From: a virus | Direction: 5' to 3' (one strand) | DNA: 64,000 nucleotides | Virus record (IMG/VR): IMGVR_UViG_3300044971_004534 | In this document: positions 1-64,000 of the stretch, one piece after another | How the letters are laid out: each line of letters starts with the position of its first letter | How positions within the stretch are numbered: the stretch's first letter is position 1 | Notes under the pieces: model-generated | The model's input: the letters and a program-made list of their open reading frames with translations, nothing else | Told to the model about the DNA's origin: nothing | The model's database searches: none | Made by a program: the position numbers and the translations under genes

Positions 1-3000
1 GATCTTTGTTTAGTGCAGAGTATAGCACTTTGCAAGATGTGTTTAAAAAGAACAGTAATCTTACTATAAATAATATAGGTTTATTTTTGGCTTCTGCTCA
101 AGGCAAATTTTTTGCTTCTTTAGTTCCTCAAGCAAGAACTTGGATGAAATCAGAATCTATTACTACCACTATAAAAAGACTTAAAAATAAAAATCCTAAT
201 GACTATTGGATGTCTATAGCAGATTCTGAGATGATTAATGGAGATCCGAATGGAGCAGATTTTCATGATTATTCTCAAGCAAGTAACTTCTCTAACGACG
301 AAGGTTTGTCCAATATGAATTCTTCATCTATTCTTGATGCTCTTGAATTTGAAGAAGTAGATCAGGTTACTCAGCAGTTGCTGGGATATGTGGGAATTGA
401 GCAAGTTATTAGTTCTAATATTGTTGAGGAGATGGCCAAGGCAGATATAGATTTTGCACAATCTCCCACAAGAGGTTTGAAGTTAAATAAAAACAATGCT
501 TCTTTAGACACAGAAAGAGTTCCTGCGTATGTTGGTCTTCCCCCTGGTGTTCATGCAAGTTTTTATAAAGCAAATCCTATATTCCCTGGTGAAGATTTTA
601 CTTTTAGATTTCATAAAACTGCACAAAGTCATTCTAAAGCTATTGTTGAAGATCCGCAAGAAGAATTTAGATATGCTATGCAAAATAGTTATAAATATAT
701 AGATTCTGGGTGTACTTCTGCTGACAATGAAGACAACGGAACTTTAACTCCTAATTTTGGTGTTTGTCGCCCAACTTTTATCCAACAAAAAAATGGTAAA
801 TTTAACGTTAACAGAATAGTTAGTAAAAATGCTAAAGATTATTACTTAGCAGACCAAAGTTATGTGGTTTTAGAAATAGATGGTGGTATAGAAAATAGAT
901 ATTTTTTAATCATACCTGAGCGTAGTTCTGTTGTCATGTTGGAGGTAACTGCTGACGCAGAAATATGTGATGTTGTTGATAATGACGGTAATTTGGCTAA
1001 ATTTTTAGATTTTACAGGCATGCGTCATTCAAGATTGTTATTTGATTTTGGCATTAGCGGCTCAAGCTTGTTAAATCAAGAAAATTTTTCAATACATTTT
1101 CAGCATTTCCGTGGTTTATTAAAAGTAACTTTTGAATCTGGAACAACTCAGTCATTCACTGTTTCTAGACAGCGTTTTACTAAAGATGTTTATGGCTTAC
1201 GTGACAACATATTTCTTGTTAATGTTCTTGACGATAAAAATCCATTTAAAAACAATGGTACATTTTTAGATCATCCAGCATTAAAAGATAAATTAAATAG
1301 TGAAAAATTTCCTATTAAGCTATCTGGAAATGTTATTGTTCACATGGGTCACGTAAGAATGGCTTTTAATTTTTCACCAATTACATACCCAAACACAACG
1401 AGCTTAAATATATCATATCCTGTTGGTATTACTAACTTGGAGGGCAATGATGGCGCTGTCAATATATTACTTCGCTCAGCTGGAGGGTATGAGGAGGGCA
1501 GCTCTAGGAATGTTTCTTCAAACCTTATTGACAAGTATCTAATTAGAAATGAAAACGGCAAGGTAGTGCCTGGACAATCAAAGCCTCACTACACTCACTG
1601 TAGTAGTAGAATATCTGAAATTATTGGCGGATCTTTAGTTAACGTGGATTCTAGTCTTTTTTCTGCCAACCAAAAAATGTGCATTACTGGACCTCATCTG
1701 TATGGTGACAAAAATTGGCCGCCCTATTTAGGTCAATACGCTGATCCAAGCTCTATTGTTACATCTTATAGAATAACTGATAGAAAAGAATTTGTAAATA
1801 GAATACACCCTTCAGTAACCTTAAAATCTGGATCGATTACTCTTAAAGGCAGTAATGGTTCTTTATGGCTTTTGGAGGGAGCTACGCGTCCAATATGCGA
1901 TGGATTTAGCGTATTTGTTCCCGAGGGATCAAAGCCTCAATGGAAAGGTGTTGCTGCTGATGTTACCGTTAATGTGATGGAGTACAGCGATTCTTGGGAC
2001 AGATCGGATAGATCATTTATGCAGCATAGTGGTAACATAAAATTTTATTTAAATAAAGCTGATGCTCTTCCACTGATAGAAAACATAACTTCTGTTCAGA
2101 CAGACAAAGGCTCTTTGGTTGATGGGGTCAGGAAAGCAGAAAGAATAGATGTTGATGGCATGGCTCGCTATGGTGAATATCAGGGTGACCAAACTCCATT
2201 GCTTGCAAGTTTGCAAGATAAATATTTTTATATTGAAGTAAGAGCATGGAGAGATCCTTATAAAGTTAACACTTTTGGTGCTGGTTTAAACGCACAAAAT
2301 GTTAATAATGGACCTGCAAATATAACGGAAGCTTTTTATGCCACTCATGAAAATGAAGTTCCAGATGAAGAGAACACTTTATTATTTACTGGTTTTTGCA
2401 GGAGCAGCTCTTATGCAATTAAGGACACTCATATTGAGATGAGCTGTAAGCTTGAAGATTACTATAGTATTTTAAATAGTATGACATGGTTAAATGCTCC
2501 TTTTTATGACGCCATGCGCGACTATGATGCGGTATTTGATGTAATGCAAAGAGCTGGATTTTTTTATGAACGTAGCAGTAGAGATCCGGCACATCTCATA
2601 TATAAGTATGTAACTACTCCATCTGATAGTGATTATCACGAAGTTCCATATGATGGAGAAAACTATATTGCCAATGATTATGTTTTACCTGGAAGTTATG
2701 GCACTATGGATCAGCCAATTTATAAACCTAATACCGGTGATTCCTATGCTGATATTTTAAAGAAATTTGCTACTATATCTGGTAAGACAATCTATTTTGA
2801 TCGTCGTGGGGTAATGCATTTTGATATACCTACAGATGAAATGGAAATTATGCAGGTCACTAGCACTGACCCTTCTAGGGAAATATATAGAGCTCCACCA
2901 TCTCATATATTTTCTCACACATATAACAGTCCAGATAGAGATTTAGTTCCATGGTGGAATGTCATTACTGATACATACAATTTTACTAGAAAGGTTGAAG

Positions 3001-3449
3001 ACATCGTTAATGAGATAAGAGTGGTATCTTCAACCCCAAACGGCAGTCTTGTTTCTGCAGCGCATATGAATAGGGCGTCTCTTGCTGATATTGGACTGCC
3101 TGGATTCATTGGTTTTAGGAAAATGTTTATACAAAAAAGTGGATATTTTGGATCTGGAGAGGCGGTCAGAAAGCAAGTGGAAAGGTATACCACCATGTTT
3201 AATGCTCCTGTAACTGCTAATTTTTCCATTTTAGGAAGAGTGGGACTGCAATCTGGCCAAATTATTTTAATAGATGGTCCAGGATTGTCAGGTGCTTACA
3301 GGCTTTTATTAACAAATGTTAGTAATACAATATCACCTAGAGATAATTCTTGGGTAGCTAGTGTTTCTGGTAGATATTTCTTGCCAGGAGAAAAAATTAA
3401 ATTTACTGGTACTACGCTGACCTTGGGAACAGGCACTGGAGGAGGCTAA
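1..3449 (+). CDS. Tail/baseplate hub-like virion structural protein, 5'-truncated by the window edge
   Basis: This reading frame is open from nt 3 to the TAA at 3447-3449. The track starts it at a TTG at nt 6, but no stop precedes that, so the gene continues upstream. More than 1,147 open codons in stop-rich AT DNA is decisive for coding. The C-terminal third carries three collinear gpD/gp27/VgrG-type motifs (see the domain feature at 2378-3400). The product call is less certain (~0.5) than the CDS call. Confidence 0.88.
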   Translation, partial: SLFSAEYSTLQDVFKKNSNLTINNIGLFLASAQGKFFASLVPQARTWMKSESITTTIKRLKNKNPNDYWMSIADSEMINGDPNGADFHDYSQASNFSNDEGLSNMNSSSILDALEFEEVDQVTQQLLGYVGIEQVISSNIVEEMAKADIDFAQSPTRGLKLNKNNASLDTERVPAYVGLPPGVHASFYKANPIFPGEDFTFRFHKTAQSHSKAIVEDPQEEFRYAMQNSYKYIDSGCTSADNEDNGTLTPNFGVCRPTFIQQKNGKFNVNRIVSKNAKDYYLADQSYVVLEIDGGIENRYFLIIPERSSVVMLEVTADAEICDVVDNDGNLAKFLDFTGMRHSRLLFDFGISGSSLLNQENFSIHFQHFRGLLKVTFESGTTQSFTVSRQRFTKDVYGLRDNIFLVNVLDDKNPFKNNGTFLDHPALKDKLNSEKFPIKLSGNVIVHMGHVRMAFNFSPITYPNTTSLNISYPVGITNLEGNDGAVNILLRSAGGYEEGSSRNVSSNLIDKYLIRNENGKVVPGQSKPHYTHCSSRISEIIGGSLVNVDSSLFSANQKMCITGPHLYGDKNWPPYLGQYADPSSIVTSYRITDRKEFVNRIHPSVTLKSGSITLKGSNGSLWLLEGATRPICDGFSVFVPEGSKPQWKGVAADVTVNVMEYSDSWDRSDRSFMQHSGNIKFYLNKADALPLIENITSVQTDKGSLVDGVRKAERIDVDGMARYGEYQGDQTPLLASLQDKYFYIEVRAWRDPYKVNTFGAGLNAQNVNNGPANITEAFYATHENEVPDEENTLLFTGFCRSSSYAIKDTHIEMSCKLEDYYSILNSMTWLNAPFYDAMRDYDAVFDVMQRAGFFYERSSRDPAHLIYKYVTTPSDSDYHEVPYDGENYIANDYVLPGSYGTMDQPIYKPNTGDSYADILKKFATISGKTIYFDRRGVMHFDIPTDEMEIMQVTSTDPSREIYRAPPSHIFSHTYNSPDRDLVPWWNVITDTYNFTRKVEDIVNEIRVVSSTPNGSLVSAAHMNRASLADIGLPGFIGFRKMFIQKSGYFGSGEAVRKQVERYTTMFNAPVTANFSILGRVGLQSGQIILIDGPGLSGAYRLLLTNVSNTISPRDNSWVASVSGRYFLPGEKIKFTGTTLTLGTGTGGG
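2378..3400 (+). other. gpD/gp27/VgrG-like baseplate-hub module (C-terminal third of the first gene)
   Basis: Three motifs occur in the same order as in Phage_GPD/VgrG N-domains. The first is FTGFC...IEMSCKLEDYYSILNS...FYDAMRDYDAVFDVMQRAG (compare hG.V...y.l.l.P....L....riFq..s..dii..vl...G). The second is SYADILKKFATISGKTIYFDRRGVMHFD (compare sd.dFl.Rla.eeGi.yfF....g.h.l.f.D). The third is GLQSGQIILIDGPGLSGAYRLLLTNVSN (compare L.aG..f.L.gh.....y.vvsv.H). This is pattern recognition by eye, with no profile search. Confidence 0.5.
3441..3445 (+). promoter_or_regulatory. Shine-Dalgarno GGAGG for the 3451 gene, embedded in the terminal Gly codons of the upstream gene
   Basis: The sequence is ...ACT GGA GGA GGC TAA A ATG, with 5-nt spacing to the ATG. 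Confidence 0.55.
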
Positions 3450-3450
3450 A

Positions 3451-3666
3451 ATGGACAACATTCCTACACTTGGTAAACAATTAGCAGATAATATAAATTC
3501 ATTAATTGAGAAAAAGATAAATGAGAATTACACTAAGTTATATCATCAGCAAAATGTATTTGAAGGCGGCTTATATGGTGGAGCTAGAAGCTTGACAGAT
3601 GTCTCTACTAGTGAGGAAGAAGCTTATGGTCGCATTGGGATTAAAAGCGGAATTGTAGGAGCGTAA
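3451..3666 (+). CDS. Small hypothetical protein (71 aa), probably a virion or assembly component
   Basis: The ATG at 3451 is preceded by GGAGG (3441-3445), formed by the terminal Gly codons of the upstream gene. The ORF exactly fills the space between two large genes, and its TAA overlaps the next ATG (TAATG at 3664-3668). No recognisable domain. Confidence 0.7.
   Translation: MDNIPTLGKQLADNINSLIEKKINENYTKLYHQQNVFEGGLYGGARSLTDVSTSEEEAYGRIGIKSGIVGA
3657..3661 (+). promoter_or_regulatory. Shine-Dalgarno AGGAG for the 3666 gene
   Basis: The sequence is GTAGGAGCGTAATG, with 4-nt spacing to the ATG. Confidence 0.5.
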
Positions 3667-6600
3667 TGGCTGGAAAAACAAAACATTTTGGTTTAGGATA
3701 CTTTGATTTTAAAGATAGACTTGATACATCTGTATCTGTCAAGCTGGAGCGTGATCGTTTTCTTACTATAGATGATCAGCTTTTTGGTTTATATAGTGTA
3801 TTTGGTAATGGTATTGTTCGAGGATTTAGAGTCACAAGATCTCAGAACGAATCTGGAATAAAGACTCTTTCTATTGAGCCAGGTGTGCTATTTTGCAGAA
3901 ATAGAAGTTTTGAAAGTGTGGAAACTAAAAGCTTAGAGAATTTACCTCCTAATGGCGAATTTTATGTATTTGCAGATATTTTTTCAACATCTTCTGGAGA
4001 CAAAGACTTAGTACTATATTATAGTAGATCTGGTACAGACTTAAATGCCATAAGACTTGCTAGAATAGAAACATTCAATGGTGATGTATCAAAAATAGAC
4101 TATTCTTATAGGCATGAAATATCTTTTAGAAGAATTATTGAAAATGAAGTTGCCAAGCACAAGCATAATGGCACAGTATCAAAGATAGATCTTTTGAGAG
4201 AAGTTAAAAACACTTTGCCAGGTGCTAGAGTGGGATCTTTGGACGCAAGTAAGGTTCAATACGGAACTTTTAAAAGAGAGCGTATTCCTCAGATAAATCA
4301 CAACAACTTAAAGAACAAGGGAATAGTGAGTCATGCTGGCTTAGAAACTTTAGCACGCAGTTTGCAAAATGTTAATAGACAATTACTTGGAGAAATATCT
4401 TCTGTTAATATGATGAAGCATTCTTTAATGTTAAAGAGAAAGTATCCATCCGACTCTGATGGTTCCGTAAACATGATTACATTTATTCCTGGGTTAGTTT
4501 CAAACTCAGCAATAGACTTTTCCAATAGTAGTGTTAATATAAATTTAAATGAGGGATGCATATCTGGTCGTAGAACTGGCGGTGGAAGACAGGTATCTAT
4601 TTATTACAATAATATTGAAGCTCTAGAGTCCTATTCGTTTATTAATAACTGCTCAATTACTGATGCTTTTGTTTATTTAAATAGTACTGTTAGTTCTTCT
4701 ACTGTTCAATTTACCGATAGTTTTGAAAATGCAACTGGTGCTGATCGTCCTTATCCAGGAACGACCGCTCAAGCTGTGTCTGTTGAAAATAAAATAGCAG
4801 TGAGAAGTGATGTTTATAATGTTGTAAGTGGACTGTTCTCTGCTCGTTTCACTTCGGGTAAAAAAGACAAGTCAGTTTATAAAAGAGAAGTAACTACTCA
4901 AAAGAACTGGACTAGTTTTAATAGATTATTTTTGTCTGTGAAGTGTTCTCAGTCTCCGCATCCTCCAGTTTTCTTTTACATGGTCAATGCAAATGCAGAC
5001 AATACAATAACAGAAAGCGAAAAAATACAGCTTTTAGCAGAGGATGAGGTTACTTCAAACGCTGCATTGTCAAATTTTAAATCTATAGAAATTGACATAA
5101 CAGACTATACAAAAAACAACATTACAGAACTTGTTTTTGAAGTTGCTGATGCAGCAACAGAATTCGCTTTTTATGTTGATGACATTAAGACATCTTCAGT
5201 TTCTACGACTGATGTTACTTATGTAGACTCTGGCTCTGTGAGATACAGATATTTGGCTCCAACTCAGGTAATATTGGAATCAATATCGTTTGAAACAGAA
5301 GAACTAGACAATACCTCTGTGCAGTGCAGGTTTAGAACTGGAAGTAGTATTGTTGAGCTGTTGAACGCAACATTCTCATCTCCAATATCTTCAAATGATC
5401 AAATTACCGTTCCTTGCAATGCAGTTGAGGTTGAGTTTACTTTGCGTACTAATCCAGAAAAAAGTGCTTCTCCTAAATTAAATAATTTAGTATTAGTATT
5501 GCTGATACAGGGCGGAGAGAGACGAATTGAGGTAAATGCTCTTTCTGAATGGCAGCAGGGAACGCGTGCAAATATAGAAATATTTTCAGAATCTGGAGAC
5601 GCTGATTATGGAATTAGAATAAGAAGTCCATTGGAAACAAAACATATTATATATTCTTCTAACAATTATGTGCAGCAAATTAAAAATGCCTTACCTGATG
5701 TTCCTCCGGCAGAATCAAATATAAGTGTATTCGGTTTTAATGGTGCAAACTTATTACAAAGTCCTCAACAAATCATGTCATCTACTGCAGGGAATCCTGC
5801 TGTTGGTCTTGATCAGGCCAGTAGTGTTTTTAGAATGGATAATCGCAATTATTTAATTTGTGATACCTATAATAACAGAGTGTTGGAAATTAACAGAGAA
5901 GGTCAACTTGTAAGGGGCTACGGTGGTTCTTACATCATTGAAAATGGATTGCAGGGTGATTTTATTCCGCTTTGCGCCAACTTTAATTCTGACAATAGAC
6001 TTCTTCAGATTGTCTTTGATAAAGACATAGAAAATAGATCTGATATCAGCATACAGTATATTACATTAGTAATAGGTCAGACTCAGATCACTCTTGGAGA
6101 TGTTGATGTTAATGTAAATGACAATGCTCCTAAAAATTGCATACAAGTACGATTGTCTTTGCAAAAAACTCAAATACTTAAAGATACAAGTACACCTATT
6201 TTTGTTAAACTGACACCAGCAGTAATTAAAAAAGAAAAGTTTAATTCTGATTCTGAAATATTTAGCATTGCATACGGGATCAGCGGTTTGCGTTTAACAA
6301 AACAAAAATTTACTTACACTAAGCAAGTTTTTCATCCCATATCTGCTATTGCTTATGATGATAATAACTGGATTATCGCAAATAGTTTAATTAGCTTTGA
6401 CCGCATAAGAGCTGGATTAAGAGAAGATATAGATGAATTCTTTATTCCCGTAAATGTAGAGGAAGAGTTCTTTATCATAGCTGAAGTTCCTCAAGATCTT
6501 GGTGGAGATGTCCGTGTTACATTCCTTAACGATCAGGCTGCATCTTCCACTAACAATGAAACTTACGAACCAGTTATAATTTTAAATGGTAATAATATTG

Positions 6601-7331
6601 CTTTTGATGGGACCGTAGAGGTAGTAACTCAAAGTAATTTTAGTGCTAAAGTTAAAGTTAAGCCAAACGCTCCTATGTTAGGTTTAGACTTTAGCTTTAT
6701 ATTTAGAGTATCTGTAAAGGTTTTAGACACTATCACAAATACATATGTACCTGTTGAGGGCTCTCCTTATCGCATAGAGAAGAGAATCCACGTCATAAAT
6801 CAGGCTACTGCTGAAGGATCTGAGCAAGCTCCAGATATGCCTTCTGTGATAAGAATGAATATACTGGATGGTCAGGTTGACTTTGCTTTTGGCAAAGTAG
6901 ATCAATTTACTTTTAGTGATTTTACTCTTGGCGGTCTTTACAAGCTTGAAGACGGAAATATACTTATGGGTGGTATTAAAAAGTTGCCTGCTGATTTGCA
7001 ATTCGACACAAATCCCCCCAATGACGATGGTTTTAGAGCACAGGCTTTTAATTTATTAAAATCCTACAGAGGTCAAGTTATAAAAATAAACCCAGATGAT
7101 AGCGCGGTGTCTTTCAACTATGAGAGTCCAGATGGTCTCTATGTCAGTGATTGTTCAATGACATCAACTAATGAGATTTTAATTGCAGAATCTTCTATCA
7201 TACAAAATTCTGGTAGGACGATAAAAATTGACGGATTCGGAAACATAAGTTTTAATTTATCTAATGGACAATTCAGTATTATCAATCATGCAAGAGAATC
7301 TGGAGAAAACAGTATCATCATCAGTACATGA
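3666..7331 (+). CDS. Large tail-fibre/baseplate-attached structural protein (1,221 aa)
   Basis: Uninterrupted 1,221-codon ORF with AGGAG at 3657-3661 upstream of the ATG. Its N-terminal ~80 aa are paralogous to the N-terminus of the 34410 gene. It has an HKH motif followed by ...SLDASKVQYGTFKRERIP (nt ~4158-4290), which resembles the HxH ... G-T-L ... R-I-P signature I associate with phage tail-fibre shafts. No signal peptide. Confidence 0.85.
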   Translation: MAGKTKHFGLGYFDFKDRLDTSVSVKLERDRFLTIDDQLFGLYSVFGNGIVRGFRVTRSQNESGIKTLSIEPGVLFCRNRSFESVETKSLENLPPNGEFYVFADIFSTSSGDKDLVLYYSRSGTDLNAIRLARIETFNGDVSKIDYSYRHEISFRRIIENEVAKHKHNGTVSKIDLLREVKNTLPGARVGSLDASKVQYGTFKRERIPQINHNNLKNKGIVSHAGLETLARSLQNVNRQLLGEISSVNMMKHSLMLKRKYPSDSDGSVNMITFIPGLVSNSAIDFSNSSVNINLNEGCISGRRTGGGRQVSIYYNNIEALESYSFINNCSITDAFVYLNSTVSSSTVQFTDSFENATGADRPYPGTTAQAVSVENKIAVRSDVYNVVSGLFSARFTSGKKDKSVYKREVTTQKNWTSFNRLFLSVKCSQSPHPPVFFYMVNANADNTITESEKIQLLAEDEVTSNAALSNFKSIEIDITDYTKNNITELVFEVADAATEFAFYVDDIKTSSVSTTDVTYVDSGSVRYRYLAPTQVILESISFETEELDNTSVQCRFRTGSSIVELLNATFSSPISSNDQITVPCNAVEVEFTLRTNPEKSASPKLNNLVLVLLIQGGERRIEVNALSEWQQGTRANIEIFSESGDADYGIRIRSPLETKHIIYSSNNYVQQIKNALPDVPPAESNISVFGFNGANLLQSPQQIMSSTAGNPAVGLDQASSVFRMDNRNYLICDTYNNRVLEINREGQLVRGYGGSYIIENGLQGDFIPLCANFNSDNRLLQIVFDKDIENRSDISIQYITLVIGQTQITLGDVDVNVNDNAPKNCIQVRLSLQKTQILKDTSTPIFVKLTPAVIKKEKFNSDSEIFSIAYGISGLRLTKQKFTYTKQVFHPISAIAYDDNNWIIANSLISFDRIRAGLREDIDEFFIPVNVEEEFFIIAEVPQDLGGDVRVTFLNDQAASSTNNETYEPVIILNGNNIAFDGTVEVVTQSNFSAKVKVKPNAPMLGLDFSFIFRVSVKVLDTITNTYVPVEGSPYRIEKRIHVINQATAEGSEQAPDMPSVIRMNILDGQVDFAFGKVDQFTFSDFTLGGLYKLEDGNILMGGIKKLPADLQFDTNPPNDDGFRAQAFNLLKSYRGQVIKINPDDSAVSFNYESPDGLYVSDCSMTSTNEILIAESSIIQNSGRTIKIDGFGNISFNLSNGQFSIINHARESGENSIIIST

Positions 7332-8415
7332 TCATGTAGACTATCATTGTTTTTTGGCTCCTACTGGATATACTCAGGCTGCTATAGATAACATAAAATC
7401 TTTAGAGAAAGTCGGTATCAATGTATCACTTAAATGTGTGCATGGAAAAATGGTTGGTACAGGTTTCTCTAAAGAAGAAATTTATTGGTTGACAGAACTA
7501 TTAAAAAAACAAAATTATGCAGATTCTCCACAGTTATTGCACGCAATACCCCCACGTTGGAAAAGTATAAAATTAAAAAATAACAGAATAGCTTTATTCG
7601 TTTTTGAAAATTATGCTATGCCAAAAATGTGGCTTGATGATTTGAAAAAATGTAAAGCTGTTGTTGTTCCATCTAAATTTAATTACGATTCACTTGTTGC
7701 TAGTGGTCTCACTAATGTGCATCTTGTTCATCATTCTGTCGATTCAAGTATATGGAACTATGAAATGGTGACTCCAAGAAACGATGCCGCTGAATCTATC
7801 AAAATTATTACAATAGGAACGTGGCGTGAAAGAAAAAATTGGAAAAATATGCTTTTGGCCATTTCGTCTTTAGCGACATCTCATCCTAATTTAGTTTGGA
7901 CCTTGAAGGTTGACAAGACCGCAAGTGCATCCACTGATGTTAAAAAGTGGTTAAATGAAATTAATAAAATTAATTTATTTAATAAAAATATTATTATAGA
8001 TGGTCGTATATTGGACGAATACAGCATGGCTAGACTTGTGTGTGGAAATGACATACTATTAAGTGCTTCTTATGGGGAGGGTTTTGGTCTTCCAGCTTTG
8101 CAGGCATGTATGGCAGGTTTAGCAGTAGTTTGTCCGAATTATGGAGGTTATTGTGAGTTTTTTAATGAAAATTGTTATGTAGAGGTAAAGTCCAAGGGTC
8201 TTGCTAAAAGACTCGGCAAAATGGACGGTTTACCTCAATTTGATAATTTAGTATGGCCTTTATATGACAAGGATTCCATACTTGATGCCTTGTATTTATG
8301 TATAGGTAATTTGTCCAATCTTAAGGAATCTGCTCGTAAAGTGTCTAACGAATATTCTATAAAATTTAGTCACAACAATATTGGGCAATCTTTTTTAAAT
8401 GTTTTGAAAAAATAA
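7264..8415 (+). CDS. Glycosyltransferase, GT-B fold, group 1 (GT4-like)
   Basis: The segment LLSASYGEGFGLPALQACMAGLAVVCPNYGGYCEFF (nt ~8059-8165) matches the Glycos_transf_1 EX7E region (S..EGFGL..lEAma.G.PVv....GG..E), with the second E replaced by Q. The start is uncertain. The first ATG (7264) overlaps the upstream gene by 68 nt, and an in-frame ATG at 7288 is an alternative. Confidence 0.8.
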   Translation: MDNSVLSIMQENLEKTVSSSVHDHVDYHCFLAPTGYTQAAIDNIKSLEKVGINVSLKCVHGKMVGTGFSKEEIYWLTELLKKQNYADSPQLLHAIPPRWKSIKLKNNRIALFVFENYAMPKMWLDDLKKCKAVVVPSKFNYDSLVASGLTNVHLVHHSVDSSIWNYEMVTPRNDAAESIKIITIGTWRERKNWKNMLLAISSLATSHPNLVWTLKVDKTASASTDVKKWLNEINKINLFNKNIIIDGRILDEYSMARLVCGNDILLSASYGEGFGLPALQACMAGLAVVCPNYGGYCEFFNENCYVEVKSKGLAKRLGKMDGLPQFDNLVWPLYDKDSILDALYLCIGNLSNLKESARKVSNEYSIKFSHNNIGQSFLNVLKK

Positions 8416-8416
8416 G

Positions 8417-11400
8417 ATGCTATCACCAGTTATAAAAATAAACAAATTTGATTCTCACCTTAAGTCTATAGACGCTACACTGTCTAATCTTGACTATAAT
8501 AAGCGATATAAGATTGAATTTTCTAATCTTAATTTTGATAGTGTAAATGAAAGAGTTGAGATATCGTCTGGAACTTTTTCAGATATTAACAACGTTTCTG
8601 AAATCAAATTTTCTTATAAAATTAAATCTGACGAAGATAAATTTTTATATTGTCAAATATATGAATGGGACATTGATGGCTGGAAGTCTTCTCATATTGC
8701 AACGTCGGTCTTCAAAGAAGACGATGTTGTAGATAGTAAGTATATTACTGTTGATCCTATCTATGTTGGTCACAATGATAAAATTAACATATTAGTCAGT
8801 GCTAAACCTAATCATAAATATGACGTAATTGTTGGTAAAAATAGCTTTACAATTACTACTAATAATGTTGGTAAGTCTTCATTGCATATTAATGCAATCA
8901 ACGCAGTAGACTATAAAACATTCTCTCAAAAATTTGTTAAAAAGTATACTTGTAGTCTAATTGATTCTGAAAACAAGCAGTTGGTAGAGAACTCATTCTT
9001 TGAATTTGTTCCAGAGCATATGTACGCACTTGCTGCTACAAATGATCCAGACAGACCAAGTTGTGTAATCTTAGATCCAGATCCTGTAGCTGCTTTTTCA
9101 GTAGCGACTGAGCCTTTTGATTCTCCTTGTTTTGTGCAACCTTTAGTAGGTTCACTTTTTACTTCTGATGGAGCATCTTATGGCGATGTTTCTCGTCTTG
9201 ATCCAGATTATAAAAACTGTAATGACGGGTATGTTTCTTCGGCACTGTCTGTTGTAAATTCTTCTTGTAAAATATATAATAAGCCTAAATTTGTAAATTT
9301 AAATGTTTTTGACACAAACGCAAGAAAAAAGATAAAATCGCTTTATGCTTCCGGTGAAAATAAAATACCTGAAATTGTATTTTTTCATAGAAATATTGGA
9401 TTTGTTTACAGCGCTTGCGACGAGAATGCTTCTGATATAAATAACCCAATTGATCCTTGTTCTTTTTCTTCACAAGAAATTAAAAAAATACCAAGAATAT
9501 TTTTGGGGTGTACTACTGGCGCAAGCAAAATTAAAGTTCATAGTTTAGCAAGAGGTATTCTAAAAGCTCCGCCATCTTATTTTCATAGTGCTTTGATTGG
9601 AAAGAATGGAGCGGATGACGTAGAGATTTCTGATGGAGACATAGTAAATATAGTGTTTGACTTATCTAATGGTTCCAGGATATCTAAATCTTTAGAATAT
9701 AGTGACAGTACTCATGGCAATATATCTGCTTTCGTAGAAGCATTAGCTAGTGAAATATCCTCAGACTCAAATATAGTAAATGCAAATATTTCAGTGCGTC
9801 CTTATCCTGATCTCAAAAGAATTGACTTTACATCAGATACCAAGTTTATCATATTTGCTGGTCAGGTTAATTTTATAGATTCCAGCACTGGTGATTATAA
9901 AAAGAATAATAAAGTTTTAATTGTTAGAGATTCTAAATATACTTTTGATTTTGAAATTACAAACCCATCAGATTATGATGATATCAAAAATGTATTAAAT
10001 TCTGGTGGTACACATATGGTATTTTTGGATGGACAATTCAAGGGTTTAACTGTCTCTATTAACAAAACTGCAACTAGCGGGGTGATTACTCTAGACACAT
10101 GTCCTCGTGTTAGTGTTGAAAGGCGTGGATTGGGTGCTTTTATAGTGTCTGATGATATTTATTGTACTCATGTTGCTTTTATAAGTAAAGATAAATTAAT
10201 TGAAGACTCAAGTGGCACTGAATTTACTGCTTTACCATTTTTAAGAAATAATTTTAATGAAGTTATACCTTCATCTCACCCATGCATAACCGCTAACGGT
10301 CAAGTCTTGTGTCAAGGCTTGGTAGATGGTAAGTGGCAAATATTTGGATACTTTCCTGGCCTTACTGATTCTCCATGGCTGCAGCTTACTAGTAATGGAG
10401 AAAACAGAAATCCAAGTGCAGCATCTGATTCAGAAGGCAACATACACATTGCTTGGGAGACAGACAGGTTTGGCTACACCACAATTCAATATGGGTGTAT
10501 TGGCCCATCATCAAAATTAATCAATCGCTTAGCGCTGTCGGGATTGATTTCAAGACAAATTTCTGATGAATTGGTGTCAAAGATTTTTGATATTAATCCT
10601 ATTGGTGACGATGTAAATTTTATAGAATCTTCTTCTAATAATATAACTTTGTTACCAGAGATAGAGCTACGAAGTCTTGTCGCAGGAGCTGAAATTAGCG
10701 GTGGATCTTTCAGAATAGCTAGAGAGTTTACTGGTAATGTAAGAATAGATGATGATGAATTTTCTAATTTGGCACAGGTCCCAGCTTCATTCAATAAATT
10801 TGGAGCTATTAGATGGGCTGATGGCGCTCCTCCTGACTTTTACAACGGTTCTTATTGCACAAGTTATATAGTGCATTTTCAGCAAAACGGAACTGGTTCT
10901 GGCAGTACTGTATCAGCTAGCTTTTCTGCTTCTTTTAATGGGAAAATATTAAGAGTATTTTTAGGGCCTAATCAGATGTCTAGGTCTAATGAAGTATTTA
11001 GATCTACTGAAATAATATATCCTGCAGTTCAGTCTGGTGATCAAATCTCAAATTTTGTAATGAATGCAAGTGTTATTGATGGTGAAATAGAAATTTCTGG
11101 TGATGGAAAAACTTTAATATTCTCTATGAACTATAGGGATCTAGAACAAATAGGTCCTATGCAATTAAGAGTTTTGGTAGATGGTGTAAAGTCTCAAAAT
11201 TCAGTAGATCAGTCAAGTTGGAATCGAATATTTTCAAATAACGGAAAGGTTAGTGTTCCAGAAAATTCTCAGGTTTGTGTAGAGTGTTCTCCAAAATTTG
11301 ATTGCGCGATTGCTTCACTTTCTGTATATGAAAATGAAGCTGGAATACCTTTTGATGGACAGGAAAGGGAAATAAATCTTTCTGTGCATGCTGACTGCAG

Positions 11401-14400
11401 TATTGGCCCTCCAGGAAGCGACTATATAGTCCCTATTGGAGACACAACAAAGTCAATTTTTGAAAATCATATATCTCTTATAGAAAGAAGTGCTCCTCCT
11501 TTTGATTCTTTTAATGAGACAGTAATATGGTTAAAAGAATTTTCTGGAGAATCAGGTTTTTCGCAAGGTAAGCAATTTGCTTCAGAATATAGAAATTACA
11601 ATAATTATTTTATTGTAACTTTTGAAGATCAATCAAATAAATATTTTAATGGATTTACAAATACAGATCATATAACTTCTTTTACTTTGTCTTTATATTT
11701 TCAATCTGGCAGTTCTGCGTTGACTAAAGAAGTTGCTTTTGGCCAAGAGATTTTGTCCCTTTACGTATCACGGCTTGATTTGGAAAACACTGATATTACT
11801 TTAGGAAATGGAGCTGCTACTAGAGCTTACATTTTAGAAGATAGTGACATAAAAATACTCGTAAATAGTGCTAAAAATAAACTCACTTTCCAAATACCTC
11901 CAAATACTCAAGTAGACTTTACGGTGAGAGCTGTTGTGTCTTCTCAAAATTTTGTAAATCCATTTATAATAAAAGATCATAAAGAAATAGATTCATTATT
12001 TGTTAAATTTATCAATCAATTTACGCAACAAAATGATAATTCGTATTTATTTGATAACAATAAATTTTCAATTGGTAAAACTGAAAAAAGATATGACAAC
12101 CTCATTCCTTTGCTGGGAACTTTGAGATTTGATGATTTGAACATTAATGCTAATGCAATATCTGCAAATTTTGCTAATTTATCAACTATTCAGAATTCCG
12201 CAGAAGATATTGATTCGTTTTCGTGTGCAGATGTTTCTTCAATTAATACTTATGAGTTAATAGATCAGTTTAATATTGATGGAAGTGATAGTCATCTTGG
12301 TCATAGTTATGTGGGTATCATTCCTGAAAGAGTTTCTTTTATAGCAAAAAATAATGAGACATTAGATGAGTATTCAATAAGAACTGGATCTGTTGCTGGT
12401 TATAGAGAAGCCGTGATTAAGGATGTATACACGGGATATGCAAAAGCTTGTTTAATTATTAATGGAGCTTCTTCAGCGGGTAAGGCAACTTCTTTTGCTT
12501 TAGGAACAGTGTTTGTTATATCCGATTATGCCAACATTGACATATCGAGTAATTTTAAATTGCAGTTAGATGCTAATTATCTTCGTCTTGGCAAAACTGA
12601 TAAGCTTTTAATCAATAAATGGTCTCATATATCAAATGAAGCTTTTTATCAATCATCTGAATATAAATTAAATTATCATTTAATGTGTAACGTATTTGTT
12701 GATGATAGGCCGATATTGTCTCACAATGCTCAAGTAGATTTAAGTGATAAAAATAGACAATGGGATATTTGCTTTGGCTCTCCATTTGGTTCTTATCCTG
12801 TGTGCAGAAATGGAAACTCTAGTTTCTTAGATTTTATTTCTGCTACTAATTGGGAGCTTAACTTTAATAATATTAGAGTTGGCAGTCCACGCATGGTTAT
12901 AGCAAGTGGGGCTTCAGAAGTATCTTCCTACACATACTCTTCGCCTTCATTAGTAAAACCTGTTCCAAATTCTGATTCAAACACAAAAAATGAAATATTT
13001 TCAGAGTCGCTAATAGATCCTGGTGATTGGGTGTGTCTCGAAGATTCTAGTCTTCTTGTAGATCAGTGGTCTGCAGAGAGCGGTGGATGTGTCTATGTTG
13101 GAAGTTATGCTAAATCTGCTAGTGGATTTAGGTCTATATTGCTGGAGTCTTGTGTTCCATATAGTCAAGATATTATAAATCTTTCTTACAGGCTGTATCC
13201 GCAGATAAAAACAAGAAGAGGTAGAATATCGACTGGTAGTGGTGGAGGTCTGTCTCAAGTTACTGGAACCTTATATCCTAATGAGTCTCACAAAATTTAT
13301 ATTACAACAGGGCTAAGGCAGTTGCCTGAAAATTTGCCAAGACTAGTAAAAACCATACTTGTACAATGTGATGCAGATGTTTTTGCGTATAGACATCCTG
13401 TAGTTTCTGGAAGATTTGCAAGTTCTTTGTCTGCCCTAGATTACAAAACATTTAGATCCGATTTTATTCCGTCTTCCTCTAATTTTAACGTTAATATTAG
13501 AAACGTTTCAGATAATTTGAGTAGTTCTTTTGCTCACTTTTACATTAGTTACAACGGAACTGGATGGATAGATAATTTTACGGGTCCAATTGACCACACA
13601 AACGGAAGTACATATGGAGATTCAGTATTTTATATTGATCAAGATGGAGTTCTTGGTCTTTATAGAGGCTACAATTTAAGTGGAGGAATCAGTTCAGAAG
13701 CTAATCTGCTCAATCCTGATGATCCTTTGAAGATAGTTGCAGTTGATTCTTCTTTACATTTTAATACCACTGTAAATCAAAATGATTCTGCTATTGCTGT
13801 AACATCTGACGGCGATCTGGTCACTTTTACTTATGATGGTTCTGAAACTGATATACCTTCTTTTATGTATCAGGCCAACTTGCCAGCAGATTCTAATTAT
13901 GTTAATGTTTCAATTGGATGGACTCACGGTTGTGCATTAAAGAAAGATGGCACTGTTACATGCTGGGGTGATGACACTTATGGTCAGGTTAGCGGGCAGC
14001 CATCGGGTGTAAAATTTGTTCAAATAAAAGCTGGTAAATATTTTACTGTGGGCTTAAAAGAGAATGGAGAAATTGCTGTTTGGGGTAGAGATAATCATAA
14101 TCAAGTAACAAATAAGCCATCTGGAAAGTTCGTAAAGATAGATGCTGGTTCTGATCATGCAGTTGCAATAGGATTTGATGGCTATCCTGTGTCCTGGGGC
14201 AAGAATGTAGGTATTGCATATAGTGCTTCTATAAGGATTACAGATCCACAAACAAAATTAATTGACGTTGCTGCATGTGGTGGCGATGTTTATAATTTGA
14301 ACACATATGCATCTAGCACTCCTGGATCTTCTGTTTTAACTACTACAAATCCATTTAATGTTGGCATTGACGTTAATGGAAACGTCGTTGCTTGGGGGCC

Positions 14401-17400
14401 TTACGCGACTGCATTTACTCCAACAGGAAGAGAAGGCACTCATTCTTCTCCAAGCGTACCTTGTGTTGCTGTGAAAAAAGGTATAAAAAATGCATTACTA
14501 TTAGGTGTTGATGGCAAAATATATTCATATGGTATATCATATTGCCCGTCTGACCCCTCTGATGTAGATGCTCCATCAAATGTTTCATCAATATACAAAA
14601 CAGATTTAGATTTTATATCTGGTGGTTTGTTGGTAAGCGGTGTTGACGTATATCCAGTTTCAAATTTAGTGGAAGAAGAAGCTGATGTAGAAAACTTCAG
14701 ATTGTTGGGTATGACTTCTAATAATGAGTTGCTTACTTCATATGGACTTCCGTATCTTGCATCAATAAGTGGTGTACCAATTTCTTGGAATAATGGTGAT
14801 CTTCAGAAGTCTCCATCTTGCATAGTCGATAGATTTGATAAGTTAAGTATCGTTTGGGAGGACAATGGTAGGGGACCATGGGGTGTTGCATTAACATCAA
14901 ATATTTGGTTGAATAGATCTTTTACTGACAAAGTATATCTTTCAGAAAGATCATATTCCGGTATAAATCCAGCCGTTTCTTCTGACTCAAGCGGAAAAAG
15001 AATCGTAGTATGGGAGTCGATAAAAAATGAAAAGCATTTTATTGAATGTGCATCTCATGTCTTGCATCCTGACTATGTTTCTGAATGCGATATTGATAAA
15101 ATAGTTAAGTCCAGCAGAGAGCTCGGTATCGACCCAGATCCTTACGATCCATATAATGTTGAAAAGTCACTTATGTCATGTAAGGTCGAAGTCTCATTTA
15201 CTGCACCTGAATTTGGGAATTACTTTTTTAATATAAAGTTTAAGGATTATATTAATGAAAATATAATTTACAAAACCGCTTCTTCTAGATCTGAATCTGG
15301 CAAATGGTTTATTAATGGTAAAAATATGCCATTTAATGGTCAAGTAATCGCTCAGGGTGAAACTATAGCCTTGTCTTATGTTCCAGACGCAAATGATGAT
15401 GTGTTCAACAAAGTTCTTAAGGTTGATATAGGATATAGCATTGAAAATGAACAAGAAGAAGTGTTTATCACATATAAAGCTCCTAGTATTACTGAGGGGA
15501 GAGGCTATGGTTGGTGGGACATTCCTACTCGCTCATATCCCATAGAAATCAAATCTCCACCAGCGGTTGATTTTATAAATGAATTTTTAGTTTTTGATGA
15601 GGCTGCCATAAATGCTCCTGTTAGTGTTTCTGAGCAAAAAGCTAGTTATTTTGAGTCTATTGGTTCTTCAAAAGATACTAATTTTATATTCCCAACTGGG
15701 ATTGATAGTCTTCCTGGCTTCAGTGCTGGAGATTATGTAAAAAGCTTTTTACTTCTTCTTGGAGATGACGGACTGACTACCAATAACGTTGTTGAGGGAA
15801 CTTTAACATTCAGTGCTCCTATTGTTGCTGTTATAGTTGATTCTGCAAATCTCGCTGCAACTGACAATTATTTTAATGATGCTTCTAGGCCAATTGTTAT
15901 ACAAAGAAAAGGTTTGGTTTCTAATTTTCAATTTTATCAAGGTGAATATATAAGGCTAAGTGAAGATCGTAAGTCTTTGAGCCTGAGATTTAGGCAGCCA
16001 AGAAGAACTTCTTGGCCTTCAATTCCTGGTGGAGTAACCTCTACTAAGCCTGGCAGCGCTGTACTGACTACAGGCGATACTATTGTTTCAGTAGACGTAA
16101 AAGAAGTTAGTGTCAGTGGCCTTTTAGTCGCTCCTTCCGATGTTGGGGTTTTTGATAGAGTAGATGAAACTTTTGGAAGTGTAGGTCCTTTGGCTGCAGG
16201 TTTGAGCGCAAATGCAAGACCATACGGCAGTCTTAGAATAATAGTATCAAACACTGGAAGTGCAACTGGCCAAATAACGACAACCTATTTTTGTTCAAGT
16301 CCTATTATTAATTCTTGTAAGATAAATATGTCTTACAAGAACGATTCTACAGAAGTTAAGAATGTTCATTTTAAAGTTTCAGTATTTGCAGACTCTAACT
16401 ATACTGACTCTTTGATGGTATTTAGCTCCCTGTCTGATCCAAGAATGTGGTCAAGTGGTAATGATGTTTACCCAACTGCTGGATTAGGGATTGCTCCTAG
16501 TTCAAATATTGCTGTTAATTTTTCCCCACCTACTATAGACGTTCAGAATTTTCAAATTCCAGTTGATCAAAATTCAGTTAATGAGCAGTCAAGAGTAGCT
16601 GGCTATGGTAATTATTTTAACTTGTCAAGATCATCACTAATATGCGGAGTTAGATATTACATAATAGCTGAGTCTATAGTAGATGGTAATGCTTCAGAAA
16701 TCTTCCGAAGCTCTCTGCTATGTCCTTGCAGAGAAGAACTTTCATATAAAGAAGATGCTTTTGAGTGGCGTAGTCCGTTGAATGGTTCTAACAATACAAT
16801 TATCGCAATGTCTAATTACTACATAGGTCATCCAAGCGTGGTCGGCGGAAAAGATGGATTGTTTGCGATTGTTTGGGAAGACAGTAGAAGTTCTCAAAAC
16901 TCTTATGGTATCATCAATAAAAATATACAGCAAGTAGATTTATACTGCGGTTTCTTTGACACCAACAGAGACATTATTGAGTCTGCTTATCATGGTGGAA
17001 TTGACAGGCTTTTGGTGAATAATTCAAATGCTACTGATAAAAACATATTGGATTGCAGAATGCCTCATGTTGCTGCTGATGATTTTGGAAATTTCTCTAT
17101 TTTTGCTAATGTTGGTTATAATAAGATTATTAAAAGATACTTAAGTGTTGGATCAAAAATTACGCCAAACATTATAGAAGAATCCGCTAATACTAAAGCA
17201 TGCTCATTTACGTTGACCGATGTCACGAGGTATGCTACCGCTTTTGATGGCGGAGAATTTATGCAGGCTAGGGTTGCAGAGCGTTTTGTTAAATCGTACA
17301 AGTCTATTGCCTCATCTGATTCTGCTCCAGTAGTTAATGATTGTTTTATTGATTTAGAAGTAATAGGGATTCCTGGAGCGATGGCCTTTAGGATTAAAAA

Positions 17401-18283
17401 TGAATCAGAATCTGATTTTACTGATTGGATTCCAATAGGTATGGCAATCCAGCCATTAGATAGTGTTGGAAAAGAGATATCAGAAGATGCTTCTAAATTT
17501 AGAGAAGCGTTTAAGGGCAAATGGATAGCAAATGATATATTTATTGCCCCCTGGGTGCTTAGTAAGGGTGATGGAGTCAAAAGAGTTTGTCTTGAGGTTT
17601 TGACACAATTTGGAAAAACTCAACAATTCTGCTTAGACATTATTGCAGAATATTCATCTATGTCTTATGTGGTAGAAGTTTTCTACGTAGAATCTGGAAA
17701 GACTGAAAAGCTTTTCAAGCCAATTAAGTATAAGGGCATTCCTGTTGTGAACAGGAAAACATGGTATAAATCTGCTGAAAATAATCAAACAGCAATTACT
17801 TTATCTCTTGAAGATTTAAGAACTATTGATTTATCAGAATCCACAGAAGTAGATTTGTACGTGCAGGTAACTTTTGAAGACTCTCAGAGAATATCTAGAC
17901 TTAATGCACTTAATCAAATAGCCTCGTATGCTGATAGAAGAAAAGATTCTGGTTCTATGAAAGCTTATCTTTATCAGCAAGGTAGTCGCGTTTATCGTTC
18001 TGTGCTTAATCCTGTGGCAAACAGTGATGGCGTGTATTATGCAACTTTTAAAATAAAGAAAAATAATGGCGCAACAGATAAAGATGGATTAGGTTTTATA
18101 TTTATAGATGTGCCTTCAGAATGTTTGAATCCTTTTGTCAAAAAGTTTATAAATACGCTGAGGCTGTTAAGTGATCCAGGATTGGATCGCTCGTATGCCG
18201 AAGTAATTGATCAAAATGCATTTATTGAAAGGTACGTCAATACAGATAAGAGAAATGCATTTGGTTCTAGGAGATTATTCTAA
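8417..18283 (+). CDS. Giant structural protein (3,288 aa) with RCC1-like repeats and dispersed BNR/sialidase-like blades
   Basis: 9.9-kb uninterrupted ORF whose ATG lies 1 nt after the upstream stop. RCC1-like repeats sit at nt 13916-14206. Four blades of the type NP(A/S)xxSDxxGxxhhhWE lie at ~10409, 14966, 16829 and 17060. No signal peptide (MLSPVIKINKFDSHL...). Confidence 0.9.
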   Translation: MLSPVIKINKFDSHLKSIDATLSNLDYNKRYKIEFSNLNFDSVNERVEISSGTFSDINNVSEIKFSYKIKSDEDKFLYCQIYEWDIDGWKSSHIATSVFKEDDVVDSKYITVDPIYVGHNDKINILVSAKPNHKYDVIVGKNSFTITTNNVGKSSLHINAINAVDYKTFSQKFVKKYTCSLIDSENKQLVENSFFEFVPEHMYALAATNDPDRPSCVILDPDPVAAFSVATEPFDSPCFVQPLVGSLFTSDGASYGDVSRLDPDYKNCNDGYVSSALSVVNSSCKIYNKPKFVNLNVFDTNARKKIKSLYASGENKIPEIVFFHRNIGFVYSACDENASDINNPIDPCSFSSQEIKKIPRIFLGCTTGASKIKVHSLARGILKAPPSYFHSALIGKNGADDVEISDGDIVNIVFDLSNGSRISKSLEYSDSTHGNISAFVEALASEISSDSNIVNANISVRPYPDLKRIDFTSDTKFIIFAGQVNFIDSSTGDYKKNNKVLIVRDSKYTFDFEITNPSDYDDIKNVLNSGGTHMVFLDGQFKGLTVSINKTATSGVITLDTCPRVSVERRGLGAFIVSDDIYCTHVAFISKDKLIEDSSGTEFTALPFLRNNFNEVIPSSHPCITANGQVLCQGLVDGKWQIFGYFPGLTDSPWLQLTSNGENRNPSAASDSEGNIHIAWETDRFGYTTIQYGCIGPSSKLINRLALSGLISRQISDELVSKIFDINPIGDDVNFIESSSNNITLLPEIELRSLVAGAEISGGSFRIAREFTGNVRIDDDEFSNLAQVPASFNKFGAIRWADGAPPDFYNGSYCTSYIVHFQQNGTGSGSTVSASFSASFNGKILRVFLGPNQMSRSNEVFRSTEIIYPAVQSGDQISNFVMNASVIDGEIEISGDGKTLIFSMNYRDLEQIGPMQLRVLVDGVKSQNSVDQSSWNRIFSNNGKVSVPENSQVCVECSPKFDCAIASLSVYENEAGIPFDGQEREINLSVHADCSIGPPGSDYIVPIGDTTKSIFENHISLIERSAPPFDSFNETVIWLKEFSGESGFSQGKQFASEYRNYNNYFIVTFEDQSNKYFNGFTNTDHITSFTLSLYFQSGSSALTKEVAFGQEILSLYVSRLDLENTDITLGNGAATRAYILEDSDIKILVNSAKNKLTFQIPPNTQVDFTVRAVVSSQNFVNPFIIKDHKEIDSLFVKFINQFTQQNDNSYLFDNNKFSIGKTEKRYDNLIPLLGTLRFDDLNINANAISANFANLSTIQNSAEDIDSFSCADVSSINTYELIDQFNIDGSDSHLGHSYVGIIPERVSFIAKNNETLDEYSIRTGSVAGYREAVIKDVYTGYAKACLIINGASSAGKATSFALGTVFVISDYANIDISSNFKLQLDANYLRLGKTDKLLINKWSHISNEAFYQSSEYKLNYHLMCNVFVDDRPILSHNAQVDLSDKNRQWDICFGSPFGSYPVCRNGNSSFLDFISATNWELNFNNIRVGSPRMVIASGASEVSSYTYSSPSLVKPVPNSDSNTKNEIFSESLIDPGDWVCLEDSSLLVDQWSAESGGCVYVGSYAKSASGFRSILLESCVPYSQDIINLSYRLYPQIKTRRGRISTGSGGGLSQVTGTLYPNESHKIYITTGLRQLPENLPRLVKTILVQCDADVFAYRHPVVSGRFASSLSALDYKTFRSDFIPSSSNFNVNIRNVSDNLSSSFAHFYISYNGTGWIDNFTGPIDHTNGSTYGDSVFYIDQDGVLGLYRGYNLSGGISSEANLLNPDDPLKIVAVDSSLHFNTTVNQNDSAIAVTSDGDLVTFTYDGSETDIPSFMYQANLPADSNYVNVSIGWTHGCALKKDGTVTCWGDDTYGQVSGQPSGVKFVQIKAGKYFTVGLKENGEIAVWGRDNHNQVTNKPSGKFVKIDAGSDHAVAIGFDGYPVSWGKNVGIAYSASIRITDPQTKLIDVAACGGDVYNLNTYASSTPGSSVLTTTNPFNVGIDVNGNVVAWGPYATAFTPTGREGTHSSPSVPCVAVKKGIKNALLLGVDGKIYSYGISYCPSDPSDVDAPSNVSSIYKTDLDFISGGLLVSGVDVYPVSNLVEEEADVENFRLLGMTSNNELLTSYGLPYLASISGVPISWNNGDLQKSPSCIVDRFDKLSIVWEDNGRGPWGVALTSNIWLNRSFTDKVYLSERSYSGINPAVSSDSSGKRIVVWESIKNEKHFIECASHVLHPDYVSECDIDKIVKSSRELGIDPDPYDPYNVEKSLMSCKVEVSFTAPEFGNYFFNIKFKDYINENIIYKTASSRSESGKWFINGKNMPFNGQVIAQGETIALSYVPDANDDVFNKVLKVDIGYSIENEQEEVFITYKAPSITEGRGYGWWDIPTRSYPIEIKSPPAVDFINEFLVFDEAAINAPVSVSEQKASYFESIGSSKDTNFIFPTGIDSLPGFSAGDYVKSFLLLLGDDGLTTNNVVEGTLTFSAPIVAVIVDSANLAATDNYFNDASRPIVIQRKGLVSNFQFYQGEYIRLSEDRKSLSLRFRQPRRTSWPSIPGGVTSTKPGSAVLTTGDTIVSVDVKEVSVSGLLVAPSDVGVFDRVDETFGSVGPLAAGLSANARPYGSLRIIVSNTGSATGQITTTYFCSSPIINSCKINMSYKNDSTEVKNVHFKVSVFADSNYTDSLMVFSSLSDPRMWSSGNDVYPTAGLGIAPSSNIAVNFSPPTIDVQNFQIPVDQNSVNEQSRVAGYGNYFNLSRSSLICGVRYYIIAESIVDGNASEIFRSSLLCPCREELSYKEDAFEWRSPLNGSNNTIIAMSNYYIGHPSVVGGKDGLFAIVWEDSRSSQNSYGIINKNIQQVDLYCGFFDTNRDIIESAYHGGIDRLLVNNSNATDKNILDCRMPHVAADDFGNFSIFANVGYNKIIKRYLSVGSKITPNIIEESANTKACSFTLTDVTRYATAFDGGEFMQARVAERFVKSYKSIASSDSAPVVNDCFIDLEVIGIPGAMAFRIKNESESDFTDWIPIGMAIQPLDSVGKEISEDASKFREAFKGKWIANDIFIAPWVLSKGDGVKRVCLEVLTQFGKTQQFCLDIIAEYSSMSYVVEVFYVESGKTEKLFKPIKYKGIPVVNRKTWYKSAENNQTAITLSLEDLRTIDLSESTEVDLYVQVTFEDSQRISRLNALNQIASYADRRKDSGSMKAYLYQQGSRVYRSVLNPVANSDGVYYATFKIKKNNGATDKDGLGFIFIDVPSECLNPFVKKFINTLRLLSDPGLDRSYAEVIDQNAFIERYVNTDKRNAFGSRRLF
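13916..14206 (+). repeat. Three consecutive RCC1-like repeats; weaker flanking repeats extend to ~13790-14540
   Basis: The three repeats are GWTHGCALKKDGTVTCWGDDTYGQVSGQP / VQIKAGKYFTVGLKENGEIAVWGRDNHNQVTNKP / VKIDAGSDHAVAIGFDGYPVSWGKN. They fit the RCC1 signature G.xH.xAL...G.V..WG.N..GQ. Downstream lie NVGIDVNGNVVAWGPYA and ALLLGVDGKIYSYG. Confidence 0.7.
18269..18273 (+). promoter_or_regulatory. Shine-Dalgarno AGGAG for the 18283 gene
   Basis: The sequence is TCTAGGAGATTATTCTAATG, with 9-nt spacing to the ATG. Confidence 0.5.
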
Positions 18284-19788
18284 TGTCATTGCCAGGAATT
18301 CCAGTTATTGAATATCCATTGGGATCTGAAAAAATATCTACAAAAATTGTAGAAGTTAAGTGGAAATCTCCTAATGTTACTATCGGTCAATTTGATCCTG
18401 TTTACTATTATGAAATTTACTATAGAACATCAGACGTTATATCTTATTCTACAAAAGATTGGAAAAGAATTTCCAGAGTCCCATCTTCTGTTAATAAATA
18501 CAATTGGGTAATACCAGAGTATTTATTTGGGGCAGAAATTTTTATTGGTATTAGATCTGTAAATCAAAGCGGACAGTATTCTGAATACTCTGCAAGTGGA
18601 GTGTTTTCCATTCTGCCAAAACCTTTGCCAAAAATATCTATATCTAATCCTGTGTCTGGTAAAATATATGGATCTCAAATAGATATACAGCTGCAAAACT
18701 CTATGATATCTGAAGATTCTTTAAAGCTTAACCGATATAGAATTAATTTGTATTATTCTAGTCAGTCAAATGATATTTCATATGCACCTATAGTGGAAAG
18801 GGTATCTGGCTCTACCTCTCAGGTGATATGGAATACTTCCCAACTAAATCCTGGACAAGACTATTTTATATACGGATTTTATAGTGATGATTTTGGAAGA
18901 AAAGGGCCACAAACTTCTATTGGACCTTTTGCGGTTGAAAATCAGGGATATGTTATTATCGATACTGATGGACCAGAAGTAGCTTTAAAAATAAGTTCTA
19001 ATAATGGTTTTGTCAGAGATAGAACCGTTGGTTTAGAATTATTCGCTTACGACGACGTGTCTGGCATACATGGTTTTAAACTTATTGAAAATATAAGAAA
19101 AAATGATGGTAGTTTGGAAGAAAAATCTGATAGTGAACCTAGATTTTATCAAAAAAACAACTTTTTACAACTTTCTGACCAAGATGCAAGATTTGTCATA
19201 ACAAGCCTTGTAGAAGACATAGCTGGAAATAGAGCTAATGACGCAGATGCAAGTTTAATTAAAGTTGGTAATAAATTTAGAAAATTTTATAATAGAAACG
19301 GTTTTAAAATTACTTCTTGGGCAAAAACACAAGACACGTTGTACGTCTGTATTTATGATGGTCAATTTACTCAAGTTTTAAAGATATTAGATGGCAAAAT
19401 TAATTTTGTAAGTTCTTTTGTAGGTTTAATCAATGTATTATCATATGTTGGTGGTAAACTATATGGTAGTAAGTTCAATCAGAATAGACTATTGGAATTA
19501 GTAGCAATTGAGTCTAATGGCTTGGTTCCTGTAGTGAGTCTTTTATCCCCAGATACTGAGATATCTGCCATGATAGATTCTGAAGACGGAGGCATTCTAT
19601 TGGGATGCATTAATGGAGAAATTTACAGATTATTTAATCAGTCTCTGCAACTAATATCTAATGTTAACATTTCAATTTTAGGTTTTTCAAAAGGTCAATT
19701 TAATTCTGTTTTTATATTAACAAATAGTTCCGAAAAAGTATTTATATACAAAGATCAAAATATTAATACTGTAGAAATAACCATTTAA
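18283..19788 (+). CDS. Structural protein (501 aa) with FN3-like and bacterial Ig-like domains
   Basis: TAATG overlap with the upstream gene, and AGGAG at 18269-18273. The N-terminus is FN3-like (VEVKWKSP...YYYEIYYR...IGIRSVNQSGQYSEYS). An Ig-like module DTDGPEV...FAYDDVSGIHGF...VEDIAGN lies at nt ~18955-19245. Confidence 0.85.
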   Translation: MSLPGIPVIEYPLGSEKISTKIVEVKWKSPNVTIGQFDPVYYYEIYYRTSDVISYSTKDWKRISRVPSSVNKYNWVIPEYLFGAEIFIGIRSVNQSGQYSEYSASGVFSILPKPLPKISISNPVSGKIYGSQIDIQLQNSMISEDSLKLNRYRINLYYSSQSNDISYAPIVERVSGSTSQVIWNTSQLNPGQDYFIYGFYSDDFGRKGPQTSIGPFAVENQGYVIIDTDGPEVALKISSNNGFVRDRTVGLELFAYDDVSGIHGFKLIENIRKNDGSLEEKSDSEPRFYQKNNFLQLSDQDARFVITSLVEDIAGNRANDADASLIKVGNKFRKFYNRNGFKITSWAKTQDTLYVCIYDGQFTQVLKILDGKINFVSSFVGLINVLSYVGGKLYGSKFNQNRLLELVAIESNGLVPVVSLLSPDTEISAMIDSEDGGILLGCINGEIYRLFNQSLQLISNVNISILGFSKGQFNSVFILTNSSEKVFIYKDQNINTVEITI

Positions 19789-19791
19789 AAT

Positions 19792-22700
19792 ATGCCAATA
19801 GTAAAATCACTATTTAGAATAGATCGTCGTCCTATAGCTCGTATAGTTTGCGATCCTATGTCTTTTGTTACTGTAAATTCTTTAGAATACGTGCCGTGTC
19901 CAGATTTGAATAGAGATGGTGTAGTGGACAATGCTGATTTAGCTATAGTTCAAAGCAACTGGGGTGAAAATCCTGGTCATCCTGCAGATTTAAATCTTGA
20001 CGGAAAAGTAGATGGCTTAGATATAAACATAGTATTGTCAAATATGGGGGTTGCAAATTGTGTAGATAATGTAGAAGATCTTTGTAATATTGCACGAGGA
20101 AGATGTTTAGGATCTGCTTTTTATGGAGCTAATGGTTTTTACAAATTTTTTAATATTTATTTAACTAAATTATATGATGCTGGTTTTAGAAGATTTTCTA
20201 TACAATCTCCATCAGGATGCTATTTAGATCCATCTACCGGGAATTTATCAAGTAATATCAGAAACACTTTTGATAATTTGCAGTCTTATTATTTTATTAC
20301 ACGCCGAGAGGAAGCCGGGGTTTGTGAAGAACGTAATTTACCTTTTGACGCAAGTAATCTCAGGCTTGATGATCAGTTGTATACGAGTTTTTTTGAAGCA
20401 TTTGTTGGACATCTTTCTTATTGGATTAGAAGTCGTCATGAGTCTGTTGATGTTCATATTGAGATGGGTTCCAAAGTAATATATACTAGTGGTTCTGTAA
20501 ATACTGATGTGCTAAATTTGCCTGTAAATGAGTTTGTAAATGTAGAGCAAGATTTTAATATTGATATTCCAGAACATAGAAGATGGTTTGAATACAACTG
20601 TGGAAATTATTTGAGTAGTGGCGTGTCTGGTATAGGGTTGAGCAATTGCAAACTATCATTATTGAATAATCTAGTAAATTTTACAAATATCAATAAGGCT
20701 ATGTGGAAATTGTATGAATCTTATTTTATGCATGTCAATGTGCCAAATATAAATGGAGATTTATTGAATAGTGAAGAATACTCAAGGTTCAAAATTATTT
20801 CCAATTTTACCAACCCTGTTGGATTCGGCAGTACAAATCTGTTTAGATTATTTAGCGGTCTTCGCATGTTTGACAAAGGGTCCGAGATACACGGCTCATT
20901 TAAGTCTGAAGAATTAAATTCATATTCATCTGATTTATTAAGAGAATATGTAGATGACACTGGAATTATTCCTGGAATTGAACTGTCTTATTCTGTTGAC
21001 GGTAGCTCTTTAAATGTTGAATCAATTTCTAATCAGTTTTCAAAAATAAATCAAGCTATTGAATATGCAGAAAATCAGTCAAACGTCAGAAGTTTTGGTC
21101 AATCTATGTTCTTTTTTAGTGAATCTGCAGGAGAGACAAGAAATTCAAATGGTGCAGTAAGTACTTCAAACGCATATTTAAGGTCTTCTGCAAAAGAAGA
21201 TCCAGCAATTGTTCCTGTTATAAAAGTGAATTGCTCAAAGAGTATAAAAAGTTTAGATGAAAGTGTCATTCGTTCTTACATCCCTTCTTGGTGGTTTACT
21301 GATCGTTCAGGGGAATGCATAGATATTTCTATGATTGACGCAGTTTTAAATAGTTGGACTGTGCAAAACTCAGCAGACATAGTTAAAGTAAATTCTTCTA
21401 GTCCTTATGGGACGTATGGTCCAGAAAAATGCGCAGATGCTGCTTTTGATTTGATATTGCAATATCAGTCCTCTTATACAGGAGTGGATCGTGCAAGCAT
21501 TAATTTTCAAAACACAAAAAATATAGCAATTAAATTGGAAAACTGGGGTGATCTTTTTGATCACGAGTGTACAAAAGATGATCTTAATGATGTTTTGGCT
21601 GAAGGTTGGTGCAGGCTATTTACAAACTCCCTTGATCAGATCAGGCCTTATTTTGATAGGGAACTTGAATTAGAGCGTTCGCCTATTAATAGACTTAAAA
21701 ATTTGTATGCAAAAAATGGAACTTTCGAATGTTCTCTTTGGGTAAAAAGATTTATTCAAAGATTCAAATATAGACAGCACAACAGGAGAGTAGATAGCTC
21801 TTTGAGCGTTGTTCCTAATCCTAGAATTATATACATAGATGAACCTAATGTATTGGCTGTACATGATTTTATTGATTATGCTTATTTGGATAGTGGTTCA
21901 TCTTCTGTATGTCTGAATAATGGTCATAATTTTGGATCATGGCATCATCATGTCAATGATCCAAGATTTTCTGATAAAGAAGTTGGATTTAAATGGCGAG
22001 ATGTTAGTAACTTAAAAGACGCTTACATGATTGCAGATCAATCTTCAGAATTTAAAGTTAAGCGTGCCTCTAGCGACTCAGATAATTTGCTTGGTGATAT
22101 TTTAATTTCTGACTATAGCAAAAAAATAGAGTCTTATGCTTATTCTGATCAGTCCAACGCGGCAATAGAAAAATGGTTGCAAATTTTAATAGACGAAGTA
22201 GTAAGTCGTAGAGTTTACGAGAGCATGGGTATGCATGTGGAAAATGCATTTTCTTTAGGAAGATATGCGCAACGAGGATTTACTTGTGGCATTAGTGATA
22301 GTTTATCCGCGTGTAATATACAAGCTCCATTTTATTATTTTGTTAATAGATGGCAGTACTACAACGGTAAGCATAATTTTAATATTCCAAAATCCACTAG
22401 CGTTCAAGTGCATCATATTTGTCCTACTTCTGTTGCCGTTGACGATGGTATAAATCAGGCAGCTTTTGACTGGTCTCCTGATTTTAAAAACACAAAAGTT
22501 AGATTTGAAAGTTTAGAATACATTTTAACATATGATAACAACCAGCCTGAGCATGGTAATTTTGGATGGCGTCCCATGTATAGCAAGGACCCTGACGGAA
22601 GAGGAATTTTTTCTTATGGATCAGGCCCTATTGACGGCAACCCAGAAGATGGAATTATTTATGGAGATGTGCATAGGTCAAATATGCAAATGCTCTTACA

Positions 22701-24918
22701 GAAAAATCACGCAAAATATCTATCTTACTTGTTAAGTACAATTTACACCCTCAACTCATCAGCTTCATTTTATCAAAAAACAAAAGTTGTATTTACTCAT
22801 GGAATAAACAATAATTCTTTAAATGTTTCTTTGGCGGCAAATATTAAATCTTTAGGAAATCTTCAAACAGGTGCTTTGACTGCTTCTGCAGACAAAATAT
22901 TTGATATAGAATTTTTAGATGGATATTCATTTGATTTTAGATCTTTTGTGTCTTCGTGGTATCGTATACTTCAAAAAATATCTCGCGAAAATATATACGA
23001 TCAATTTATTTTTATACACAAACATAGGCAGCAAGGCGTATCAGATTGGCAAGATCTATCTACTGGCATACAAAATGCACTAGTTTATCAGGAACCTCCT
23101 GGATCATCGTCCAGTTCTAGCAGTTCTAGTTTCATGATGGGAGACTGGGATTTAGATGGTGTTATTGGCGGTAGTGATCTAGGACCGTTGCTAGGCTGCT
23201 TTGGCACTTCTGATCCACAATGTCTGCGTGTATTTGATTTTGATGGAGACGGTGTTATTGGCGGAAATGATCTAGGAGTTTTGTTAGGAATGTGGACGGT
23301 GGCATCTAGTTCTAGCAGTTCTAGTTTCATGATGGGAGACTGGGATTTAAACGGGATTATTAATGGTAGTGATCTGGGACCGTTGCTAGGCTGCTTTGGT
23401 TCTTCTGATCCACAATGTCTGCGTGTATTTGATTTTGATGGAGACGGTGTGATTGGCGGAAATGATTTAGGAGTTTTATTAGGCATGTGGACTGTAACAT
23501 CTAGTTCTAGTAGTTCTAGTAGTTCTAGTAGTTCGATTAATCTTGACGACTACACTGGAGTTATGGCAGTTCGTGTAAATGAAAACGGCATTTACAACAT
23601 TACTGGATCAGCTTTAAACAATTTTAACTGGAAAATTTATGTCTCTGTTAGAGACAATAATAGTTATTTGCATTGTGTTTTATTAGATAGTAGTGGTGGC
23701 GTTCAAAGTGTTTTGTTTGATATTTTAATAAATAATAAGTTTGTAGGCGATATTGTAAAAGAAATAGACGGAATAGCAGGGTTTCATGCAGAAGTTTTAA
23801 ATAATGCTGATCTGTCTATTAGTGATGGCATTTATTTTGACCCAATGAAAGTGTATACAGAAAATGATTTTGCAATAGGTTACCTAGAAAACCCAACAAC
23901 TAATTTTACAGGTTTTGACAATCCATTTTTGCTACTTTCTCTAGAAGGTACTACTAACGATTACGCATTGATAGGTTCTCAAGTAAAGCAAAACTTTGGT
24001 AAATACCCATCTTACAAAGCTATTGTTCCATCTGCAAAATTATCTAGCGTAATTGGTGGGTCTTCTGGATTTTTGACAGTTGAAGATCCTCTCAACATTC
24101 TAGCTACATTTAATCATGTTTCTATAGATGGAGAAATTATAAAAATTAATGAATGGAACAATGGTGTTGCAGAAATTGTTGAAAGGTCTGTTGGTGGAAC
24201 TGTAAAAAGATTTCACCCCAGTGGATCAAGTGTGTTTGGAGTTGGAGACAATGATGTATTTGATAATAACTTCTACTTAGATAGTAATGGCAAGTATATC
24301 TATCAGTATAGGTGTTTGGCTATTAGAAATATATACAAAAATCTATCCATAGTTAACCCATCGATTGTTATGGAAAATAATTACAATCCAGGTTTAACAA
24401 ACTTAAGTTTTGGTTTCGAAATACCTGCGCATAAATATGTAGTGCTAAGTAGTTCGGTGGGATCTGGCACAAGAGTTGTTAATATAGAAACAGAAAATCT
24501 ACAGAATTATTCATACAATGGTAATTTGAGTAGCTACACTGACTCATTAATGAGATTTTCTAATTCATCTGGTTCTGTGTATTATAGAAAAATTGTTTCT
24601 ATAAATAGTAATTTTATTGAACTGGATAAAGACCTTCCATCTCCAGTAAATCAATTTGTTAGTGTAGAGATCTTACCAGGTCAAGCATCTAATAGTCATC
24701 AAGGTAAAATGTCTCCTGTTGTGTCTTCAAGATTCAGCGGATTTTATAATGTTGGAGAATTAAATAATTTATCAGTACCTCTTGTAGGAAATAATCTAAC
24801 TAGGTCTATTTCTTATAATAATATAATATATCTATGGATAAAAAGAGAAGTGCCAAAAGACGTAAGAATGAATTTACAAAACACTTTACCAATTAAATTT
24901 AAATTTACAATTAAATGA
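19792..24918 (+). CDS. Large structural protein (1,708 aa) carrying three dockerin-like Ca-binding modules
   Basis: Uninterrupted ORF. The N-terminal dockerin-like pair is DLNRDGVVDNADLAIVQSNWG / DLNLDGKVDGLDINIVLSNMG (19903-20049). Two tandem copies of a 65-aa module (GDWDLDGVIGGSDL...FDFDGDGVIGGNDLGVLLGMW) bracketed by poly-Ser lie at 23101-23535. Confidence 0.88.
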   Translation: MPIVKSLFRIDRRPIARIVCDPMSFVTVNSLEYVPCPDLNRDGVVDNADLAIVQSNWGENPGHPADLNLDGKVDGLDINIVLSNMGVANCVDNVEDLCNIARGRCLGSAFYGANGFYKFFNIYLTKLYDAGFRRFSIQSPSGCYLDPSTGNLSSNIRNTFDNLQSYYFITRREEAGVCEERNLPFDASNLRLDDQLYTSFFEAFVGHLSYWIRSRHESVDVHIEMGSKVIYTSGSVNTDVLNLPVNEFVNVEQDFNIDIPEHRRWFEYNCGNYLSSGVSGIGLSNCKLSLLNNLVNFTNINKAMWKLYESYFMHVNVPNINGDLLNSEEYSRFKIISNFTNPVGFGSTNLFRLFSGLRMFDKGSEIHGSFKSEELNSYSSDLLREYVDDTGIIPGIELSYSVDGSSLNVESISNQFSKINQAIEYAENQSNVRSFGQSMFFFSESAGETRNSNGAVSTSNAYLRSSAKEDPAIVPVIKVNCSKSIKSLDESVIRSYIPSWWFTDRSGECIDISMIDAVLNSWTVQNSADIVKVNSSSPYGTYGPEKCADAAFDLILQYQSSYTGVDRASINFQNTKNIAIKLENWGDLFDHECTKDDLNDVLAEGWCRLFTNSLDQIRPYFDRELELERSPINRLKNLYAKNGTFECSLWVKRFIQRFKYRQHNRRVDSSLSVVPNPRIIYIDEPNVLAVHDFIDYAYLDSGSSSVCLNNGHNFGSWHHHVNDPRFSDKEVGFKWRDVSNLKDAYMIADQSSEFKVKRASSDSDNLLGDILISDYSKKIESYAYSDQSNAAIEKWLQILIDEVVSRRVYESMGMHVENAFSLGRYAQRGFTCGISDSLSACNIQAPFYYFVNRWQYYNGKHNFNIPKSTSVQVHHICPTSVAVDDGINQAAFDWSPDFKNTKVRFESLEYILTYDNNQPEHGNFGWRPMYSKDPDGRGIFSYGSGPIDGNPEDGIIYGDVHRSNMQMLLQKNHAKYLSYLLSTIYTLNSSASFYQKTKVVFTHGINNNSLNVSLAANIKSLGNLQTGALTASADKIFDIEFLDGYSFDFRSFVSSWYRILQKISRENIYDQFIFIHKHRQQGVSDWQDLSTGIQNALVYQEPPGSSSSSSSSSFMMGDWDLDGVIGGSDLGPLLGCFGTSDPQCLRVFDFDGDGVIGGNDLGVLLGMWTVASSSSSSSFMMGDWDLNGIINGSDLGPLLGCFGSSDPQCLRVFDFDGDGVIGGNDLGVLLGMWTVTSSSSSSSSSSSSINLDDYTGVMAVRVNENGIYNITGSALNNFNWKIYVSVRDNNSYLHCVLLDSSGGVQSVLFDILINNKFVGDIVKEIDGIAGFHAEVLNNADLSISDGIYFDPMKVYTENDFAIGYLENPTTNFTGFDNPFLLLSLEGTTNDYALIGSQVKQNFGKYPSYKAIVPSAKLSSVIGGSSGFLTVEDPLNILATFNHVSIDGEIIKINEWNNGVAEIVERSVGGTVKRFHPSGSSVFGVGDNDVFDNNFYLDSNGKYIYQYRCLAIRNIYKNLSIVNPSIVMENNYNPGLTNLSFGFEIPAHKYVVLSSSVGSGTRVVNIETENLQNYSYNGNLSSYTDSLMRFSNSSGSVYYRKIVSINSNFIELDKDLPSPVNQFVSVEILPGQASNSHQGKMSPVVSSRFSGFYNVGELNNLSVPLVGNNLTRSISYNNIIYLWIKREVPKDVRMNLQNTLPIKFKFTIK
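19903..20049 (+). other. N-terminal dockerin-like double EF-hand module
   Basis: The segments DLNRDGVVDNADL-AIVQSNWG and DLNLDGKVDGLDI-NIVLSNMG are two DxNxDGxVDxxD loops, each followed by a helix ending N(W/M)G. That is the type-I dockerin architecture. Confidence 0.7.
23101..23535 (+). repeat. Tandem 195-bp (65-codon) duplication encoding two dockerin-like modules, bracketed and separated by poly-Ser tracts
   Basis: Copy 1 starts ~23113 and copy 2 ~23308; the FMMGDWDL ATGs at 23134 and 23329 give a period of exactly 195 nt. By my hand alignment ~17-18 mismatches in 195 nt (~91% identity), clustered in the first Ca-binding loop (DLDGVIGG vs DLNGIING). Each copy has two DxDxDGxIxGxD loops. 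Confidence 0.9.
23500..23535 (+). repeat. Coding Ser microsatellite (TCT/AGT units, 12 consecutive Ser codons)
   Basis: The run is TCT AGT TCT AGT AGT TCT AGT AGT TCT AGT AGT TCG. Related AGT/TCT/AGC runs lie at 23104-23130 and 23305-23325. Confidence 0.9.
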
Positions 24919-25985
24919 GCACACTAAGTATAGAAAAATATTTGCATTTTAACTTTGATCAGTTTCCGGTTGTGGAAACTGGTACTTTAGATAATCTAAT
25001 TTTCAATGGCAATGGTAGTGTGGATATCGTTCCAGGTGTATTTTCTTCTGGTCTTTTATTAAATGATGATGGGTATTTTTCAATGCCTATATCATCTGTT
25101 AGATATCAAAATTTGCGTTCAGAATTTTCTGTAGGATTTTGGTTAAACTCTGTTTCTTTATCTGATAAAATTTATGATGACGTTGTAATAGTGCCATCTA
25201 TGCCTATATTGTCTGTTGGTAATGCTACGTTATTGAATGGTTCTTACGTTTTTTCTGATGGTCTATTTATGTTATATGAAAAATCTGTCTTTGCCAATTA
25301 TAATAAAATGTATTTGATTATAATGACATCTGGTGGTGAAAAGCTAGAATTTGAAAGTGAAATATACGAAACTGGTATCTTTAATCATTTTATGTTTTCT
25401 GTAAATTCAGAAACAAGTCAAATAAAACTCTATATTAATGGAGTAGAAAGTATACTATCTTCTAATACAGCCGTTCTTCCTCCATCCTTTGGTCTTTCTT
25501 CAGTTCCAGAGCTGTATATTAATAAAAATATAGAAGGTGATAATAGAAGTTTAGAAAAAAATAAGGGTGTAATAGATGATCTGTTTATAATAGCTGATGC
25601 AATTATTGAAAATTATAAAATATCTAAAATAATAGCTGACGGATTTTCATCTTATATTGCAGAAGTTTCTGGCAATATATCAGAAAGAGTTTTTGATGCA
25701 AAAATTAGTTTTTTGCAAAAAACGTCTGTAGCTCCTCCAATATCTGCCGTAGACATGTCTAGTGGAGATATTGTGGCTGGAACTCAAGATGGTGTCGTTT
25801 TAAAAGGAGACTCGGGGTATTGGAATAAGAAATACAGTTTAACGAATCAGCAATCCTTAAGTGATTTTACTGTTGTTTATTCTACTCAAAACAGCTCTGG
25901 TTCTAATGAAAATTCTGCAAATGATGGTAAGATAATATCTGGAGAGGGTCTTATCTTATTTAAAAATGGTATTATAATAAACTAA
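24915..25985 (+). CDS. LamG (concanavalin-A-like lectin) domain protein (356 aa)
   Basis: ATGA overlap with the upstream gene. The Laminin_G_3-like pattern reads LHFNFDQ...GNGSVDIVPGVFSSGLLLNDDGYFSMP...EFSVGFWLNS...FNHFMFSVNSETSQIKLYINGVE...GVIDDLFIIADAI. Confidence 0.8.
   Translation: MSTLSIEKYLHFNFDQFPVVETGTLDNLIFNGNGSVDIVPGVFSSGLLLNDDGYFSMPISSVRYQNLRSEFSVGFWLNSVSLSDKIYDDVVIVPSMPILSVGNATLLNGSYVFSDGLFMLYEKSVFANYNKMYLIIMTSGGEKLEFESEIYETGIFNHFMFSVNSETSQIKLYINGVESILSSNTAVLPPSFGLSSVPELYINKNIEGDNRSLEKNKGVIDDLFIIADAIIENYKISKIIADGFSSYIAEVSGNISERVFDAKISFLQKTSVAPPISAVDMSSGDIVAGTQDGVVLKGDSGYWNKKYSLTNQQSLSDFTVVYSTQNSSGSNENSANDGKIISGEGLILFKNGIIIN
24945..25640 (+). other. LamG / concanavalin-A-like lectin domain
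   Basis: See the CDS at 24915-25985. The pattern is typical Laminin_G_3: FxVGFWLxx ... hFhFSV.....hKLYINGV ... DDLFI. Confidence 0.6.
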
Positions 25986-25986
25986 A

Positions 25987-28900
25987 ATGATAGAATCTAT
26001 TAACGTAAAAATAAATGGAAAAGAGTTTTTGGGAAATCCGCTAAAGGTTTTGCCTAAAGGTTTTATTGTATCTTGGCAGTTTGGTCCTTCGCAGGTATCT
26101 CAAACAAATTTTGAAATAAGAATAGGGGCAGATGCTTTTGGATTAGGTACAGACTTGTTTGTTGGTAGTATATTTGAATATTCTGGCATAAACAAAACTC
26201 GACAAGATTACGCATTTTTTCCAAGCGCTATTCTTTCAAGAAGTTCTGAACTTTATGGTCAGCTAAGAATCGTTGATCAATTTGGTAATAATTCTTTTTG
26301 GAAAACATTTTCAGTTTATGTTAATGACGTTCCTCACCTAATAGATTCTTATTTTTTGCCTGGATATGGAATTGAATCTGGAATATCTCTAGGTGTTGTC
26401 AAGCCTAGTGATGATGTATTGGTTAAAACTAGATGGTTTCAAAATGGTAAACTGCAATCTTATTTAGATGATTCTTATTCAGTTCCATCTAGAAATATAG
26501 AATATGGAGATGTTTGGAGTGCTCAAGTTATTCCTTATAATGAGTTAGAGTCTGGATTAACTTTTGACGTAAGCCCTGTTTCTATTCTACCACCAATTAT
26601 TTCAGTTAGTAATATATCTATTATACCTTCAAATCCAAATCCAGATGATATATTTGAAGTATCTTATAGCTTATATAAAAATAATTTATTAGAAAATATA
26701 GGTGATGAATCTATAGTCAGATGGTATGTGAATGATATAGAAGTCTCTGGAAATGTTAATTCAAAATTTGCAAGGTTAAATGTAAAACCTAAAGATCATG
26801 TTTATGCCAGAATAGATTCTAATTGGAGTGGTTTTGCTGGTACAAGCTTGGTTAGTAATCCTGTAATTGTTGGAGAATACAATCTGCAATTATCAAATTG
26901 CGTTATTAACGGAGTTTCTGATAAAAATTTTGTTTCTTATGACGCAGTGAATATTCTTTGGAATGTTGCTGATAATATTAAAGAAAAAATATCGCAATAC
27001 AATATAAAGTTAGGTCATTCTGAGGGTGGATCTAATCTTCTGAATACGCATGTTGGCCCTAATGTATTTAGCTTTTTTATACCACCATCTGCTCTTAAAA
27101 AAGGGATGGACTATTATGTTTCAGTTGGTCCAGTAGACGTAAATGGTAATGCTGGAAAATATGAGACCGTATATTTTAAGACTTTTGGTAATACTTGGGG
27201 TGACAATGTATCTGCCGACAATGGGTATACTATTTTCATCAAATTAAAATGTGAGATTGCTAGTGGAGAGAGTTCTCCAGAAGATGTTCTTTCGCTTAAC
27301 GTTTCTGACGGACTGCAGTCATATGTGGTAGATTTTCATAAAAGTTTCGTCAGAATTAATATAGATACAAATACAAAAGTTAAAGCTGATGTTGATAATT
27401 CTATATTTAGAGAGTATATATTGTCAGTAAAAAACAATGACATTAATTTGTTCGTTGATGGCAATTTAATAGCCAAATATAGTCAACAAACTCAGCGTTC
27501 AGGTGAAAAGTATTTAAATTTGATACCACGCGGAGGTAAGGGCGACTTAAAGTCTACAATTTCTTCAATTAGAATAAGTGTAAGTAATCCATATCATTTA
27601 GATTCTACTGGCATATCTGAGTTAACAAGTTTTTCTGAAGTAATTGATTTACCGAATATCGTAATAAATGATGTTGAGTCAACCCCGGGCGGTGTTTTAC
27701 TAGCTGCTAAAAATATTTCTGATGAATATTCAAGAATATATAAATATGACTCTTCTAAAAACAATTTTAAATTTGATGTAGAAAGTTTGTCAAGCTCAGT
27801 ATTTACTGTTAGTCATGTGGATGTTTCTCCTGGGTATGAAGCTTTTACTGTGTCTAGTAATAAGGGCGTTTCTTTGTTCAAAGGCGACCCGGTTGCTGGA
27901 TGGGATTCTTCTGTGGAATTTAGATCTTTAAATGACTTATACAACAATAAGTGGAGTGTTATTTCTTCTTCAGGAGACTCTGGAATATCAATTAATTCTG
28001 ATGGGTTGTTAATATCAAATAGTTTTGCTACAGTTGGTAGAACTTCAACAATAAAAAGATCTAATGAATTACAATATCCTGCCGTTGCTGTTAAAAGCCT
28101 GTTCTTGAGTAATTTTAGTTTTTCTGTATCTAATAATATTATGTCTATCTTGAACAATGGAGATACATCTCTTCTTCAACACTCAATAGACATTACACAG
28201 TTTACTTCTATAGGCAATTTGTTTGCTTATATAAAAGATCTTTTTGCTACTGCTGATAATGGATCGTACATCAAAGATTTTTTCTCATTTTATATCTTGA
28301 ATGGAGCAAATGACTTATCGACTAGTTTACTTTCAGATTATAATTCTGCATCTCAACAAATAGAGTATATATTTTATGTTGATAATGTTGCTGACTCTAT
28401 AGATCCGTATGCAGATGCTTCTCAAACTTCTTTTTCTGGTGGTAGAGCATTTATATCTCACGACAGTCCAGGGTCTCCATGGTTTGATAGTGCAAATAGT
28501 GAATCTGGATATTCTATAGAGTTAGATTGCAAAGTTGATTCGTTAGAAGACAGTTTACGTCCGGTTAGTTTTTCTGACAAAAACTTCTTGGGTATGTATA
28601 TAAATGATGGAGAGTATGAGCAAGAAATATCTTTGAGCAGTAGCGCAATTAGAATCCCTAAAATTGGGAAAAACATACCAATCAATTTGTCTGAATTTAC
28701 AAAATTAAGATTTAATAGCTTAGACGGTAAAGTAAATTTGTGGAAAAAATCATCGGCAGATAGAGACTATGTATTATTAGACAGTTTTATTTTAAATTCT
28801 GTATCAAACATATCTAGAAATGTCATTCAACACAAGGTGTTTAATAGTGATTCAAAAACATACATCATGTGGGTGGAAGAAGACGGTGATTATAGCGTCA

Positions 28901-31900
28901 TAAGATACTCGGAATCAGAAGATAATGGGAAATGGTCAACTCCGTACTCAGTACCGATATATAGATCTTCTATAAAATCATTTGATTTTGTAGTTGACAA
29001 TGCTGGCGTCATTTATGTGTCTTATGAAACATATGCCTATGATCACTCAGATATTATTGTTCTTGCAAAAAATCAAGTTGGCTGGAGTACCCAGTTTAAC
29101 ATAAGTAATGACAGAGGATCTTCTGTACAGCCAGTGATGGCTTTAGATGAAAATGGTGGGGTTCACATCATATGGTCTGACTCAAGGGCAGGTACTTATG
29201 AAATAATGCACGCTTATTTTGACGTGTTTACTAGAACCTGGATTGGCTCTGGGCAAGATGCTCGCATAATTAGCTCAAGCGGATATGCAGCATATAATCC
29301 TGCTGTGTCTAGTAGAATGAATAGTCTTTATGTGACATGGACAGAATTAAGTCCAAATGGAAATAGTCAAATTAAAATAGCTAAATATAACATAGCCTTA
29401 CAATCATGGATGAGTGAAAATAATTTAGAAATAGGAAAATTAGTAAGCGATCCAGGTATTTCAAAATCAGACTTTTCAGATATTGTGGCAGATAAAGATG
29501 GAAACATACATATTGTTTACCATGATATTGTAAATGATAAATATAAGATATTTTACAGACAGTGTTCTCAAGATTTAAATTTTTATAATCTTCCAACTCC
29601 CATTGTTGCTGTTGATGAAGAATCAGATTCTTTTGAGCCTAATTTGTCTATAGTCGATGCTTCTGGAGATTTAATAGTTAATTGGAAAAAGTCAAATGAA
29701 TATGCTCCCTCTAATGTTCGTTCTGGTACATTTGATTTTACAGACCCTTATGCTCCAGCATTGTTGCTACCTCCCAGATCTACAACATCGGCTACAAACG
29801 GTTATTACTTTGCAAGATGGAGTAGGGTATATAGGTCTTGGCTATCTTCTGGAAGCTCTATAGTTAATGATTCTGGAGCTGTAGAGGGTGGATATGATTC
29901 TAGGCTTGATATTGGAAAATTGGGAGGCGACAGTAGTGTTACTGCTCCAAAAAGAATAGTTTCCAATAATAACATAAGTGTTTTGTTATACGATGATTTT
30001 TCAGATGCAAATACAAGAGTTTATGTTTATGAGTTAGACAGTATGCTTTCTTCTTCTATATTAAGTTTTAATAATGAAGATCCTTACGATTACTCTCTGA
30101 TTGCCATCAGTGATGCTGGAAGTAAGAAAAGTTTACTTATAGGTGATGCTAGTAACTATGTTTCTGCTGGAATTTACATCAAGTCAATAAATTACTCAAT
30201 ATCTGGAGTAAGGCGACCTTTCTCTTATAGAAAGATTGGATATTTGACGCATGTCATGCCATATGACCCCATTATCAAGTCTTTTGTTTCTGATGACGGA
30301 GATACTTGGATGATAGGTCAAAATGGCTTATACTATTATGATTATTTAGGAGATCAAGTTTTAAATTCTTGGGATTCTACATTGTGGGATAATAACAATT
30401 TAAATTCTATTATTGGAAATAATTCTTATTCCATACACGATGCCTTTATTGACCCATTAGGTAATATGTTTGTATTTGTTTTGATTGGTTCTGACAAAAA
30501 GCTTTTAGTTTCAAATGATCACTTTAGATGGTTTGAGGTTTCCATCACCGACTTTACATTCGATGTAGATAAAAATATAAAAATTGCTTTTAATAATTTT
30601 GGAGGCATGGTAGTAAGTAAAATTGGTAAAACGTGTTTAGTAAAAAACTATATTTTAGAAATCAGAAATCAAATACCAAACAAGACTACTTCATCTGGTC
30701 AGGATGGAAACACTCAGCGTCCAAAATTGCAGCTTGTATGCGGTGCTTCCTCCAGTAGTCCATCTCTTTCTAATATTTCAAATATTAATGATATTGCTTT
30801 AGATGATAGTGAAAATATACTAATATCAACTAACTTAGGATTGTTCTTTGGTAAAATTAGTAATATCACTTATTACGGTATTGAAGATGGCTTGCCAGGC
30901 AGTGTAATTAAGTCTGTTCATGTAAAAGACGCATATACTAGAATATGTACTTTTGAAAATAAAATATCATATATGAATGGTTCTGTCTTTGAAGAAATAC
31001 CACTTATATCAAATTATCCTATTTCTACATATTTGGGAATAAGTTCATCTAATCAGACTAGTCAAAGATTTGATTCTGGTAAGTTAATTAATTCTAAAGA
31101 GTATGGTAATTATATACTAGTATCTGGTCAAAATGGTTTAGTTATTATTCTTAATAGTGATCCTGTGCTGATGAGAAAGCTACCTGTAAGTGTTTTCTTT
31201 GGATCTGAATTACTAGATGTGATATCTCCTGGAGATGCCAGATCGATAGTTAATAAAGAACTAAAGTTTAATTTACCAGAAAATATATTAAATGATGCAA
31301 ACGTAAATAAATTTGTTGTTGAAGTATTTATAAATGGCAATAAAGTCAATCGTGGTTATGAATTTAGTGCAAAAGAACAAGTTATAAACTTTTTAACTTC
31401 GTTGTTACCAAACGACAAGGTTACATTTAATTTAAGATCAGACATTATATTAGAAAATGACTTTTCTCAAAATGGAGCAGAAAAATCTGCATTTGGAATA
31501 GAAACTAGAAACGTTAAGAGTATACTTTTTAATAATAATCAATCATACGCAGTAGTTCAGGGAACTTCTGATTATATCGCAGTGAGTGACAGCTCAATAT
31601 CGCTCCCATATGATGAAGTCATCTTGGATAGGACGCCACCTAATGGACGTGTAAAGTTTATTGCTCAAACTGGTCCAGATTCTATATACGTAGGTATAGA
31701 TCCTCCGAACAGTGACACTCCTTACGATGCAGTAAGTGGTATAGCATCTATGGTAATTTCTAATTATGATAATTTTACTTCTGACGGCGTGACTCCAATA
31801 GATCCTATCCCTTTTAGGCCAACTATAGGTCATAACTTAATATCAGCATTAAGCAACAACGCTGAAATATTTGAAACAGATACAGACTATTTCAGTAAAC

Positions 31901-34410
31901 TTTTTACGTTTACTCGACCTAGCTCAGTCCAAAAACTGTATGTTGCTACTTCTTCTCCTATTAAAATATATGAACGCGCTACCTCTGGAGATTTTTTAGA
32001 TACACCTGTTGCTATTTTAGAAAATGGGAATGATGATTTCGCTGTTGGTTTTGTTCATAAATTTGGTTCATCTTTAATAATAGGAACAAGATCAATAAGT
32101 GGAATAAATTCAGGTAAAGTTTTTAAGACAACAGATATGCAAACTTTCACTGAGATTGCGGTGTTGCCTGGTTCTGGAGCTACCTGTGCGTTCTTGTCAG
32201 CATTCGATCAGAATCTGTATATTGGCACAGATGCATCTTTGTCTTCAGATCCTAATGGTTCTATAGTTGTGTACAACGGAGAATCTGTTTCTGCATTCAA
32301 GAACAGGCTAGATAAAGCAATAATTTCTTTGTCTGGGTTTGAGCGCTTCTTGTTTGCTGGCACTTATGACTCTGGCTATGTTTATAGAATAGATATAGCT
32401 TCTGGAGTCGTAGAAATAATTCATGCTGACGCATCAGACACGATACTATCCTTGACCTCATTAGGGACTGCTATATTTGGGGGAACTTCTGGTAGGGGCG
32501 TAATCATAAGAGCTAAAGATAATGATGCAGGTTTTATCGATTCGTTTAGAACCGTTCCATCTGATGTTAAAGTCATGAAAACATTACAACTTGCAGATGA
32601 TTCATTTAGAATATACGCAGGTGTTGGAAATAAGCTTTACAGTTTTAGGAATACGTGGACTTTAGAAGGTACTGCGGAATCTGACATAAATGATTTTATA
32701 GTTGACGAAAATGATAGACTTATTTTCTGTTCTAACAGGCAGGTCAAATCTGTGCAGCCAGAAGGCTCTCAAGAAAGAAAGGTATTTGTCAAGCTTATAG
32801 ATAATGCAGGCAATGAGACAGATATCAGATCCTCTCCTGACGCTATTAGTCCTCCTGACGGCTATAATGATAATTTAACCTTAACTTTGACTTCTGAAGA
32901 ATTATCTGCAACTTATTTGCAATCAAAGATGTTAGAGGTAAATGGTGATGGCAATATCACTTATTCTATAAATGGAGATGCTCCATTCTATTCTGCAGAA
33001 AGAATAATGAAAGAGACTGGTGTTTATACAAGTGAAATTTTCAATGGCACCACTGGACATGTTTCATGGGGCAGATTTTCATGGGATGGATTTGCTCCAA
33101 ATGGAACAGATATAAGATTCTATATTAGAGTTTCTAATTCTAGAAGTGAAATTGCAAATCAGCCATATACGCTTGAGATAAATCAAAATCAAAATAATAT
33201 AGATATATCTTTCTTGAATGGCCAGTATTTGCAGGTAAAAGTAGTAATGAGATCTTTGGTGGACATAAGCCCATACGTATCTAAAATTGTTATTACCAAT
33301 AACGCAGGCTCTGCAAGTCATTTCTTTACAAATACATTCCCACTACCTGCTAATGTTAAAAGAGGTATAATAACACTAGAAAAAGACTTACCCATCGGAT
33401 CAGATATTATTGTTGGAGTGTCTGGTAAAGATGCAACTGATTTTTCTCAGTATCAAATTATCCCTGAAAACAGAATATTTAGTTTTAATAATGATAATCA
33501 GGGTAAGTCTTTGAGGGTTGGATTTAGATTTGTATCTCCTCAAAACGTATCTGATGTACCTGCTGGAAGTGATTTGGGAAGTCTGCAAGGTTTGGGTAGC
33601 ATATTGTCCAATTCAGTATATTTTGATTTTGAAAACATAACAGGCAATACAAGACTTGTTGATTTTAAAGTTGATATTTTTGAAGATCAGAATATGGAGA
33701 TTTTAAATTCATCTTTTGACTCTTTGTCTTCTCCTCAGTTATTTCGAGTAAACGGCAATCCATTCCCTGGCGGTGGTGGAGTAAATGTTCCATCTGGATT
33801 TAAATACAGGTTCCATTTTATACCGTTTGGTGCAGAATTGTCTTGTGATACAAACTACTTTGTTAAAGTTTCTGTAATAGAAGGTACTGGTGTAAGTCAG
33901 TATGGTAGTTTAATACCATTTAGAAAAGTATGCGGAGTTAACTTTGTAAATGATATTACTTTTAATTATATTAATCAACAAAGTAATGTTCAAAATTTGC
34001 ATTTTGAAGTAGCTTTTTATGAGGATGAATTAAGACAAAGTTTGGTAAAATCTTATTCTACTCTTTATCCAGCAGCTAATTTTACTTATTTGGCAGACTT
34101 TTTTCAGTACCCACTTTCTGGACTTACACTAGAGCCGAATCAGTCTTCTGTAATTTCTTTGAGTTTTATTAATCAAGAAATATCAAAATTTGATCCAACA
34201 AAAACATATTATGTTACTGTTAGTTATTTTGATATAAATCAATCTGATACTGCAAGAAGTGTGGAATCTATGAACTACACTTTCCGTGTTGTTTATGTTG
34301 ATTCTAGTATAGCATGCGGATCTTCTTCTGGAGTGCCCATCTTAAGAGGATTTGCTTTTATGTTTGAATTAGAGGATGGGCGATTAATTAAATTTAACTA
34401 CTTATCATAA
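25987..34410 (+). CDS. Giant structural protein (2,807 aa) with Ig/FN3-like repeats, a LamG-like module, a BNR/sialidase-like propeller and further propeller-like repeats
   Basis: 8.4-kb uninterrupted ORF. A contiguous run of blades (VDNAGVIYVSYE, LDENGGVHIIWSDSRAG, NPAVSSRMNSLYVTWTE, ADKDGNIHIVYHD, DASGDLIVNWKK) lies at nt ~28830-29700. A LamG-like segment ...REYILSVKNNDINLFVDGNLIAKY lies at ~27200-27560. An Ig-like signature is seen as DRTPPNG...YDAVSGIASM (~31618-31800) and LIDNAGNETD (~32800). Confidence 0.9.
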   Translation: MIESINVKINGKEFLGNPLKVLPKGFIVSWQFGPSQVSQTNFEIRIGADAFGLGTDLFVGSIFEYSGINKTRQDYAFFPSAILSRSSELYGQLRIVDQFGNNSFWKTFSVYVNDVPHLIDSYFLPGYGIESGISLGVVKPSDDVLVKTRWFQNGKLQSYLDDSYSVPSRNIEYGDVWSAQVIPYNELESGLTFDVSPVSILPPIISVSNISIIPSNPNPDDIFEVSYSLYKNNLLENIGDESIVRWYVNDIEVSGNVNSKFARLNVKPKDHVYARIDSNWSGFAGTSLVSNPVIVGEYNLQLSNCVINGVSDKNFVSYDAVNILWNVADNIKEKISQYNIKLGHSEGGSNLLNTHVGPNVFSFFIPPSALKKGMDYYVSVGPVDVNGNAGKYETVYFKTFGNTWGDNVSADNGYTIFIKLKCEIASGESSPEDVLSLNVSDGLQSYVVDFHKSFVRINIDTNTKVKADVDNSIFREYILSVKNNDINLFVDGNLIAKYSQQTQRSGEKYLNLIPRGGKGDLKSTISSIRISVSNPYHLDSTGISELTSFSEVIDLPNIVINDVESTPGGVLLAAKNISDEYSRIYKYDSSKNNFKFDVESLSSSVFTVSHVDVSPGYEAFTVSSNKGVSLFKGDPVAGWDSSVEFRSLNDLYNNKWSVISSSGDSGISINSDGLLISNSFATVGRTSTIKRSNELQYPAVAVKSLFLSNFSFSVSNNIMSILNNGDTSLLQHSIDITQFTSIGNLFAYIKDLFATADNGSYIKDFFSFYILNGANDLSTSLLSDYNSASQQIEYIFYVDNVADSIDPYADASQTSFSGGRAFISHDSPGSPWFDSANSESGYSIELDCKVDSLEDSLRPVSFSDKNFLGMYINDGEYEQEISLSSSAIRIPKIGKNIPINLSEFTKLRFNSLDGKVNLWKKSSADRDYVLLDSFILNSVSNISRNVIQHKVFNSDSKTYIMWVEEDGDYSVIRYSESEDNGKWSTPYSVPIYRSSIKSFDFVVDNAGVIYVSYETYAYDHSDIIVLAKNQVGWSTQFNISNDRGSSVQPVMALDENGGVHIIWSDSRAGTYEIMHAYFDVFTRTWIGSGQDARIISSSGYAAYNPAVSSRMNSLYVTWTELSPNGNSQIKIAKYNIALQSWMSENNLEIGKLVSDPGISKSDFSDIVADKDGNIHIVYHDIVNDKYKIFYRQCSQDLNFYNLPTPIVAVDEESDSFEPNLSIVDASGDLIVNWKKSNEYAPSNVRSGTFDFTDPYAPALLLPPRSTTSATNGYYFARWSRVYRSWLSSGSSIVNDSGAVEGGYDSRLDIGKLGGDSSVTAPKRIVSNNNISVLLYDDFSDANTRVYVYELDSMLSSSILSFNNEDPYDYSLIAISDAGSKKSLLIGDASNYVSAGIYIKSINYSISGVRRPFSYRKIGYLTHVMPYDPIIKSFVSDDGDTWMIGQNGLYYYDYLGDQVLNSWDSTLWDNNNLNSIIGNNSYSIHDAFIDPLGNMFVFVLIGSDKKLLVSNDHFRWFEVSITDFTFDVDKNIKIAFNNFGGMVVSKIGKTCLVKNYILEIRNQIPNKTTSSGQDGNTQRPKLQLVCGASSSSPSLSNISNINDIALDDSENILISTNLGLFFGKISNITYYGIEDGLPGSVIKSVHVKDAYTRICTFENKISYMNGSVFEEIPLISNYPISTYLGISSSNQTSQRFDSGKLINSKEYGNYILVSGQNGLVIILNSDPVLMRKLPVSVFFGSELLDVISPGDARSIVNKELKFNLPENILNDANVNKFVVEVFINGNKVNRGYEFSAKEQVINFLTSLLPNDKVTFNLRSDIILENDFSQNGAEKSAFGIETRNVKSILFNNNQSYAVVQGTSDYIAVSDSSISLPYDEVILDRTPPNGRVKFIAQTGPDSIYVGIDPPNSDTPYDAVSGIASMVISNYDNFTSDGVTPIDPIPFRPTIGHNLISALSNNAEIFETDTDYFSKLFTFTRPSSVQKLYVATSSPIKIYERATSGDFLDTPVAILENGNDDFAVGFVHKFGSSLIIGTRSISGINSGKVFKTTDMQTFTEIAVLPGSGATCAFLSAFDQNLYIGTDASLSSDPNGSIVVYNGESVSAFKNRLDKAIISLSGFERFLFAGTYDSGYVYRIDIASGVVEIIHADASDTILSLTSLGTAIFGGTSGRGVIIRAKDNDAGFIDSFRTVPSDVKVMKTLQLADDSFRIYAGVGNKLYSFRNTWTLEGTAESDINDFIVDENDRLIFCSNRQVKSVQPEGSQERKVFVKLIDNAGNETDIRSSPDAISPPDGYNDNLTLTLTSEELSATYLQSKMLEVNGDGNITYSINGDAPFYSAERIMKETGVYTSEIFNGTTGHVSWGRFSWDGFAPNGTDIRFYIRVSNSRSEIANQPYTLEINQNQNNIDISFLNGQYLQVKVVMRSLVDISPYVSKIVITNNAGSASHFFTNTFPLPANVKRGIITLEKDLPIGSDIIVGVSGKDATDFSQYQIIPENRIFSFNNDNQGKSLRVGFRFVSPQNVSDVPAGSDLGSLQGLGSILSNSVYFDFENITGNTRLVDFKVDIFEDQNMEILNSSFDSLSSPQLFRVNGNPFPGGGGVNVPSGFKYRFHFIPFGAELSCDTNYFVKVSVIEGTGVSQYGSLIPFRKVCGVNFVNDITFNYINQQSNVQNLHFEVAFYEDELRQSLVKSYSTLYPAANFTYLADFFQYPLSGLTLEPNQSSVISLSFINQEISKFDPTKTYYVTVSYFDINQSDTARSVESMNYTFRVVYVDSSIACGSSSGVPILRGFAFMFELEDGRLIKFNYLS
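28830..29700 (+). repeat. Contiguous BNR/sialidase-like beta-propeller blades (5-6 units)
   Basis: Repeats of the form D-x-x-G-x-h-H/Y-h-h-W/Y-x-(D/E) recur every ~45-60 aa, with Asp-box-like SEDNGKWSTP and NQVGWSTQ elements. Confidence 0.6.
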
Positions 34411-37400
34411 TGCCATTTTATACTGAAAAATTTAATTTGCCATTTTTTTCTCGAGGAGAGATATACTCTGCATCTAAAGACAGAAAAAGATTTGAAATTA
34501 TTGATGAAGAGTTGTCATATTTATCTTCATTGATAGGTTCTGGAGTGGTAAATGGTTTAGAGGTTATAAAAATTTCGAATAGTCAAGTCCAGGTCAAATC
34601 AGGATTATTTTGCATAGACGGGAAAATGTATAGCAATTCAGTTGACCAAATACTTGAAGTTGGATCTGTGGGTTCTAATTATGTAAGAATAAATAATGGC
34701 TCTTCAAATGCCTTAATATTTGGAAGATCAAGTAATATCGCAGAAATTAGTTATACAGATACAGGAATAGATGCACTAATAGAAAATGTTGAATTTGAAT
34801 CAATCACTCCATACAGTGTAAAAATTAACATTATTTCTTTACTACCTGCTGATTCTAAAAAAATAAGAGCATACAGGTCTATTGATAATAGTTTTAACTC
34901 TGCTGTACCTATTGCCGCCATCGATTATCCATCTGTTGAATTTAATGATGAAGAAATTAATGCTGGTACAAATTATTACTATTGGTTTACAATAGAAGAT
35001 ATAAATGGTTTTGTATCAGAAGTTTCAAGTTCTTTTTTGTACACTAGTCCTTCTGATCTATCCATCCCAGACGTACCTTCTTCTTTAAAATGTTTTCCTG
35101 CTCATAGAAGTATTTGTGTAAATTGGAAGCATTCTTTTAGTAAAAATATTGATTATTACTATTTGACCCTAGTTCAGTCTGGTATTGTACAGGAAAGAGT
35201 AGTTCCAAAAAACATAAATCATGTTATATTTTCTAACTTAAAAAATGGTATTGCTTGCAATATTTCTATAAAAGCCATTAGTGCTTTTGGCATTGAGTCA
35301 TCTGAGGCTACTATTAGTGCTGTTCCAAGCTTTCATCCAGGAGCTAGGGATGCAGATTCTATTTACGGTGTGTTTTCTCCTGCGGTAGTAGAAAATACAG
35401 TGCGTTCTTTTATAGACATAACTTGGTCAGATCCGGTTATTGATCCTTCTTTGCAAGATCTTTCTGTTGGAGAGTTAAAAGAGCTTGAAGGCTTTGTTGT
35501 AAGTGTGCGTTATCAGGTCTGGGAATTAAGAGTTAATGGTACTTTTTCAATACAAGGAGAGCCTACGGAGGCTTTTATTCCTAATCAGATTAGATTTTCA
35601 AGTTATACAAGAAAGAACTCTCAAAATCAAATTGTTAACGAACCGCTTAAAGATAACACGAGTTATTTAATAAAGTTAACACGCGTTGTTAACGGCATGG
35701 AAAGTGTTGGAAGATATATAACTGTTGGAACTGGAGATGTTACGCCTCCATCAAAAGCTTTCAATATTTCTGGATCTTTACAAAACGATAGTACTATACT
35801 TTTTACGTGGTCTGTTGATAAAATATCTGAAATATTAAAACAAAAAGTTATAGTAAAAAGCGCACCTATAATTAGTACAACTTATAATTATGCTGGGTCT
35901 ACTTCAACTGGTATTAGATTTGAATCCATCACAAGCACTGGTGCTCAATCTGGAACTGCTATATCTGCTATATTTGAAGAAGATCCACCTTTTAAAATAG
36001 GATTTACTGGATCTTATATTACATGCAAAATAGATAAAGAAAGGATTCAGTCACTAAATAATAGTGCTTCTGTAGCTGGTTTTTCTAGTGTGTCTATTGA
36101 CATATTATCTGCATCAGAAGATATTTTAATATCTACAGAAAACAAAAATCTTGTTGACGTGATTGAGGAATTTAACTCAATACCTGCTGTGTTAAAGATA
36201 ACTTTTATTCCAGGATCTGGCTTTTCTAAATCTTTACTTGTTACGCCTGCACAATGTTTTGAGATACAAAATGCATCTTCATATTCTGATGAAGAAATAT
36301 TATTTGATAGACTACTGCCATCTGAACCCGCAAATTTCACGCCTGGAGTTGCTGAAGGGTATGGAGACGCTATTTCATATACAAGAGAATTGCTTTTGCT
36401 AAACAGTGGACTTTCTATATCTGATATACAGAAAAATGTCACCGTTGGCGAATATCAGCTCCAAATTTCTGAAGAAATAGGAAATAGTACTTCTTATGTT
36501 TTGCCTTATAGCTATGTTGTTCCAGATCGGCGCTATCATATAGCTGTTTCTTTGTATGATTTTTCTGGTAACGAAAGTGCAATTGCCGAGTATTATTTTG
36601 ATACTCCAAGTCCTTGGCAAATAGATCCAGAAACATCTCCTATGATGCAGGTAGTTTCAGCGCAGGACGGTTTCTTAAAAGTATCTTGGATTCCTTCGCC
36701 CTCTCAATATGTGTCTCAATATAAAGTATATAGAATTAATATTGGGCTAACGGACTCTTTAAGCTTCCAAAATGAAAGAAATGCTATCTGGGACTACGTT
36801 GGGCATGTTGATTCTTCAGATCATGAATTTATAGATTACTCTGTTATCCCTGGAAATTACTATATTTATAGGGTAGTTACGGTCGGTCTTTTAGGTCAGG
36901 TGTCTCCTATATTTTTTGGATTAATGGAAAACGATTCAACTACATCAGTCAAGAGGGCTAATAAATTAACTGGTGAAGAATTTACTCCTTCAATATCTAT
37001 AGCACAAAATAATAATGACATCCTCGTAAGCGTAAATACTCAAAGCGGAGATTTTGACGGATTTCAAATATATAGAAGTTTTAATATGGAAGAATTTAAG
37101 TTGATTGGATCTTTGTCAACTGGTGAATATCAATTTTTAGATCGCGGAGCTTTGCTGAAAAGTGGCTCTTATAGGTACCTCGCTATACCAGTTACCACTC
37201 AATCTTCTTTGATAATTACAAATGATGAAAATATATCAGACGGTATACTGTTGGCAGAAGTTGTTTTAGGCTTGAATTCATTAGATATTATTGACAGAAG
37301 ATCTTCTGTATTGCTTGGCTCTTCTGCCGTAACTCCTGAACTTAACAAGAAAATATCTGACCATAGGCATTTTGCATATTCTGAAGATGTTGATATGCGT

Positions 37401-39956
37401 GTATCTTTAAGCGATGAATATGTATTCACTTCATTTAATTCTGATAACTATCAAAGATTTTTTATTATTGATCGCATTCCAAAATTGCCAAATAATTTTG
37501 AAGTCGTAGTTCTTTTAAATAGTGAAGTGTCTTCTATTAATTATGAGTTTTTGCCGGATAGAAAATTGTTAAAATTTGCATCTCAATTAGCGCCTTTAGA
37601 AGGTCAGGAAAAAACTACTCAATTATTTGATTCTCTTCCCGACATTAAATTGATTATATATTGTGATGGAGAAGTAGGCGGAGATCTTTCTAAGGACAGA
37701 CTGAGTTCAGTTTTTGCTCAGCAAATTTCTTCAGGTAAAATAAAGCCAAATAGTATTCCAGATATCAATCACTCTGGTATATACGGAGAAAAAATGTCAG
37801 CTTTAGATTGTATTGCGGAGTCGGTAGATGGTTTTAAATTTTTAGTGACCAGAAATGAGAATAGAAATTACTTGCTATTTAATCAGCAAAATAATACTTT
37901 GTCTGAAATGTCAGATTTTGAATTTAATGACTTAGAACTATCAGATGGATTTTTGTCTAAAGTTGGTTTTCCTCTAAACAAGACAAGGCACTATCTTGTT
38001 TATGACGCATTTAATATACCTGGAACTGAAAATTTTATATTTTCAACAAGTCGTGGCGTTTACTACTATTGGCAAAATGGAGATTCATTTTCTACAAGTC
38101 TTATAGTTTCTTCTGAACCACCACAAGATTCTGGCCCATGTCATAAGATTGTGTATATGCCAATATCTAAATCTATATATTGCCTAAATTTTAGAAGTTT
38201 TGACATTTTAAAAGTTTCTGCAAATGGAGGGATTGCGTTAACATATGCTCAGCAAGCATTAAACTTTAACGCGCATGTGTTTAGAGATGCGGTTGAATTA
38301 AATGATGGCACTGTATTTATAAGCTCTGACATAGGTGTTTTTAGAGTGAAAACATCTGACAATGTAAATTATCAAAGTAACAACGAGTCATTTTTTGGTG
38401 ATGTTGCAAATATTAAAATAGATCAAATTGGTTTTTTCTCAGGATCTAGTACTGAAATATATGGAATGTGGACAGATGATTCTGGTTCTGTTGTTTATAT
38501 TAGTACGGAATTCGGAATATTTTATTCTACAGATAAGGGGGATCTTTTTGTAAAAGATACTGCATTAAGAAAAACTCCTATTCTATATCACATAATAAAG
38601 TATCAAAGTGTGCTATTTGCAGTTGGAGAAAGTGGTATTTATAGAAAAAGAACAAATGAAAATGAGTTTAAGAGAATATTTTATGATGATACATTTTCTT
38701 TCAAAAGAATAGTAGTCAAATATGGAAAATTACTGGTTACCACAAACGATGGTGTTTATGCAAGTGAAAGTTTAGTTAAATGTAAATATAACGAATCTGT
38801 AAGCTTGTATCCCATAGATTTGGAAAATGCAGAGAGTGGATTGCGTAAGCTCGTTTATTCGTTAGTCCCATTTGGTCCCTATCTTGTAGCATGTTTAGAG
38901 GGGAAAACAAAAATTATATATAATCTGGACAGATACGCAGATCACGTTGATTTTTCATCTACAATTACTATATTTGGTCACGACGATTTCCCGACTGTTA
39001 CTGTTAACGGTAAGCCAGAAAATATTCATGTGTATTTTCAATATAATTCAGACGGTACAAAAAATGATTGTTTGTTTTTTGACAAATTTATAGATCAAGA
39101 AAAGTCTGTTCGTGTAATACGACAGTATGCTTCTTTTAAACTTCCCTCTGGGGGTTGGGCTAGAAGAGATTTTGCTGCGACTTGCATACTGTATAAAAAC
39201 AATTCTGATCTTAATGAGGGAAGTAGGGCGCATAAGCCATTTAACCAGCTTGCATATTATGCTGACATATCTCATGCCTTAAATGATAAGGTAGCCAACA
39301 TAGTATCTGTGGAGTCTGGCATAGAGGATGTAAAATCTCATGCCCTTTACATGATGACTAACACTGTAGATAATGATGGAAATATTACTGAATTGGGAGT
39401 TCATCGTTTTACTAGAAATAATATTAGAATCATGATTGACAAGATTGATCAGGTGAATGCAAACATTTATGACGATACTGATGCTTCTAACATGGGTATT
39501 TTGAGTTCTTTGAGATTGCCTTACATGAATTTGCAGGTTGATTTTATATCTAATGTGTTGCCAAGTCCATATGGGGTATCAGTGGAACGTCTTAACGAAT
39601 TAGGAATTATTTCTCAGTCTTATTCAGAGCCTTCATATACAGGAACTCTTGGGACATATGACCCAGAAGACCCAAATTATTTGTTGCCTAATATTCCATT
39701 GACAACTCCTATAGATGGCACTGATGAGCCTAATTACGAGATAAGCGATGAGGATGCATTCTCTGACAGTCTAGAAGTTCCATATAGTGGATATTATGGC
39801 AGTAATAACGCTGGCGTAGCTGGATTCTCTTGGATTGGTGGTCGCAATAGACCATCTGGCACCGTAGAGCCTCCAGAGGGTGGAGACTTTGGATGTCGTT
39901 ATAATTGTGACGATGATTCTGGCGGAAGCGGTCCTGGTGGTGGAGGGTTAGGATAA
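34410..39956 (+). CDS. Giant fibre-like structural protein (1,848 aa) with FN3 domains and a C-terminal propeller-like region
   Basis: TAATG overlap with the upstream gene. The N-terminus is paralogous to the 3666 gene. It has several FN3-like units (for example PDVPSSLKCFPAHRSICVNWKHS...YYYLTL...ISIKAISAFGIESSEA at nt ~35068-35328, and YKVYRI...NYYIYRVVTVGLLGQVS). An HRH motif lies at 37362-37370. Repeated G(V/I)(Y/F) blades (SRGVYYY, DIGVFRV, EFGIFYSTDKGDLF, ESGIYRK, NDGVYAS) lie at ~38030-38775. The C-terminus is Gly-rich. Confidence 0.9.
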   Translation: MPFYTEKFNLPFFSRGEIYSASKDRKRFEIIDEELSYLSSLIGSGVVNGLEVIKISNSQVQVKSGLFCIDGKMYSNSVDQILEVGSVGSNYVRINNGSSNALIFGRSSNIAEISYTDTGIDALIENVEFESITPYSVKINIISLLPADSKKIRAYRSIDNSFNSAVPIAAIDYPSVEFNDEEINAGTNYYYWFTIEDINGFVSEVSSSFLYTSPSDLSIPDVPSSLKCFPAHRSICVNWKHSFSKNIDYYYLTLVQSGIVQERVVPKNINHVIFSNLKNGIACNISIKAISAFGIESSEATISAVPSFHPGARDADSIYGVFSPAVVENTVRSFIDITWSDPVIDPSLQDLSVGELKELEGFVVSVRYQVWELRVNGTFSIQGEPTEAFIPNQIRFSSYTRKNSQNQIVNEPLKDNTSYLIKLTRVVNGMESVGRYITVGTGDVTPPSKAFNISGSLQNDSTILFTWSVDKISEILKQKVIVKSAPIISTTYNYAGSTSTGIRFESITSTGAQSGTAISAIFEEDPPFKIGFTGSYITCKIDKERIQSLNNSASVAGFSSVSIDILSASEDILISTENKNLVDVIEEFNSIPAVLKITFIPGSGFSKSLLVTPAQCFEIQNASSYSDEEILFDRLLPSEPANFTPGVAEGYGDAISYTRELLLLNSGLSISDIQKNVTVGEYQLQISEEIGNSTSYVLPYSYVVPDRRYHIAVSLYDFSGNESAIAEYYFDTPSPWQIDPETSPMMQVVSAQDGFLKVSWIPSPSQYVSQYKVYRINIGLTDSLSFQNERNAIWDYVGHVDSSDHEFIDYSVIPGNYYIYRVVTVGLLGQVSPIFFGLMENDSTTSVKRANKLTGEEFTPSISIAQNNNDILVSVNTQSGDFDGFQIYRSFNMEEFKLIGSLSTGEYQFLDRGALLKSGSYRYLAIPVTTQSSLIITNDENISDGILLAEVVLGLNSLDIIDRRSSVLLGSSAVTPELNKKISDHRHFAYSEDVDMRVSLSDEYVFTSFNSDNYQRFFIIDRIPKLPNNFEVVVLLNSEVSSINYEFLPDRKLLKFASQLAPLEGQEKTTQLFDSLPDIKLIIYCDGEVGGDLSKDRLSSVFAQQISSGKIKPNSIPDINHSGIYGEKMSALDCIAESVDGFKFLVTRNENRNYLLFNQQNNTLSEMSDFEFNDLELSDGFLSKVGFPLNKTRHYLVYDAFNIPGTENFIFSTSRGVYYYWQNGDSFSTSLIVSSEPPQDSGPCHKIVYMPISKSIYCLNFRSFDILKVSANGGIALTYAQQALNFNAHVFRDAVELNDGTVFISSDIGVFRVKTSDNVNYQSNNESFFGDVANIKIDQIGFFSGSSTEIYGMWTDDSGSVVYISTEFGIFYSTDKGDLFVKDTALRKTPILYHIIKYQSVLFAVGESGIYRKRTNENEFKRIFYDDTFSFKRIVVKYGKLLVTTNDGVYASESLVKCKYNESVSLYPIDLENAESGLRKLVYSLVPFGPYLVACLEGKTKIIYNLDRYADHVDFSSTITIFGHDDFPTVTVNGKPENIHVYFQYNSDGTKNDCLFFDKFIDQEKSVRVIRQYASFKLPSGGWARRDFAATCILYKNNSDLNEGSRAHKPFNQLAYYADISHALNDKVANIVSVESGIEDVKSHALYMMTNTVDNDGNITELGVHRFTRNNIRIMIDKIDQVNANIYDDTDASNMGILSSLRLPYMNLQVDFISNVLPSPYGVSVERLNELGIISQSYSEPSYTGTLGTYDPEDPNYLLPNIPLTTPIDGTDEPNYEISDEDAFSDSLEVPYSGYYGSNNAGVAGFSWIGGRNRPSGTVEPPEGGDFGCRYNCDDDSGGSGPGGGGLG
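35068..35328 (+). other. Fibronectin type III-like domain (one of several in this gene)
   Basis: The sequence PDVPSSLKCFPAHRSICVNWKHSFSKNIDYYYLTLVQ...HVIFSNLKNGIACNISIKAISAFGIESSEATISAVP fits the P..P..L......i.v.W....... Y.Y.l ... L..g..Y.h.h.A.n..G.S pattern. Confidence 0.55.
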
Positions 39957-40597
39957 TGCCTGGTCCTGGAGGAGGTTCCAATACCGGTGGCGGAGGAGGT
40001 CAGGATGCTGGCTTTGGAGGATTTACGTCCTATCAAGCACTTGTAGATGCTGTAGTAAGCTGGACTCCAAAGTTGACAAGAATATTTCTTTCTAGATATC
40101 AGGGAAAGTATAGGGCTTGGGATTCTGCTTCTGCATTAGCAGCTGGCGCTCCTCAGCTACCCTCTAGTAGTACTTCTTCTGAGCAGTCTATACTTCAACA
40201 GTGGTCTGCTTTGACCGAAAAGCAAAGAATATCAATACTTCAATTTATTTTATCTTTTAGGGTTGGAGGTAGAGGTTGCACTAGGAAATACAATAGGCCA
40301 TATGTAGAGTGTGAAAAAGTAGTGACATATCAGGGAAAAAGTATATGTACAAGATACAAAACTGGACAAAATAAAGATATTTGTGATCAAGCTTCAGCTC
40401 CTGCTATTTGTAAAAAAGTAATAGCTACTTGGCAAGAAGTCGCTACTTGTGAATCTTTTTCTGATGAAGCAACGGATCAGTTTTTTGCCTGGTTATCATC
40501 TAAGTTTTCTAATGATTCTTACGCTAAAATAGCTCAAAAAAGTTTAGATGATCTTTATCTTAATGGGGTGCCGAGAAAAAGGAAAGACATACAATGA
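39956..40597 (+). CDS. Hypothetical protein (213 aa) with a Gly-rich N-terminus and a Cys-rich C-terminal half
   Basis: TAATG overlap with the upstream gene. The N-terminus is MPGPGGGSNTGGGGGQDAGFGGF. Six Cys fall within ~60 aa (GCTRKYNRPYVECEK...SICTRYKTGQNKDICDQASAPAICKK...ATCESF). It fills the space exactly up to the next ATGA-coupled gene. Confidence 0.75.
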   Translation: MPGPGGGSNTGGGGGQDAGFGGFTSYQALVDAVVSWTPKLTRIFLSRYQGKYRAWDSASALAAGAPQLPSSSTSSEQSILQQWSALTEKQRISILQFILSFRVGGRGCTRKYNRPYVECEKVVTYQGKSICTRYKTGQNKDICDQASAPAICKKVIATWQEVATCESFSDEATDQFFAWLSSKFSNDSYAKIAQKSLDDLYLNGVPRKRKDIQ

Positions 40598-42219
40598 ATT
40601 ATCCTATTGATGAAAGACCAATATATGGAGCTACTGCCATGTCCAGTAATAGGGTTTATCATGCTATTGCATCTTTAGATAAAAACGGATTTAATGTTGC
40701 TGGAAGAAAAAATAGCGATGCTTTTTATCAGGTTGGCAAAGGTGGATCTTTATCTGTATTGTTTTCTAATTACAAATCCGATTGCGGTATACACTATGTA
40801 AATTTTGAAGGAACAGTACCAATCTTTTTAGATCTACAGCGTCTTCATCATTCTTATAATGAAGTTACCAATTCTGACTTAGCTATCAATGGTATTGCAA
40901 CTAGCGTTAGTTACTTGATCTCTGGCAATTCTTATTGTTTAAGATATCCAAAAAGCTTTGGTAAAATATTATTTGAAAAAAATAATAATTATTTTTATAT
41001 TGACGAACTTTTAGAAAAAGATAATTATTACGAAATTATCATTCATCCAAGATCTGTCGCTAAATTTACATTTACAGTATCATTTCAAAATTTACCATTA
41101 GTATCTTTAAGATTTAATATATTTAAGCCGAAGCAGATAGATTCTGAAACATTAACATTAAAGCATTACTTAAATTTTTATAATTTTACATTAGAAAATG
41201 ATAAGTGGTTGTTGGATTCACCTTCAAAAATGGTGGTGACATTAAATGAAAAGAGTCAATACTCTTATTTTAAAACAAGTGGAGACAAAAATTGTTTTTA
41301 TATTAATGGATATAATTCTCCCATAGTGATTTTTGCTTATGATAAGCAGTATGTAATAGAAAATCAAAATAAAAAAGATAGTCCTTTTTATTTTGATTTC
41401 TATTCAGAGGGCATGTATAAAAAACCATATAATGATTTTGACAATGATATAAACACTGACAGATTAAATTTATTTTTTGTTTTTAAAAGTATGACAGATG
41501 CCTTTAGTCGTAGTTATGAAAATTTAGATATAGATCCATACATAGATTTAGATTTTGATAGAGCTGTAGCTTATGATCCAGATAATATGTATTATGCGTG
41601 TTCAAACAAGCGTTATGCTGGTAATAAAATTTATATAGGGAAAAAAAGTATATCTTATATTACTGGAATGTATGGCATGGTTGCTCCAGATTCTAAAAAA
41701 ATTACATTTGCTGATTCTGGTTCATATATTGTTTATGACTATTTTGAACACGTGTGTGGCAAAGTTATGAATGTAGAAGTTATTGATTATTCAACAAGAG
41801 TAATTACGTCTCAAGATGAAATATCTTCTATTGCTCTATCTAGTAAAGATTTTGTTTTTGTTGATCAAAAATCTAGTAATTTGTATTTGTCTTTAATAGG
41901 AGACATGTTTTCGAGTATAGATGAATTTGCAGCTTATGTAGTTTCTGGTGGTATTCCACCAGGGTTGCCACAGAGTGGCAATGTAACGATTAAGATTAAT
42001 ACTGCTTATTTTGAAGCAAATAAAAGCAGTTCTAGTCTTTTTGCTTATAACTATATGAAATATAAAACAGATTTATCAAATTTAAGTGATAATGATTTTT
42101 ATAATTATATGTATTCAGATATTGATATTTACATTAAAAAAATAGTATCTGTATTAAAGTCTTATAGAGTGTTTGAAGTTAATGTGGAATTCGAGAAAAC
42201 AAGTACTGCAAAAAGGTGA
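40594..42219 (+). CDS. Hypothetical protein (541 aa), extremely AT-rich ORFan
   Basis: ATGA overlap with the upstream gene, and 541 uninterrupted codons even though local G+C is very low (15% and 22% in two spot-counted 60-nt lines at 40981 and 41341). At that composition a chance ORF of this length is implausible. It is rich in N/K/Y/F/I and has no recognisable motif. Confidence 0.8.
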   Translation: MNYPIDERPIYGATAMSSNRVYHAIASLDKNGFNVAGRKNSDAFYQVGKGGSLSVLFSNYKSDCGIHYVNFEGTVPIFLDLQRLHHSYNEVTNSDLAINGIATSVSYLISGNSYCLRYPKSFGKILFEKNNNYFYIDELLEKDNYYEIIIHPRSVAKFTFTVSFQNLPLVSLRFNIFKPKQIDSETLTLKHYLNFYNFTLENDKWLLDSPSKMVVTLNEKSQYSYFKTSGDKNCFYINGYNSPIVIFAYDKQYVIENQNKKDSPFYFDFYSEGMYKKPYNDFDNDINTDRLNLFFVFKSMTDAFSRSYENLDIDPYIDLDFDRAVAYDPDNMYYACSNKRYAGNKIYIGKKSISYITGMYGMVAPDSKKITFADSGSYIVYDYFEHVCGKVMNVEVIDYSTRVITSQDEISSIALSSKDFVFVDQKSSNLYLSLIGDMFSSIDEFAAYVVSGGIPPGLPQSGNVTIKINTAYFEANKSSSSLFAYNYMKYKTDLSNLSDNDFYNYMYSDIDIYIKKIVSVLKSYRVFEVNVEFEKTSTAKR

Positions 42220-42227
42220 TTTTATAC

Positions 42228-43130
42228 ATGCATATATTGAACATATCAAAAAATTTTGACTATATTTACTTAGATGCAAAATCAAGTTCTGTAAATATAC
42301 ATGATATAAACAAACTTGTTGAGAACTCGTACATACAAAAAGTAGTTATAAAAAATTGGAACAAAAATTATATTGCCGCAAACTATAGAGCATTATATCA
42401 ATTAAAAAGTAATGCAACTTTGCAGTTCTCTATGATCAATGCATCTTCTGTTGATATCATGGCAATGCAGGCTTTTTTGGCACAAGAAGAAATTCCAAAA
42501 GAAGTGTCAGCATTTGACGTAAGCAGATCAATTTTTGTACCGCAGTGGATAAATAGAATAAATAACATTCTTGTGTGGGACCAAAATTTATTTTACAATA
42601 ACAGTTTTTCTTTTACGGTATCTAAGTACGTAAATCAGTATCCCTCAGCCGTCAAAAAAGTAGTAATATTCCCTAACAATTTATCATCTCTAGATCAAGC
42701 TAGTCTTTCGACTTTGATGAATATGAATGGCATGGAGCAAAGTTTCGTATCTTCTTATGCTGGTTCTGTTGTTTCAAAGTACGGTGTTGACACAATTTGG
42801 CCCATATCTGTTAGTTCTTACAGTGACATAGATAATTTGGCTGCTTCTTTACGAAGCTATCTTGATGCTTTTAACATATTAAGTGTAATGATCATTTTTA
42901 GCGATAATATTAACAAGTCAAGTCTTTCTCTTGAGGAATATTACAGTATATCTAATTTGGAGAATTACGTGAACGTATACCTGTATGGATTACCAGTTGA
43001 CAAGGCTGGCAAGGCTTCTAGAGATCTAGACAGGTTTAAATGGATATCTGATGTAAAATATAGTAATTATTTTAAATCGGGCGTTAACGTCTATAATAAA
43101 AATAATATTAATTTTATTTTGCTAAAATGA
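42228..43130 (+). CDS. Hypothetical protein (~300 aa)
   Basis: The track starts this ORF at a GTG at 42216 (GTGA overlap). I prefer the in-frame ATG at 42228 because AAGGTGAT (42213-42220) is a good Shine-Dalgarno sequence 7 nt upstream of it. No recognisable domain. Confidence 0.75.
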   Translation: MHILNISKNFDYIYLDAKSSSVNIHDINKLVENSYIQKVVIKNWNKNYIAANYRALYQLKSNATLQFSMINASSVDIMAMQAFLAQEEIPKEVSAFDVSRSIFVPQWINRINNILVWDQNLFYNNSFSFTVSKYVNQYPSAVKKVVIFPNNLSSLDQASLSTLMNMNGMEQSFVSSYAGSVVSKYGVDTIWPISVSSYSDIDNLAASLRSYLDAFNILSVMIIFSDNINKSSLSLEEYYSISNLENYVNVYLYGLPVDKAGKASRDLDRFKWISDVKYSNYFKSGVNVYNKNNINFILLK

Positions 43131-43137
43131 CAATACT

Positions 43138-46100
43138 ATGCCTATAAAAGGAATCTCTAAATATTCAGTTTCTTTACAATTTTCCGAAGTTGGTGGAGAT
43201 CCACGTCCAGGTTCAGTTGTTTCCTATATGGACGAGTCTGGTCACGAACATCATTTTGTTGTCACTTTTTATGCAGCGGGTATTAAGTCATTCGGCATAA
43301 AACCCATATCTGGAATTGGTAAAATAAATCCTGGAATATTGCCTGGTTCTTATCTGAGATCTTTAGATAAAAGTTTTTATATAAAAGTTGGCAATAATTC
43401 TGTTACGCTTTCAGATGGATCAAAAATACACCAACTTGCTGAGGTAACAGATGTCAGAGAATCTTTTATTTCAAATCGTCATAGTTTAATTATTGATGAC
43501 GCTAGAGGTATAAGGTGGAACCAGGCCTTTATGGATGGCTCAGACTTTGCCTACTCTGCATGTGATTTAAGTTTTTTGAGTGTGGTTTTTCCATATGAGA
43601 AAGAAGTAATCAGTGGGATATCTAATCATAGACCTAGTCCAGTAATTGCTTTAAGCAAGCAGTTTGGCATTATGCAAAGTAGCGATGTAAAACATTATAA
43701 AAATTATCCTGTATTATTTTTAGATAGAAACGCAAACGATTTTTATAAAGTTCAAGTTTCTGAATTTGTAAATCTTGGTGATTTTGCAGTCAATAATCTT
43801 TCTTACGCTGTAAAAGATGAATCATTTTTGCGTGAATTGCAAGATTATACTTTGTGTGTTTTTGCTAGCAATGACTATTTAAATAATAAAAATGTATTTG
43901 CAAGCTTTGCAGCTAATATTGGCGCTTTTAATTCTAAAGACGTAGTAAATGATTTACTTTCTTTAAATACTATATTATCTTGTGGTTTAGTAAGAGCCAA
44001 AACCTTAGCTAATGGAAGTGGTTATGAGTTTATAAAAAATGTAAATTCCATAGACAACACTATATCTAATGGATGTTTTGATGGAGACTATATAAATGAA
44101 TTTATTCCAACAGATGATTTGTCTTTATTGTTTTTAAAATACGACGGCAAATATTATTGTGTTGGAAACTTTACCTATGAAAACACTGAATACGTATCTG
44201 GTTGCAATATGATTAATGGCAGATATGTTTCAGAAGGTCGAAATTCATTTGGAGAATTCTCTAAATCACTCATTGACAGTGAAAATTATTGCTCAATCAA
44301 TAAAGTAAAAATGTTTTTTGACCAAAAGTTTTTTGATGTTGTAAATGCAATTGTTGCTCTTTATGGGGTAGAGCAATTTGTTCATGAGCCAATAGGTATT
44401 GTTAGCAAGACAATAGACGGCAATGACATCAATAGGGACTATCAGTCGTATGACCCTGTTGTATGCTTGCATAACTATATTGTTGGAGACACTGTGCCAT
44501 CTTACCTAGATGGAAAGTATAGGCTAAACGATCTGTGTGACAACTATGTTCCTGGAAGTGCATTTTTAGATCGTGACATTAGACCTTTAACAAAAAATAT
44601 CAACTCAAAAGGTTTAGCAGAAAAAAGTACTGGGGTAGCTTTTAGGCCTAGCTATGCATACAAGAAAAATCAAAATAAATCTTTTTCTATTGCTGTATCT
44701 GGTTTTTCTGATTTGCTAATACCTTTTAAAAATACAATTAAAGACATTTTAGTAGATTATAATTTTACTTCATTAGAATCTGTTGACTTGGGTCTTAAGA
44801 TTGTTGGGGATATTGAAAGTTCTCAAATTAAAAATTTATATATTTCTGGAGTTTCTTGCATAGAAGATAATAGCGTATTATCTGGTTCTGATGGCGTGCT
44901 TAAGTACATGAGAAAAGACGGCTCTGTCAGTAATGTTGTTCGCCATAATGATGCTTTGCTGTTATTAAGTTTATCTTTACAATTTTTATCTTTTTTAAAT
45001 AATAACAATTACTCAAAGAACATGTCCTCAAGGCCAAGTTTAGTATTTGAGTTTGGTAAAAGCGGTAGAAGTAAGGCTGTAAAGCTTGCGTTTGCTTTAT
45101 ATTGCAATAATAAAAATATATATCAACTCAATGAAAATGATAATATTTACTATGTCCATAGTCATGATAGGGATTTGGCAATTATTGAAATTAAAAGACT
45201 TATAAAAAGTTTAAGAAATTTTTATGGATCATTTTCCAATTCTGTTTATCAAGATCTTTTAAAGTTAATTAATTTTTATGATATGAAATATAAAAATTCA
45301 GCGATCTCTTCTATGAAAGATAAGATTGTAGATGCCGCTCATTTGCTTACAAAATTTGATTTTTACGTCAAGGGCCTTGGAGATCCTTTAGTAGATGTTT
45401 TTGGAATCTCTGAAAATTCAAGTGGTAAAGTGAATATTGAAAAAATATCTGGACTGTCATTAAACAACAAAGATCTTAAAAATTATATTCCATCTAATGT
45501 CAGTAAGCGCGTGTCAGGATATTCTGTTAGTAAATCTATGTCTCATGTTAGCATTTCTCCTATTTGGTCTGGTGCTGTGCTTTTTTCTGGCACTATAAGC
45601 AGCCCATATTCACCATCAGGTCAATATGCAGTTTATGATGATGTCAATAACGCTTTAGAGTCTATTATTTTAAGATGGATAAGCGGAATAGACTCTTTGA
45701 AAAATGAATGTGAAGGCTACATAATAGAATCAAAAGATGATGTTGGCATTGTTGATGAGAACGAAATAAGTGCACGTAATTTTATTTTAGTATCTTCCTT
45801 AAAAAACAAATCCGATGTATTGTTAAAAGACAATTTTAAAATAGGTATTTCTTATGCTTGCATCACTGATGTAGAATTCAGGGGTAAGAGTACGGTTCAT
45901 TTTAATAATGGTTATATTTTGCATAACAGAAGGATATTTAGCGCTATTGTTAAGCCTTCTATAGACGCTGGTGCTAGGGTAATTTTGCAAGAGCAAAACG
46001 TTGATCAATTAATTATAGATTATTTTTCTAACATTGATAGCGCTATTAATGGATCTGCAAGTAAAAAATCAGAAGATGCTTTATGTTTTTTTGAAAATGT

Positions 46101-46887
46101 ATATAATCCAGATTATGTTGAAAGAACTGCAATAACAGATATAGGCGGACAAGAAGTGGCTGTTTTTGAAGGAGTAAAGTTTAGCTTTTTTAGTCAAAAT
46201 GCTTTTGCAAATTATGATACTTACAAGGGAGAATATTATTTTGATTCTCGTATTGCTTACAAAGAATCTTACGCACCACAGGGTGCTGACATCGTAGATT
46301 TAAATGTTGACTTAGACAGGCTTAATGACAGAAAAAGATCTTTGTATGTTGCTCAAAATTTAATATCGGAACAAATATCTTCAGTTATAGATCAAATATC
46401 TTCTTATGAAATTACTCAAAACGTTAATAAAAGTTTACTTATATATGGATTAAGATCTTCAGCATTAAATGCGCCTAAAAGATTGACTGCAAATCTTTTT
46501 GGTCATAACTTTTTTAACTTTGTTATGGTTAAATTGGGTGAAGAAGTTCAAGACTCTTATTTTACTCACAATACTTTCCTGTCTCCATATGCTGGCCTTA
46601 AAGCAAATAGGATTCACGCGTTTACGACAGACGACAATTTTGTTATGAAAAAGATCTTTGATAGATCTTCAAGTGTCAAAGATTGTTACGTTGAAAGGTC
46701 TATTCTTGCTGATTGGGGTAAATTAAAGAACTTGTATCCAATTCCGCCCAATGAATATGCTACAGCTGATGGCATAAATATTAATAAGGGCGAAGGCTCT
46801 AATAATAATGATGACGATATAATATATAGATTTAAAATAAGTAATTTGCCTAATATAAAAAGTTACACAATTAATGGTATAATTTAA
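43138..46887 (+). CDS. Large hypothetical structural protein (1,249 aa), ORFan
   Basis: Uninterrupted 1,249-codon ORF, 7 nt after the upstream stop. Its stop overlaps the next ATG (TAATG). I can recognise no motif, signal peptide or TM segment. Confidence 0.85.
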   Translation: MPIKGISKYSVSLQFSEVGGDPRPGSVVSYMDESGHEHHFVVTFYAAGIKSFGIKPISGIGKINPGILPGSYLRSLDKSFYIKVGNNSVTLSDGSKIHQLAEVTDVRESFISNRHSLIIDDARGIRWNQAFMDGSDFAYSACDLSFLSVVFPYEKEVISGISNHRPSPVIALSKQFGIMQSSDVKHYKNYPVLFLDRNANDFYKVQVSEFVNLGDFAVNNLSYAVKDESFLRELQDYTLCVFASNDYLNNKNVFASFAANIGAFNSKDVVNDLLSLNTILSCGLVRAKTLANGSGYEFIKNVNSIDNTISNGCFDGDYINEFIPTDDLSLLFLKYDGKYYCVGNFTYENTEYVSGCNMINGRYVSEGRNSFGEFSKSLIDSENYCSINKVKMFFDQKFFDVVNAIVALYGVEQFVHEPIGIVSKTIDGNDINRDYQSYDPVVCLHNYIVGDTVPSYLDGKYRLNDLCDNYVPGSAFLDRDIRPLTKNINSKGLAEKSTGVAFRPSYAYKKNQNKSFSIAVSGFSDLLIPFKNTIKDILVDYNFTSLESVDLGLKIVGDIESSQIKNLYISGVSCIEDNSVLSGSDGVLKYMRKDGSVSNVVRHNDALLLLSLSLQFLSFLNNNNYSKNMSSRPSLVFEFGKSGRSKAVKLAFALYCNNKNIYQLNENDNIYYVHSHDRDLAIIEIKRLIKSLRNFYGSFSNSVYQDLLKLINFYDMKYKNSAISSMKDKIVDAAHLLTKFDFYVKGLGDPLVDVFGISENSSGKVNIEKISGLSLNNKDLKNYIPSNVSKRVSGYSVSKSMSHVSISPIWSGAVLFSGTISSPYSPSGQYAVYDDVNNALESIILRWISGIDSLKNECEGYIIESKDDVGIVDENEISARNFILVSSLKNKSDVLLKDNFKIGISYACITDVEFRGKSTVHFNNGYILHNRRIFSAIVKPSIDAGARVILQEQNVDQLIIDYFSNIDSAINGSASKKSEDALCFFENVYNPDYVERTAITDIGGQEVAVFEGVKFSFFSQNAFANYDTYKGEYYFDSRIAYKESYAPQGADIVDLNVDLDRLNDRKRSLYVAQNLISEQISSVIDQISSYEITQNVNKSLLIYGLRSSALNAPKRLTANLFGHNFFNFVMVKLGEEVQDSYFTHNTFLSPYAGLKANRIHAFTTDDNFVMKKIFDRSSSVKDCYVERSILADWGKLKNLYPIPPNEYATADGININKGEGSNNNDDDIIYRFKISNLPNIKSYTINGII

Positions 46888-49800
46888 TGGCACAATATAT
46901 TAATACATCACTTATTGCTGACAATGAATTTTGGGACGCATCTACTTGGAGAAGAATGTGTAGAGAGTTGGCTGGACTTCGTGGATTGGCTCCTGCTGTA
47001 CATTTTAGGAACACTGTTAACGACAGTGATTCTTCTCAAAACGTTGATGACGATAGAATTTTTCATACTCATACACACCAAAAAATTTACGTTTGGGGCG
47101 TTGAGATGTGTTCTGGAGGTTATGACACTTTAAAAATATACTGGAGAGCCCCCAGTAATCCGCCAGATGCTCAGTGGACTTTAGATAGTGGGTGGACTCT
47201 TATAAAGGGAGCTGGAGCTAAGACTAATGGAGGAAGCGGTACTGGTGCTGGTCAAACAAATCCGAACAATACCGCCAATATTCAGCCTGGGCCCAGCCCC
47301 TTTGGAAATATAGGAACTTCTGAAGCTACATTGGGTGGCACTGGTACTGGTTTACATTTCCCTCGCAGCAATCCGCTTCCTGACGGTTCTACTAATAACG
47401 TAGAATACTTTTATAATCAGTGGCTTTTAGAGATGAAACATAGTGGTGCGATTTATACTATGGCTGGTCCATCTCCAATCTATGATCAGGGTCAGGCTTA
47501 TACAACTCTTACTTCAAATTTTTTAAGAACTTTTTTACTAATGAAAGAAGGGTATTGGAAATTTGTATTAGATGAAACGGCGTCTCCTTGGTATAATCAA
47601 TCTTTAGGTTTGCCAACTACAAATTGGGATTCTGGATTAAAAACAGATTGGTTTAACTCAAAGGGTCGTTTATCTCCTGTTGATTATGCAACAAATCCTA
47701 CTCTTTATCAATCTTTGCCTGGTCATGTAGATGCTTCTAAAAATAGTCAAGTAGCTTCTACGGGAGTGAGATATAGGTCAAGGTTTACTAGATCTCTTAA
47801 TGTAAGAGCTTTTTTTCCTGAAAAAGATTTAGTTACTGGTTCTTTAATGACAAAAGTTTTTAAGACAATGACTCCTGGCGTAGCTACTAATGATTACCAG
47901 GTAGATGCTCCATATACAAAAGTTGTAGGTTACGGCGCTGAATGGGGTAGTTCTTTGCAGACTGCATCCAGTGCTCAATGGACAAAGTTTGTTAAAACAC
48001 GAAATTCTTCTGGGCAAGATGGAACTTCAGGATTCCCTCACACTACAGAAATTACATCAAATGAAAGATTTAGTAATGTAGAATGGAGGTATACTCCATT
48101 ATTTAAAAAGAGAGTTATTAATCGAAGACACTTGTTCATTGATGGAGTTACCATAAATGGTGGCGACAAGTTTGTAGACGGATATTACAGCGTTCAGGGG
48201 CTATGGGAGGAAGACCCAATTTACGTCAGGCCAGATGCGCCTGCAGCTCCTGGTACTTCTTTTCCATCTGGAGATGGGCAAGTCAAAGGATGGTTTGTTG
48301 ACTTTAGGGGTAGTGTATTTAGAAATTGCACTTTTAAAAATATTTTTATTGGCGGCAGGGACGAATCTTGTTGGTCTGGAGTATCTTTTGTAAACTGCAA
48401 ATTTATTAATTGTGCAGTAAATACAAATGGAGATTCTATTCTTTTTCATGAATGTTCTTTCATTGGTGGTTATAAAAATACCGCCATGTTTACGCCGACT
48501 ACATTTCATTCAAGTGCATTTATTAGTTGTCAGTTCTTAAATAATGATAGAGTGTTTATATTCTCTTCTGCCAAGGGGCCAGTTAGCGATAATCTTTGGT
48601 GGCGTAACATTTTTGATTATCAAGTTAATCAAAATGGTGGCGGCAGTGAAATATTTTGTACAGAATTTCCAAGCTTTATGAGATTCAGTGCTCAAACTTA
48701 TGCGTTTGATGCAACAGGTACTAGCATAACTTCCCATATAGTGCAGCAGCATGAATTCTCAAGAAATTTATTTATTAATAATCGTTTGCATAGTGGTCTT
48801 GGTGGTATAGTTTCATCATATGAGACTTTTAGTAGAGCTAATCTTTTCTATATGAATACCTTTAATGATACCATTAAGATATACGCGCATACTCCTGCTG
48901 GACTTAGCGAAGACAAGTGCCTGTATGAGTCTTGGGCGCATAACTTCATGCATAAGCTTTCTATTTCTCTAGATGGAAAAACTTATCATCATAGATTTAT
49001 ATGCAACGCTGTTTCTGAGCCTCAGTTTAGTAGTTTCAAGAGTATAGATAGTCACTATAGTCCCTATTCTCTTGGGACAGGAGTATGCGTCAATGCAGGT
49101 GGAGTTGAGGGCGACTCAAGCGCTCCATCTGGCCAATGGTATTGCGTTAATACAACTGCTATGGCTAATAAGGCTATAAGTAACGTCTTTTTAAACTGGG
49201 GCAATTACTTTATGGACAACCACTTGGGTCCATGTTCTATATTTAACGGATTTCATCATGTATATGATCCAAATTTTGATATTAATAAAAGTATAGATAA
49301 TTATTGGAGTCAAAATAATTTGTGGAAATACGTAAATGTTGCTCATAGAAATAAATTTAATTTGCCTTTTCCTGGTAAAAAATATGGTTGGCATGATGGT
49401 CTTATTGGTCGCTTAAATCCTGATGGAACCGAATGGTCTCCTCAGCATCACAACTCAAGTGGAGCAAGAAGTTTTTCTCCTTTGCCTTTAGAATGGAAGC
49501 TAGAGCATTACGACAATGGATGGAAAGTTTGGGATACATCTTACGGTGGACCTTCTGGTGGTTTTTATTGTTCACAAGATTCTTCTCATATTGCATCAAG
49601 AAATGAATGCCGTTCTATTTATGTTAAAAATTTAAGCAGTAATGTTTGGGAGAAGAAGAATAGCGGTGTTTTGTACAGTAATGAGGCTGTTTTGTCTTCT
49701 AGACAAGGTTGGGGTCAACAGATATTCAGAAATGATGTTATAACTGATGGTCTAATATTGGCTTTGAATGCGAGTGTCGTTAGCTCTTTCAACTATGGAA

Positions 49801-50543
49801 GTGGTAGCTCTTTTGATATAGGAAATAATACACAATGGAAAAATATGATGAGCAATGGATTCCATGGTTCTATTCAAAATTCTCCAAGATTTGCTGGTAC
49901 AACTTTGACTGCTCCTCCGGCAAATTGCACAAATACCAATAATGACGGCAGCGGAGGTTCTATTAGGTTTAATTGTACAGATACCGATGATTTTGTAAAC
50001 ATTTCTAATATCAATTCTTCTGGAGCTACAGTCTCAAATACTTTTAGTGCAAAAACTGATGGTTTTATCACTATTCAAACCTGGGTTCGTTTAAGAAGTG
50101 TTGCAAATCAAATGTTTTTTGGTAAAGGAACAAACAGTACTTCTGGCAATTGGGACGGCTATTCTGTAGGTACTGGTTCTTCTGGTGGGCTTTTGATAGT
50201 TACAAATGGTGCTTCAGTTTATAAAGAAAATAGTACTTCTGGATCTGGACTCATACTATCTGCAGATGTTTGGTATTTTATTACTGCTGTCATTAAGATT
50301 GGTGGCACAAGTGGAGACGTTAAGGGCTACGTTAATAATGTAAGATATATTAATGGTTCTCACGGCTCAGAAACATCCTATGATGACACTGTTAATCCGC
50401 TCGTGTTGGCTAAAGGCTTTAAAAATAGTACTTCTAATTTTCCATTTACTGGATGGATGGGAGAGTTTTATTTTTACAATCGTGAATTGACTGCTTCCGA
50501 GGTAGAAATAAATTATCAAGCTACTAGAGGAAGATTCTTATAA
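46887..50543 (+). CDS. Paralog 1 of a triplicated beta-helix fibre family (1,218 aa), with a Gly-rich insert and a C-terminal LamG lectin domain
   Basis: Shares three signatures with the next two genes. The N-terminal one is LAGLRGLAPAVHF...IYVWGVEMCSGGYDTLKIYW. The mid motif is EGYWKFVLDET. The Cys-ladder beta-helix rungs read VDFRGSVFRNCTFKNIFIGG...FVNCKFINC...FHECSFIGG...FISCQFLNN. The C-terminal LamG module lies at 49748-50540. Confidence 0.88.
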   Translation: MAQYINTSLIADNEFWDASTWRRMCRELAGLRGLAPAVHFRNTVNDSDSSQNVDDDRIFHTHTHQKIYVWGVEMCSGGYDTLKIYWRAPSNPPDAQWTLDSGWTLIKGAGAKTNGGSGTGAGQTNPNNTANIQPGPSPFGNIGTSEATLGGTGTGLHFPRSNPLPDGSTNNVEYFYNQWLLEMKHSGAIYTMAGPSPIYDQGQAYTTLTSNFLRTFLLMKEGYWKFVLDETASPWYNQSLGLPTTNWDSGLKTDWFNSKGRLSPVDYATNPTLYQSLPGHVDASKNSQVASTGVRYRSRFTRSLNVRAFFPEKDLVTGSLMTKVFKTMTPGVATNDYQVDAPYTKVVGYGAEWGSSLQTASSAQWTKFVKTRNSSGQDGTSGFPHTTEITSNERFSNVEWRYTPLFKKRVINRRHLFIDGVTINGGDKFVDGYYSVQGLWEEDPIYVRPDAPAAPGTSFPSGDGQVKGWFVDFRGSVFRNCTFKNIFIGGRDESCWSGVSFVNCKFINCAVNTNGDSILFHECSFIGGYKNTAMFTPTTFHSSAFISCQFLNNDRVFIFSSAKGPVSDNLWWRNIFDYQVNQNGGGSEIFCTEFPSFMRFSAQTYAFDATGTSITSHIVQQHEFSRNLFINNRLHSGLGGIVSSYETFSRANLFYMNTFNDTIKIYAHTPAGLSEDKCLYESWAHNFMHKLSISLDGKTYHHRFICNAVSEPQFSSFKSIDSHYSPYSLGTGVCVNAGGVEGDSSAPSGQWYCVNTTAMANKAISNVFLNWGNYFMDNHLGPCSIFNGFHHVYDPNFDINKSIDNYWSQNNLWKYVNVAHRNKFNLPFPGKKYGWHDGLIGRLNPDGTEWSPQHHNSSGARSFSPLPLEWKLEHYDNGWKVWDTSYGGPSGGFYCSQDSSHIASRNECRSIYVKNLSSNVWEKKNSGVLYSNEAVLSSRQGWGQQIFRNDVITDGLILALNASVVSSFNYGSGSSFDIGNNTQWKNMMSNGFHGSIQNSPRFAGTTLTAPPANCTNTNNDGSGGSIRFNCTDTDDFVNISNINSSGATVSNTFSAKTDGFITIQTWVRLRSVANQMFFGKGTNSTSGNWDGYSVGTGSSGGLLIVTNGASVYKENSTSGSGLILSADVWYFITAVIKIGGTSGDVKGYVNNVRYINGSHGSETSYDDTVNPLVLAKGFKNSTSNFPFTGWMGEFYFYNRELTASEVEINYQATRGRFL
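49748..50540 (+). other. C-terminal LamG / concanavalin-A-like lectin domain of paralog 1
   Basis: The sequence reads GLILALNAS...FHGSIQNSPRF...FTIQTWVRLRSVANQMFFGKG...WDGYSVGTGSSGGLLIVTNG...ADVWYFITAVIKIGGTSGDVKGYVNNV...FTGWMGEFYFYNRELTASEVEINYQATRGRF. The terminal h.hY.R.LtasEh..NY motif is characteristic of Laminin_G_3 modules. Confidence 0.75.
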
Positions 50544-50549
50544 AGAAGG
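50544..50549 (+). promoter_or_regulatory. Shine-Dalgarno-like AGAAGG for the 50556 gene
   Basis: The sequence is TAA AGAAGG TTTATT ATG, inside a 12-nt intergenic gap. Confidence 0.5.
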
Positions 50550-50555
50550 TTTATT

Positions 50556-53138
50556 ATGTTTCAAGCTTATGATTCTCAATCTGCATTACGCGAAATGGTC
50601 GGCATAAGAGGCGCTGCACCTTCTATTCGTTTTAAAGAGTCTGTTCCTGGGCTCTCTGTTGAAAAAGAGGTCTTACATGTCCCAGCTAATGAGAGTGTTT
50701 ATGTTTGGGGAGTTGAGCTATTTAGTGGTGGTTTTGATTGTTTAAAAGTAACACATTATCCAGATGGGCAGCCGCCTGTGCTTATAAAAAATGGTGGCAA
50801 TGAAATATCTTTATTGAATAACAGGAAACAAATTAGTTACTTTTCAAACGGTGTAAAAATTGTTGAAACATTACCTTTTGATGATTTTTGGAACGAACCA
50901 TTTTTAGTTAATAAAAACGATGAAAAAATAGTAAAGAGTAATTTTTTTAGGTGTTTTATATTTGAGTCTGAGGGTTATTATAAATTTGAGATTGATGAGA
51001 CTTTTAATCCTAAATATTTAAGTCCTGATTTTTTACCTATCGATTATGCATCTGATCAGATCTATAGCTCTGGCAGTGGCAATAGGCAGGGAAACAGGGC
51101 TGCTACTTGGTCTGTCACAAAGTCAAAAAGCTCGACACCAGAAGATTACGCAAGATCTAACAGTTCATTAAAAAGAGAAATTTATTTAAGAGTTATATCT
51201 AGAGATAAAGACATAGTAAATGGCAGCACTATATCTAGAAATGTTTTCAATCTTTCTCCAGGTTTAGTGAAGTACGAAAATTTGCCTCCATGGACGGGTA
51301 CTAATCGTGATGCAAACGGAAATCCTCTCAGAGTTAATACGTTGGGTCCGTGGTATGTAGCTGGCAATAATGCTTACTACAATGTTGACGCCTATTATAA
51401 TAGCAACACTACCACTTCAGGTGCGCCTACTATAGACTTAAATCACGGCTGGCTGGGAAGGAACGCTGTATTTGCTCCGCAGTACACAATACAGGGCTTG
51501 ATGAATAATCTACTAGAAAATTCTTATAGACCATATTCAGACTATTTTAGGCAAGGCTGCCGGTATTACAATATGAGAAATGGTGTTATTGAAAACGTTA
51601 ATTTTTATGGGTCAGATTTTTCAGTAGTTCATCAATTTTTTATATTACCATATAGCTATTATAACGACTCTTTAAATGTTGCTTCTTCTGATGCAAATGT
51701 ATTTTTAAATACTACTAGATATTTACCATCAGGATCATCTCTGACTTCAGTTAGTATAGCTTCTGGCTCTCCTGCGATATTAACGTCAGCCAATCATGGC
51801 TTGACGGCTGGCACTCCCATTATGTTTAGTGGTGGCTCTTTGCCAGTTGGTATAAGTGCAAATACAATTTATTTTGTCACAAGTTCAAATTTAACGGCTA
51901 CTACTTTTACAATTAGTGCAACTTCTGGTGGTGCTCCAATAAATACTACTGGAGCTACGGCATCATCTTTTTATTACAGAGATTTTGTAAATATAGATTC
52001 AATTGATAATCTTGTAAGCTATTTAAACAATGGAGCAACTTTTCCAATATCGAGTCAAAACGCTTTGTCCACTCCTGATCAATATCAAAATAATGTTTTA
52101 GTAGATATGAGAGGTGCTGTTTTTAAGAATTGTACTTTTGATAAATATCAAATGAATTTAACACATAAATCTATGATGCTAGATGGTGCAGTATTTGAAA
52201 ATTGCACTTTTATTGGTTGTGGATCTGGCTATAACAATAGTGGTGGAATATTATACAAAAATTGTCATTTTGAAGAAATTAGTACGCAGGGTGATTTGAG
52301 TTTAACATGGGAGGCCGGTGGTTCTTGCTGCGTCATGGGATGTACTCAAAAATATACTGAAAGAGGCACTTTATTTTCTTTTCATAAAGGTGGCTTTAAT
52401 GATAGTATTTGGATAAGGCATTCATATCACGGCATAGACAGGTTTCAGATAGCAAATGAGCATTGGGTAATGGAATCTTGTTGTTGTGGAGATTGTGCTA
52501 CTTCAAATCGTTTTGACAATAATATGTTTATAATGAACAGAGGCTCTAAGGGGCCTTGCAGTATAGGTCTCTATAGAGCAAATTGTAAACTAAATTTAAT
52601 CGCATTTAATTCTTTTGAAGTTTATTCTGGAGGATCTAATTACTTTTTAGTCAATGATCCGGGTCGAGTTTTTGACTTAGAATGCAATGTTTTTCTGTAT
52701 AATGATTCAGTTGGGTGCGGTATTAGTATGCAATATTGGTCCCATAATAATAGGTTTATTAATTGTACATTTAGAAAAATTCAAAATTTTGCCAACCCAT
52801 GGGGTGGATATAATTGGGTAAGTCAGGATGAAGTGGATGGAAGAAATTTTTACACTTCTTATGGTTTTCTCAATTTACTTGGTACAGGTTCAGATGCTCC
52901 AACCAGTAATCTTATAATCAATTGTTCAATGATCGACTATCAAGATGATACCTATACTTGGGGCGCAGGTTATAGTTCAGATAATCTTTTTAGAATTAGT
53001 AATATTAATCCAGCCGTAAATGATTCTGAAATACTGTCAGGTAAAAATATTATTTATAATTTAAGAAGAATAATAGAAAACAGTGCAGATAGGACTCATC
53101 CTATAAGCAGTAGTAATCCTAATATAAGTAATTTGTAA
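50556..53138 (+). CDS. Paralog 2 of the triplicated beta-helix fibre family (860 aa), with an inserted small beta-domain
   Basis: AGAAGG (50544-50549) lies 6 nt upstream of the ATG. The N-terminal signature is MVGIRGAAPSIRF...VYVWGVELFSGGFDCLKV, followed by EGYYKFEIDET. The rungs read VDMRGAVFKNCTFDKY...FENCTFIGC...YKNCHFEE. An extra module SANHGLTAGTPIMFSGGSLPVGISANTIYFV...TFTISATSGGAPI lies at ~51750-51960. Confidence 0.88.
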   Translation: MFQAYDSQSALREMVGIRGAAPSIRFKESVPGLSVEKEVLHVPANESVYVWGVELFSGGFDCLKVTHYPDGQPPVLIKNGGNEISLLNNRKQISYFSNGVKIVETLPFDDFWNEPFLVNKNDEKIVKSNFFRCFIFESEGYYKFEIDETFNPKYLSPDFLPIDYASDQIYSSGSGNRQGNRAATWSVTKSKSSTPEDYARSNSSLKREIYLRVISRDKDIVNGSTISRNVFNLSPGLVKYENLPPWTGTNRDANGNPLRVNTLGPWYVAGNNAYYNVDAYYNSNTTTSGAPTIDLNHGWLGRNAVFAPQYTIQGLMNNLLENSYRPYSDYFRQGCRYYNMRNGVIENVNFYGSDFSVVHQFFILPYSYYNDSLNVASSDANVFLNTTRYLPSGSSLTSVSIASGSPAILTSANHGLTAGTPIMFSGGSLPVGISANTIYFVTSSNLTATTFTISATSGGAPINTTGATASSFYYRDFVNIDSIDNLVSYLNNGATFPISSQNALSTPDQYQNNVLVDMRGAVFKNCTFDKYQMNLTHKSMMLDGAVFENCTFIGCGSGYNNSGGILYKNCHFEEISTQGDLSLTWEAGGSCCVMGCTQKYTERGTLFSFHKGGFNDSIWIRHSYHGIDRFQIANEHWVMESCCCGDCATSNRFDNNMFIMNRGSKGPCSIGLYRANCKLNLIAFNSFEVYSGGSNYFLVNDPGRVFDLECNVFLYNDSVGCGISMQYWSHNNRFINCTFRKIQNFANPWGGYNWVSQDEVDGRNFYTSYGFLNLLGTGSDAPTSNLIINCSMIDYQDDTYTWGAGYSSDNLFRISNINPAVNDSEILSGKNIIYNLRRIIENSADRTHPISSSNPNISNL
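51750..51960 (+). other. Inserted small beta-domain (HGL-x-x-G ... LP-x-G-h ... YFV ... TF-x-h-S-x-T-x-GG-x-x-I) present only in paralog 2
   Basis: The sequence is SVSIASGSPAILTSANHGLTAGTPIMFSGGSLPVGISANTIYFVTSSNLTATTFTISATSGGAPINTTG. I have seen this pattern recurrently in phage tail and structural proteins but cannot name the family. Local G+C is higher than background (spot counts 42%, 50%, 32% and 42% for the four lines 51721-51960). Confidence 0.5.
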
Positions 53139-53139
53139 T

Positions 53140-54837
53140 ATGGGATACACAGATCTTAGTTTTTATCTTGGCTTACGTAGATTGGCTGGTATTAGATCAG
53201 CTGCTCCTGCGGTAATTGTTATTGATCAAAATTTAGGACAAGAAGTTTATGTGGTAAGGAAGAATGAAATTATCACATTATGGGGTTGTGAAATGATGCC
53301 TCTGCAATCAGATTGCATTCGTATAAGTTACAAATCCACTGCATCTTCTTCTTGGACTGTTTTAAAAGACTATTTAGCTCAGACATCATTGGGAATATTT
53401 GGAAGTAATGTTTCAACAGATCCTAATTTATTTTTATCTGGTTCTCCATCTCTGGCGGATAATTATGAGTTGAATGATCCTGTCTATAAGGACGGTTTTA
53501 AAATTAGTGGAGTGACTTATTGTAGAGAACATGATAGTCCTTTTAAAACAGTTGGGTATTCTGGATCATGGATATATAGGCAAGAACAGCAGATTCATGC
53601 CAAAGTTTCATACAACAATTTTGGACGAGGTTTTAGATTTTTTCAAGACGGATATTATAAGTTTGATTATGATGAATCAAAATCAGCATTGTACAAAAAA
53701 ACAACAGGTTCAGCTAATCCAGTAGATCCTGATGCTGCTGATTATAATACATTCAAATACAATGGTTCTGTGCCGTGGACCCCAGTAGATAGAAGCCTGT
53801 ATGAGCATGGCGATGTTTTATTAAGATCCATTATAATTAGATGTGCAACTAATTTTGATGCAGTTGCAAATGCAAGTTATAGCGATAGCGACTTGTCTTC
53901 TTTAAATCCAACAGTAAGTTCTTTGCCTATCAACACTAGTCAAAACATATGCAGAAAAATAGGGTTGCAAGTAAAGTCAAAATCTTATGATGTTTCTGGA
54001 GGTTCAAAGCCAACGTGTTCTGCTAATGGTTTTTTGATAGACATTTCATCTGCTGGAGTTGCATCGACTACTATTAATCAATTTGATACAAATATTTCGT
54101 TTACTAGTGGTACTATAGTTAAAAATATTAGAAATAGGACTTTTGACACTGTCAATTTTGTGGGTCCTGGCGATTTTGTTCAGCATATATCTCCAATTCC
54201 TGGTTCAGACTATTGTGCTCAGCCAGTTGATATGCGTAATTCTAGATTTTATAATTGCACATTTAAAAATGTTATTTTTGGATCTCCTGGAAAATCTCAA
54301 TTGATATTAGATGGTTCGATATTTTTTCAATGTAACTTTGAAAGTTGTAAGCTTTATTTAAATCCTAAAAACATATTATTTAAGAACTGTACTGTTAATA
54401 ATAGTTCAGTGTCTGAAGGATTTTTAATTATGAATGGATCTTTTGGTAATATGTTTACAGATCTTATTGTAAAAGACACTAACAGGCCATTTGTTTTTGT
54501 TAATAATGAAAATAGCAATAATAGTAATTTTATTATAATGAGTAATTTTAGTCAAGGTGGAGATGTGGAGCTAGGTAGCTGTCCATTTGTAAATGTAGTT
54601 CCTGGTTCTAATTCTGCTCATTCTTCTTCATTTTCTGGCAATATTATTATGCGTAATTATATTGATGATGGATCTGGAGATCCTGTCAGAATAGAAAAAA
54701 CTTCAGCTCATGGTAATTTTTTTGGTGGAAATTACATGATTTCCCATGGAAATCTATCTTTAGCAGAAGACTTGAAACAGAAGCAAAAAAATAAGGATTT
54801 TATTAGATATCCCAGTATTAAGCCCTATACTTCGTAA
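53140..54837 (+). CDS. Paralog 3 of the triplicated beta-helix fibre family (565 aa), minimal version
   Basis: The ATG lies 1 nt after the upstream stop. The N-terminal signature is LAGIRSAAPAVIV...ITLWGCEMMPLQSDCIRISY, followed by DGYYKFDYDES. The rungs read VDMRNSRFYNCTFKNVIFGS...FFQCNFESC...FKNCTVNN. Confidence 0.88.
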   Translation: MGYTDLSFYLGLRRLAGIRSAAPAVIVIDQNLGQEVYVVRKNEIITLWGCEMMPLQSDCIRISYKSTASSSWTVLKDYLAQTSLGIFGSNVSTDPNLFLSGSPSLADNYELNDPVYKDGFKISGVTYCREHDSPFKTVGYSGSWIYRQEQQIHAKVSYNNFGRGFRFFQDGYYKFDYDESKSALYKKTTGSANPVDPDAADYNTFKYNGSVPWTPVDRSLYEHGDVLLRSIIIRCATNFDAVANASYSDSDLSSLNPTVSSLPINTSQNICRKIGLQVKSKSYDVSGGSKPTCSANGFLIDISSAGVASTTINQFDTNISFTSGTIVKNIRNRTFDTVNFVGPGDFVQHISPIPGSDYCAQPVDMRNSRFYNCTFKNVIFGSPGKSQLILDGSIFFQCNFESCKLYLNPKNILFKNCTVNNSSVSEGFLIMNGSFGNMFTDLIVKDTNRPFVFVNNENSNNSNFIIMSNFSQGGDVELGSCPFVNVVPGSNSAHSSSFSGNIIMRNYIDDGSGDPVRIEKTSAHGNFFGGNYMISHGNLSLAEDLKQKQKNKDFIRYPSIKPYTS

Positions 54838-54894
54838 AATATAATTTTTATTTATACGAAATAATAAGTATAGTCAATATTATTGGTAATTTAA
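54838..54894 (+). promoter_or_regulatory. The only substantial intergenic spacer; candidate internal promoter and translation-initiation region for the last giant gene
   Basis: This is a 57-nt AT-rich gap (aatataatttttatttatacgaaataataagtatagtcaatattattggtaatttaa). TATAAT lies at 54840-54845. I see no convincing -35 element and no exact T4-late TATAAATA. There is no stem-loop terminator. Confidence 0.3.
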
Positions 54895-57800
54895 ATGACC
54901 TGGCCAGTTATTTCTTCAAGCAATCCTTTTGCTCAAACCATAAATCTCAGTTCTGATTCTGATTTACCACCTATAGCTAGATGGTCTAGCGTGCCCATGC
55001 AATGGGTTCACGATGGAGAATCGATAAGAGCATCTGTGGTAGCGTATCACTCTGCTGGTATACAAAGAGTTGATTTTATTTGCGACGGCGGAGAGTACGA
55101 GTCTGGTGGTCATATTATTAGCGTTATTAATCCTGTAGCGGACGCAGTTTCAAAGCAGGATGAGTATGCCTGTAGTATTGATATAGATAGTACTTGGCCT
55201 GAAGGAATTCATACAATCAGGGCTATTGTTTATTCTAATGCTGGCACTCAAAGAGTATTGCAGGGAACTTGGTTGCCAAAGTTTTCGTCCTCTTCAGACG
55301 AATATTCTTATGCATCGAATGGAGAGGTTGATTTTACTTTTATAGTTAATCGTGGATCTTATGACGGCATTACAGTTTATGTAGATTCTGTAAATGGCAA
55401 TGACGCTAATTCGGGTACTTTTGGCTCACCATTAAAAAATCTATGGAGCGCAATAGTTAAGATTCATGCAAGCCATACAGAAGGCTCTATTAGAGAAGAC
55501 GTTATTGTCTGTAAGGCTGGAGAGTATAGAATAAGCCCACTTGTCCAAAGCGATTATCCCGGCGGAGTGATTTCAGATGCACCATTGGGGTCTGGAAGAA
55601 TTGGTTGGTTGAAAATAAAGTCGATGGATGGTGTGAATAAAAAAGATGTGGTTATCACCAACCGTTCCATTAATTTTGGCAGTGTTGGATCTCCTTCAAG
55701 TTATACAGTACTTTCTAATTCTTTAGAATCTCGTTTTACTAATTTTGAAAATTTAACTTTAGAAAACTTTTATGATAGCAGTACAAATGTATCTGGAGAA
55801 AAGAATTTTATTATTAAAACTGGCGCGAATGTAGATAGCAGAGGAGTGTGGTTGAATGGCTGCAGTATTAGGGGAAAAGTAGGGGTATCTGTTGATACGT
55901 TAGTGTCTAGTTTAAATAGTCAGTCAAATATTTCTTTTAAAGCTTATCCTGGCATATCAGAGAATATAGTTGGGTTTGCTACTAATTGTTCAGTCAATGG
56001 CTTGTATAGAGGTTTTAAAGATTTTGCTTTAGTGAAGCAGTGTGGAATAGGCAGTGTCGTAGAGTACGCAGCAAAAAACTGTGCTGCTTTGATGTCGTGC
56101 AACATATCCAGTGTCGGGAATGTGGGAGCTGTATCTGGATCTGCAGTGATCAGCTTTACTGAAGATTCAGGAATAAAGAAAAATATTATTATATCTAAAA
56201 ATAATATTAATAAATCTGCTATTGCTCATTTTAGTTTTGATGCTAATGGAGCAACATTCAGTCCTAATGATTTTTACGAGAGTATAGCAATAGTCTCAAA
56301 TTATTTTACTAGATTTTCTGGTGGTCCAGGTAAGTCTTATATTTTTAATGGGATCAAGCAAGCATTTATTGTTCACAATAGTATGCTTGACAGTCTATCC
56401 TTTCATGATACACCAAATGGAGCGTGGACTAACCCAGCCAATGTGAGCAGCATATATTGCAGATACAATTTATTAAATGGAATTATAGTTGATTCAACAT
56501 CTGGCTCAACAGCTTCATTAGGTGCTGGTTTATCAAAGTTAAATACTTCTTTAACAAATTCAAATTCTGATATATCTGCAAATATATTTTTATTACCATC
56601 GGTTTCTTCTAACCCGCTTTTCTTATCTCTAATAGTAGCTAATCAGAACACGCAGGTAAATACAAGTTCACACAAAGTTGTCAAAAATTATTCTGAAGGA
56701 AATCTTGCTCTTTTGTGTGTTTCTCTTAATGGGGTTTCTAATCCAGCAAAAGGTTTAGAAAGTTCATCTATTTTGAATACTGACATTTTGGGTAATTCAT
56801 ATGAGAATTCTAAGGGAGATTGTGGTGCGAGACAGGATTGCACTGAAGAGGTTTCTCCAGATATTATAGAGACAACTGAAATTAAAACAGTTCCTATATC
56901 TGGATTTCCAATACTTGGAGCTAATCAAGTAGACTTCTTTCAGTCTTCTACTTTTGCTTTACAGTATCAGTTTAGCGCTTTTGATATGGTTCTTTGGTAT
57001 GATCAAAACGTAAGAAATTTTCCTGCTTCTGCTACAGAGACGGGATCACCTTACTACCCAGGTGGCTCTTATCAAGAGTGTCAGATTTGCACTTTGGGCC
57101 CAGGATTGTGCACAAGTACAGTTGATGGTGGCGCAAATTGGTTTAAGAGATGGAGTCTGCCTTCGAGTTTGACATTTGAGCTTTCTACTCTTCCTGCTTG
57201 TGACAGTGGGAATACTTCTAAGATAGCTGGTACTCGTGCTGCGTTTAGAGAGTATTTCGATGTTGATGGTATGGTGCGCGGAATGTCAAGGTATAACCCA
57301 GACTGGGCATTAGTATTTCTGCATGGTGGGTCAGAGCCATTGTGGTGGGATACTCAGATACCTGGAATGAGCCAATGGGCTTTGCTTAAAGATGATGGAG
57401 AAGAAAGCACTTCTATGGGTCTTGGAATGGACGTAGTGCAGGCCTACAAAGATGCATCAAATAAGTATAAGCAAAAATTGATGGCTTACTTTTTTCCATT
57501 TGCTTGGATTGAGTTAGATTCTTCTGTTTATCCTTATGCATTAGATATTTTTGGAAATCATGTTACTGAGGGCAGACATGGACCAACTATAAGCTATAGA
57601 TCTTCTTTTAATGATGCATTTGTTGACCTGCTATGCCAGATACATGTTGAGATGGCTCGCAAGTGTTTTGATATAGAAACAGGCTATGGATTCGCTGGGT
57701 GTATGTGGGATGCAGCTCCGATGTTGTATACACTTGACTTTAGTCCTGACGCAATTGCTGCATCTGGAATAGATGCTACTAAAGATTTTCCTTGGCCACT

Positions 57801-60800
57801 TAATAATCCGGCAGATGGTTCCAACACTGCTTTATTGACAGCATTTGTAAGTGAAGTTACCGCTAATGCGAATCCAGGTTCTCTCTTATTAAGAGATCCA
57901 AATCCCGCTAGAGGCTGGACACAGGATATTAAGGATAAGTTGCAGGCATATGTATATGCATTAAATAATCTTCAACCAGACATCATGCGCCGCATAAGAG
58001 AAGCTGTAGATGAAGCTGGATATTCTGATTTCGTGATCCTTCATGCTGTTGCAAACTCTCAGCCATCTTTTGAGTGGCCAGGCAATGCTGAAGATGTTGC
58101 ACTATATTCTTCTGGTGTCAAAACAGAAATAGGTGCAGAAGGCTATCTGAGAAGAAGGCAGGCTTCAAACGTTACTAGCAAAACTGGATCTAAAGCAGCT
58201 CCAGATTTATGGCTTGCCATGCATACAGATTTTTTAATGTCTCAGTCTAGAACTGGAAAAAGAGCTTATGGATGGCAAATTGGTCAATGGATTATACCAA
58301 ATTGGATAAGTGGTAGTGAATGTGACGCTACATTTAAATCTTGCTTAACAACTTTTGACGGTAATTATTCCAATAAAGTAGAGTTTAAAAACAATCTTCT
58401 TCCAAGAGATATAGCAGTACGTGGTTGGTTGGAAAACCAATCTTTATTAGCTCTGGCTTCTCACGTTACCCCAGAGTTTATGTATGGGTTTTATGATTGG
58501 TATAAATATGATCAAGTAGAAGACTTGTCAGGATTTGAGAATGCTGCAGACGCCTTTGCAATACAGCATCTTCCTTATATGAGAAGAATTTCTTCCATAC
58601 TTGGATCTGTTAGTGATGCAAACGTCAAGTTGCACAATAGATCAAATGTTGCATGGTGTGTTATATTGCATCGTCCAGAGCTGGGCTGGAAGACAAGTTT
58701 GTATATTAATACTGGTGTTAATGAATCATTCTCTGGCCCTGGTTTTGCTTACTACTGGCCAATATTTGGAGCTGTACAGACATGTGTTGAGCATGGCATT
58801 GCTCACGTTATTGCTCAGGATGATGCTTTTACTGCAAGTAATTTTGCAAATTCTGGAGTAGTTATAGTTCCTTTTGACAAAAATCTTTTGTCTGCTTCTG
58901 TGAGAAATGAGCTTGAATTATTTGATGGACTTGTCATATATGTGCAAGACGCCATAGCAAACGGTGAGCTTGATGATAATTTCCATAATACCCAGTCAGT
59001 TGGAAATAAAACAAGAGCTCAAGTTTCTAGAGATCAGTTGTGGAATTTGATGCAAAGAACTAATAAAAATTTAGTATTGCAAACAGAGTTTTCTTATCCT
59101 CAAAATTTGCCTGAATCTCCAATTCCGATGGTTGGTTATGAAATAGGAACTGATGTTTATGAAAATCAATCTCTACTTGTGACCTTAGTTGCAGATGCTG
59201 CTTGGCACGATGGTAGAAAATATGGATTCTTTGGTCTTACCGTCAATAACTATCCAGTAAATGGAGTTTGTGGTAGACAAAATTTGTTACTTGCATCTCC
59301 TAACGATCCAGAAAATGATCTTGTTAATTCTTTAAATTTAAGGAAAATATTAGATGTATGTAGTTGCACTTATACTGACACATTTACTACAATTAATACT
59401 ATAGCTGGTAGAGATTGCTATTATGTTAATCATTCTGCTGCTGGAGTAATACCGGTAGAGGTATTGCCAGCAAGAGGCAAGCTTAACTATTATGCTGGAT
59501 ATCCTCCAGTTTGGAATAGTAATAGAAGCGCAAGAATAACATTCAATGCTTCTCAAAAGCCTTATAGACTTAGACAGTTATTGTTAAATAAAGATGATGG
59601 AGTTTTTGGTCCAGTTGACATGTTTGTTAACAATGACTTTGTTGATGTTGTTCCGTTTGAAATTGGATCTTTTGTACAGGTTCAATTATCAGATGCTGAC
59701 ATTATCCCGCATGTTGGAATGTGTGTATCTGAAGATTTACTAAAAGTCGCCAGTGTTGATGATCTAATTTCTTTACTAAGTTTTTTAAGAGATCAGCCAG
59801 CATCATTCAACGTTATAAAAGTTAGATTGTCATGCGGTTCTTCAATGGTCGAAGGCGACGTAGTTGCTAATACTTTATTCACAGAAATCATTTCACATGC
59901 ACAGTCTAATCAAAATGCATATTCTTGGCTTGTAAATAATGTTGGGGAAATAGGAAGTCCTACTATTCACACTTTATTTGGCCTACTTAGATCTACGTCA
60001 CAAAATCCATGTGGAGATGGATCTTTCTCTGTTGGTGGAGTTTTAATACAAAATGAAGGTATCTGCAAAATTGCATCAGCGTTAACTTCACTATCTACTA
60101 TGTATAATCGTTTAACTAGCGATAGTCAATGTTACTGTGAATCTTCAGATACCTATAAGCTATACTCATCTAAGGTAAATTTAGACAGATCTTTAAGTCC
60201 TTCCGATGGCTCTAGCTGGGCTGCGACGGTAGAAGATGAAATCTCTGCCATATCAGACGCTAGCGATGGTTTAATGATGTACATTAGGCCTGTAAGTGAT
60301 ATTTCAAGTGATTACTACAATATTGACGTGAATGGTTTGCCAATTATAGATGGAATTGTTAAATATGTTTCTGATGTTAATGACGCAATACTTTCACATA
60401 CTGCTAACGTACAAGATGCTTCAGATTATTATGCAGGAGTCGTATTAGACTTTGAGCATCTTTTTAATATAAATAGCCCTCTTGCTACCTTGCACGCAGA
60501 CGCATGTTCTTACCCATTCTTTATAAATTCTCAGGGCTCAGATTCTTTTGACAATGTCAGGAGATCAATTGCTTATGTAAATGGCAGATTAATATCTGTG
60601 CTAAGTGCTATTAAATTTATAAATCCAAAACTACAGGTTTCTATAAGGGGTCTCGGAAGAATAGATGATGCTTTTGGCTTTGAGGAAAGTAAAGACTCTA
60701 GTGCAGTACATACGGCAGCAAATTGCACTCCAAAAGCACGTGAAGAGTTGTATAAAAGAGTATCAGAATTTTATGGTCCACTTTTAGAAGCTTGTGATTT

Positions 60801-63800
60801 CGTATACCTTTGGAATGCAAATGAATCTGAAGATGCAGATCTTTCTGGTATTATTCCTAGTATAGCCAAGGCTAATTTAAGACTTTCCTCTTTATCTAAG
60901 CACTTTGAATATAGACAAGCTAATCAGCCATTAATATTTGTTGAAATAAATGGAACATATTTGTCTTCTAATGGCAATTCGCCTAGTGATTACTGTGAAG
61001 TTTCAAGTGCAGAAATTCTCGCAGAGTCACTTGATCCGTTTATTCGTAATAGTATAGATGGATTTGTGTATTATGCTGGTCAAGAAAATATAGAAAAGTC
61101 TATTTTTGAAAATTGCCCAACTTCTATTTCTAATTCAGCAATTGCCGCAGCAGTATCTTCTTGCTGGGATGTTGCTATATCTAATTGCTCTAGTGAAAGC
61201 GGCGTAATATCTGCATTTGAATCTTCAATATTAAATCATATTGAGTTAATATCATCACATATTGGTGGAAGCACTACAGAATCTTATATTCCATTTATTA
61301 TTATGATGGGAGAGTCTAATGCTGGAGGTTTGGCAAAGAATTCAGAAGCTTTAGCTTCTGAATTAGGAACAAGAGATGAAGTTAAAATTTTAAATAATTA
61401 TACTTTAAATTTTGAAACTTTAAATATTAGTGCTACAGGTAATAATATTTTAGATCACCGTAACCCAAACGGTATACCAGATGTTACAGATTCTATATGG
61501 AATTCTAATGGTGGGCCTCCTCATGGCTGGGAGCTTGGTTTAGCTAATGCTGTAAGAGATGGAAAATTTGCAACAGATTTTGTCTATCTTCTAAAAACAG
61601 GTCATGGTGGTTCTAAGATTGGAGACAATGCTATTGATGGTGACTGGGACACCTCTGATACTTATTGGAATTTATTTGTCAATAGATTTAATGTCGCTAA
61701 ATCTGCTATTATTGCTGATGGATATACTCCACAGGTATATTTATGGTATGAAATAGGAATTAATGATTGCATATCTAATGTAAATCCATCTCAGTGGAAA
61801 ACAAAATTAGTACAAAAGTTTATAAATGTAAGATCTGCTGTAGGTGCAAATATACCAATATTCATAGTATTATTGCCAGATGTTGATATGTCCGGTGGCT
61901 CTATTGATAACATATCTGATTTCAATAATGCTATTTTAGAAATTTGTGCAGAAAATAACTTAATATATTGGGTTAAATCAGAAGATGCTCCATTAAAGTC
62001 TGGTGATATTTATCACTGGAATTATTATGGCATGAAAAATCTTGCTGATAAAATGTCGTACTTGACTGCAGATGTTATTGGTCAAGGCATAAATTATATT
62101 GCAAATATCGCAGTGGCTCCTAATCAGCCAGACTACAACAATTTTTCCCCAGTTATTGGATTTATACCTTACAGTAATTCATCAGATCCAGCTTTAGAGT
62201 TTGTTTATCCGTCATTCGAGGTTAGGGGTAGACTTTCTGGTAATGCCATAAATGACGAGCCAGGATCTGGTCCTTATCCAAGTAGTGATGGGTCTCCTTC
62301 GCAAGCTATATCTTTCTTTAATTCTAAGGGTATACCAGCAGCAAGAAGATCAGTATTCTATTTTAATATTGGATCATCAACATTTGATGGGGTATTTTCT
62401 GATCCTATATACAATAGAACTTATGAACAACTATATAATTCATCAGACAGTTGTATAGATGCAAATGGAGATATAGTAAGACAAGACACGTTAGATCCAA
62501 GAGAGGCTCAAAATCCTACTTATAGAGGAAGTCTAGCTTTTGTTTCTCCGTGGACATTAGGAGCAAATACAAGACTTGAACAATTTACTCGTCAATGGGT
62601 TGGAGAATATAAAAATTTAAATGGAAAGATTTATGGCTTTATATCTGATAATGAATCCCTCAACCCAACTGGCTTTTGGGCTGTCCCATCTTTAAGGTAT
62701 GACAACAATAACACTTCTCGCATTCCGCACTTCCAAAAAATAATTAATGATCCAAGATCCTTGCTTACTAATGAAAGTGCTGGATACGCTTTTGAAATTG
62801 GTAAAAACCTGAAAGACCAATTAAGGCTGAATGATTTTTACAACATAAACGATTTTGACTCCGTTGATTTTAGAACTATTGATGACCCGCAGTTCAGGGG
62901 AGGCTACCTGCACTGGGATTATGTGATGTATAGGCATGCCATATGGTATGCTCAAAAGCACTGGTACGATGCCATTAGTGATTATTTTCCAAATCATAAT
63001 TCAACACATGTTTGGACATTCTATATTCCCAAAGAAGATCATTTTAATGATATGAATGGTCATATTACTTACAGAGATATGCTTTGTGGTAATACTGCAA
63101 ATCCTTTATTGTTTGGAGAATGTGGTGGAATTGGAATCAACAGTGAAATAGATCCAAACAATAAAACACGAACAAGATTCTTATCTCAATACAATCCTGG
63201 TGGAACTCCTTTTGGCTCTAGGGCTTGGAATAGCTTGTTGTTGCAGCAACAGGAAATAAAGGCAATACGTAGACATCCAGAAAATCAAAAATTTATACCA
63301 TGGATAGGAAGTAGAAATCTTATTTTGAATAACGCTTTTGGTGGTGGATCAGATGTGAATCATGATTCTCTGTGGGCTGAGGGAGTATATCACTTAGCTT
63401 TACACAATCCAGAAGCTATATACATGTTCTACCCCAGAAATCCAGATGGAGCTGGGGACACTGCTTGGTATATTGAGAATGGTCTAGTTTCTTATCAATT
63501 ATTAAATTCTATATTGAAAGAAGTGAATGAAAGAACTGGAAATAAAATTGTTTCTCTTGTTGAAAGTTCTATACAAAGAATAAACCTTGATAGTAAAGTT
63601 TTAATAACTGGTTGCAAAACTATTAAAAATAAACATCTATGGAGAATAACGGCAGATGTTTTACATGTTAATTCTTTGAATATAGATGGTTCTGTTTTTG
63701 CAGTACAGTCTAGCAGTCCTGCCATATGGTATGAAACTGGAACAAATGTTGCAGCAATCAATATTCTTTCTTATGATCCAGTTACTAAGACTTTAAATCT

Positions 63801-64000
63801 TGTGTCTTCATCTGCAGAAGCTCCTTTGTGTAAGTCTTGTATGTCTGCATTCATTTCTCCAGCTATTACTGCTTCAGAGTTTAATGTTGATAAAAATTCA
63901 TTCCCTCAAAACATTTTCTCTATGATAGAAATTAGTGATCGTGTTTTGTCAAGAGATACTTATGATCCTAATGGCGCGTGTGCAGCCAATGCTTCCGCAA
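54895..64000 (+). CDS. Giant multi-domain protein (>=3,035 aa, 3' end beyond the window) with an Ig-like N-terminus, a pectate-lyase-type beta-helix and an SGNH/SASA-type esterase domain
   Basis: Not in the supplied ORF track. I translated frame 1 from the ATG at 54895 (MTWPVISSSNPFAQ...). I then checked it codon by codon over 54895-55500, 58561-58740 and 61261-64000, and no stop occurs. The track also lists no frame-1 ORF fragments anywhere in 54.9-64 kb, consistent with one frame open to the window end (last codons ...NGACAANASA). Domain evidence is given in separate features. Confidence 0.9.
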   Translation, partial: MTWPVISSSNPFAQTINLSSDSDLPPIARWSSVPMQWVHDGESIRASVVAYHSAGIQRVDFICDGGEYESGGHIISVINPVADAVSKQDEYACSIDIDSTWPEGIHTIRAIVYSNAGTQRVLQGTWLPKFSSSSDEYSYASNGEVDFTFIVNRGSYDGITVYVDSVNGNDANSGTFGSPLKNLWSAIVKIHASHTEGSIREDVIVCKAGEYRISPLVQSDYPGGVISDAPLGSGRIGWLKIKSMDGVNKKDVVITNRSINFGSVGSPSSYTVLSNSLESRFTNFENLTLENFYDSSTNVSGEKNFIIKTGANVDSRGVWLNGCSIRGKVGVSVDTLVSSLNSQSNISFKAYPGISENIVGFATNCSVNGLYRGFKDFALVKQCGIGSVVEYAAKNCAALMSCNISSVGNVGAVSGSAVISFTEDSGIKKNIIISKNNINKSAIAHFSFDANGATFSPNDFYESIAIVSNYFTRFSGGPGKSYIFNGIKQAFIVHNSMLDSLSFHDTPNGAWTNPANVSSIYCRYNLLNGIIVDSTSGSTASLGAGLSKLNTSLTNSNSDISANIFLLPSVSSNPLFLSLIVANQNTQVNTSSHKVVKNYSEGNLALLCVSLNGVSNPAKGLESSSILNTDILGNSYENSKGDCGARQDCTEEVSPDIIETTEIKTVPISGFPILGANQVDFFQSSTFALQYQFSAFDMVLWYDQNVRNFPASATETGSPYYPGGSYQECQICTLGPGLCTSTVDGGANWFKRWSLPSSLTFELSTLPACDSGNTSKIAGTRAAFREYFDVDGMVRGMSRYNPDWALVFLHGGSEPLWWDTQIPGMSQWALLKDDGEESTSMGLGMDVVQAYKDASNKYKQKLMAYFFPFAWIELDSSVYPYALDIFGNHVTEGRHGPTISYRSSFNDAFVDLLCQIHVEMARKCFDIETGYGFAGCMWDAAPMLYTLDFSPDAIAASGIDATKDFPWPLNNPADGSNTALLTAFVSEVTANANPGSLLLRDPNPARGWTQDIKDKLQAYVYALNNLQPDIMRRIREAVDEAGYSDFVILHAVANSQPSFEWPGNAEDVALYSSGVKTEIGAEGYLRRRQASNVTSKTGSKAAPDLWLAMHTDFLMSQSRTGKRAYGWQIGQWIIPNWISGSECDATFKSCLTTFDGNYSNKVEFKNNLLPRDIAVRGWLENQSLLALASHVTPEFMYGFYDWYKYDQVEDLSGFENAADAFAIQHLPYMRRISSILGSVSDANVKLHNRSNVAWCVILHRPELGWKTSLYINTGVNESFSGPGFAYYWPIFGAVQTCVEHGIAHVIAQDDAFTASNFANSGVVIVPFDKNLLSASVRNELELFDGLVIYVQDAIANGELDDNFHNTQSVGNKTRAQVSRDQLWNLMQRTNKNLVLQTEFSYPQNLPESPIPMVGYEIGTDVYENQSLLVTLVADAAWHDGRKYGFFGLTVNNYPVNGVCGRQNLLLASPNDPENDLVNSLNLRKILDVCSCTYTDTFTTINTIAGRDCYYVNHSAAGVIPVEVLPARGKLNYYAGYPPVWNSNRSARITFNASQKPYRLRQLLLNKDDGVFGPVDMFVNNDFVDVVPFEIGSFVQVQLSDADIIPHVGMCVSEDLLKVASVDDLISLLSFLRDQPASFNVIKVRLSCGSSMVEGDVVANTLFTEIISHAQSNQNAYSWLVNNVGEIGSPTIHTLFGLLRSTSQNPCGDGSFSVGGVLIQNEGICKIASALTSLSTMYNRLTSDSQCYCESSDTYKLYSSKVNLDRSLSPSDGSSWAATVEDEISAISDASDGLMMYIRPVSDISSDYYNIDVNGLPIIDGIVKYVSDVNDAILSHTANVQDASDYYAGVVLDFEHLFNINSPLATLHADACSYPFFINSQGSDSFDNVRRSIAYVNGRLISVLSAIKFINPKLQVSIRGLGRIDDAFGFEESKDSSAVHTAANCTPKAREELYKRVSEFYGPLLEACDFVYLWNANESEDADLSGIIPSIAKANLRLSSLSKHFEYRQANQPLIFVEINGTYLSSNGNSPSDYCEVSSAEILAESLDPFIRNSIDGFVYYAGQENIEKSIFENCPTSISNSAIAAAVSSCWDVAISNCSSESGVISAFESSILNHIELISSHIGGSTTESYIPFIIMMGESNAGGLAKNSEALASELGTRDEVKILNNYTLNFETLNISATGNNILDHRNPNGIPDVTDSIWNSNGGPPHGWELGLANAVRDGKFATDFVYLLKTGHGGSKIGDNAIDGDWDTSDTYWNLFVNRFNVAKSAIIADGYTPQVYLWYEIGINDCISNVNPSQWKTKLVQKFINVRSAVGANIPIFIVLLPDVDMSGGSIDNISDFNNAILEICAENNLIYWVKSEDAPLKSGDIYHWNYYGMKNLADKMSYLTADVIGQGINYIANIAVAPNQPDYNNFSPVIGFIPYSNSSDPALEFVYPSFEVRGRLSGNAINDEPGSGPYPSSDGSPSQAISFFNSKGIPAARRSVFYFNIGSSTFDGVFSDPIYNRTYEQLYNSSDSCIDANGDIVRQDTLDPREAQNPTYRGSLAFVSPWTLGANTRLEQFTRQWVGEYKNLNGKIYGFISDNESLNPTGFWAVPSLRYDNNNTSRIPHFQKIINDPRSLLTNESAGYAFEIGKNLKDQLRLNDFYNINDFDSVDFRTIDDPQFRGGYLHWDYVMYRHAIWYAQKHWYDAISDYFPNHNSTHVWTFYIPKEDHFNDMNGHITYRDMLCGNTANPLLFGECGGIGINSEIDPNNKTRTRFLSQYNPGGTPFGSRAWNSLLLQQQEIKAIRRHPENQKFIPWIGSRNLILNNAFGGGSDVNHDSLWAEGVYHLALHNPEAIYMFYPRNPDGAGDTAWYIENGLVSYQLLNSILKEVNERTGNKIVSLVESSIQRINLDSKVLITGCKTIKNKHLWRITADVLHVNSLNIDGSVFAVQSSSPAIWYETGTNVAAINILSYDPVTKTLNLVSSSAEAPLCKSCMSAFISPAITASEFNVDKNSFPQNIFSMIEISDRVLSRDTYDPNGACAANASA
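55372..55450 (+). other. N-terminal cap signature of a right-handed parallel beta-helix (pectate-lyase fold / DUF1565-like)
   Basis: The segment ITVYVDSVNGNDANSGTFGSPLKNLWSAIVKI matches the common hYVd..G.D.N.GT...P.kth..A motif that precedes pectin-lyase-fold helices in polysaccharide depolymerases and tailspikes. Downstream to ~56700 the sequence is rich in short N/G/S-containing repeats consistent with helix rungs. Confidence 0.55.
61291..62040 (+). other. SGNH-hydrolase (SASA / carbohydrate O-acetylesterase-like) domain with all four catalytic blocks
   Basis: Block I is PFIIMMGESNAGG (GxSN, compare GQSNM of SASA) at 61291. Block II is LLKTGHGGSKIG at ~61591. Block III is VYLWYEIGINDC (GxND) at ~61735. 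Block V is SGDIYHWNYYG (DxxH) at ~61999. Their order and spacing (about 95, 45 and 90 aa) are as in SGNH/SASA esterases. Confidence 0.7.

What the first reader, a model, noticed from the sequence alone, without database searches (positions are those of the whole stretch)
1..64000. 64 kb of uninterrupted, single-strand, translationally coupled giant genes
Eighteen genes sum to roughly 21,300 codons, a mean of ~1,180 aa. Three are at least 2,800 aa and ten are at least 800 aa. The junctions are TAATG (3666, 18283, 34410, 39956, 46887), ATGA (24915, 40594), or gaps of 1, 1, 3, 1, 7, 12, 1 and 57 nt. No other strand, RNA gene or mobile element interrupts the array. None of the 17 visible N-termini has a hydrophobic signal peptide, yet the domain vocabulary is extracellular and carbohydrate-directed (lectin, propeller, beta-helix, dockerin, esterase, FN3/Ig). 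A hub-like module at the 5' end followed by fibre-like proteins fits the distal tail or adsorption apparatus of a tailed phage or phage-tail-like particle. Devoting more than 60 kb to it, in proteins that are almost all ORFans, is far outside the usual scale.
Basis: partly seen in the sequence, partly recalled or inferred. Interest (0 to 1): 0.8.

Follow-up and report, generated by a model that had tools for sequence, protein, structure and literature searches.

The report
Giant tail-gene array of huge phage
This 64-kb window is the middle of an 86-kb (probably about 100-kb) one-directional run of giant genes that most likely builds the tail tip, baseplate and host-binding fibres of an uncultured bacteriophage whose contigs reach about 400 kb. 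The layout is shared by a whole undescribed clade of huge phages, and I found no description of a phage adsorption apparatus on this genomic scale.

Summary
The window holds 18 + strand genes totalling 21,308 codons, is 99.87% coding, has the stated overlapping or near-abutting junctions, and contains no tRNA, Rfam RNA or credible minus-strand gene.

The phage-tail reading is supported.
- The first gene (window 6-3449) models confidently with an alignment and has a gp27 / Mu gp44 / P2 gpD / VgrG-type baseplate-hub fold.
- In relatives with 40-75% identical orthologues in the same order, the array follows a tail-tube gene (PF18906), three small chaperone-position genes and a coiled-coil gene in the tape-measure position.
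- The hub family occurs on 30 IMG/VR viral contigs of up to 498 kb. It is essentially absent from 185,579 GTDB species genomes.

Two corrections are needed.
- The array is larger than the window. On its own contig it runs 86 kb and includes a 7,798-aa gene. A 74%-identical relative suggests about 100 kb in all.
- The genes are not true ORFans. The proximal ~40 kb (hub to the 1,848-aa gene) is conserved in order and length across the clade. The distal part is lineage-specific and carries paralogous fibre genes with shared N-terminal domains.

Capsid and terminase genes were not reached, and the tail type (contractile or not) is unresolved. I rate it a new variant of a known kind.

The parts
1..3449 (+). 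C-terminal 1,148 codons of a 1,302-aa baseplate-hub protein. The gene starts 459 nt upstream of the window.
   Evidence: The AF2 model built with a 60-sequence alignment has pLDDT 77.6 and pTM 0.69. Foldseek matches Mu gp44, T4 gp27, MuSo2 / Neisseria 43-kDa tail proteins, VgrG and eCIS spikes at E 1e-11 to 1e-7 with target TM 0.55-0.65. BFVD matches are named 'Phage protein D' and '43 kDa tail protein'. The family has 234 representatives at 50% identity.
3451..3666 (+). A 71-aa gene that follows the hub gene throughout the clade. Function unknown.
   Evidence: It is called on public contigs. Orthologues are 56-66% identical. A 66-96-aa ORF occupies this position in some IMG/VR relatives and in L087.
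3666..7331 (+). A 1,221-aa conserved baseplate or fibre-base protein. Its N-terminal ~140 aa are homologous to the N-terminus of the 34410 gene.
   Evidence: It is about 30% identical over its full length to the ~1,180-aa gene after the hub in 30 IMG/VR loci. HHalign against the 34410 family gives probability 98.2% and E 5e-14. No Pfam, PHROG, PDB or GenBank-phage match was found.
7288..8415 (+). GT4-family glycosyltransferase (375 aa; alternative start at 7264).
   Evidence: PF00534 at E 7e-10 and phrog_2170 at E 1e-26. It holds the same position in 18 IMG/VR loci.
8417..18283 (+). A 3,288-aa protein with an RCC1 / BLIP-II-type beta-propeller around residues 1810-2040.
   Evidence: PF13540 at E 5e-18. 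PDB matches to BLIP-II at E 1.6e-10. Its N-terminal and C-terminal parts match the ~1,700-aa gene at this position in IMG/VR relatives.
18283..19788 (+). A 501-aa protein with weak similarity to the FN3-like region of lambda-J-type central tail fibres.
   Evidence: phrog_31 'central tail fiber J' at E 9.5e-7.
19792..24918 (+). A 1,708-aa protein with an N-terminal type I dockerin and two dockerin-like modules near the C-terminus.
   Evidence: PF00404 at E 3.9e-7. A 195-nt x 2.1 tandem repeat lies at 23113-23520. Its C-terminal ~200 aa are conserved in IMG/VR relatives.
24915..25985 (+). A 356-aa protein with a possible ConA-like lectin fold.
   Evidence: PF13385 at E 1.7e-3, below the curated cut-off. 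Orthologues of 355-370 aa hold the same position in IMG/VR relatives.
25987..34410 (+). A 2,807-aa conserved giant structural protein.
   Evidence: It aligns over its full length at 26-27% identity to 2,754-2,769-aa genes at the same position in IMG/VR contigs of 257-488 kb. No Pfam, PHROG or PDB match was found.
34410..39956 (+). A 1,848-aa protein. It has the same N-terminal domain as the 3666 gene, then tandem FN3 domains, then regions with Asp-box-like (SxDxGxTW) motifs.
   Evidence: A family profile matches FN3 arrays in the PDB at E down to 4e-25. The motifs are seen in the family consensus. Homologues lie 28-31 kb downstream of the hub on IMG/VR contigs, against 33.9 kb here.
39956..43130 (+). 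Three small genes (213, 541 and 304 aa) that are translationally coupled. This is where the lineage-specific part begins.
   Evidence: ORFs and junctions. No family match. No homologue in the IMG/VR loci fetched.
43138..46887 (+). A 1,249-aa lineage-specific protein; candidate fibre or fibre adaptor.
   Evidence: Orthologues are 39% identical in L010 and 63% in L068. No family match.
46887..54837 (+). Three paralogous fibre-like genes (1,218, 860 and 565 aa) that share an N-terminal ~200-300-aa domain and a mid-region.
   Evidence: All-against-all BLASTP gives E 4e-18 to 7e-6. The same set occurs in relatives L010 and L068. phrog_4390 matches the C-terminus of the 1,218-aa protein.
54895..64000 (+). 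The first 3,035 codons of a 7,798-aa gene. It follows the only sizeable gap in the window (57 nt).
   Evidence: The full length is given by the gene calls on the 179,655-bp and 401,021-bp contigs. Homologues are 74% identical in L068 (5,596 aa, followed by 2,587 aa) and 43% in P0001. It contains internal ~800-aa repeats. No Pfam or PHROG match.

Best explanation
The window is the central part of the late, tail-distal morphogenesis operon of an uncultured huge tailed phage. Contigs carrying exactly these proteins reach 401-406 kb.

Gene order follows the assembly order usual for tailed phages.
- Upstream of the window lie, in order, the tail tube, three small chaperone-position genes, a tape-measure-like protein (865 aa) and a 1,558-aa protein. 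The tube and small genes were seen only in relatives.
- The gp27/gpD-type hub (1,302 aa) comes next and straddles the window start.
- A conserved set of giant proteins follows (1,221; GT4; 3,288; 501; 1,708; 356; 2,807; 1,848 aa). I interpret these as an oversized baseplate and proximal fibre scaffold.
- A lineage-specific distal set follows (213; 541; 304; 1,249; three paralogues of 1,218 / 860 / 565; 7,798 aa). In a close relative there are two further genes of 497 and 3,965 aa. I interpret this set as receptor-binding, carbohydrate-directed fibres.

Shared N-terminal domains (3666 with 34410; 46887 with 50556 and 53140) would dock different distal modules onto the same sites, as in branched multi-fibre phages. 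Overlapping stop/start junctions and the lack of detectable punctuation suggest one long, translationally coupled late transcript that fixes stoichiometry. Glycosyltransferases inside and next to the array suggest that the tail proteins are glycosylated.

Shown: the hub fold, the gene order, conservation across the clade, the paralogy and the extent of the array. Inferred: virion location of each product, fibre and enzyme roles, co-transcription and glycosylation.
For: - Hub fold.
- Own contig: co-directional genes of 865, 1,558, 1,302 and 71 aa lie upstream, and the last gene is 7,798 aa. From the tape-measure-like gene to the end of the 7,798-aa gene this makes 20 genes, 28,648 codons and 86 kb.
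- Relatives with 40-75% identical orthologues in the same order carry PF18906 Phage_tube_2, small genes and a coiled-coil, Ala/Gln-rich 798-934-aa protein directly upstream. They also carry a Mu gp36-like connector and PhoH.
- The tube-to-1,700-aa gene order is conserved in IMG/VR contigs of up to 498 kb. The 355 / ~2,760 / ~1,530-aa trio lies 28-31 kb downstream of the hub there.
- In the 74%-identical relative the giant genes end 38 kb after the start of the 54895 homologue. GT2, GT4, GT2 and a phosphoesterase follow.
- The family is absent from GTDB species genomes apart from one 13-kb contig.
- N-terminal paralogy.
- No signal peptides.
- An actin-like gene of the module has homologues only in published huge phages.
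Against: - No capsid, portal, terminase or sheath gene was identified on any contig of the clade. About 20 kb upstream of the tube was read in one relative and about 10 kb in others. Only PhoH, a connector-like protein, glycosyltransferases, an actin-like protein and a protein sharing a domain with cyanophage structural proteins could be named.
- The own contig's tube region could not be fetched, so the tube is shown only in relatives.
- The tape-measure assignment rests on position and composition alone.
- Most giant proteins have no detectable fold or family, so their fibre or enzyme roles are inferred.
- Beta-helix and esterase domains were not confirmed.
- There is no expression or virion-proteome evidence.
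Confidence: 0.85

Rival explanations
1. The array lies in a phage tail operon, but many of the giant products are not baseplate or fibre parts. They could be capsid or tail 'hair' decoration, ejected or internal proteins, or enzymes that remodel the host surface or a biofilm matrix during infection. Only the first few genes would then build the tail tip.
For: Most giant proteins have no recognisable tail-fibre family. Glycosyltransferases, which are not normally virion parts, are interspersed. The distal genes are lineage-specific. Jumbo phages with capsid fibres or hairy tails are known (review PMC13282480).
Against: The genes sit directly downstream of the hub, in the usual place for baseplate and fibre genes, and are tightly coupled to them. 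Shared N-terminal docking-type domains are typical of fibres. Lengths are conserved across about 25% identity, e.g. 2,807 against 2,754-2,769 aa, which fits a geometric structural role. FN3, RCC1-propeller, dockerin and lectin-like modules are typical of surface-exposed binding proteins.
Confidence: 0.2
2. The locus belongs to a headless phage-tail-like particle (tailocin or extracellular contractile injection system) carried by a very large plasmid or other extrachromosomal element, not to an infectious phage.
For: The best structural matches of the hub include eCIS, PVC, AFP and T6SS spikes. There is a weak N-terminal match of the 3666/34410 domain to an Anabaena CIS baseplate protein at E 0.25. 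No capsid or terminase gene was seen.
Against: A Mu gp36-like head-tail connector lies in the module. No sheath gene is adjacent to the tube in seven relatives. Thirty contigs of the family are in IMG/VR as viral genomes. An actin-like gene is shared only with published huge phages. PhoH, a common phage gene, is adjacent. The gp27 fold is equally typical of true phages.
Confidence: 0.05
3. The locus is a cellular giant-adhesin or giant-gene island in a small-genome bacterium, such as Omnitrophota or Patescibacteria, which are known for very long genes.
For: The scale resembles the giant genes reported in Omnitrophota (bioRxiv 10.1101/2023.11.21.568195). One related 13-kb contig is binned as a Patescibacteria MAG.
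Against: No relative of the 3666 protein was found in 185,579 GTDB species genomes. The hub family hits a single short contig that has the phage gene order. The hub fold, tube and tape-measure context point to a phage. There are no signal peptides. No secretion-system or housekeeping genes occur in any flank that was read.
Confidence: 0.02

Closest known systems
gp27 / Mu gp44 / P2 gpD / VgrG-type baseplate hub (central hub of contractile tails, eCIS and T6SS, and the N-terminal module of siphophage Tal proteins)
   Same: The fold of the 1,302-aa protein matches at Foldseek E 1e-11 to 1e-7 with target TM 0.55-0.65. Its position, shortly after the tape-measure-like gene, also fits.
   Different: There is no sequence-level match to Pfam, PHROG or PDB, even with a 60-sequence profile. 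The protein is three to four times longer than gp27 or gp44. The strongly conserved segment is the C-terminal ~340 aa, with about 800 aa of extra beta-rich domains in front of it.
Canonical long-tailed phage order: tube, chaperones, tape measure, distal tail protein, hub/Tal, receptor-binding proteins (e.g. lambda, SPP1, T5, 80alpha; from general knowledge)
   Same: The order is the same: tube, three small genes, tape-measure-like gene, one large gene, hub, then fibre-like genes, all on one strand and tightly packed.
   Different: The scale differs: 86 kb is shown and about 100 kb is inferred, against a few kb to about 20 kb. Individual genes reach 7,798 aa. Glycosyltransferases are embedded. 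Whether a sheath exists is unknown.
Branched, multi-receptor-binding-protein adsorption systems: Klebsiella jumbo phage phiKp24 with hyperbranched fibres (cited in review PMC13282480); CBA120 TSP1-4 and PhiK64-1 (from my own knowledge)
   Same: Several tandem fibre genes carry shared N-terminal docking domains and different distal parts. The domain vocabulary is carbohydrate-directed.
   Different: No tailspike or depolymerase family was detected here. The proximal eight genes are conserved rather than swapped across the clade. There is no sequence relationship to those phages: tblastn against 50,697 GenBank phage records found nothing.
Very long phage genes on record: the phage WO eukaryotic-association-module gene of 14,256 bp was called one of the largest phage genes in 2016 (PMC5062602)
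   Same: Both are exceptionally long single ORFs in a phage genome.
   Different: The last gene here is 23.4 kb (7,798 aa), and four further genes in the locus exceed 5 kb. Here the long genes sit in the tail operon, not in an accessory module. I did not check whether later metagenomic work reports longer phage genes.

Membership tests
Tailed-phage (Caudoviricetes) tail morphogenesis module | Central hub protein with the gp27/gpD fold | tested here: met
   AF2 model with pLDDT 77.6. Foldseek against the PDB and BFVD.
Tailed-phage (Caudoviricetes) tail morphogenesis module | Tail tube gene upstream on the same strand | tested here: inconclusive
   Met in relatives: PF18906 and phrog_290 in L011/L013/L014, with homologues in 16 IMG/VR loci. 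The own contig could not be read beyond 6.3 kb upstream of the window.
Tailed-phage (Caudoviricetes) tail morphogenesis module | Tape measure protein between the chaperone genes and the hub module | tested here: inconclusive
   An 865-aa gene (798-1,240 aa in relatives) lies in the right place. It is coiled-coil-like and Ala/Gln/Glu-rich, and is conserved across the clade. No family match was found.
Tailed-phage (Caudoviricetes) tail morphogenesis module | Capsid, portal and large terminase genes on the same replicon | tested here: inconclusive
   About 10-20 kb upstream of the tube was read in relatives. It holds a Mu gp36-like connector, PhoH, and a protein sharing a domain with cyanophage structural proteins, but no hallmark gene was recognised. 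The rest of the 400-kb contigs could not be reached.
Tailed-phage (Caudoviricetes) tail morphogenesis module | Found on viral rather than cellular replicons | tested here: met
   Thirty IMG/VR contigs carry the family. There are 0 and 1 hits in 185,579 GTDB species genomes, and the single hit is a 13-kb contig with the phage gene order.
Contractile tails / contractile injection systems | Sheath gene next to the tube gene | tested here: not met
   In seven relatives the genes just upstream of the tube are a ~125-150-aa ORF, a GT4-like gene and ~300-aa ORFs. None was recognised as a sheath. A sheath elsewhere in the genome, or one too divergent to detect, is not excluded.
Contractile tails / contractile injection systems | gp6/gp7-type wedge proteins | tested here: inconclusive
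   The only evidence is a match at E 0.25 between the shared N-terminal domain of 3666/34410 and residues 23-79 of Anabaena CIS baseplate protein All3314.
Branched multi-RBP adsorption apparatus (phiKp24 / CBA120 type) | Several tandem fibre genes with a common N-terminal anchor and divergent distal parts | tested here: met
   46887, 50556 and 53140 share an N-terminal domain. 3666 and 34410 share theirs, at HHalign probability 98.2%.
Branched multi-RBP adsorption apparatus (phiKp24 / CBA120 type) | Beta-helix tailspike or depolymerase domains | tested here: inconclusive
   No Pfam, PHROG or PDB match to tailspike or pectate-lyase families was found. There is only a weak pentapeptide hit, plus sequence motifs I noticed by eye in 54895.
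Cellular giant-adhesin island (type I / type V secreted) | Signal peptides or dedicated secretion genes in the flanks | tested here: not met
   No hydrophobic N-termini. The flanks in relatives are tail genes upstream and glycosyltransferases downstream.

The most novel reading that the evidence does not exclude
A whole clade of huge phages (contigs of about 250-500 kb) spends a fifth to a quarter of its genome on one coupled operon. That operon would build a multi-megadalton tail-tip organelle of a kind not yet seen. Its conserved core would consist of giant proteins whose lengths are preserved at about 25% identity, together with embedded glycosyltransferases that glycosylate it. A lineage-specific crown of fibres would include a 7,798-aa protein, possibly among the longest phage proteins known. 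On this reading the structure is not just 'more fibres'. It would be a distinct adsorption or penetration machine, for instance one that reaches through thick sheaths, capsules or biofilm matrix.
Probability: 0.3. Interest if true: 0.8.

Novelty: new variant of a known kind. Interest (0 to 1): 0.65.

Why it matters
Huge phages are known almost entirely from sequence, and most of their genes are unassigned. This work assigns a contiguous 86-100 kb, about a fifth to a quarter of a ~400-kb genome, to one function. It also defines a conserved gene order that can serve as a marker for an undescribed clade: tube, tape-measure-like gene, ~1,250-1,560-aa gene, hub, ~1,200-aa gene, GT4, giant genes.

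If the products are virion parts, the adsorption apparatus would be several times larger than those of the model long-tailed phages I know of. The 7,798-aa gene (23.4 kb) is longer than the 14,256-bp gene called one of the largest phage genes in 2016. Three questions become directly testable:
- Why do huge phages need such machinery?
- Why are protein lengths preserved while sequences diverge?
- Are tail proteins glycosylated by phage-encoded enzymes?

The giant proteins also offer a large pool of unexplored carbohydrate-binding or carbohydrate-degrading folds.

Tried and rejected
- Megablast of 25 kb of the window, and tblastn of the tube, hub, 3666 protein and several upstream proteins, against 50,697 GenBank phage records. 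Nothing was found except the actin-like gene (two huge phages) and short domain-level matches to a cyanophage 'structural protein' and to two 735-kb uncultured-phage records.
- Pfam and PHROGs on all window proteins, the upstream proteins and 40 hub-family members gave very few matches.
- PDB sequence and profile searches for the hub, the 1,558 / 1,302 / 1,221-aa proteins, the tube, the ~1,000-aa upstream protein and four giant proteins returned only RCC1 and FN3.
- Single-sequence AlphaFold of the hub C-terminus failed, with pLDDT 29.
- Reaching the own contig's flanks failed.
  - All three homologous-protein searches missed the query's own cluster, and a chimeric query returned nothing.
  - The metagenome-contig scan found nothing.
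  - The own genome is not in IMG/VR.
- The region around the actin-like gene in huge phage LR756511.1 shows no similar tail array.
- Identification with two published groups was considered and not adopted. Jug gut phages (360-402 kb) have 27-30% G+C against 34% here, and no sequence link was found. For moraphages I read only the abstract (genomes up to 307 kb) and made no sequence comparison.
- I considered that the common break point of the GROS21-1 scaffolds marks a genome terminus. I rejected this because the region is continuous in IMG/VR relative L071.
Full report
**1. Observation**

The window holds 18 genes, all on the + strand: 16 complete, one cut at the 5' end and one cut at the 3' end. 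Together they make 21,308 codons and cover 99.87% of the bases. The glycosyltransferase gene overlaps its neighbour by 44-68 nt.

- There are no tRNA or tmRNA genes and no Rfam family.
- The longest antisense open frame is 167 codons.
- In the 3' 20 kb, promoter-like and terminator-like sites are at shuffle level.
- G+C is 31-37% and GC skew is positive throughout.
- At this composition about 7% of random codons are stops, so these ORFs are not chance.
- The ORFs have full-length orthologues elsewhere. The window itself recurs at 98.7-100% nucleotide identity in independent assemblies.
- A crude hydrophobicity test found no signal-peptide-like N-terminus.

**2. Where the window sits**

Exact-protein look-ups place the window at about 64-128 kb of NCBI contig JBFDSL010005901.1 (179,655 bp). 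The same locus lies on a 401,021-bp JGI contig, and identical proteins occur on contigs of up to 406,100 bp.

- Upstream on the own contig, the same strand carries genes of 865, 1,558, 1,302 and 71 aa. The 1,302-aa gene is the one cut by the window start.
- Downstream, the gene cut by the window end is 7,798 aa long.
- From the 865-aa gene to the end of the 7,798-aa gene there are therefore 20 co-directional genes, 28,648 codons and 86 kb.

**3. What the first gene is**

No sequence method recognised the first gene. An exhaustive HMMER search nevertheless found 234 cluster representatives, mostly 1,000-1,400 aa long, with a strongly conserved C-terminal ~340 aa. Profiles built from them still match nothing in the PDB, Pfam or PHROGs.

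An AlphaFold model built with 60 of these sequences reached pLDDT 77.6 and pTM 0.69. The single-sequence model had failed. Foldseek matched the good model to the following at E 1e-11 to 1e-7 and target TM 0.55-0.65:
- Mu gp44, T4 gp27 and the MuSo2 / Neisseria 43-kDa tail proteins;
- the hub or central-spike components of phages P1, Milano, phiCD508 and 80alpha;
- eCIS, PVC and AFP spikes, and T6SS VgrG.

In BFVD it matched viral proteins named 'Phage protein D' and '43 kDa tail protein'.

**4. Context from relatives**

The own contig could not be read further upstream. A homologue of the 865-aa protein led to ENA scaffolds that carry orthologues of the 865-, 1,558-, 1,302-, 71- and 1,221-aa genes in the same order, at 43-75% identity.

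Directly upstream those scaffolds encode:
- a tail tube protein (PF18906; phrog_290);
- three small genes in the chaperone position;
- a coiled-coil, Ala/Gln-rich ~800-aa protein in the tape-measure position;
- a 241-aa protein with weak Mu gp36 and head-tail-adaptor matches;
- an actin-like protein.

The actin-like protein's only GenBank-phage relatives are ORFs in published huge phages of 485 and 595 kb.

**5. A clade-wide design**

The hub profile found 30 IMG/VR viral contigs, several of them 257-498 kb.

- In most of these contigs the order is: tube, ~150 aa x 3, tape-measure-like (900-1,240 aa), ~1,250 aa, hub (~1,190 aa), ~1,180 aa (matching 3666), ~370 aa GT4 (matching 7288), ~1,700 aa (matching parts of 8417).
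- On the same contigs, 28-31 kb after the hub (33.9 kb here), lie genes of 355, 2,754-2,769 and 1,510-1,561 aa. These are homologous to the window's 356-, 2,807- and 1,848-aa genes.
- The proximal ~40 kb is thus conserved in order, and strikingly in length, at about 25% identity.
- The genes after 39956 have homologues only in close relatives (L010 at 39-53%; L068 at 60-74%).
- A second subgroup has a shorter version: hub, ~540 aa, ~1,880 aa.

In GTDB species genomes the family is absent except for one 13-kb contig with the same gene order, binned as Patescibacteria. That contig is probably mis-binned.

**6. Where the array ends**

In the 74%-identical IMG/VR relative (223,646 bp) the 54895 homologue is 5,596 aa. 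It is followed by genes of 2,587, 497 and 3,965 aa. Ordinary-sized genes come next: GT2, GT4, GT2, a metallophosphoesterase and two unknowns.

If the window's phage is the same, its 7,798-aa gene would correspond to the 5,596-aa and 2,587-aa genes combined. The array would then total about 100 kb, roughly a quarter of a ~400-kb genome. This last step is inference.

**7. Internal logic**

- The 1,221-aa and 1,848-aa proteins share a homologous N-terminal ~140-aa domain (HHalign probability 98.2%, E 5e-14).
- The 1,218-, 860- and 565-aa proteins share an N-terminal 200-300 aa and a mid-region.
- Recognisable modules are an RCC1 / BLIP-II propeller, dockerin and dockerin-like repeats, tandem FN3, a weak ConA-like lectin and Asp-box-like motifs.

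Together with gene order, this fits a conserved giant baseplate and proximal scaffold that carries several different distal fibres docked through shared N-terminal domains. The known analogue is a branched multi-fibre phage such as phiKp24 (review PMC13282480). Four or more glycosyltransferases inside or beside the module suggest glycosylation of tail proteins. This is a hypothesis.

**8. What remains open**

- No capsid, portal, terminase or sheath gene was recognised in the 10-20 kb read upstream of the tube in relatives. 'Infectious phage' rather than 'tail-like particle' therefore rests on the connector-like gene, IMG/VR membership, the huge-phage actin link and absence from cellular genomes.
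- The tail type is unresolved. The gene order around the tube looks siphovirus-like, with no adjacent sheath. The hub's best structural matches, and one weak wedge-like hit (E 0.25), are of the contractile type.
- The roles of individual giant proteins are inferred from position and modules only.

**9. Comparison and novelty**

The locus works like a tail-tip, baseplate and fibre operon, and the hub is a structural member of the gp27/gpD class. It is not a sequence member of any curated family. No GenBank phage shares these genes.

On scale, the array is 86 kb shown and about 100 kb inferred, with a 23.4-kb gene. In 2016 a 14.3-kb gene was called one of the largest phage genes (PMC5062602). 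I did not check whether later work reports longer ones. The scale, the clade-wide conservation of giant protein lengths and the embedded glycosyltransferases make this a new variant of a known kind rather than a new kind. I found no paper describing it, but the literature search was by keyword only.

Noticed in passing
L011:896-1951; L071:5445-6500; L079:4167-5204: An actin-like gene of ~350 aa (PF25216 Volactin, with a faint MreB hit) sits inside the head-tail and tail module of the relatives examined upstream of the tube. Its only GenBank-phage relatives are ORFs in huge phages LR756511.1 (595 kb) and LR745208.1 (485 kb), at 27-29% identity.
   Followed up: partly
window 7288-8415; L079:8132-9409; L070:16857-19424: Glycosyltransferases are scattered through the tail module. 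There is a GT4 after the 1,221-aa gene, a GT4-like gene just upstream of the tube, and GT2/GT4/GT2 plus a metallophosphoesterase (L070:19408-20628) straight after the last giant gene. This suggests phage-encoded glycosylation of tail proteins.
   Followed up: partly
window 23113-23520 and 19792-20040: A 195-nt tandem repeat (2.1 copies, 91% match) encodes dockerin-like calcium-binding modules near the C-terminus of the 1,708-aa protein. The same protein has an N-terminal type I dockerin. No cohesin partner was detected anywhere in the window.
   Followed up: no
window 54895-64000 and beyond; L068:8855-25645; L069:6188-13951: The last gene is 7,798 aa on the window's own contig. In a 74%-identical relative it is 5,596 aa followed by 2,587 aa, which implies a fusion or a split. 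It contains diverged internal repeats of ~800 aa. Several Logan contigs end inside it.
   Followed up: partly
L087 (JAIPJN010000018.1, 1-12957): A 13-kb, 26% G+C contig binned as a Patescibacteria MAG carries the same gene order: tape-measure-like fragment, 1,306, hub 1,055, 72, 1,083, GT 366. It is probably a mis-binned huge-phage fragment, though a host hint cannot be excluded.
   Followed up: partly
L011, L013, L014 (first bases of each locus) compared with L071:1801-4950: Scaffolds of the 59%-identical relative from several samples all break at the same point, about 8.85 kb upstream of the gene that was looked up. An IMG/VR relative is continuous there, inside or just after a ~981-aa gene. 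This points to a recurrent assembly break, not a genome end.
   Followed up: partly
L088:36-2654: An 872-aa protein about 10 kb upstream of PhoH in one relative shares a ~130-aa domain (40-61% identity) with 'YadA domain-containing structural proteins' of T4-like cyanophages and with huge phage LR756508.1.
   Followed up: no
window 3451-3666: A 71-aa gene lies directly after the hub gene. It is translationally coupled on both sides (1-nt gap, then TAATG overlap). It is conserved in close relatives, and an ORF of similar size sits at this position in several more distant ones. It has no Cys/His pattern of a PAAR tip. Function unknown.
   Followed up: no
whole window: GC skew is positive in every 4-kb bin (0.09-0.18), and cumulative skew rises monotonically across the 64 kb.
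   Followed up: no
tool behaviour: None of the three homologous-protein searches returned the query's own cluster, although exact look-ups show that window proteins are in the collection.
   Followed up: no

What the first reader, a model, noticed from the sequence alone, without database searches (positions are those of the whole stretch)
23101..23535. Recent tandem duplication of dockerin-like modules linked by Ser microsatellites
Two 195-bp copies (~91% identical by hand alignment) each encode a double EF-hand module (GDWDLDGVIGGSDL...FDFDGDGVIGGNDLGVLLGMW). They are bracketed by runs of 9, 6 and 12 Ser codons built from AGT/TCT units. The mismatches concentrate in the first Ca-binding loop (DLDGVIGG vs DLNGIING), hinting at divergence of binding specificity. 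Long direct repeats combined with microsatellites form a substrate for copy-number and linker-length variation by recombination or slippage, all of it in frame.
Basis: seen in the sequence. Interest (0 to 1): 0.7.

Follow-up and report, generated by a model that had tools for sequence, protein, structure and literature searches.

The report
Tandem dockerin modules in phage protein
A giant protein of an uncultivated, probably phage-like virus carries two calcium-binding "dockerin" docking modules strung on poly-serine linkers. This array is an old, recombination-prone hot spot whose linker lengths, and in relatives module number, vary in frame, but the module type itself is already known.

Summary
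A 195-bp unit repeated 2.1 times (91% identity, no indels) lies in frame in a 1708-aa ORF (19792-24918). It encodes two 58-aa modules flanked by Ser runs of 9, 7 (not 6) and 12.

The modules are dockerins, not generic EF-hands. Their profile hits PDB dockerins best, an AlphaFold model (pLDDT 95) matches dockerin structures (TM 0.62-0.75 against about 0.3 for calmodulin), and 492 profile hits are mostly PF00404 proteins.

"Recent duplication" and "diverging specificity" are not supported. Every resolved strain allele of this lineage has two modules. Between the copies dS is 0.31 and omega 0.13. Between strains the array shows 2-4 times higher dS and dN at unchanged omega (about 0.1), and one strain shows gene conversion between the modules.

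The variation hypothesis is largely supported. Ser runs differ by 3-codon steps between strains (9/12, 12/15). Module number differs between lineages (0, 2, 3, 4). A near-clonal sister population shows three in-frame one-unit deletion alleles, though assembly collapse is not excluded.

The gene sits in a block of giant unknown genes over 70 kb long, on contigs up to 301 kb, listed in IMG/VR and absent from GTDB. No cohesin partner was found. The finding is a solid but moderately interesting new member of a known kind.

The parts
19792..24918 (+). 1708-aa ORF that contains the array. Layout: N-terminal dockerin, ~1000-aa body, Ser-linked double dockerin, ~460-aa C-terminal part.
   Evidence: ORF list. 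Orthologues occur in conserved synteny. The identical CDS is on at least 8 contigs.
19891..20055 (+). N-terminal single dockerin module (aa 34-88), with loops DLNRDGVVDNAD and DLNLDGKVDGLD.
   Evidence: Pfam PF00404 Dockerin_1 scores 30.6-34.7 bits against a cutoff of 22.9. These modules cluster by orthology across lineages. The module is absent, together with the array, in the dockerin-less clade.
20074..23085 (+). Conserved body (aa 95-1098) of unknown function. The first ~340 residues may form a (beta/alpha) barrel.
   Evidence: No Pfam, NCBIfam, PHROG or PDB sequence match. The AF2 model has pLDDT 36. Foldseek on that poor model returns only TIM barrels, which is a weak hint.
23104..23130 (+). 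Ser run 1 (9 Ser, aa 1105-1113). Length is polymorphic between strains: 9, 12 or 10.
23131..23304 (+). Dockerin module 1 (aa 1114-1171): FMMGDWDLDGVIGGSDLGPLLGCFGTSDPQCLRVFDFDGDGVIGGNDLGVLLGMWTVA.
   Evidence: Repeat copy 1. The module profile hits PDB dockerins, best 2y3n_B at E 2.9e-13. The AF2 model has pLDDT 95.3. Foldseek top hits are all dockerins.
23305..23325 (+). Ser run 2 (7 Ser, aa 1172-1178), the inter-module linker.
   Evidence: It is 7 Ser in WIN, L039 and L031, and 8 in L030.
23326..23499 (+). Dockerin module 2 (aa 1179-1236). It differs from module 1 at 5 residues, 3 of them in loop 1.
   Evidence: In strain L031 it has been converted towards the module-1 type.
23500..23535 (+). 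Ser run 3 (12 Ser, aa 1237-1248), a perfect 9-bp microsatellite x 3.7. It is 15 Ser in L032 and interrupted in L030.
   Evidence: TRF 23502-23534, period 9, 100% matches.
23539..24915 (+). C-terminal part (aa 1250-1708). The last ~330 aa (23920-24915) belong to a family of mostly stand-alone ~325-aa proteins with weak similarity to phage tail proteins.
   Evidence: 162 representatives at E<1e-3. Among 40 members the only annotated PHROG hits are tail protein, tail assembly, tail fiber, baseplate wedge and virion structural families, all weak. Phage_BR0599 scores 21.5 bits against a cutoff of 22.9 in one member.
23088..23486 (-). Antisense 132-aa ORF, most likely a non-coding by-product of the repeat.
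   Evidence: Its translation simply repeats with the 195-bp period, and nothing else supports it.

Best explanation
The feature is a two-unit array of non-cellulosomal, type-I-like dockerin modules. Each module has two Ca2+-binding loops, each followed by a helix. The modules are separated and flanked by poly-Ser linkers encoded by a 9-bp AGT/TCT microsatellite. The array lies between a ~1000-aa body and a C-terminal domain that resembles phage tail proteins. The host protein is 1708 aa long and also starts with a third, single dockerin. Its gene sits in a block of giant genes over 70 kb long, in an uncultivated and probably phage-like genome of at least 300 kb.

Shown:
- The array is an old, lineage-wide feature, not a fresh duplication.
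- It evolves in concert: paralogues are homogenised by gene conversion.
- Both synonymous and nonsynonymous changes accumulate 2-4 times faster than in the flanks, at unchanged strong purifying selection (omega about 0.1).
- The Ser linkers change by 3-codon steps between strains.
- Module number differs between lineages (0, 2, 3, 4).

Probably real: one-unit, in-frame deletions segregate in a near-clonal sister population.

Inferred mechanism of variation: homologous recombination or unequal crossing-over between the 195/198-bp units, and replication slippage in the 9-bp Ser repeat. Both always preserve the reading frame.

Inferred function: the modules are Ca2+-stabilised docking units on flexible linkers. 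They would form a multivalent, length-adjustable tether or hinge between the distal body and the virion-anchored C-terminal domain, binding a partner not yet identified (a cohesin-like domain or another surface ligand).
For: Dockerin identity:
- The loops are canonical and positions 1, 6 and 12 are invariant across 25 modules.
- The module profile's best PDB hit is dockerin 2y3n_B (E 2.9e-13, one stretch over positions 2-57). The double dockerin 8x39 is the best hit for the whole protein.
- The AF2 model has pLDDT 95.3. Foldseek top hits are all dockerins (TM 0.62-0.75), while calmodulin scores about 0.3.
- 492 profile hits are mostly PF00404 proteins. The N-terminal module passes the Pfam cutoff.

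Concerted evolution and hot spot:
- Modules cluster by lineage, whereas the N-terminal dockerins cluster by orthology.
- L031 m2 is 96.0% identical to its own m1 and 94.3% to WIN m1, but only 89.7% to WIN m2.
- Array dS is 0.28-0.34 against 0.06-0.15 in the flanks, with omega 0.10-0.12 against 0.04-0.14.
- In the P0002 cluster, diversity is 0.123 in the array against 0.027-0.029 elsewhere, and 25 of 35 gapped columns are in the array, all in Ser-rich linkers.

Length and copy variation:
- Ser runs are 9/12/10 and 12/15.
- Module counts are 0, 2, 3 and 4.
- The three 198-bp deletion alleles have breakpoints in exact shared stretches of 32-91 bp, and the flanks differ by 0-1 SNP.
- The A/B chimera occurs on two contigs (P0001, P0010) and the A-C allele on two contigs.

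Context:
- The block is in IMG/VR, absent from GTDB and in conserved synteny.
- The 501-aa and 1848-aa neighbours hit PHROG tail fiber J, and the C-terminal family hits tail PHROGs.

Precedents:
- Multi-dockerin modules exist in cellulosomal bacteria (PMC12484212).
- Nine non-cellulosomal dockerins occur in a giant Omnitrophota ORF (PMC10066038).
- Uncultivated-phage proteins are already named Dockerin type 1.
Against: - The internal modules on their own fail the Pfam PF00404 gathering score (12-13 bits against 22.9).
- No cohesin was detected in any of the 16 complete ORFs of the window, even at E<=5. The docking function therefore has no identified partner.
- Ca2+ binding is untested.
- The phage assignment rests on weak PHROG hits and IMG/VR listing. 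There is no match to any of 50,697 annotated phage records.
- Copy number is constant within the window lineage (2 in all four resolved alleles) and within the P0002 cluster (4 in 11 alleles).
- The only within-population copy-number change is in a near-clonal, short-read-assembled population, where repeat collapse cannot be excluded.
- Many assemblies break at the array, or leave a scaffold gap in it.
Confidence: 0.62

Rival explanations
1. One reading: a recent tandem duplication whose copies are diverging in the first Ca loop towards different binding specificities (neofunctionalisation).
For: The copies are 91% identical, and 3 of the 5 amino-acid differences fall in loop 1. Between alleles the most variable segment positions (9-11, 15, 18, 22) lie on one helical face, which in dockerins is the partner-contact face (the contact-face assignment comes from general knowledge of type I dockerins).
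Against: The two-module state is shared by all resolved strains, down to 83% nt identity. dS between the copies is 0.31, above the dS between strains. Omega is 0.13 between the copies and 0.10-0.12 between strains, the same as in the flanks. In L031 the loop-1 difference has been erased by conversion. The changes are conservative at ligand positions.
Confidence: 0.1
2. The copy-number alleles in the sister population (three kinds of 2-module form against the 3-module form) are short-read assembly collapses. On short time scales the array is stable in copy number, and only the linker lengths drift.
For: The flanks of all these contigs are virtually identical (0-1 SNP in 8-24 kb), so all could derive from one 3-unit genome. 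The 3-unit form is the commonest (11 contigs). Arrays are clearly hard to assemble: contigs end at the array and L032 has a 100-N gap inside it. Copy number is constant within the window lineage and within the P0002 cluster.
Against: The breakpoints lie in exact shared stretches of only 32-91 bp. That is shorter than the final k of 141 shown in the contig name of the A-C allele; the typical final k of the JGI assemblies is my general knowledge, not a tool result. The A/B chimera and the A-C form were each seen on two contigs. P0001 carries a private substitution in module C. Differences in module number between divergent lineages cannot be artefacts of this kind.
Confidence: 0.35
3. The modules do not dock to a cohesin-like partner. 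They would be Ca2+-rigidified structural spacers, or direct adhesins for a host-surface glycan or protein, and their number and linker length simply set the reach of the distal body.
For: No cohesin was found in the window. Most non-cellulosomal dockerins have no known cohesin, and an adhesin role has been proposed for them (PMC10066038, citing Peer et al. 2009). Strong purifying selection on the fold, combined with tolerance of changes in number and length, fits a spacer role.
Against: The variability between alleles is concentrated on one helical face, as expected for an interaction surface. The protein has three dockerins, including one at the extreme N-terminus, which is hard to explain as a spacer.
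Confidence: 0.3
4. The locus is cellular, not viral: a cluster of giant surface adhesins in an uncultured small-genome bacterium. In that case the dockerins would act in cell-cell attachment.
For: Contigs reach 301 kb. There is no hallmark phage gene and no match to annotated phages. Giant ORFs with multiple non-cellulosomal dockerins are known in Omnitrophota (PMC10066038).
Against: There is no relative in representatives of 185,579 GTDB species. The contig is listed in IMG/VR. All annotated PHROG hits in the block are tail or virion families. The genes are tightly packed and co-directional, with overlapping stop and start codons.
Confidence: 0.2
5. The modules are ordinary EF-hand pairs (calmodulin-like Ca sensors) rather than dockerins.
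For: Pfam EF-hand models score slightly higher than Dockerin_1 on a single module (about 21 bits against 12-13, all below their cutoffs). JGI names a homologue 'Ca2+-binding EF-hand superfamily protein'.
Against: The EF-hand matches cover single loops only. The profile's best full-length match is a dockerin. The predicted fold matches dockerins at TM 0.62-0.75 and calmodulin at about 0.3 with RMSD about 11 A. The 492 profile hits are mostly PF00404 proteins.
Confidence: 0.04

Closest known systems
Type I dockerin modules (Pfam PF00404), non-cellulosomal class (Peer et al. 2009; typical of Planctomycetota/Phycisphaerales proteins)
   Same: A ~58-aa module of two duplicated segments, each a 12-residue Ca loop followed by a helix. 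Same predicted fold. The module profile retrieves PF00404 proteins. The N-terminal copy passes the Pfam cutoff.
   Different: The internal copies fall below the Pfam cutoff individually. They carry a conserved GDWD start and a Cys pair. They sit in the middle of the protein rather than at the C-terminus of an enzyme. There is no cohesin, scaffoldin or recognisable CAZyme nearby, and the genome is probably viral.
Double- and multi-dockerin modules of cellulosomal bacteria (e.g. C. thermocellum Clo1313_0689 dDoc, PDB 8x39; triple to septuple dockerins in R. flavefaciens; PMC12484212)
   Same: Dockerins in tandem within one polypeptide. 8x39 is the best PDB hit for the whole protein over the tandem region.
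   Different: In dDoc_0689 the two dockerins pack into one rigid unit (PMC12484212). Here they are separated by a 7-Ser linker and flanked by 9- and 12-Ser runs, which suggests independent beads. Their packing could not be tested. Copy number and linker length vary here between relatives.
Giant ORFs with multiple non-cellulosomal dockerins in Omnitrophota (nine PF00404 domains, proposed adhesins; PMC10066038)
   Same: Several dockerins in a very large protein of unknown function, among other giant genes, with no cellulosome context.
   Different: Those are cellular genomes. This locus is absent from GTDB and listed as viral, and its C-terminal domain resembles phage tail proteins.
Dockerin-annotated proteins of uncultivated phages (UniProt/BFVD entries named 'Dockerin type 1', Myoviridae/Siphoviridae sp.; a dockerin gene noted in a brine-pool jumbo phage, bioRxiv 10.1101/2024.01.25.577265)
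   Same: A dockerin fold in proteins of tailed phages (TM 0.57-0.76).
   Different: None of those has been functionally studied. I did not check whether they have tandem arrays or Ser microsatellite linkers.
In-frame tandem-repeat arrays evolving in concert in surface proteins (general class)
   Same: Long, near-identical in-frame repeats. Homogenisation by gene conversion. Unit-number differences between relatives. Linker length change by slippage.
   Different: Here the repeat unit is a folded Ca-binding docking domain, and within-lineage copy number appears fairly stable. The frame is always kept, so this is not an on/off phase-variation switch.

Membership tests
Dockerin type I (PF00404) | Two duplicated ~22-residue segments, each a 12-residue Ca-binding loop (D-x-[DN]-x-[DN]-G-x-[IV]-x-x-x-D) followed by an alpha-helix | tested here: met
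   All four internal loops and both N-terminal loops are canonical. Loop positions 1, 6 and 12 are invariant in 25 modules. The model shows loop-helix, short helix, loop-helix.
Dockerin type I (PF00404) | Score above the Pfam gathering threshold (22.9 bits) | tested here: inconclusive
   The N-terminal module scores 30.6-34.7 bits and passes. The internal modules alone score 12.3-13.0 bits and fail. However, a profile of the modules hits PDB dockerins at E 2.9e-13 and 492 proteins, mostly PF00404.
Dockerin type I (PF00404) | Dockerin three-dimensional fold | tested here: met
   The AF2 model has pLDDT 95.3. Foldseek PDB top hits are all dockerins: 2y3n_B TM 0.75 at 1.6 A, 2ozn_B 0.73 at 1.3 A. 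Calmodulins score TM about 0.3. This is a prediction, not an experimental structure.
Dockerin type I (PF00404) | Ca2+-dependent folding | not testable with these tools
   Only the ligand residues can be read from the sequence.
Cohesin-dockerin system / cellulosome | A cohesin-bearing partner (scaffoldin or anchoring protein) encoded by the same organism | tested here: not met
   No Cohesin family hit in any of the 16 complete ORFs of the window at E<=5. Only 64 kb was searched and only by sequence profile, so a divergent or distant partner is not excluded.
Cohesin-dockerin system / cellulosome | Dockerin appended to a carbohydrate-active enzyme | tested here: inconclusive
   The body has no family match. 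A low-confidence model hints at a TIM-barrel-like N-terminal part.
Canonical EF-hand pair (calmodulin-like; PF13499 and relatives) | Helix-loop-helix pairs scoring above the Pfam thresholds and adopting the EF-hand pair fold | tested here: not met
   EF-hand_6 scores about 21 bits (cutoff 25) and EF-hand_7 scores 13-18.5 bits (cutoff 30). Structural fit to calmodulins is TM about 0.3 with RMSD about 11 A.
Rigid double-dockerin (dDoc_0689 type) | Two dockerins packed through a stable interface | not tested
The 7-Ser linker argues for independent modules, but that is an inference.
Simple-sequence contingency locus (phase variation) | Repeat-length changes shift the reading frame or promoter spacing to switch expression on and off | tested here: not met
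   All observed length changes are multiples of 3 nt: 9-bp Ser steps and 195/198-bp units. They change the length of the product, not its expression.
Phage tail/baseplate protein (C-terminal domain) | Significant similarity to an annotated virion tail family | tested here: inconclusive
   The window sequence itself has no PHROG hit. Among 40 family members there are weak hits to tail protein, tail assembly, tail fiber and baseplate wedge PHROGs (best E 1.1e-5). There is no PDB match and no match in annotated phages.

The most novel reading that the evidence does not exclude
The protein's three dockerins (one N-terminal, two internal) would plug into unrecognised cohesin-like beta-sandwich domains hidden in the neighbouring giant proteins (or on the host envelope). 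The >70-kb gene block would then encode a modular, cellulosome-like appendage assembled by cohesin-dockerin pairing on the tail of a phage of at least 300 kb. Recombination-driven changes in module number and linker length would retune reach and valency, and thereby host range.
Probability: 0.1. Interest if true: 0.8.

Novelty: new member of a known kind. Interest (0 to 1): 0.4.

Why it matters
Dockerins are best known as the plugs that assemble cellulosomes. Their many non-cellulosomal occurrences have no established function.

This case places a small, variable dockerin array in the middle of a giant, probably virion-associated protein of a very large uncultivated virus. It also gives natural alleles that differ only in linker length, loop residues or, probably, module number. 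That offers a tractable natural experiment on what such modules do, and a clean example of concerted evolution of a folded-domain repeat under purifying selection.

Taken alone, the finding is an incremental addition. Dockerin folds in phage proteins, tandem dockerins and repeat-driven length variation are all known. The surrounding block of giant unannotated genes is arguably the more remarkable object.

Tried and rejected
Searches that found nothing:
- Megablast and tblastn of the gene against 50,697 annotated phage records. tblastn of the 501-aa neighbour and of two C-terminal-family members against the same records.
- IMG/VR and JGI metagenome scans with window-specific peptides. Only scans with the orthologue alignment worked.
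- A GTDB genome scan.
- NCBIfam on the protein and on the modules.
- A single 58-aa module against 5.8 billion proteins. The module profile did work.
- A literature search for the sample and assembly accessions.
- Source names for C-terminal-family members, which were all 'hypothetical'.
- The C-terminal family profile against the PDB, which gave only chance-level hits.

Failed prediction:
- The ~1000-aa body model was unusable (pLDDT 36). The fold search on it returns only generic TIM barrels, and I treat this as a weak hint, not a result.

Ideas rejected:
- An EF-hand sensor identity for the modules (fold mismatch).
- Positive selection as the cause of the array's diversity (omega unchanged).
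- Phase variation (all changes are in frame).
- An assembly artefact as the origin of the window's own repeat (identical in independent assemblies).
- Coding potential for the antisense 132-aa ORF.


Full report
OBSERVATION

Tandem Repeats Finder reports a 195-bp unit present 2.1 times at 23113-23520, with 91% matches, no indels and score 690. It also reports a perfect 9-bp repeat (x 3.7) at 23502-23534. A direct offset-195 comparison shows 17 differences in 195 nt.

The repeat is in frame inside a 1708-aa ORF at 19792-24918 on the + strand. It encodes two 58-aa modules, aa 1114-1171 and 1179-1236. Each module contains two canonical 12-residue loops: DWDLDGVIGGSD/DFDGDGVIGGND in the first and DWDLNGIINGSD/DFDGDGVIGGND in the second.

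The codons are mostly AGT/TCT.

The repeat is not an assembly artefact. The identical CDS is found on at least 8 contigs, and an NCBI and a JGI assembly show 0 nt differences.

WHAT THE MODULES ARE

Pfam calls a single Dockerin_1 domain above threshold at the very N-terminus (aa 38-81; 30.6-34.7 bits against a cutoff of 22.9). The internal modules taken alone reach only sub-threshold scores: EF-hand about 21 bits and Dockerin_1 12-13 bits.

Stronger tests settle the matter:
- A profile of 25 modules from this protein and its orthologues (alignment A2) has loop positions 1, 6 and 12 invariant in both loops.
- Its best PDB match is the cellulosomal dockerin 2y3n_B (E 2.9e-13, one stretch over positions 2-57). 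Other dockerins and the C. thermocellum double dockerin 8x39 follow. Calmodulins match only loop by loop.
- An AlphaFold2 model of module 1 is very confident (pLDDT 95.3).
- Its Foldseek hits in the PDB are dockerins (TM 0.62-0.75, RMSD 1.3-3.7 A), whereas EF-hand proteins fit poorly (TM about 0.3, RMSD about 11 A).
- The module profile retrieves 492 proteins from 5.8 billion. Most are pre-annotated PF00404. The named ones are 'dockerin type I domain-containing protein' from Phycisphaerales, Planctomycetota and Gammaproteobacteria MAGs.

The modules are therefore divergent, non-cellulosomal type-I-like dockerins.

THE HOST PROTEIN AND ITS CONTEXT

The protein's layout is as follows:
- an N-terminal dockerin;
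- a ~1000-aa conserved body with no detectable family;
- a Ser run, dockerin, Ser run, dockerin, Ser run;
- a ~460-aa C-terminal part.

The body could not be modelled (pLDDT 36). The poor model recalls only generic TIM barrels, which I treat as a weak hint.

The last ~330 residues belong to a family with 162 representatives. Most are stand-alone ~325-aa proteins. Their only annotated PHROG hits are tail, tail-assembly, tail-fiber, baseplate and virion-structural families, all weak.

The window, together with at least 6 kb upstream, is one co-directional block of at least 17 tightly packed ORFs. Many are giant: 3288 aa with RCC1 repeats, 2807, 1848, 1558 and 1302 aa, and an ORF of at least 3035 aa still open at the window end. 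Almost none matches a known family. The 501-aa and 1848-aa neighbours weakly hit PHROG 'central tail fiber J'.

The gene order is conserved in every relative. Contigs reach 281-301 kb. The gene has no relative in representatives of 185,579 GTDB species. It does occur in two IMG/VR viral contigs. No annotated phage record matches. A large uncultivated phage is the most likely source, but this is not proven.

Only this ORF in the window carries dockerin loops or Ser runs. No cohesin is detectable in any neighbour, even at E<=5.

IS THE DUPLICATION RECENT, AND ARE THE COPIES DIVERGING?

Between the two window copies there are 11 synonymous and 6 nonsynonymous changes, giving dS 0.31, dN 0.041 and omega 0.13. 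Three of the five amino-acid differences are in loop 1, but they are conservative: D/N at ligand position 5, V/I, and G/N at position 9.

Looking up the identical small neighbouring proteins recovered other alleles of the window's own lineage:
- L039: 98.2% nt identity to the window;
- L031: 96-98%;
- L030: a mosaic of 83-96%;
- L032: has a scaffold gap inside the array.

All resolved alleles have two modules. The m2 orthologues of WIN and L039 are 95.4% identical, while paralogues are about 90% identical. The duplication therefore predates the split of these strains.

In L031 the two modules are 96.0% identical. Its m2 is closer to WIN m1 (94.3%) than to WIN m2 (89.7%), and the loop-1 difference is erased. 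That is gene conversion.

Across lineages, array modules cluster by genome: 91% in the window, 83-85% in the sister lineage, 83% in P0003 and 78% in P0002. The single N-terminal dockerins instead cluster by orthology. This is the signature of concerted evolution or repeated turnover.

Between strains, the modules show dS 0.28-0.34 and dN 0.026-0.038. The head of the gene shows dS 0.065-0.15 and the tail 0.06-0.10. Omega is the same throughout: 0.10-0.12 in the modules against 0.04-0.14 in the flanks. The array is therefore a recombination or conversion hot spot under purifying selection. It is not evolving adaptively on average.

The positions that vary most between alleles (segment positions 9-11, 15, 18, 22) lie on one helical face, while positions 1, 12 and 17 never vary. 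This is compatible with an interaction surface but does not prove one.

IS THERE IN-FRAME LENGTH AND COPY VARIATION?

Linker length varies. Within the window lineage the first Ser run is 9 (WIN), 12 (L039, L031, L032) or 10 (L030). The third is 12, 15 (L032) or interrupted (L030). The steps of 3 codons match the 9-bp microsatellite unit. In the P0002 cluster (11 full-length alleles), 25 of 35 gapped columns lie in the array and all are in Ser-rich linkers. Amino-acid diversity there is 0.123, against 0.027-0.029 elsewhere.

Copy number varies between lineages:
- 2 in the window lineage;
- 3 in the sister lineage (P0005) and in P0003;
- 4 in P0002;
- 2 in L020;
- 0 in P0004 and L023-25, which also lack the N-terminal dockerin.

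Within one population there is one case. In the sister lineage (67% identical to the window protein), contigs from different samples have flanks that differ by only 0-1 SNP over 8-24 kb. They carry either modules A-B-C (11 contigs) or one of three 2-module forms: an A/B chimera plus C, A-C, or B-C. Each 2-module form is a clean 198-bp in-frame deletion with its breakpoint in an exact shared stretch of 32-91 bp.

Several points favour real alleles. The shared stretches are shorter than the final k of 141 shown in the name of the contig carrying the A-C allele. The chimera and the A-C form each occur on two contigs. One allele carries a private substitution. Against this, the clonal flanks and the evident difficulty of assembling the array leave about a one-in-three chance that these forms are collapses: contigs end at the array and L032 has a 100-N gap inside it.

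Copy number is constant within the window lineage and within the P0002 cluster. Unit gain or loss is therefore much rarer than linker slippage.

MECHANISM

Shown: the anatomy, the dockerin identity, concerted evolution, in-frame linker-length polymorphism and lineage differences in module number.

Inferred:
- Unequal homologous recombination between the 195/198-bp units, and slippage in the 9-bp Ser repeat, generate the variants.
- The modules are Ca2+-stabilised docking or adhesion units on flexible linkers, which may be glycosylated (a glycosyltransferase gene lies at 7264-8415).
- They tether the distal body to a virion-anchored C-terminal domain and to an unidentified partner.

COMPARISON WITH WHAT IS KNOWN

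- Tandem dockerins, from double to septuple, are known but rare in cellulosomal bacteria (PMC12484212; PDB 8x39).
- Nine non-cellulosomal dockerins occur in a giant Omnitrophota ORF and were proposed to be adhesins (PMC10066038, citing Peer et al. 2009).
- Dockerin-annotated proteins already exist among uncultivated phages, and a dockerin gene was noted in a jumbo phage (bioRxiv 10.1101/2024.01.25.577265).

The present case is a new member of this known kind. Its architecture is unusual: the array is internal and Ser-linked, there is a third dockerin at the N-terminus, and the gene sits in a giant-gene block of a probable phage.

VERDICT

The 'recent duplication with diverging specificity' reading is not supported. 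The 'substrate for in-frame variation' reading is supported for linker length and, on evolutionary scales, for copy number. Interest is moderate (0.4).

Noticed in passing
window 1-64000 (and L017, 6 kb upstream): The whole window is one co-directional, tightly packed block of at least 17 ORFs. Many are giant (3288, 2807, 1848, 1249, 1221 and 1218 aa; 1558 and 1302 aa upstream; an ORF open from 54895 to the window end, at least 3035 aa). There are almost no Pfam or PHROG hits. Synteny is conserved in all relatives and contigs reach 301 kb. The block is absent from GTDB representatives and annotated phages but listed in IMG/VR.
   Followed up: partly
window 8417-18283: A 3288-aa protein with RCC1 repeats (beta-propeller-like; PF13540 at 64.8 bits), conserved as the gene two positions upstream of the dockerin gene in all relatives.
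   Followed up: no
window 7264-8415: A GT1-type glycosyltransferase gene (phrog_2170, E 1e-26; Glycos_transf_1) embedded in the structural-looking block and overlapping the preceding ORF. It could glycosylate the poly-Ser linkers, which is speculation.
   Followed up: no
window 23088-23486 (- strand): A 132-aa antisense ORF whose translation repeats with the 195-bp period. It is most likely a stop-free by-product of the repeat and not a gene.
   Followed up: partly
L030:1866-7004 vs window 19792-24918: Mosaic divergence between strains: 83% nt identity over the first 3.3 kb of the gene, 63-66% in the modules, 96% in the last 1.35 kb, and no amino-acid difference after aa 1400. This suggests inter-strain recombination with a boundary near the array.
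   Followed up: partly
window 23131-23499 (modules), and orthologues: Each internal module has a conserved Cys pair, one in helix 1 (LGCFG) and one in the inter-loop linker (PQCLRVF). P0002 modules 1 and 3 have a CxGC variant. This may be a disulfide, which would fit an extracellular or virion location.
   Followed up: no
P0004, L023, L024, L025 (orthologues, ~1447-1464 aa): A dockerin-less clade lacks both the N-terminal dockerin and the internal array, so the three dockerins appear to have been gained or lost together.
   Followed up: partly
window 24915-25985: The 356-aa downstream ORF has a weak Laminin_G_3 (ConA-like lectin) match (E 0.0017). Relatives of the dockerin protein's C-terminal domain occur fused to Laminin_G_3 (P0080, P0128).
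   Followed up: no
window 20074-21100 (aa ~95-435 of the ORF): An alternating beta/alpha secondary-structure pattern at moderate pLDDT. The low-confidence model hits only (beta/alpha)8 barrels, including amylase and GH31 types. This may be an enzymatic barrel, but it is not reliable.
   Followed up: partly
window 46887-50543 and 53140-54837: Weak pentapeptide-repeat matches (E 0.004-0.02) in two large neighbouring ORFs. The C-terminus of the 1218-aa ORF hits phrog_4390 (unknown function, E 1.7e-5).
   Followed up: no
L016, L021, L032-L037, L040-L046: Many short-read contigs end exactly at the dockerin array, or carry a 100-N scaffold gap inside it. The array is therefore a systematic assembly breakpoint, and copy numbers from short-read assemblies need caution.
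   Followed up: yes

What the first reader, a model, noticed from the sequence alone, without database searches (positions are those of the whole stretch)
46887..54837. Tandem triplication of a novel beta-helix fibre gene family with modular C-terminal and internal variation
Three adjacent genes (1,218, 860 and 565 aa) share three elements. The first is an N-terminal signature, L.G(I/L)R(G/S)(A/L)AP(A/S)h.....hY(V/L)WG.E......D.h+h. The second is a (E/D)GY(Y/W)KF..DE motif. The third is a Cys-ladder beta-helix core, VD(F/M)R.s.F.NCTFKN ... F.(N/Q)C.F..C. They differ by add-ons. Paralog 1 has a Gly-rich insert and a C-terminal LamG lectin, paralog 2 has an inserted HGL-type beta-domain, and paralog 3 is minimal. 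This looks like a cassette of alternative receptor-binding proteins on a common attachment domain, which is a plausible host-range diversification mechanism. I cannot assign the family to any named one.
Basis: seen in the sequence. Interest (0 to 1): 0.7.

Follow-up and report, generated by a model that had tools for sequence, protein, structure and literature searches.

The report
Fixed trio of paralogous phage fibre proteins
Three neighbouring genes of an uncultured giant bacteriophage are ancient copies of one unnamed beta-solenoid protein that always occur together in the same order, most likely as the shared base of a composite host-binding fibre; they are not a recent, swappable set of alternatives.

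Summary
ORFs 46887-50543 (T1, 1218 aa), 50556-53138 (T2, 860 aa) and 53140-54837 (T3, 565 aa) are significant paralogs (pairwise BLASTP E 2e-19 to 2e-7). They share an N-terminal beta-sandwich and a Cys-laddered right-handed beta-solenoid. The add-ons are real: Laminin_G_3 on T1, and a 77-aa 'HGL' domain in T2 that is unique to this genome.

The interpretation needs revising. The triplication is old and fixed. Every related contig carries one T1, one T2 and one T3 in that order, with no gain or loss, and the three diverge no faster than their neighbours.

The trio travels as a block with the conserved C-terminal ~130 aa of the upstream ~1250-aa protein. In one lineage the block sits between gp15-like and TerL genes of a T4-like (Kyanoviridae-like) myophage.

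T3 is the proximal module of the downstream giant protein. In other lineages T3 is fused in frame to different pieces of that giant.

No Pfam, PHROG, NCBIfam, PDB or cultured-phage relative exists, and 1.84 billion representatives hold only about 40 clusters.

Best reading: co-assembling structural fibre or spike subunits that diversify by adding domains at their tips. This is a new family of a known kind, of moderate interest. Virion location and assembly mode are inferred, not shown.

The parts
43138..46887 (+). Upstream partner gene (1249 aa). It overlaps the T1 start by 1 nt and always precedes the trio.
   Evidence: A ~1245-1298-aa gene precedes T1 in every relative. Only its C-terminal module is conserved across both phage lineages.
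46468..46860 (+). Conserved C-terminal ~130-aa module of the upstream protein (aa ~1111-1241). It is the only part shared with the 1266-aa Ig-repeat protein that precedes the trio in the T4-like lineage.
   Evidence: hhalign of A4 against A5 gives probability 95% and E 2.5e-8. tblastn gives E 2.4e-5.
46887..50543 (+). T1 paralog, 1218 aa.
   Evidence: ORF. Paralogy. Orthologs P0001-P0016.
46887..47921 (+). T1 family-specific N-terminal beta-sandwich domain (aa 1-345), including the hypervariable Gly-rich loop at aa 101-205 (47187-47501).
   Evidence: Alignments. Conservation profile.
48297..49376 (+). T1 Cys-laddered right-handed beta-solenoid (aa ~471-830).
   Evidence: BLASTP block shared with T2 and T3. 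Coil period of 24 aa. Sub-threshold Pentapeptide_4 hit.
50019..50504 (+). T1 C-terminal Laminin_G_3 / ConA-like lectin-type domain. It is present only in the closest relatives.
   Evidence: Pfam PF13385 at E 1.7e-11 and 44.9 bits, above the 27.6-bit cutoff. The domain is absent from the ~900-aa T1 orthologs P0005-P0010.
50556..53138 (+). T2 paralog, 860 aa.
   Evidence: ORF. Paralogy. Orthologs P0023-P0026.
51735..51965 (+). Roughly 77-aa 'HGL' domain inserted in the loop just before the T2 solenoid. It is unique to this genome and is a mobile domain also found, often in several copies, in unrelated proteins.
   Evidence: Absent from all T2 orthologs. Recurs in P0027-P0036, which include a TadG/VWA protein and a DUF2793 protein. 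No Pfam family matches.
52101..52655 (+). T2 Cys-laddered beta-solenoid core (aa ~516-700).
53140..54837 (+). T3 paralog, 565 aa. It consists of an N-terminal beta-sandwich (aa 12-248, 53173-53883) and a solenoid (aa 363-540, 54226-54759).
   Evidence: ORF. AlphaFold2 models with pTM 0.83 and, for the N-domain model, pLDDT 80-95. Orthologs P0017-P0022.
54895..64000 (+). Giant downstream gene (more than 3035 aa in the window, running off its end; 4341-5607 aa in relatives). It is the distal partner of T3.
   Evidence: Open frame. In other lineages T3 is fused in frame to homologs of giant aa 3-662, aa 668-2091 or aa 2467-2971.

Best explanation
T1, T2 and T3 are an ancient, fixed set of three paralogous structural proteins of an uncultured jumbo tailed phage. 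They are most likely fibre or spike subunits.

Each protein has a family-specific N-terminal beta-sandwich packed rigidly onto a Cys-laddered right-handed beta-solenoid of about 24 aa per coil.

The three are inherited as one block with the conserved C-terminal ~130 aa of the upstream ~1250-aa protein. The genes are tightly coupled (spacing -1, +12 and +1 nt). I infer that the products assemble into one composite, branched host-adhesion apparatus. In that apparatus the conserved N-terminal domain and solenoid form the virion-proximal scaffold, and different distal modules are displayed on it:
- a LamG-type lectin domain on T1;
- an inserted HGL domain on T2;
- the 4,000-5,600-aa multidomain giant protein on T3, covalently in some lineages and as a separate polypeptide here.

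Host-range change would then come from adding or swapping tip domains on a constant three-part chassis, not from gain or loss of paralogs.

Shown: paralogy, fold class, the add-on domains, the invariant trio and its order, the T3-giant fusions, and the position inside a T4-type neck/packaging/tail gene block in one lineage.

Inferred: virion location, co-assembly, and a glycan-binding or host-adhesion role.
For: - Paralogy is significant, and there are exactly three members in the window.
- T1-T2-T3 are present once each and in the same order in all informative loci, L001-L022. Each ortholog scores best against its own type.
- The trio diverges at a rate similar to its neighbours. The first ~100 aa and the Cys-ladder are the most conserved parts, and the loops and C-termini the least.
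- T3 is fused in frame to the giant homolog in L009: aa 562 onward aligns to giant aa 3 onward at 38% identity, E 2e-104.
- There are further independent fusions to other pieces of the giant: P0041, P0046, P0047, P0050, L014, L020 and L022.
- In the 118-kb UViG the gene order is gp13-like, gp14-like, gp15-like, a 1266-aa Ig-repeat protein, T1, T2, T3, TerL, sheath, tube, portal, protease. Its TerL is 56% identical to those of Kyanoviridae.
- Only the block [upstream C-terminal module]-T1-T2-T3-[~500-aa giant module] is shared between the two phage backbones.
- The AlphaFold2 model is all-beta, with an N-terminal sandwich and a solenoid (pTM 0.83). Foldseek matches are to pentapeptide-repeat proteins and to tailspike or pectate-lyase helices.
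- The T1 C-terminus is a Laminin_G_3 domain.
- Neighbouring genes carry fn3, Ig, dockerin-like, RCC1, J-like and tailspike-like signatures.
- The family occurs only on viral or metagenomic contigs. None was found in 185,579 species genomes, and IMG/VR classes the contigs as viral.
Against: - There is no direct evidence that any of the three is in the virion.
- No hallmark tail or baseplate gene was identified next to the trio in the window's own lineage. Walking about 50 kb downstream in its 224-kb relative found only more giant genes and then replication genes.
- The structural matches are weak and generic (best E ~1e-4, TM at most 0.27).
- The N-terminal domain has no significant structural relative, so its 'anchor' role is inferred only from position and conservation.
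- Oligomeric state and the partners in the assembly were not tested.
Confidence: 0.6

Rival explanations
1. The three genes are interchangeable, alternative receptor-binding proteins on a common attachment domain, forming a cassette that diversifies host range through duplication, loss and replacement of paralogs.
For: The proteins share an N-terminal module and differ in their distal add-ons. Known phages such as CBA120 encode tandem tailspikes that broaden host range (abstract of PMC8825819, listed).
Against: Copy number and order are invariant in every relative. The triplication predates the divergence of the lineages, because each ortholog scores best against its own type. The solenoid bodies are conserved like the neighbouring genes rather than swapped. 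T3 has no distal domain of its own here, but carries the giant protein in other lineages.
Confidence: 0.12
2. An obligate heterotrimer. One chain each of T1, T2 and T3 pack side by side, through their homologous N-terminal domains and solenoids, into a single pseudo-threefold spike that displays three different distal modules.
For: The three genes co-occur strictly 1:1:1, in a fixed order, with tight translational coupling, and they show equal conservation. Residues invariant across all three paralogs could form a common interface.
Against: There is no test of oligomeric state. Known phage spikes and fibres are almost always homotrimers. The paralogs are only ~22-25% identical, with different loop lengths in the N-terminal domain. 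T3 can be fused to proteins thousands of residues long, which suggests an independent fibre.
Confidence: 0.15
3. The proteins are primarily enzymes, that is, virion-borne polysaccharide depolymerases of the beta-helix tailspike type, rather than passive scaffolds.
For: The fold class is a right-handed beta-solenoid with weak Foldseek matches to tailspikes, pectate lyases, alginate epimerases and K1 lyase. Charged residues are invariant (R19, E51, D58, R163, E179, D240, D364, R366).
Against: There are no hits to Beta_helix, Pectate_lyase or glycoside hydrolase families. The best sequence and fold matches for the Cys-ladder are non-enzymatic pentapeptide-repeat proteins. The invariant residues are spread over both domains rather than lining an identified groove.
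Confidence: 0.1
4. The proteins are non-structural pentapeptide-repeat-like proteins, for example DNA mimics or host-takeover factors in the manner of Qnr, MfpA or AlbG.
For: There are sub-threshold Pentapeptide_4 hits. The weak tail of the exhaustive profile search consists of genuine pentapeptide-repeat proteins. Foldseek hits include HetL, AlbG and MfpA.
Against: Scores of 15-18 bits are far below the 38-bit cutoff. The coil period is 24-25 aa, not 20. The proteins are 565-1218 aa and carry a LamG domain. T3 is fused to giant tailspike-like proteins. The genes lie between neck or tail genes and TerL in the T4-like lineage.
Confidence: 0.03

Closest known systems
Phage T4 gp10-gp11-gp12 (peripheral baseplate proteins and the short tail fibre)
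   Same: Three sequential, co-transcribed genes whose products derive from one primordial fold and work together in one peripheral tail assembly (PMC3004832). In both cases the triplication is old and fixed, and the three are parts of a set, not alternatives.
   Different: No sequence or structural similarity was detected: no gp10, gp11 or gp12 chain is among the listed Foldseek PDB hits (top 50 of each search) for either model. The fold here is a beta-sandwich plus a beta-solenoid, not the T4 helix-plus-sheet motif. In the T4-like relative the trio lies between the gp15-like gene and TerL, not in the baseplate gene cluster.
Branched multi-tailspike complexes of Ackermannviridae and related phages (for example CBA120 TSP1-4)
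   Same: Tandem genes encode beta-helix spikes with N-terminal assembly or anchor modules and different distal specificities, assembled into one branched complex (abstract of PMC8825819, listed).
   Different: As I recall (not re-checked here), in those phages the receptor-binding bodies are swapped between close relatives. Here the solenoid bodies are conserved orthologs, and only the tips and loops vary. The N-terminal domain shows no detectable relation to the gp10-like anchor domains.
Pentapeptide-repeat proteins (Pfam Pentapeptide and Pentapeptide_4; HetL, AlbG, MfpA)
   Same: The closest match in sequence and fold to the Cys-ladder: short strands, local 5-residue spacing of inward-pointing Cys and Phe, and a right-handed solenoid.
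   Different: The scores are below the Pfam threshold. The coils are ~24-25 aa with one hF.NC.F..C motif each, rather than four pentapeptides per 20-aa coil. The protein context is much larger and multidomain.
Right-handed parallel beta-helix tailspikes and depolymerases (HK620, Det7 and LKA1 tailspikes; the pectate lyase superfamily)
   Same: The same fold class and a similar coil length. Phage-borne and modular, with N-terminal anchor logic.
   Different: No Pfam Beta_helix or Pectate_lyase hit. TM-scores are at most 0.27. No catalytic signature was identified.
Accessory adhesin-like genes in the gp15-to-TerL slot of Kyanoviridae (for example the 677-aa F5/8 type C domain protein of Methylophilales phage Melnitz)
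   Same: The same plastic genomic slot in T4-like aquatic myophages, holding a large protein with a carbohydrate-binding-type domain.
   Different: The proteins are unrelated, and Melnitz has a single gene rather than a four-gene block. No T-family member exists in any deposited phage genome.

Membership tests
Pentapeptide repeat proteins (Pfam PF13599 / PF00805) | Score above the Pfam gathering threshold | tested here: not met
   T1 scores 15.2 bits and T3 17.6 bits against a cutoff of 38. T2 has no hit.
Pentapeptide repeat proteins (Pfam PF13599 / PF00805) | Tandem pentapeptides giving 20-residue coils (four faces of five residues) | tested here: not met
   Hydrophobic autocorrelation peaks at lags of 24-25 in all three paralogs. 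There is one hF.NC.F..C motif per coil.
Pectate-lyase-type right-handed beta-helix tailspikes (Pfam Beta_helix PF13229 / Pectate_lyase_3) | Profile match to a beta-helix family | tested here: not met
   No such Pfam or NCBIfam hit at E <= 0.1 or 0.01 respectively.
Pectate-lyase-type right-handed beta-helix tailspikes (Pfam Beta_helix PF13229 / Pectate_lyase_3) | Structural superposition on a solved tailspike or lyase helix | tested here: inconclusive
   Foldseek E-values are 1e-3 to 1e-2 and TM-scores 0.16-0.27 against the Dettilon, HK620 and LKA1 tailspikes and against pectate lyases. These hits are mixed with pentapeptide-repeat proteins.
T4 gp10/gp11/gp12-type triplicated baseplate proteins | Three sequential paralogous genes encoding parts of one assembly | tested here: inconclusive
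   Sequential paralogs and invariant co-occurrence are shown. Membership of a single assembly is inferred, not shown.
T4 gp10/gp11/gp12-type triplicated baseplate proteins | The common gp10/11/12 fold (an alpha-helix plus a three-stranded sheet, and so on) | tested here: not met
   The models are all-beta, a sandwich plus a solenoid. No gp10, gp11 or gp12 chain appears among the listed Foldseek PDB hits (top 50 of each search). The fold description is taken from PMC3004832.
Laminin_G_3 / ConA-like lectin domain (T1 C-terminus only) | Score above the Pfam gathering threshold | tested here: met
   PF13385 at 44.9 bits against a cutoff of 27.6, E 1.7e-11, profile positions 5-150 of 151. The orthologs P0002 and P0004 score similarly.
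Virion structural protein of a tailed phage | Physical presence in virions | not testable with these tools
   There is only contextual evidence: the position between gp15-like and TerL genes, fusion to tailspike-like giant proteins, and IMG/VR viral contigs.
Trimeric fibre or spike | Homotrimeric (or heterotrimeric) assembly | not tested
   Only single-chain prediction was available.

The most novel reading that the evidence does not exclude
T1, T2 and T3 form an obligate heterotrimeric, pseudo-threefold beta-solenoid spike. A gene triplication has frozen a former homotrimer into three specialised chains, so that one spike displays three different distal devices at once: a LamG lectin, an HGL domain and a fibre of more than 4,000 aa. 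The four-gene block (upstream C-terminal module plus T1-T2-T3) moves between unrelated myophage backbones as a self-contained adhesion organelle.
Probability: 0.15. Interest if true: 0.7.

Novelty: new variant of a known kind. Interest (0 to 1): 0.45.

Why it matters
Receptor-binding machinery is the least understood and most engineerable part of phages, and uncultured aquatic and jumbo phages are almost entirely unannotated in this region.

This family gives a recognisable marker: an N-terminal signature plus a Cys-ladder, always as a T1-T2-T3 trio. The marker identifies a conserved chassis on which very large and variable adhesion proteins are mounted.

The family also offers a second, sequence-visible example of the T4 gp10/11/12 principle, in which an ancient triplication produces a fixed multi-part assembly. 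In addition, it provides a natural series of gene fusion and fission events (T3 with and without pieces of the giant) that predicts which proteins contact each other.

If the heterotrimer reading were right, it would be an unusual departure from the homotrimer rule for phage spikes.

Tried and rejected
- DNA and protein searches of 50,697 deposited phage genomes with T1, T3, the whole locus and the T4-like lineage's T3 found no match.
- Pfam, PHROGs and NCBIfam scans of T1-T3 gave only sub-threshold Pentapeptide_4 hits, one unknown-function PHROG on the LamG tail, and a sub-threshold TafC hit.
- PDB sequence searches of T1, T2 and the shared giant module found nothing.
- Foldseek of the whole T3 model against PDB and BFVD gave only generic solenoid matches. 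Foldseek of the N-terminal domain alone gave only antibody-type Ig noise, with a best E of 0.037. I therefore rejected a gp10-like or other known anchor domain.
- I looked for a fourth family member or a shared N-terminal domain in the other giant ORFs of the window and found none.
- T4-type late promoter (TATAAATA), sigma-70 and terminator scans showed no enrichment.
- A scan of GTDB species genomes for host or prophage hints found no relative.
- I tried to show that the window's own lineage is T4-like by walking about 50 kb downstream in its 224-kb IMG/VR relative. No T4-type core gene was found. There were only further giant genes, then helicase, primase-helicase-like and SbcD-like genes whose best hits are in Bacillus phage G, a Bacillus siphovirus and SPO1-like (Bacillus/Staphylococcus) phages. 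I therefore do not claim that this lineage belongs to the Kyanoviridae.
- I considered translational readthrough joining T3 to the giant, because both are in the same frame. I rejected it because the 57-nt spacer holds several in-frame stops, and the spacer is 91-316 nt in relatives.
Full report
OBSERVATION

They are tightly packed. T1's ATG overlaps the stop of the upstream 1249-aa ORF by one base, T1 and T2 are 12 nt apart, and T2 and T3 are 1 nt apart.

Pairwise BLASTP finds two independent homologous blocks in every pair, the N-terminal region and the Cys-ladder:
- T1-T2: E 2e-19 and 1e-8.
- T1-T3: E 2e-10 and 3e-9.
- T2-T3: E 3e-9 and 2e-7.

- G17, R19, A22, P23, W48, G49, E51 and D58 (N-terminal signature);
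- R163, F165, G171, E179 and Y185 (EGYYKF..DE motif);
- N329 and R331;
- D364, R366, F370, C373, F375, C398 and C417 (Cys-ladder).

A family HMM hits only these three ORFs among all six-frame ORFs of the window; the next best E-value is 0.34.

ANATOMY

An AlphaFold2 model of T3, built with the 26-sequence family alignment, has mean pLDDT 74.9 and pTM 0.83. It is all-beta, with an N-terminal beta-sandwich of ~240 aa followed by a solenoid of short strands.

Modelled on its own, the N-terminal domain (aa 12-248) folds confidently, while aa 249-350 are disordered. That segment therefore belongs with the solenoid.

The solenoid has a coil period of 24-25 residues with one hF.NC.F..C motif per coil. 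It is a Cys-laddered right-handed beta-solenoid with only local pentapeptide-repeat character:
- Pfam Pentapeptide_4 scores 15-18 bits against a cutoff of 38.
- In an exhaustive HMMER search of 1.84 billion representative proteins, the hits beyond the family match only profile positions ~420-560. Of ten tail hits scanned against Pfam, three were genuine pentapeptide-repeat proteins, two gave sub-threshold Beta_helix hits and five had no family.
- Foldseek against PDB and BFVD gives only weak, generic solenoid matches, namely HetL, AlbG and MfpA mixed with tailspikes and pectate lyases (E 1e-4 to 1e-2, TM at most 0.27).

The N-terminal domain has no significant structural relative. The best E-value is 0.037, from antibody Ig noise.

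The add-ons:
- The T1 C-terminus is a bona fide Laminin_G_3 domain (44.9 bits against a 27.6-bit cutoff).
- The T2 'HGL' segment (aa ~394-470) is a clean insertion in the loop before the solenoid. It is absent from every ortholog, including the 60%-identical one. It recurs, sometimes in several copies, in unrelated proteins, including a TadG/VWA protein and a DUF2793 protein.
- The Gly-rich stretch of T1 is a hypervariable loop of the N-terminal domain.

HOW RARE IT IS, AND WHAT IT IS NOT

- No Pfam, PHROG or NCBIfam family matches.
- There is no PDB relative by sequence.
- There is no match in 50,697 deposited phage genomes by DNA or tblastn.
- There is no member in 185,579 species-representative bacterial and archaeal genomes.
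- The word-indexed search of 5.8 billion proteins returned 16 T1-type, 6 T3-type and 4 T2-type clusters, and none of those looked up carries a functional name.
- The exhaustive profile search found 42 clusters at E <= 1e-10.
- Contigs carrying the family reach 280-406 kb, and IMG/VR classes them as viral.

COMPARATIVE GENOMICS: THE KEY RESULT

Every related locus with enough sequence carries exactly one T1-type, one T2-type and one T3-type gene, in that order:
- close relatives L001 and L002;
- L011-L013, ~60-70% identical;
- L003-L008, ~40-50% identical;
- L009 and L010, ~33-40% identical;
- a second group, L014-L022, ~28-39% identical.

Each ortholog scores best against the HMM of its own type. 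The triplication is therefore older than all these lineages, and no gain or loss is seen.

Identity between orthologs is about the same as, or higher than, that of the neighbouring genes. Against L009, for example, T1 is 33%, T2 40% and T3 36% identical, while the upstream 1249-aa and 304-aa proteins are 26% and 24%.

Along each protein the first ~100 aa and the Cys-ladder are best conserved, and the loops and C-terminal ends least. This is the gradient expected for a fibre with a proximal anchor and a distal, variable end.

CONTEXT

In the second group, the 118-kb UViG IMGVR_UViG_3300002835_000043 has this gene order:
- head-tail adaptor (gp13-like);
- head closure (gp14-like);
- tail sheath stabiliser (gp15-like);
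- a 1266-aa Ig-repeat protein;
- T1, T2, T3;
- TerL, tail sheath, tail tube, portal, an unidentified gene, and prohead protease.

A small TerS-sized ORF lies between T3 and TerL in the related contig L022. This TerL is ~56% identical to those of Methylophilales phage Melnitz and T4-like cyanophages (Kyanoviridae). In Melnitz the gp15-to-TerL interval is a plastic slot that holds accessory genes, including a 677-aa F5/8-type-C domain protein.

The window's own lineage looks different. The trio is embedded in a run of giant same-strand ORFs:
- In the window these are 3288, 1708, 2807, 1848 and 1249 aa, plus the giant of more than 3035 aa.
- In the 224-kb relative the trio is followed by genes of 5596, 2587, 497 and 3968 aa.
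- These are followed by a helicase, a primase-helicase-like gene and an SbcD-like gene, whose best hits are in Bacillus phage G, a Bacillus siphovirus and SPO1-like (Bacillus/Staphylococcus) phages.
- No T4-type core gene lies within reach.

Between the two backbones the only detectable shared elements are these:
- T1, T2 and T3;
- the C-terminal ~130 aa of the protein upstream of T1 (hhalign probability 95%, E 2.5e-8);
- a ~500-aa module corresponding to giant aa 2467-2971.

The block therefore behaves as a unit.

T3 AND THE GIANT PROTEIN

In L009 the T3-type module (aa 16-555) is fused in frame to the homolog of the window's giant protein. Fusion residue 562 aligns to giant residue 3, at 38% identity over 675 aa and E 2e-104.

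Other members fuse T3 to other pieces of the giant:
- P0047 to giant aa 668-2091;
- L014, L020, L022, P0041 and P0046 to giant aa ~2470-2970.

In L015 and L017-L019, and in the window clade, T3 stands alone.

This series of fusions and fissions identifies T3 as the N-terminal, and by analogy with other fibres the virion-proximal, module of a long modular protein. Here the distal part is encoded separately, 57 nt downstream. Several in-frame stops lie in that spacer, so readthrough is unlikely.

MECHANISM (INFERRED)

The most economical reading is that T1, T2 and T3 are structural fibre or spike subunits forming a constant three-part chassis. The conserved N-terminal sandwich and solenoid would form the scaffold and attachment part, perhaps docking onto the conserved C-terminal module of the upstream protein. 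The distal modules (LamG lectin, HGL domain and the giant multidomain protein) would contact the host surface.

Diversification happens by accretion or exchange of tip and loop domains, not by turnover of paralogs. I put this reading at ~0.6.

Whether the three form separate homotrimers in a branched complex, like CBA120 TSP1-4 or T4 gp10/11/12, or one heterotrimer (~0.15), could not be tested. A depolymerase function (~0.1) and a non-structural pentapeptide-repeat-like role (~0.03) are less likely.

COMPARISON WITH KNOWN SYSTEMS

The best functional analogy is T4 gp10-gp11-gp12. These are three sequential genes on one polycistronic mRNA, derived from one primordial fold, all at the baseplate periphery (PMC3004832). 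The fold here is unrelated, however, and membership fails.

The multi-tailspike complexes of CBA120-like phages share the logic of tandem genes, N-terminal assembly modules and differing distal specificities (abstract of PMC8825819, listed). As I recall (not re-checked here), those phages swap whole receptor-binding bodies between close relatives, which is not seen here.

Membership in the pentapeptide-repeat and pectate-lyase-type beta-helix families was tested and was not met or was inconclusive. Only the LamG domain of T1 is a member of a named family.

VERDICT

This is a new, very rare and entirely uncharacterised family, but of a familiar kind: phage beta-solenoid fibre or spike proteins.

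The added points of interest are the frozen T1-T2-T3 trio, its movement as a block between unrelated phage backbones, and the T3-giant fusion series.

Interest is 0.45.

Noticed in passing
window 1-64000 (all + strand); L023, L105, L106: The whole window is a run of giant same-strand ORFs: at least 1148, 1221, 3288, 1708, 2807, 1848, 1249 and more than 3035 aa. In the 224-kb relative the run continues after the trio with 5596, 2587, 497 and 3968 aa. That makes roughly 100 kb of giant, almost entirely unannotated genes in one jumbo phage. The only recognisable pieces are RCC1 repeats, a dockerin-like motif, fn3, LamG and tailspike-like motifs.
   Followed up: partly
window 54895-64000; L009:14855-22609; P0041, P0046, P0047, P0050: The giant protein is itself a shuffled set of modules. 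Different lineages attach different subsets to T3 (aa 3-662, 668-2091 or 2467-2971). The ~500-aa module at aa 2467-2971 is the most widely shared, yet it has no Pfam or PDB match.
   Followed up: partly
window 7264-8415 (+): A 383-aa glycosyltransferase (phrog_2170, E 1e-26) lies inside the array of giant structural-looking genes and overlaps the preceding ORF by 68 nt. It may glycosylate virion proteins.
   Followed up: no
window 8417-18283 (+): A 3288-aa ORF carries RCC1 repeats (Pfam RCC1_2, E 5e-18), which form a beta-propeller, and a weak 'tail protein' PHROG hit.
   Followed up: no
window 19792-24918 (+), aa 36-92; L023 15540-16012: A dockerin type I-like calcium-binding motif (Pfam E 3.9e-7) sits at the N-terminus of the 1708-aa ORF. 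Similar motifs recur inside the 5596-aa giant of the relative. This suggests cohesin-dockerin-like docking among these proteins.
   Followed up: no
window 18283-19788 (+): A 501-aa ORF has a weak match to the lambda J-type central tail fibre family (phrog_31, E 9.5e-7, profile positions 886-1057). It is the only tail-tip-like signal in the window.
   Followed up: no
window 51735-51965 (T2 aa 394-470); P0027-P0036: The ~75-aa 'HGL' domain is an unannotated mobile domain. It also occurs in bacterial TadG/VWA pilus-assembly-type proteins and DUF2793 proteins, with up to six or more copies in one protein (P0027). It deserves a family definition of its own.
   Followed up: partly
window 24915-25985 (+): A 356-aa ORF has a sub-threshold Laminin_G_3 hit (E 0.0017). 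It would be a second LamG-like domain in the window besides the T1 C-terminus.
   Followed up: no
L011/L013 giant gene compared with window 54895: The giant protein of the 68%-identical relative has about 382 extra N-terminal residues that this window's giant lacks. The alignment to window giant residue 3 starts at L023 nt 2750, while the ORF starts at nt 1604.
   Followed up: no
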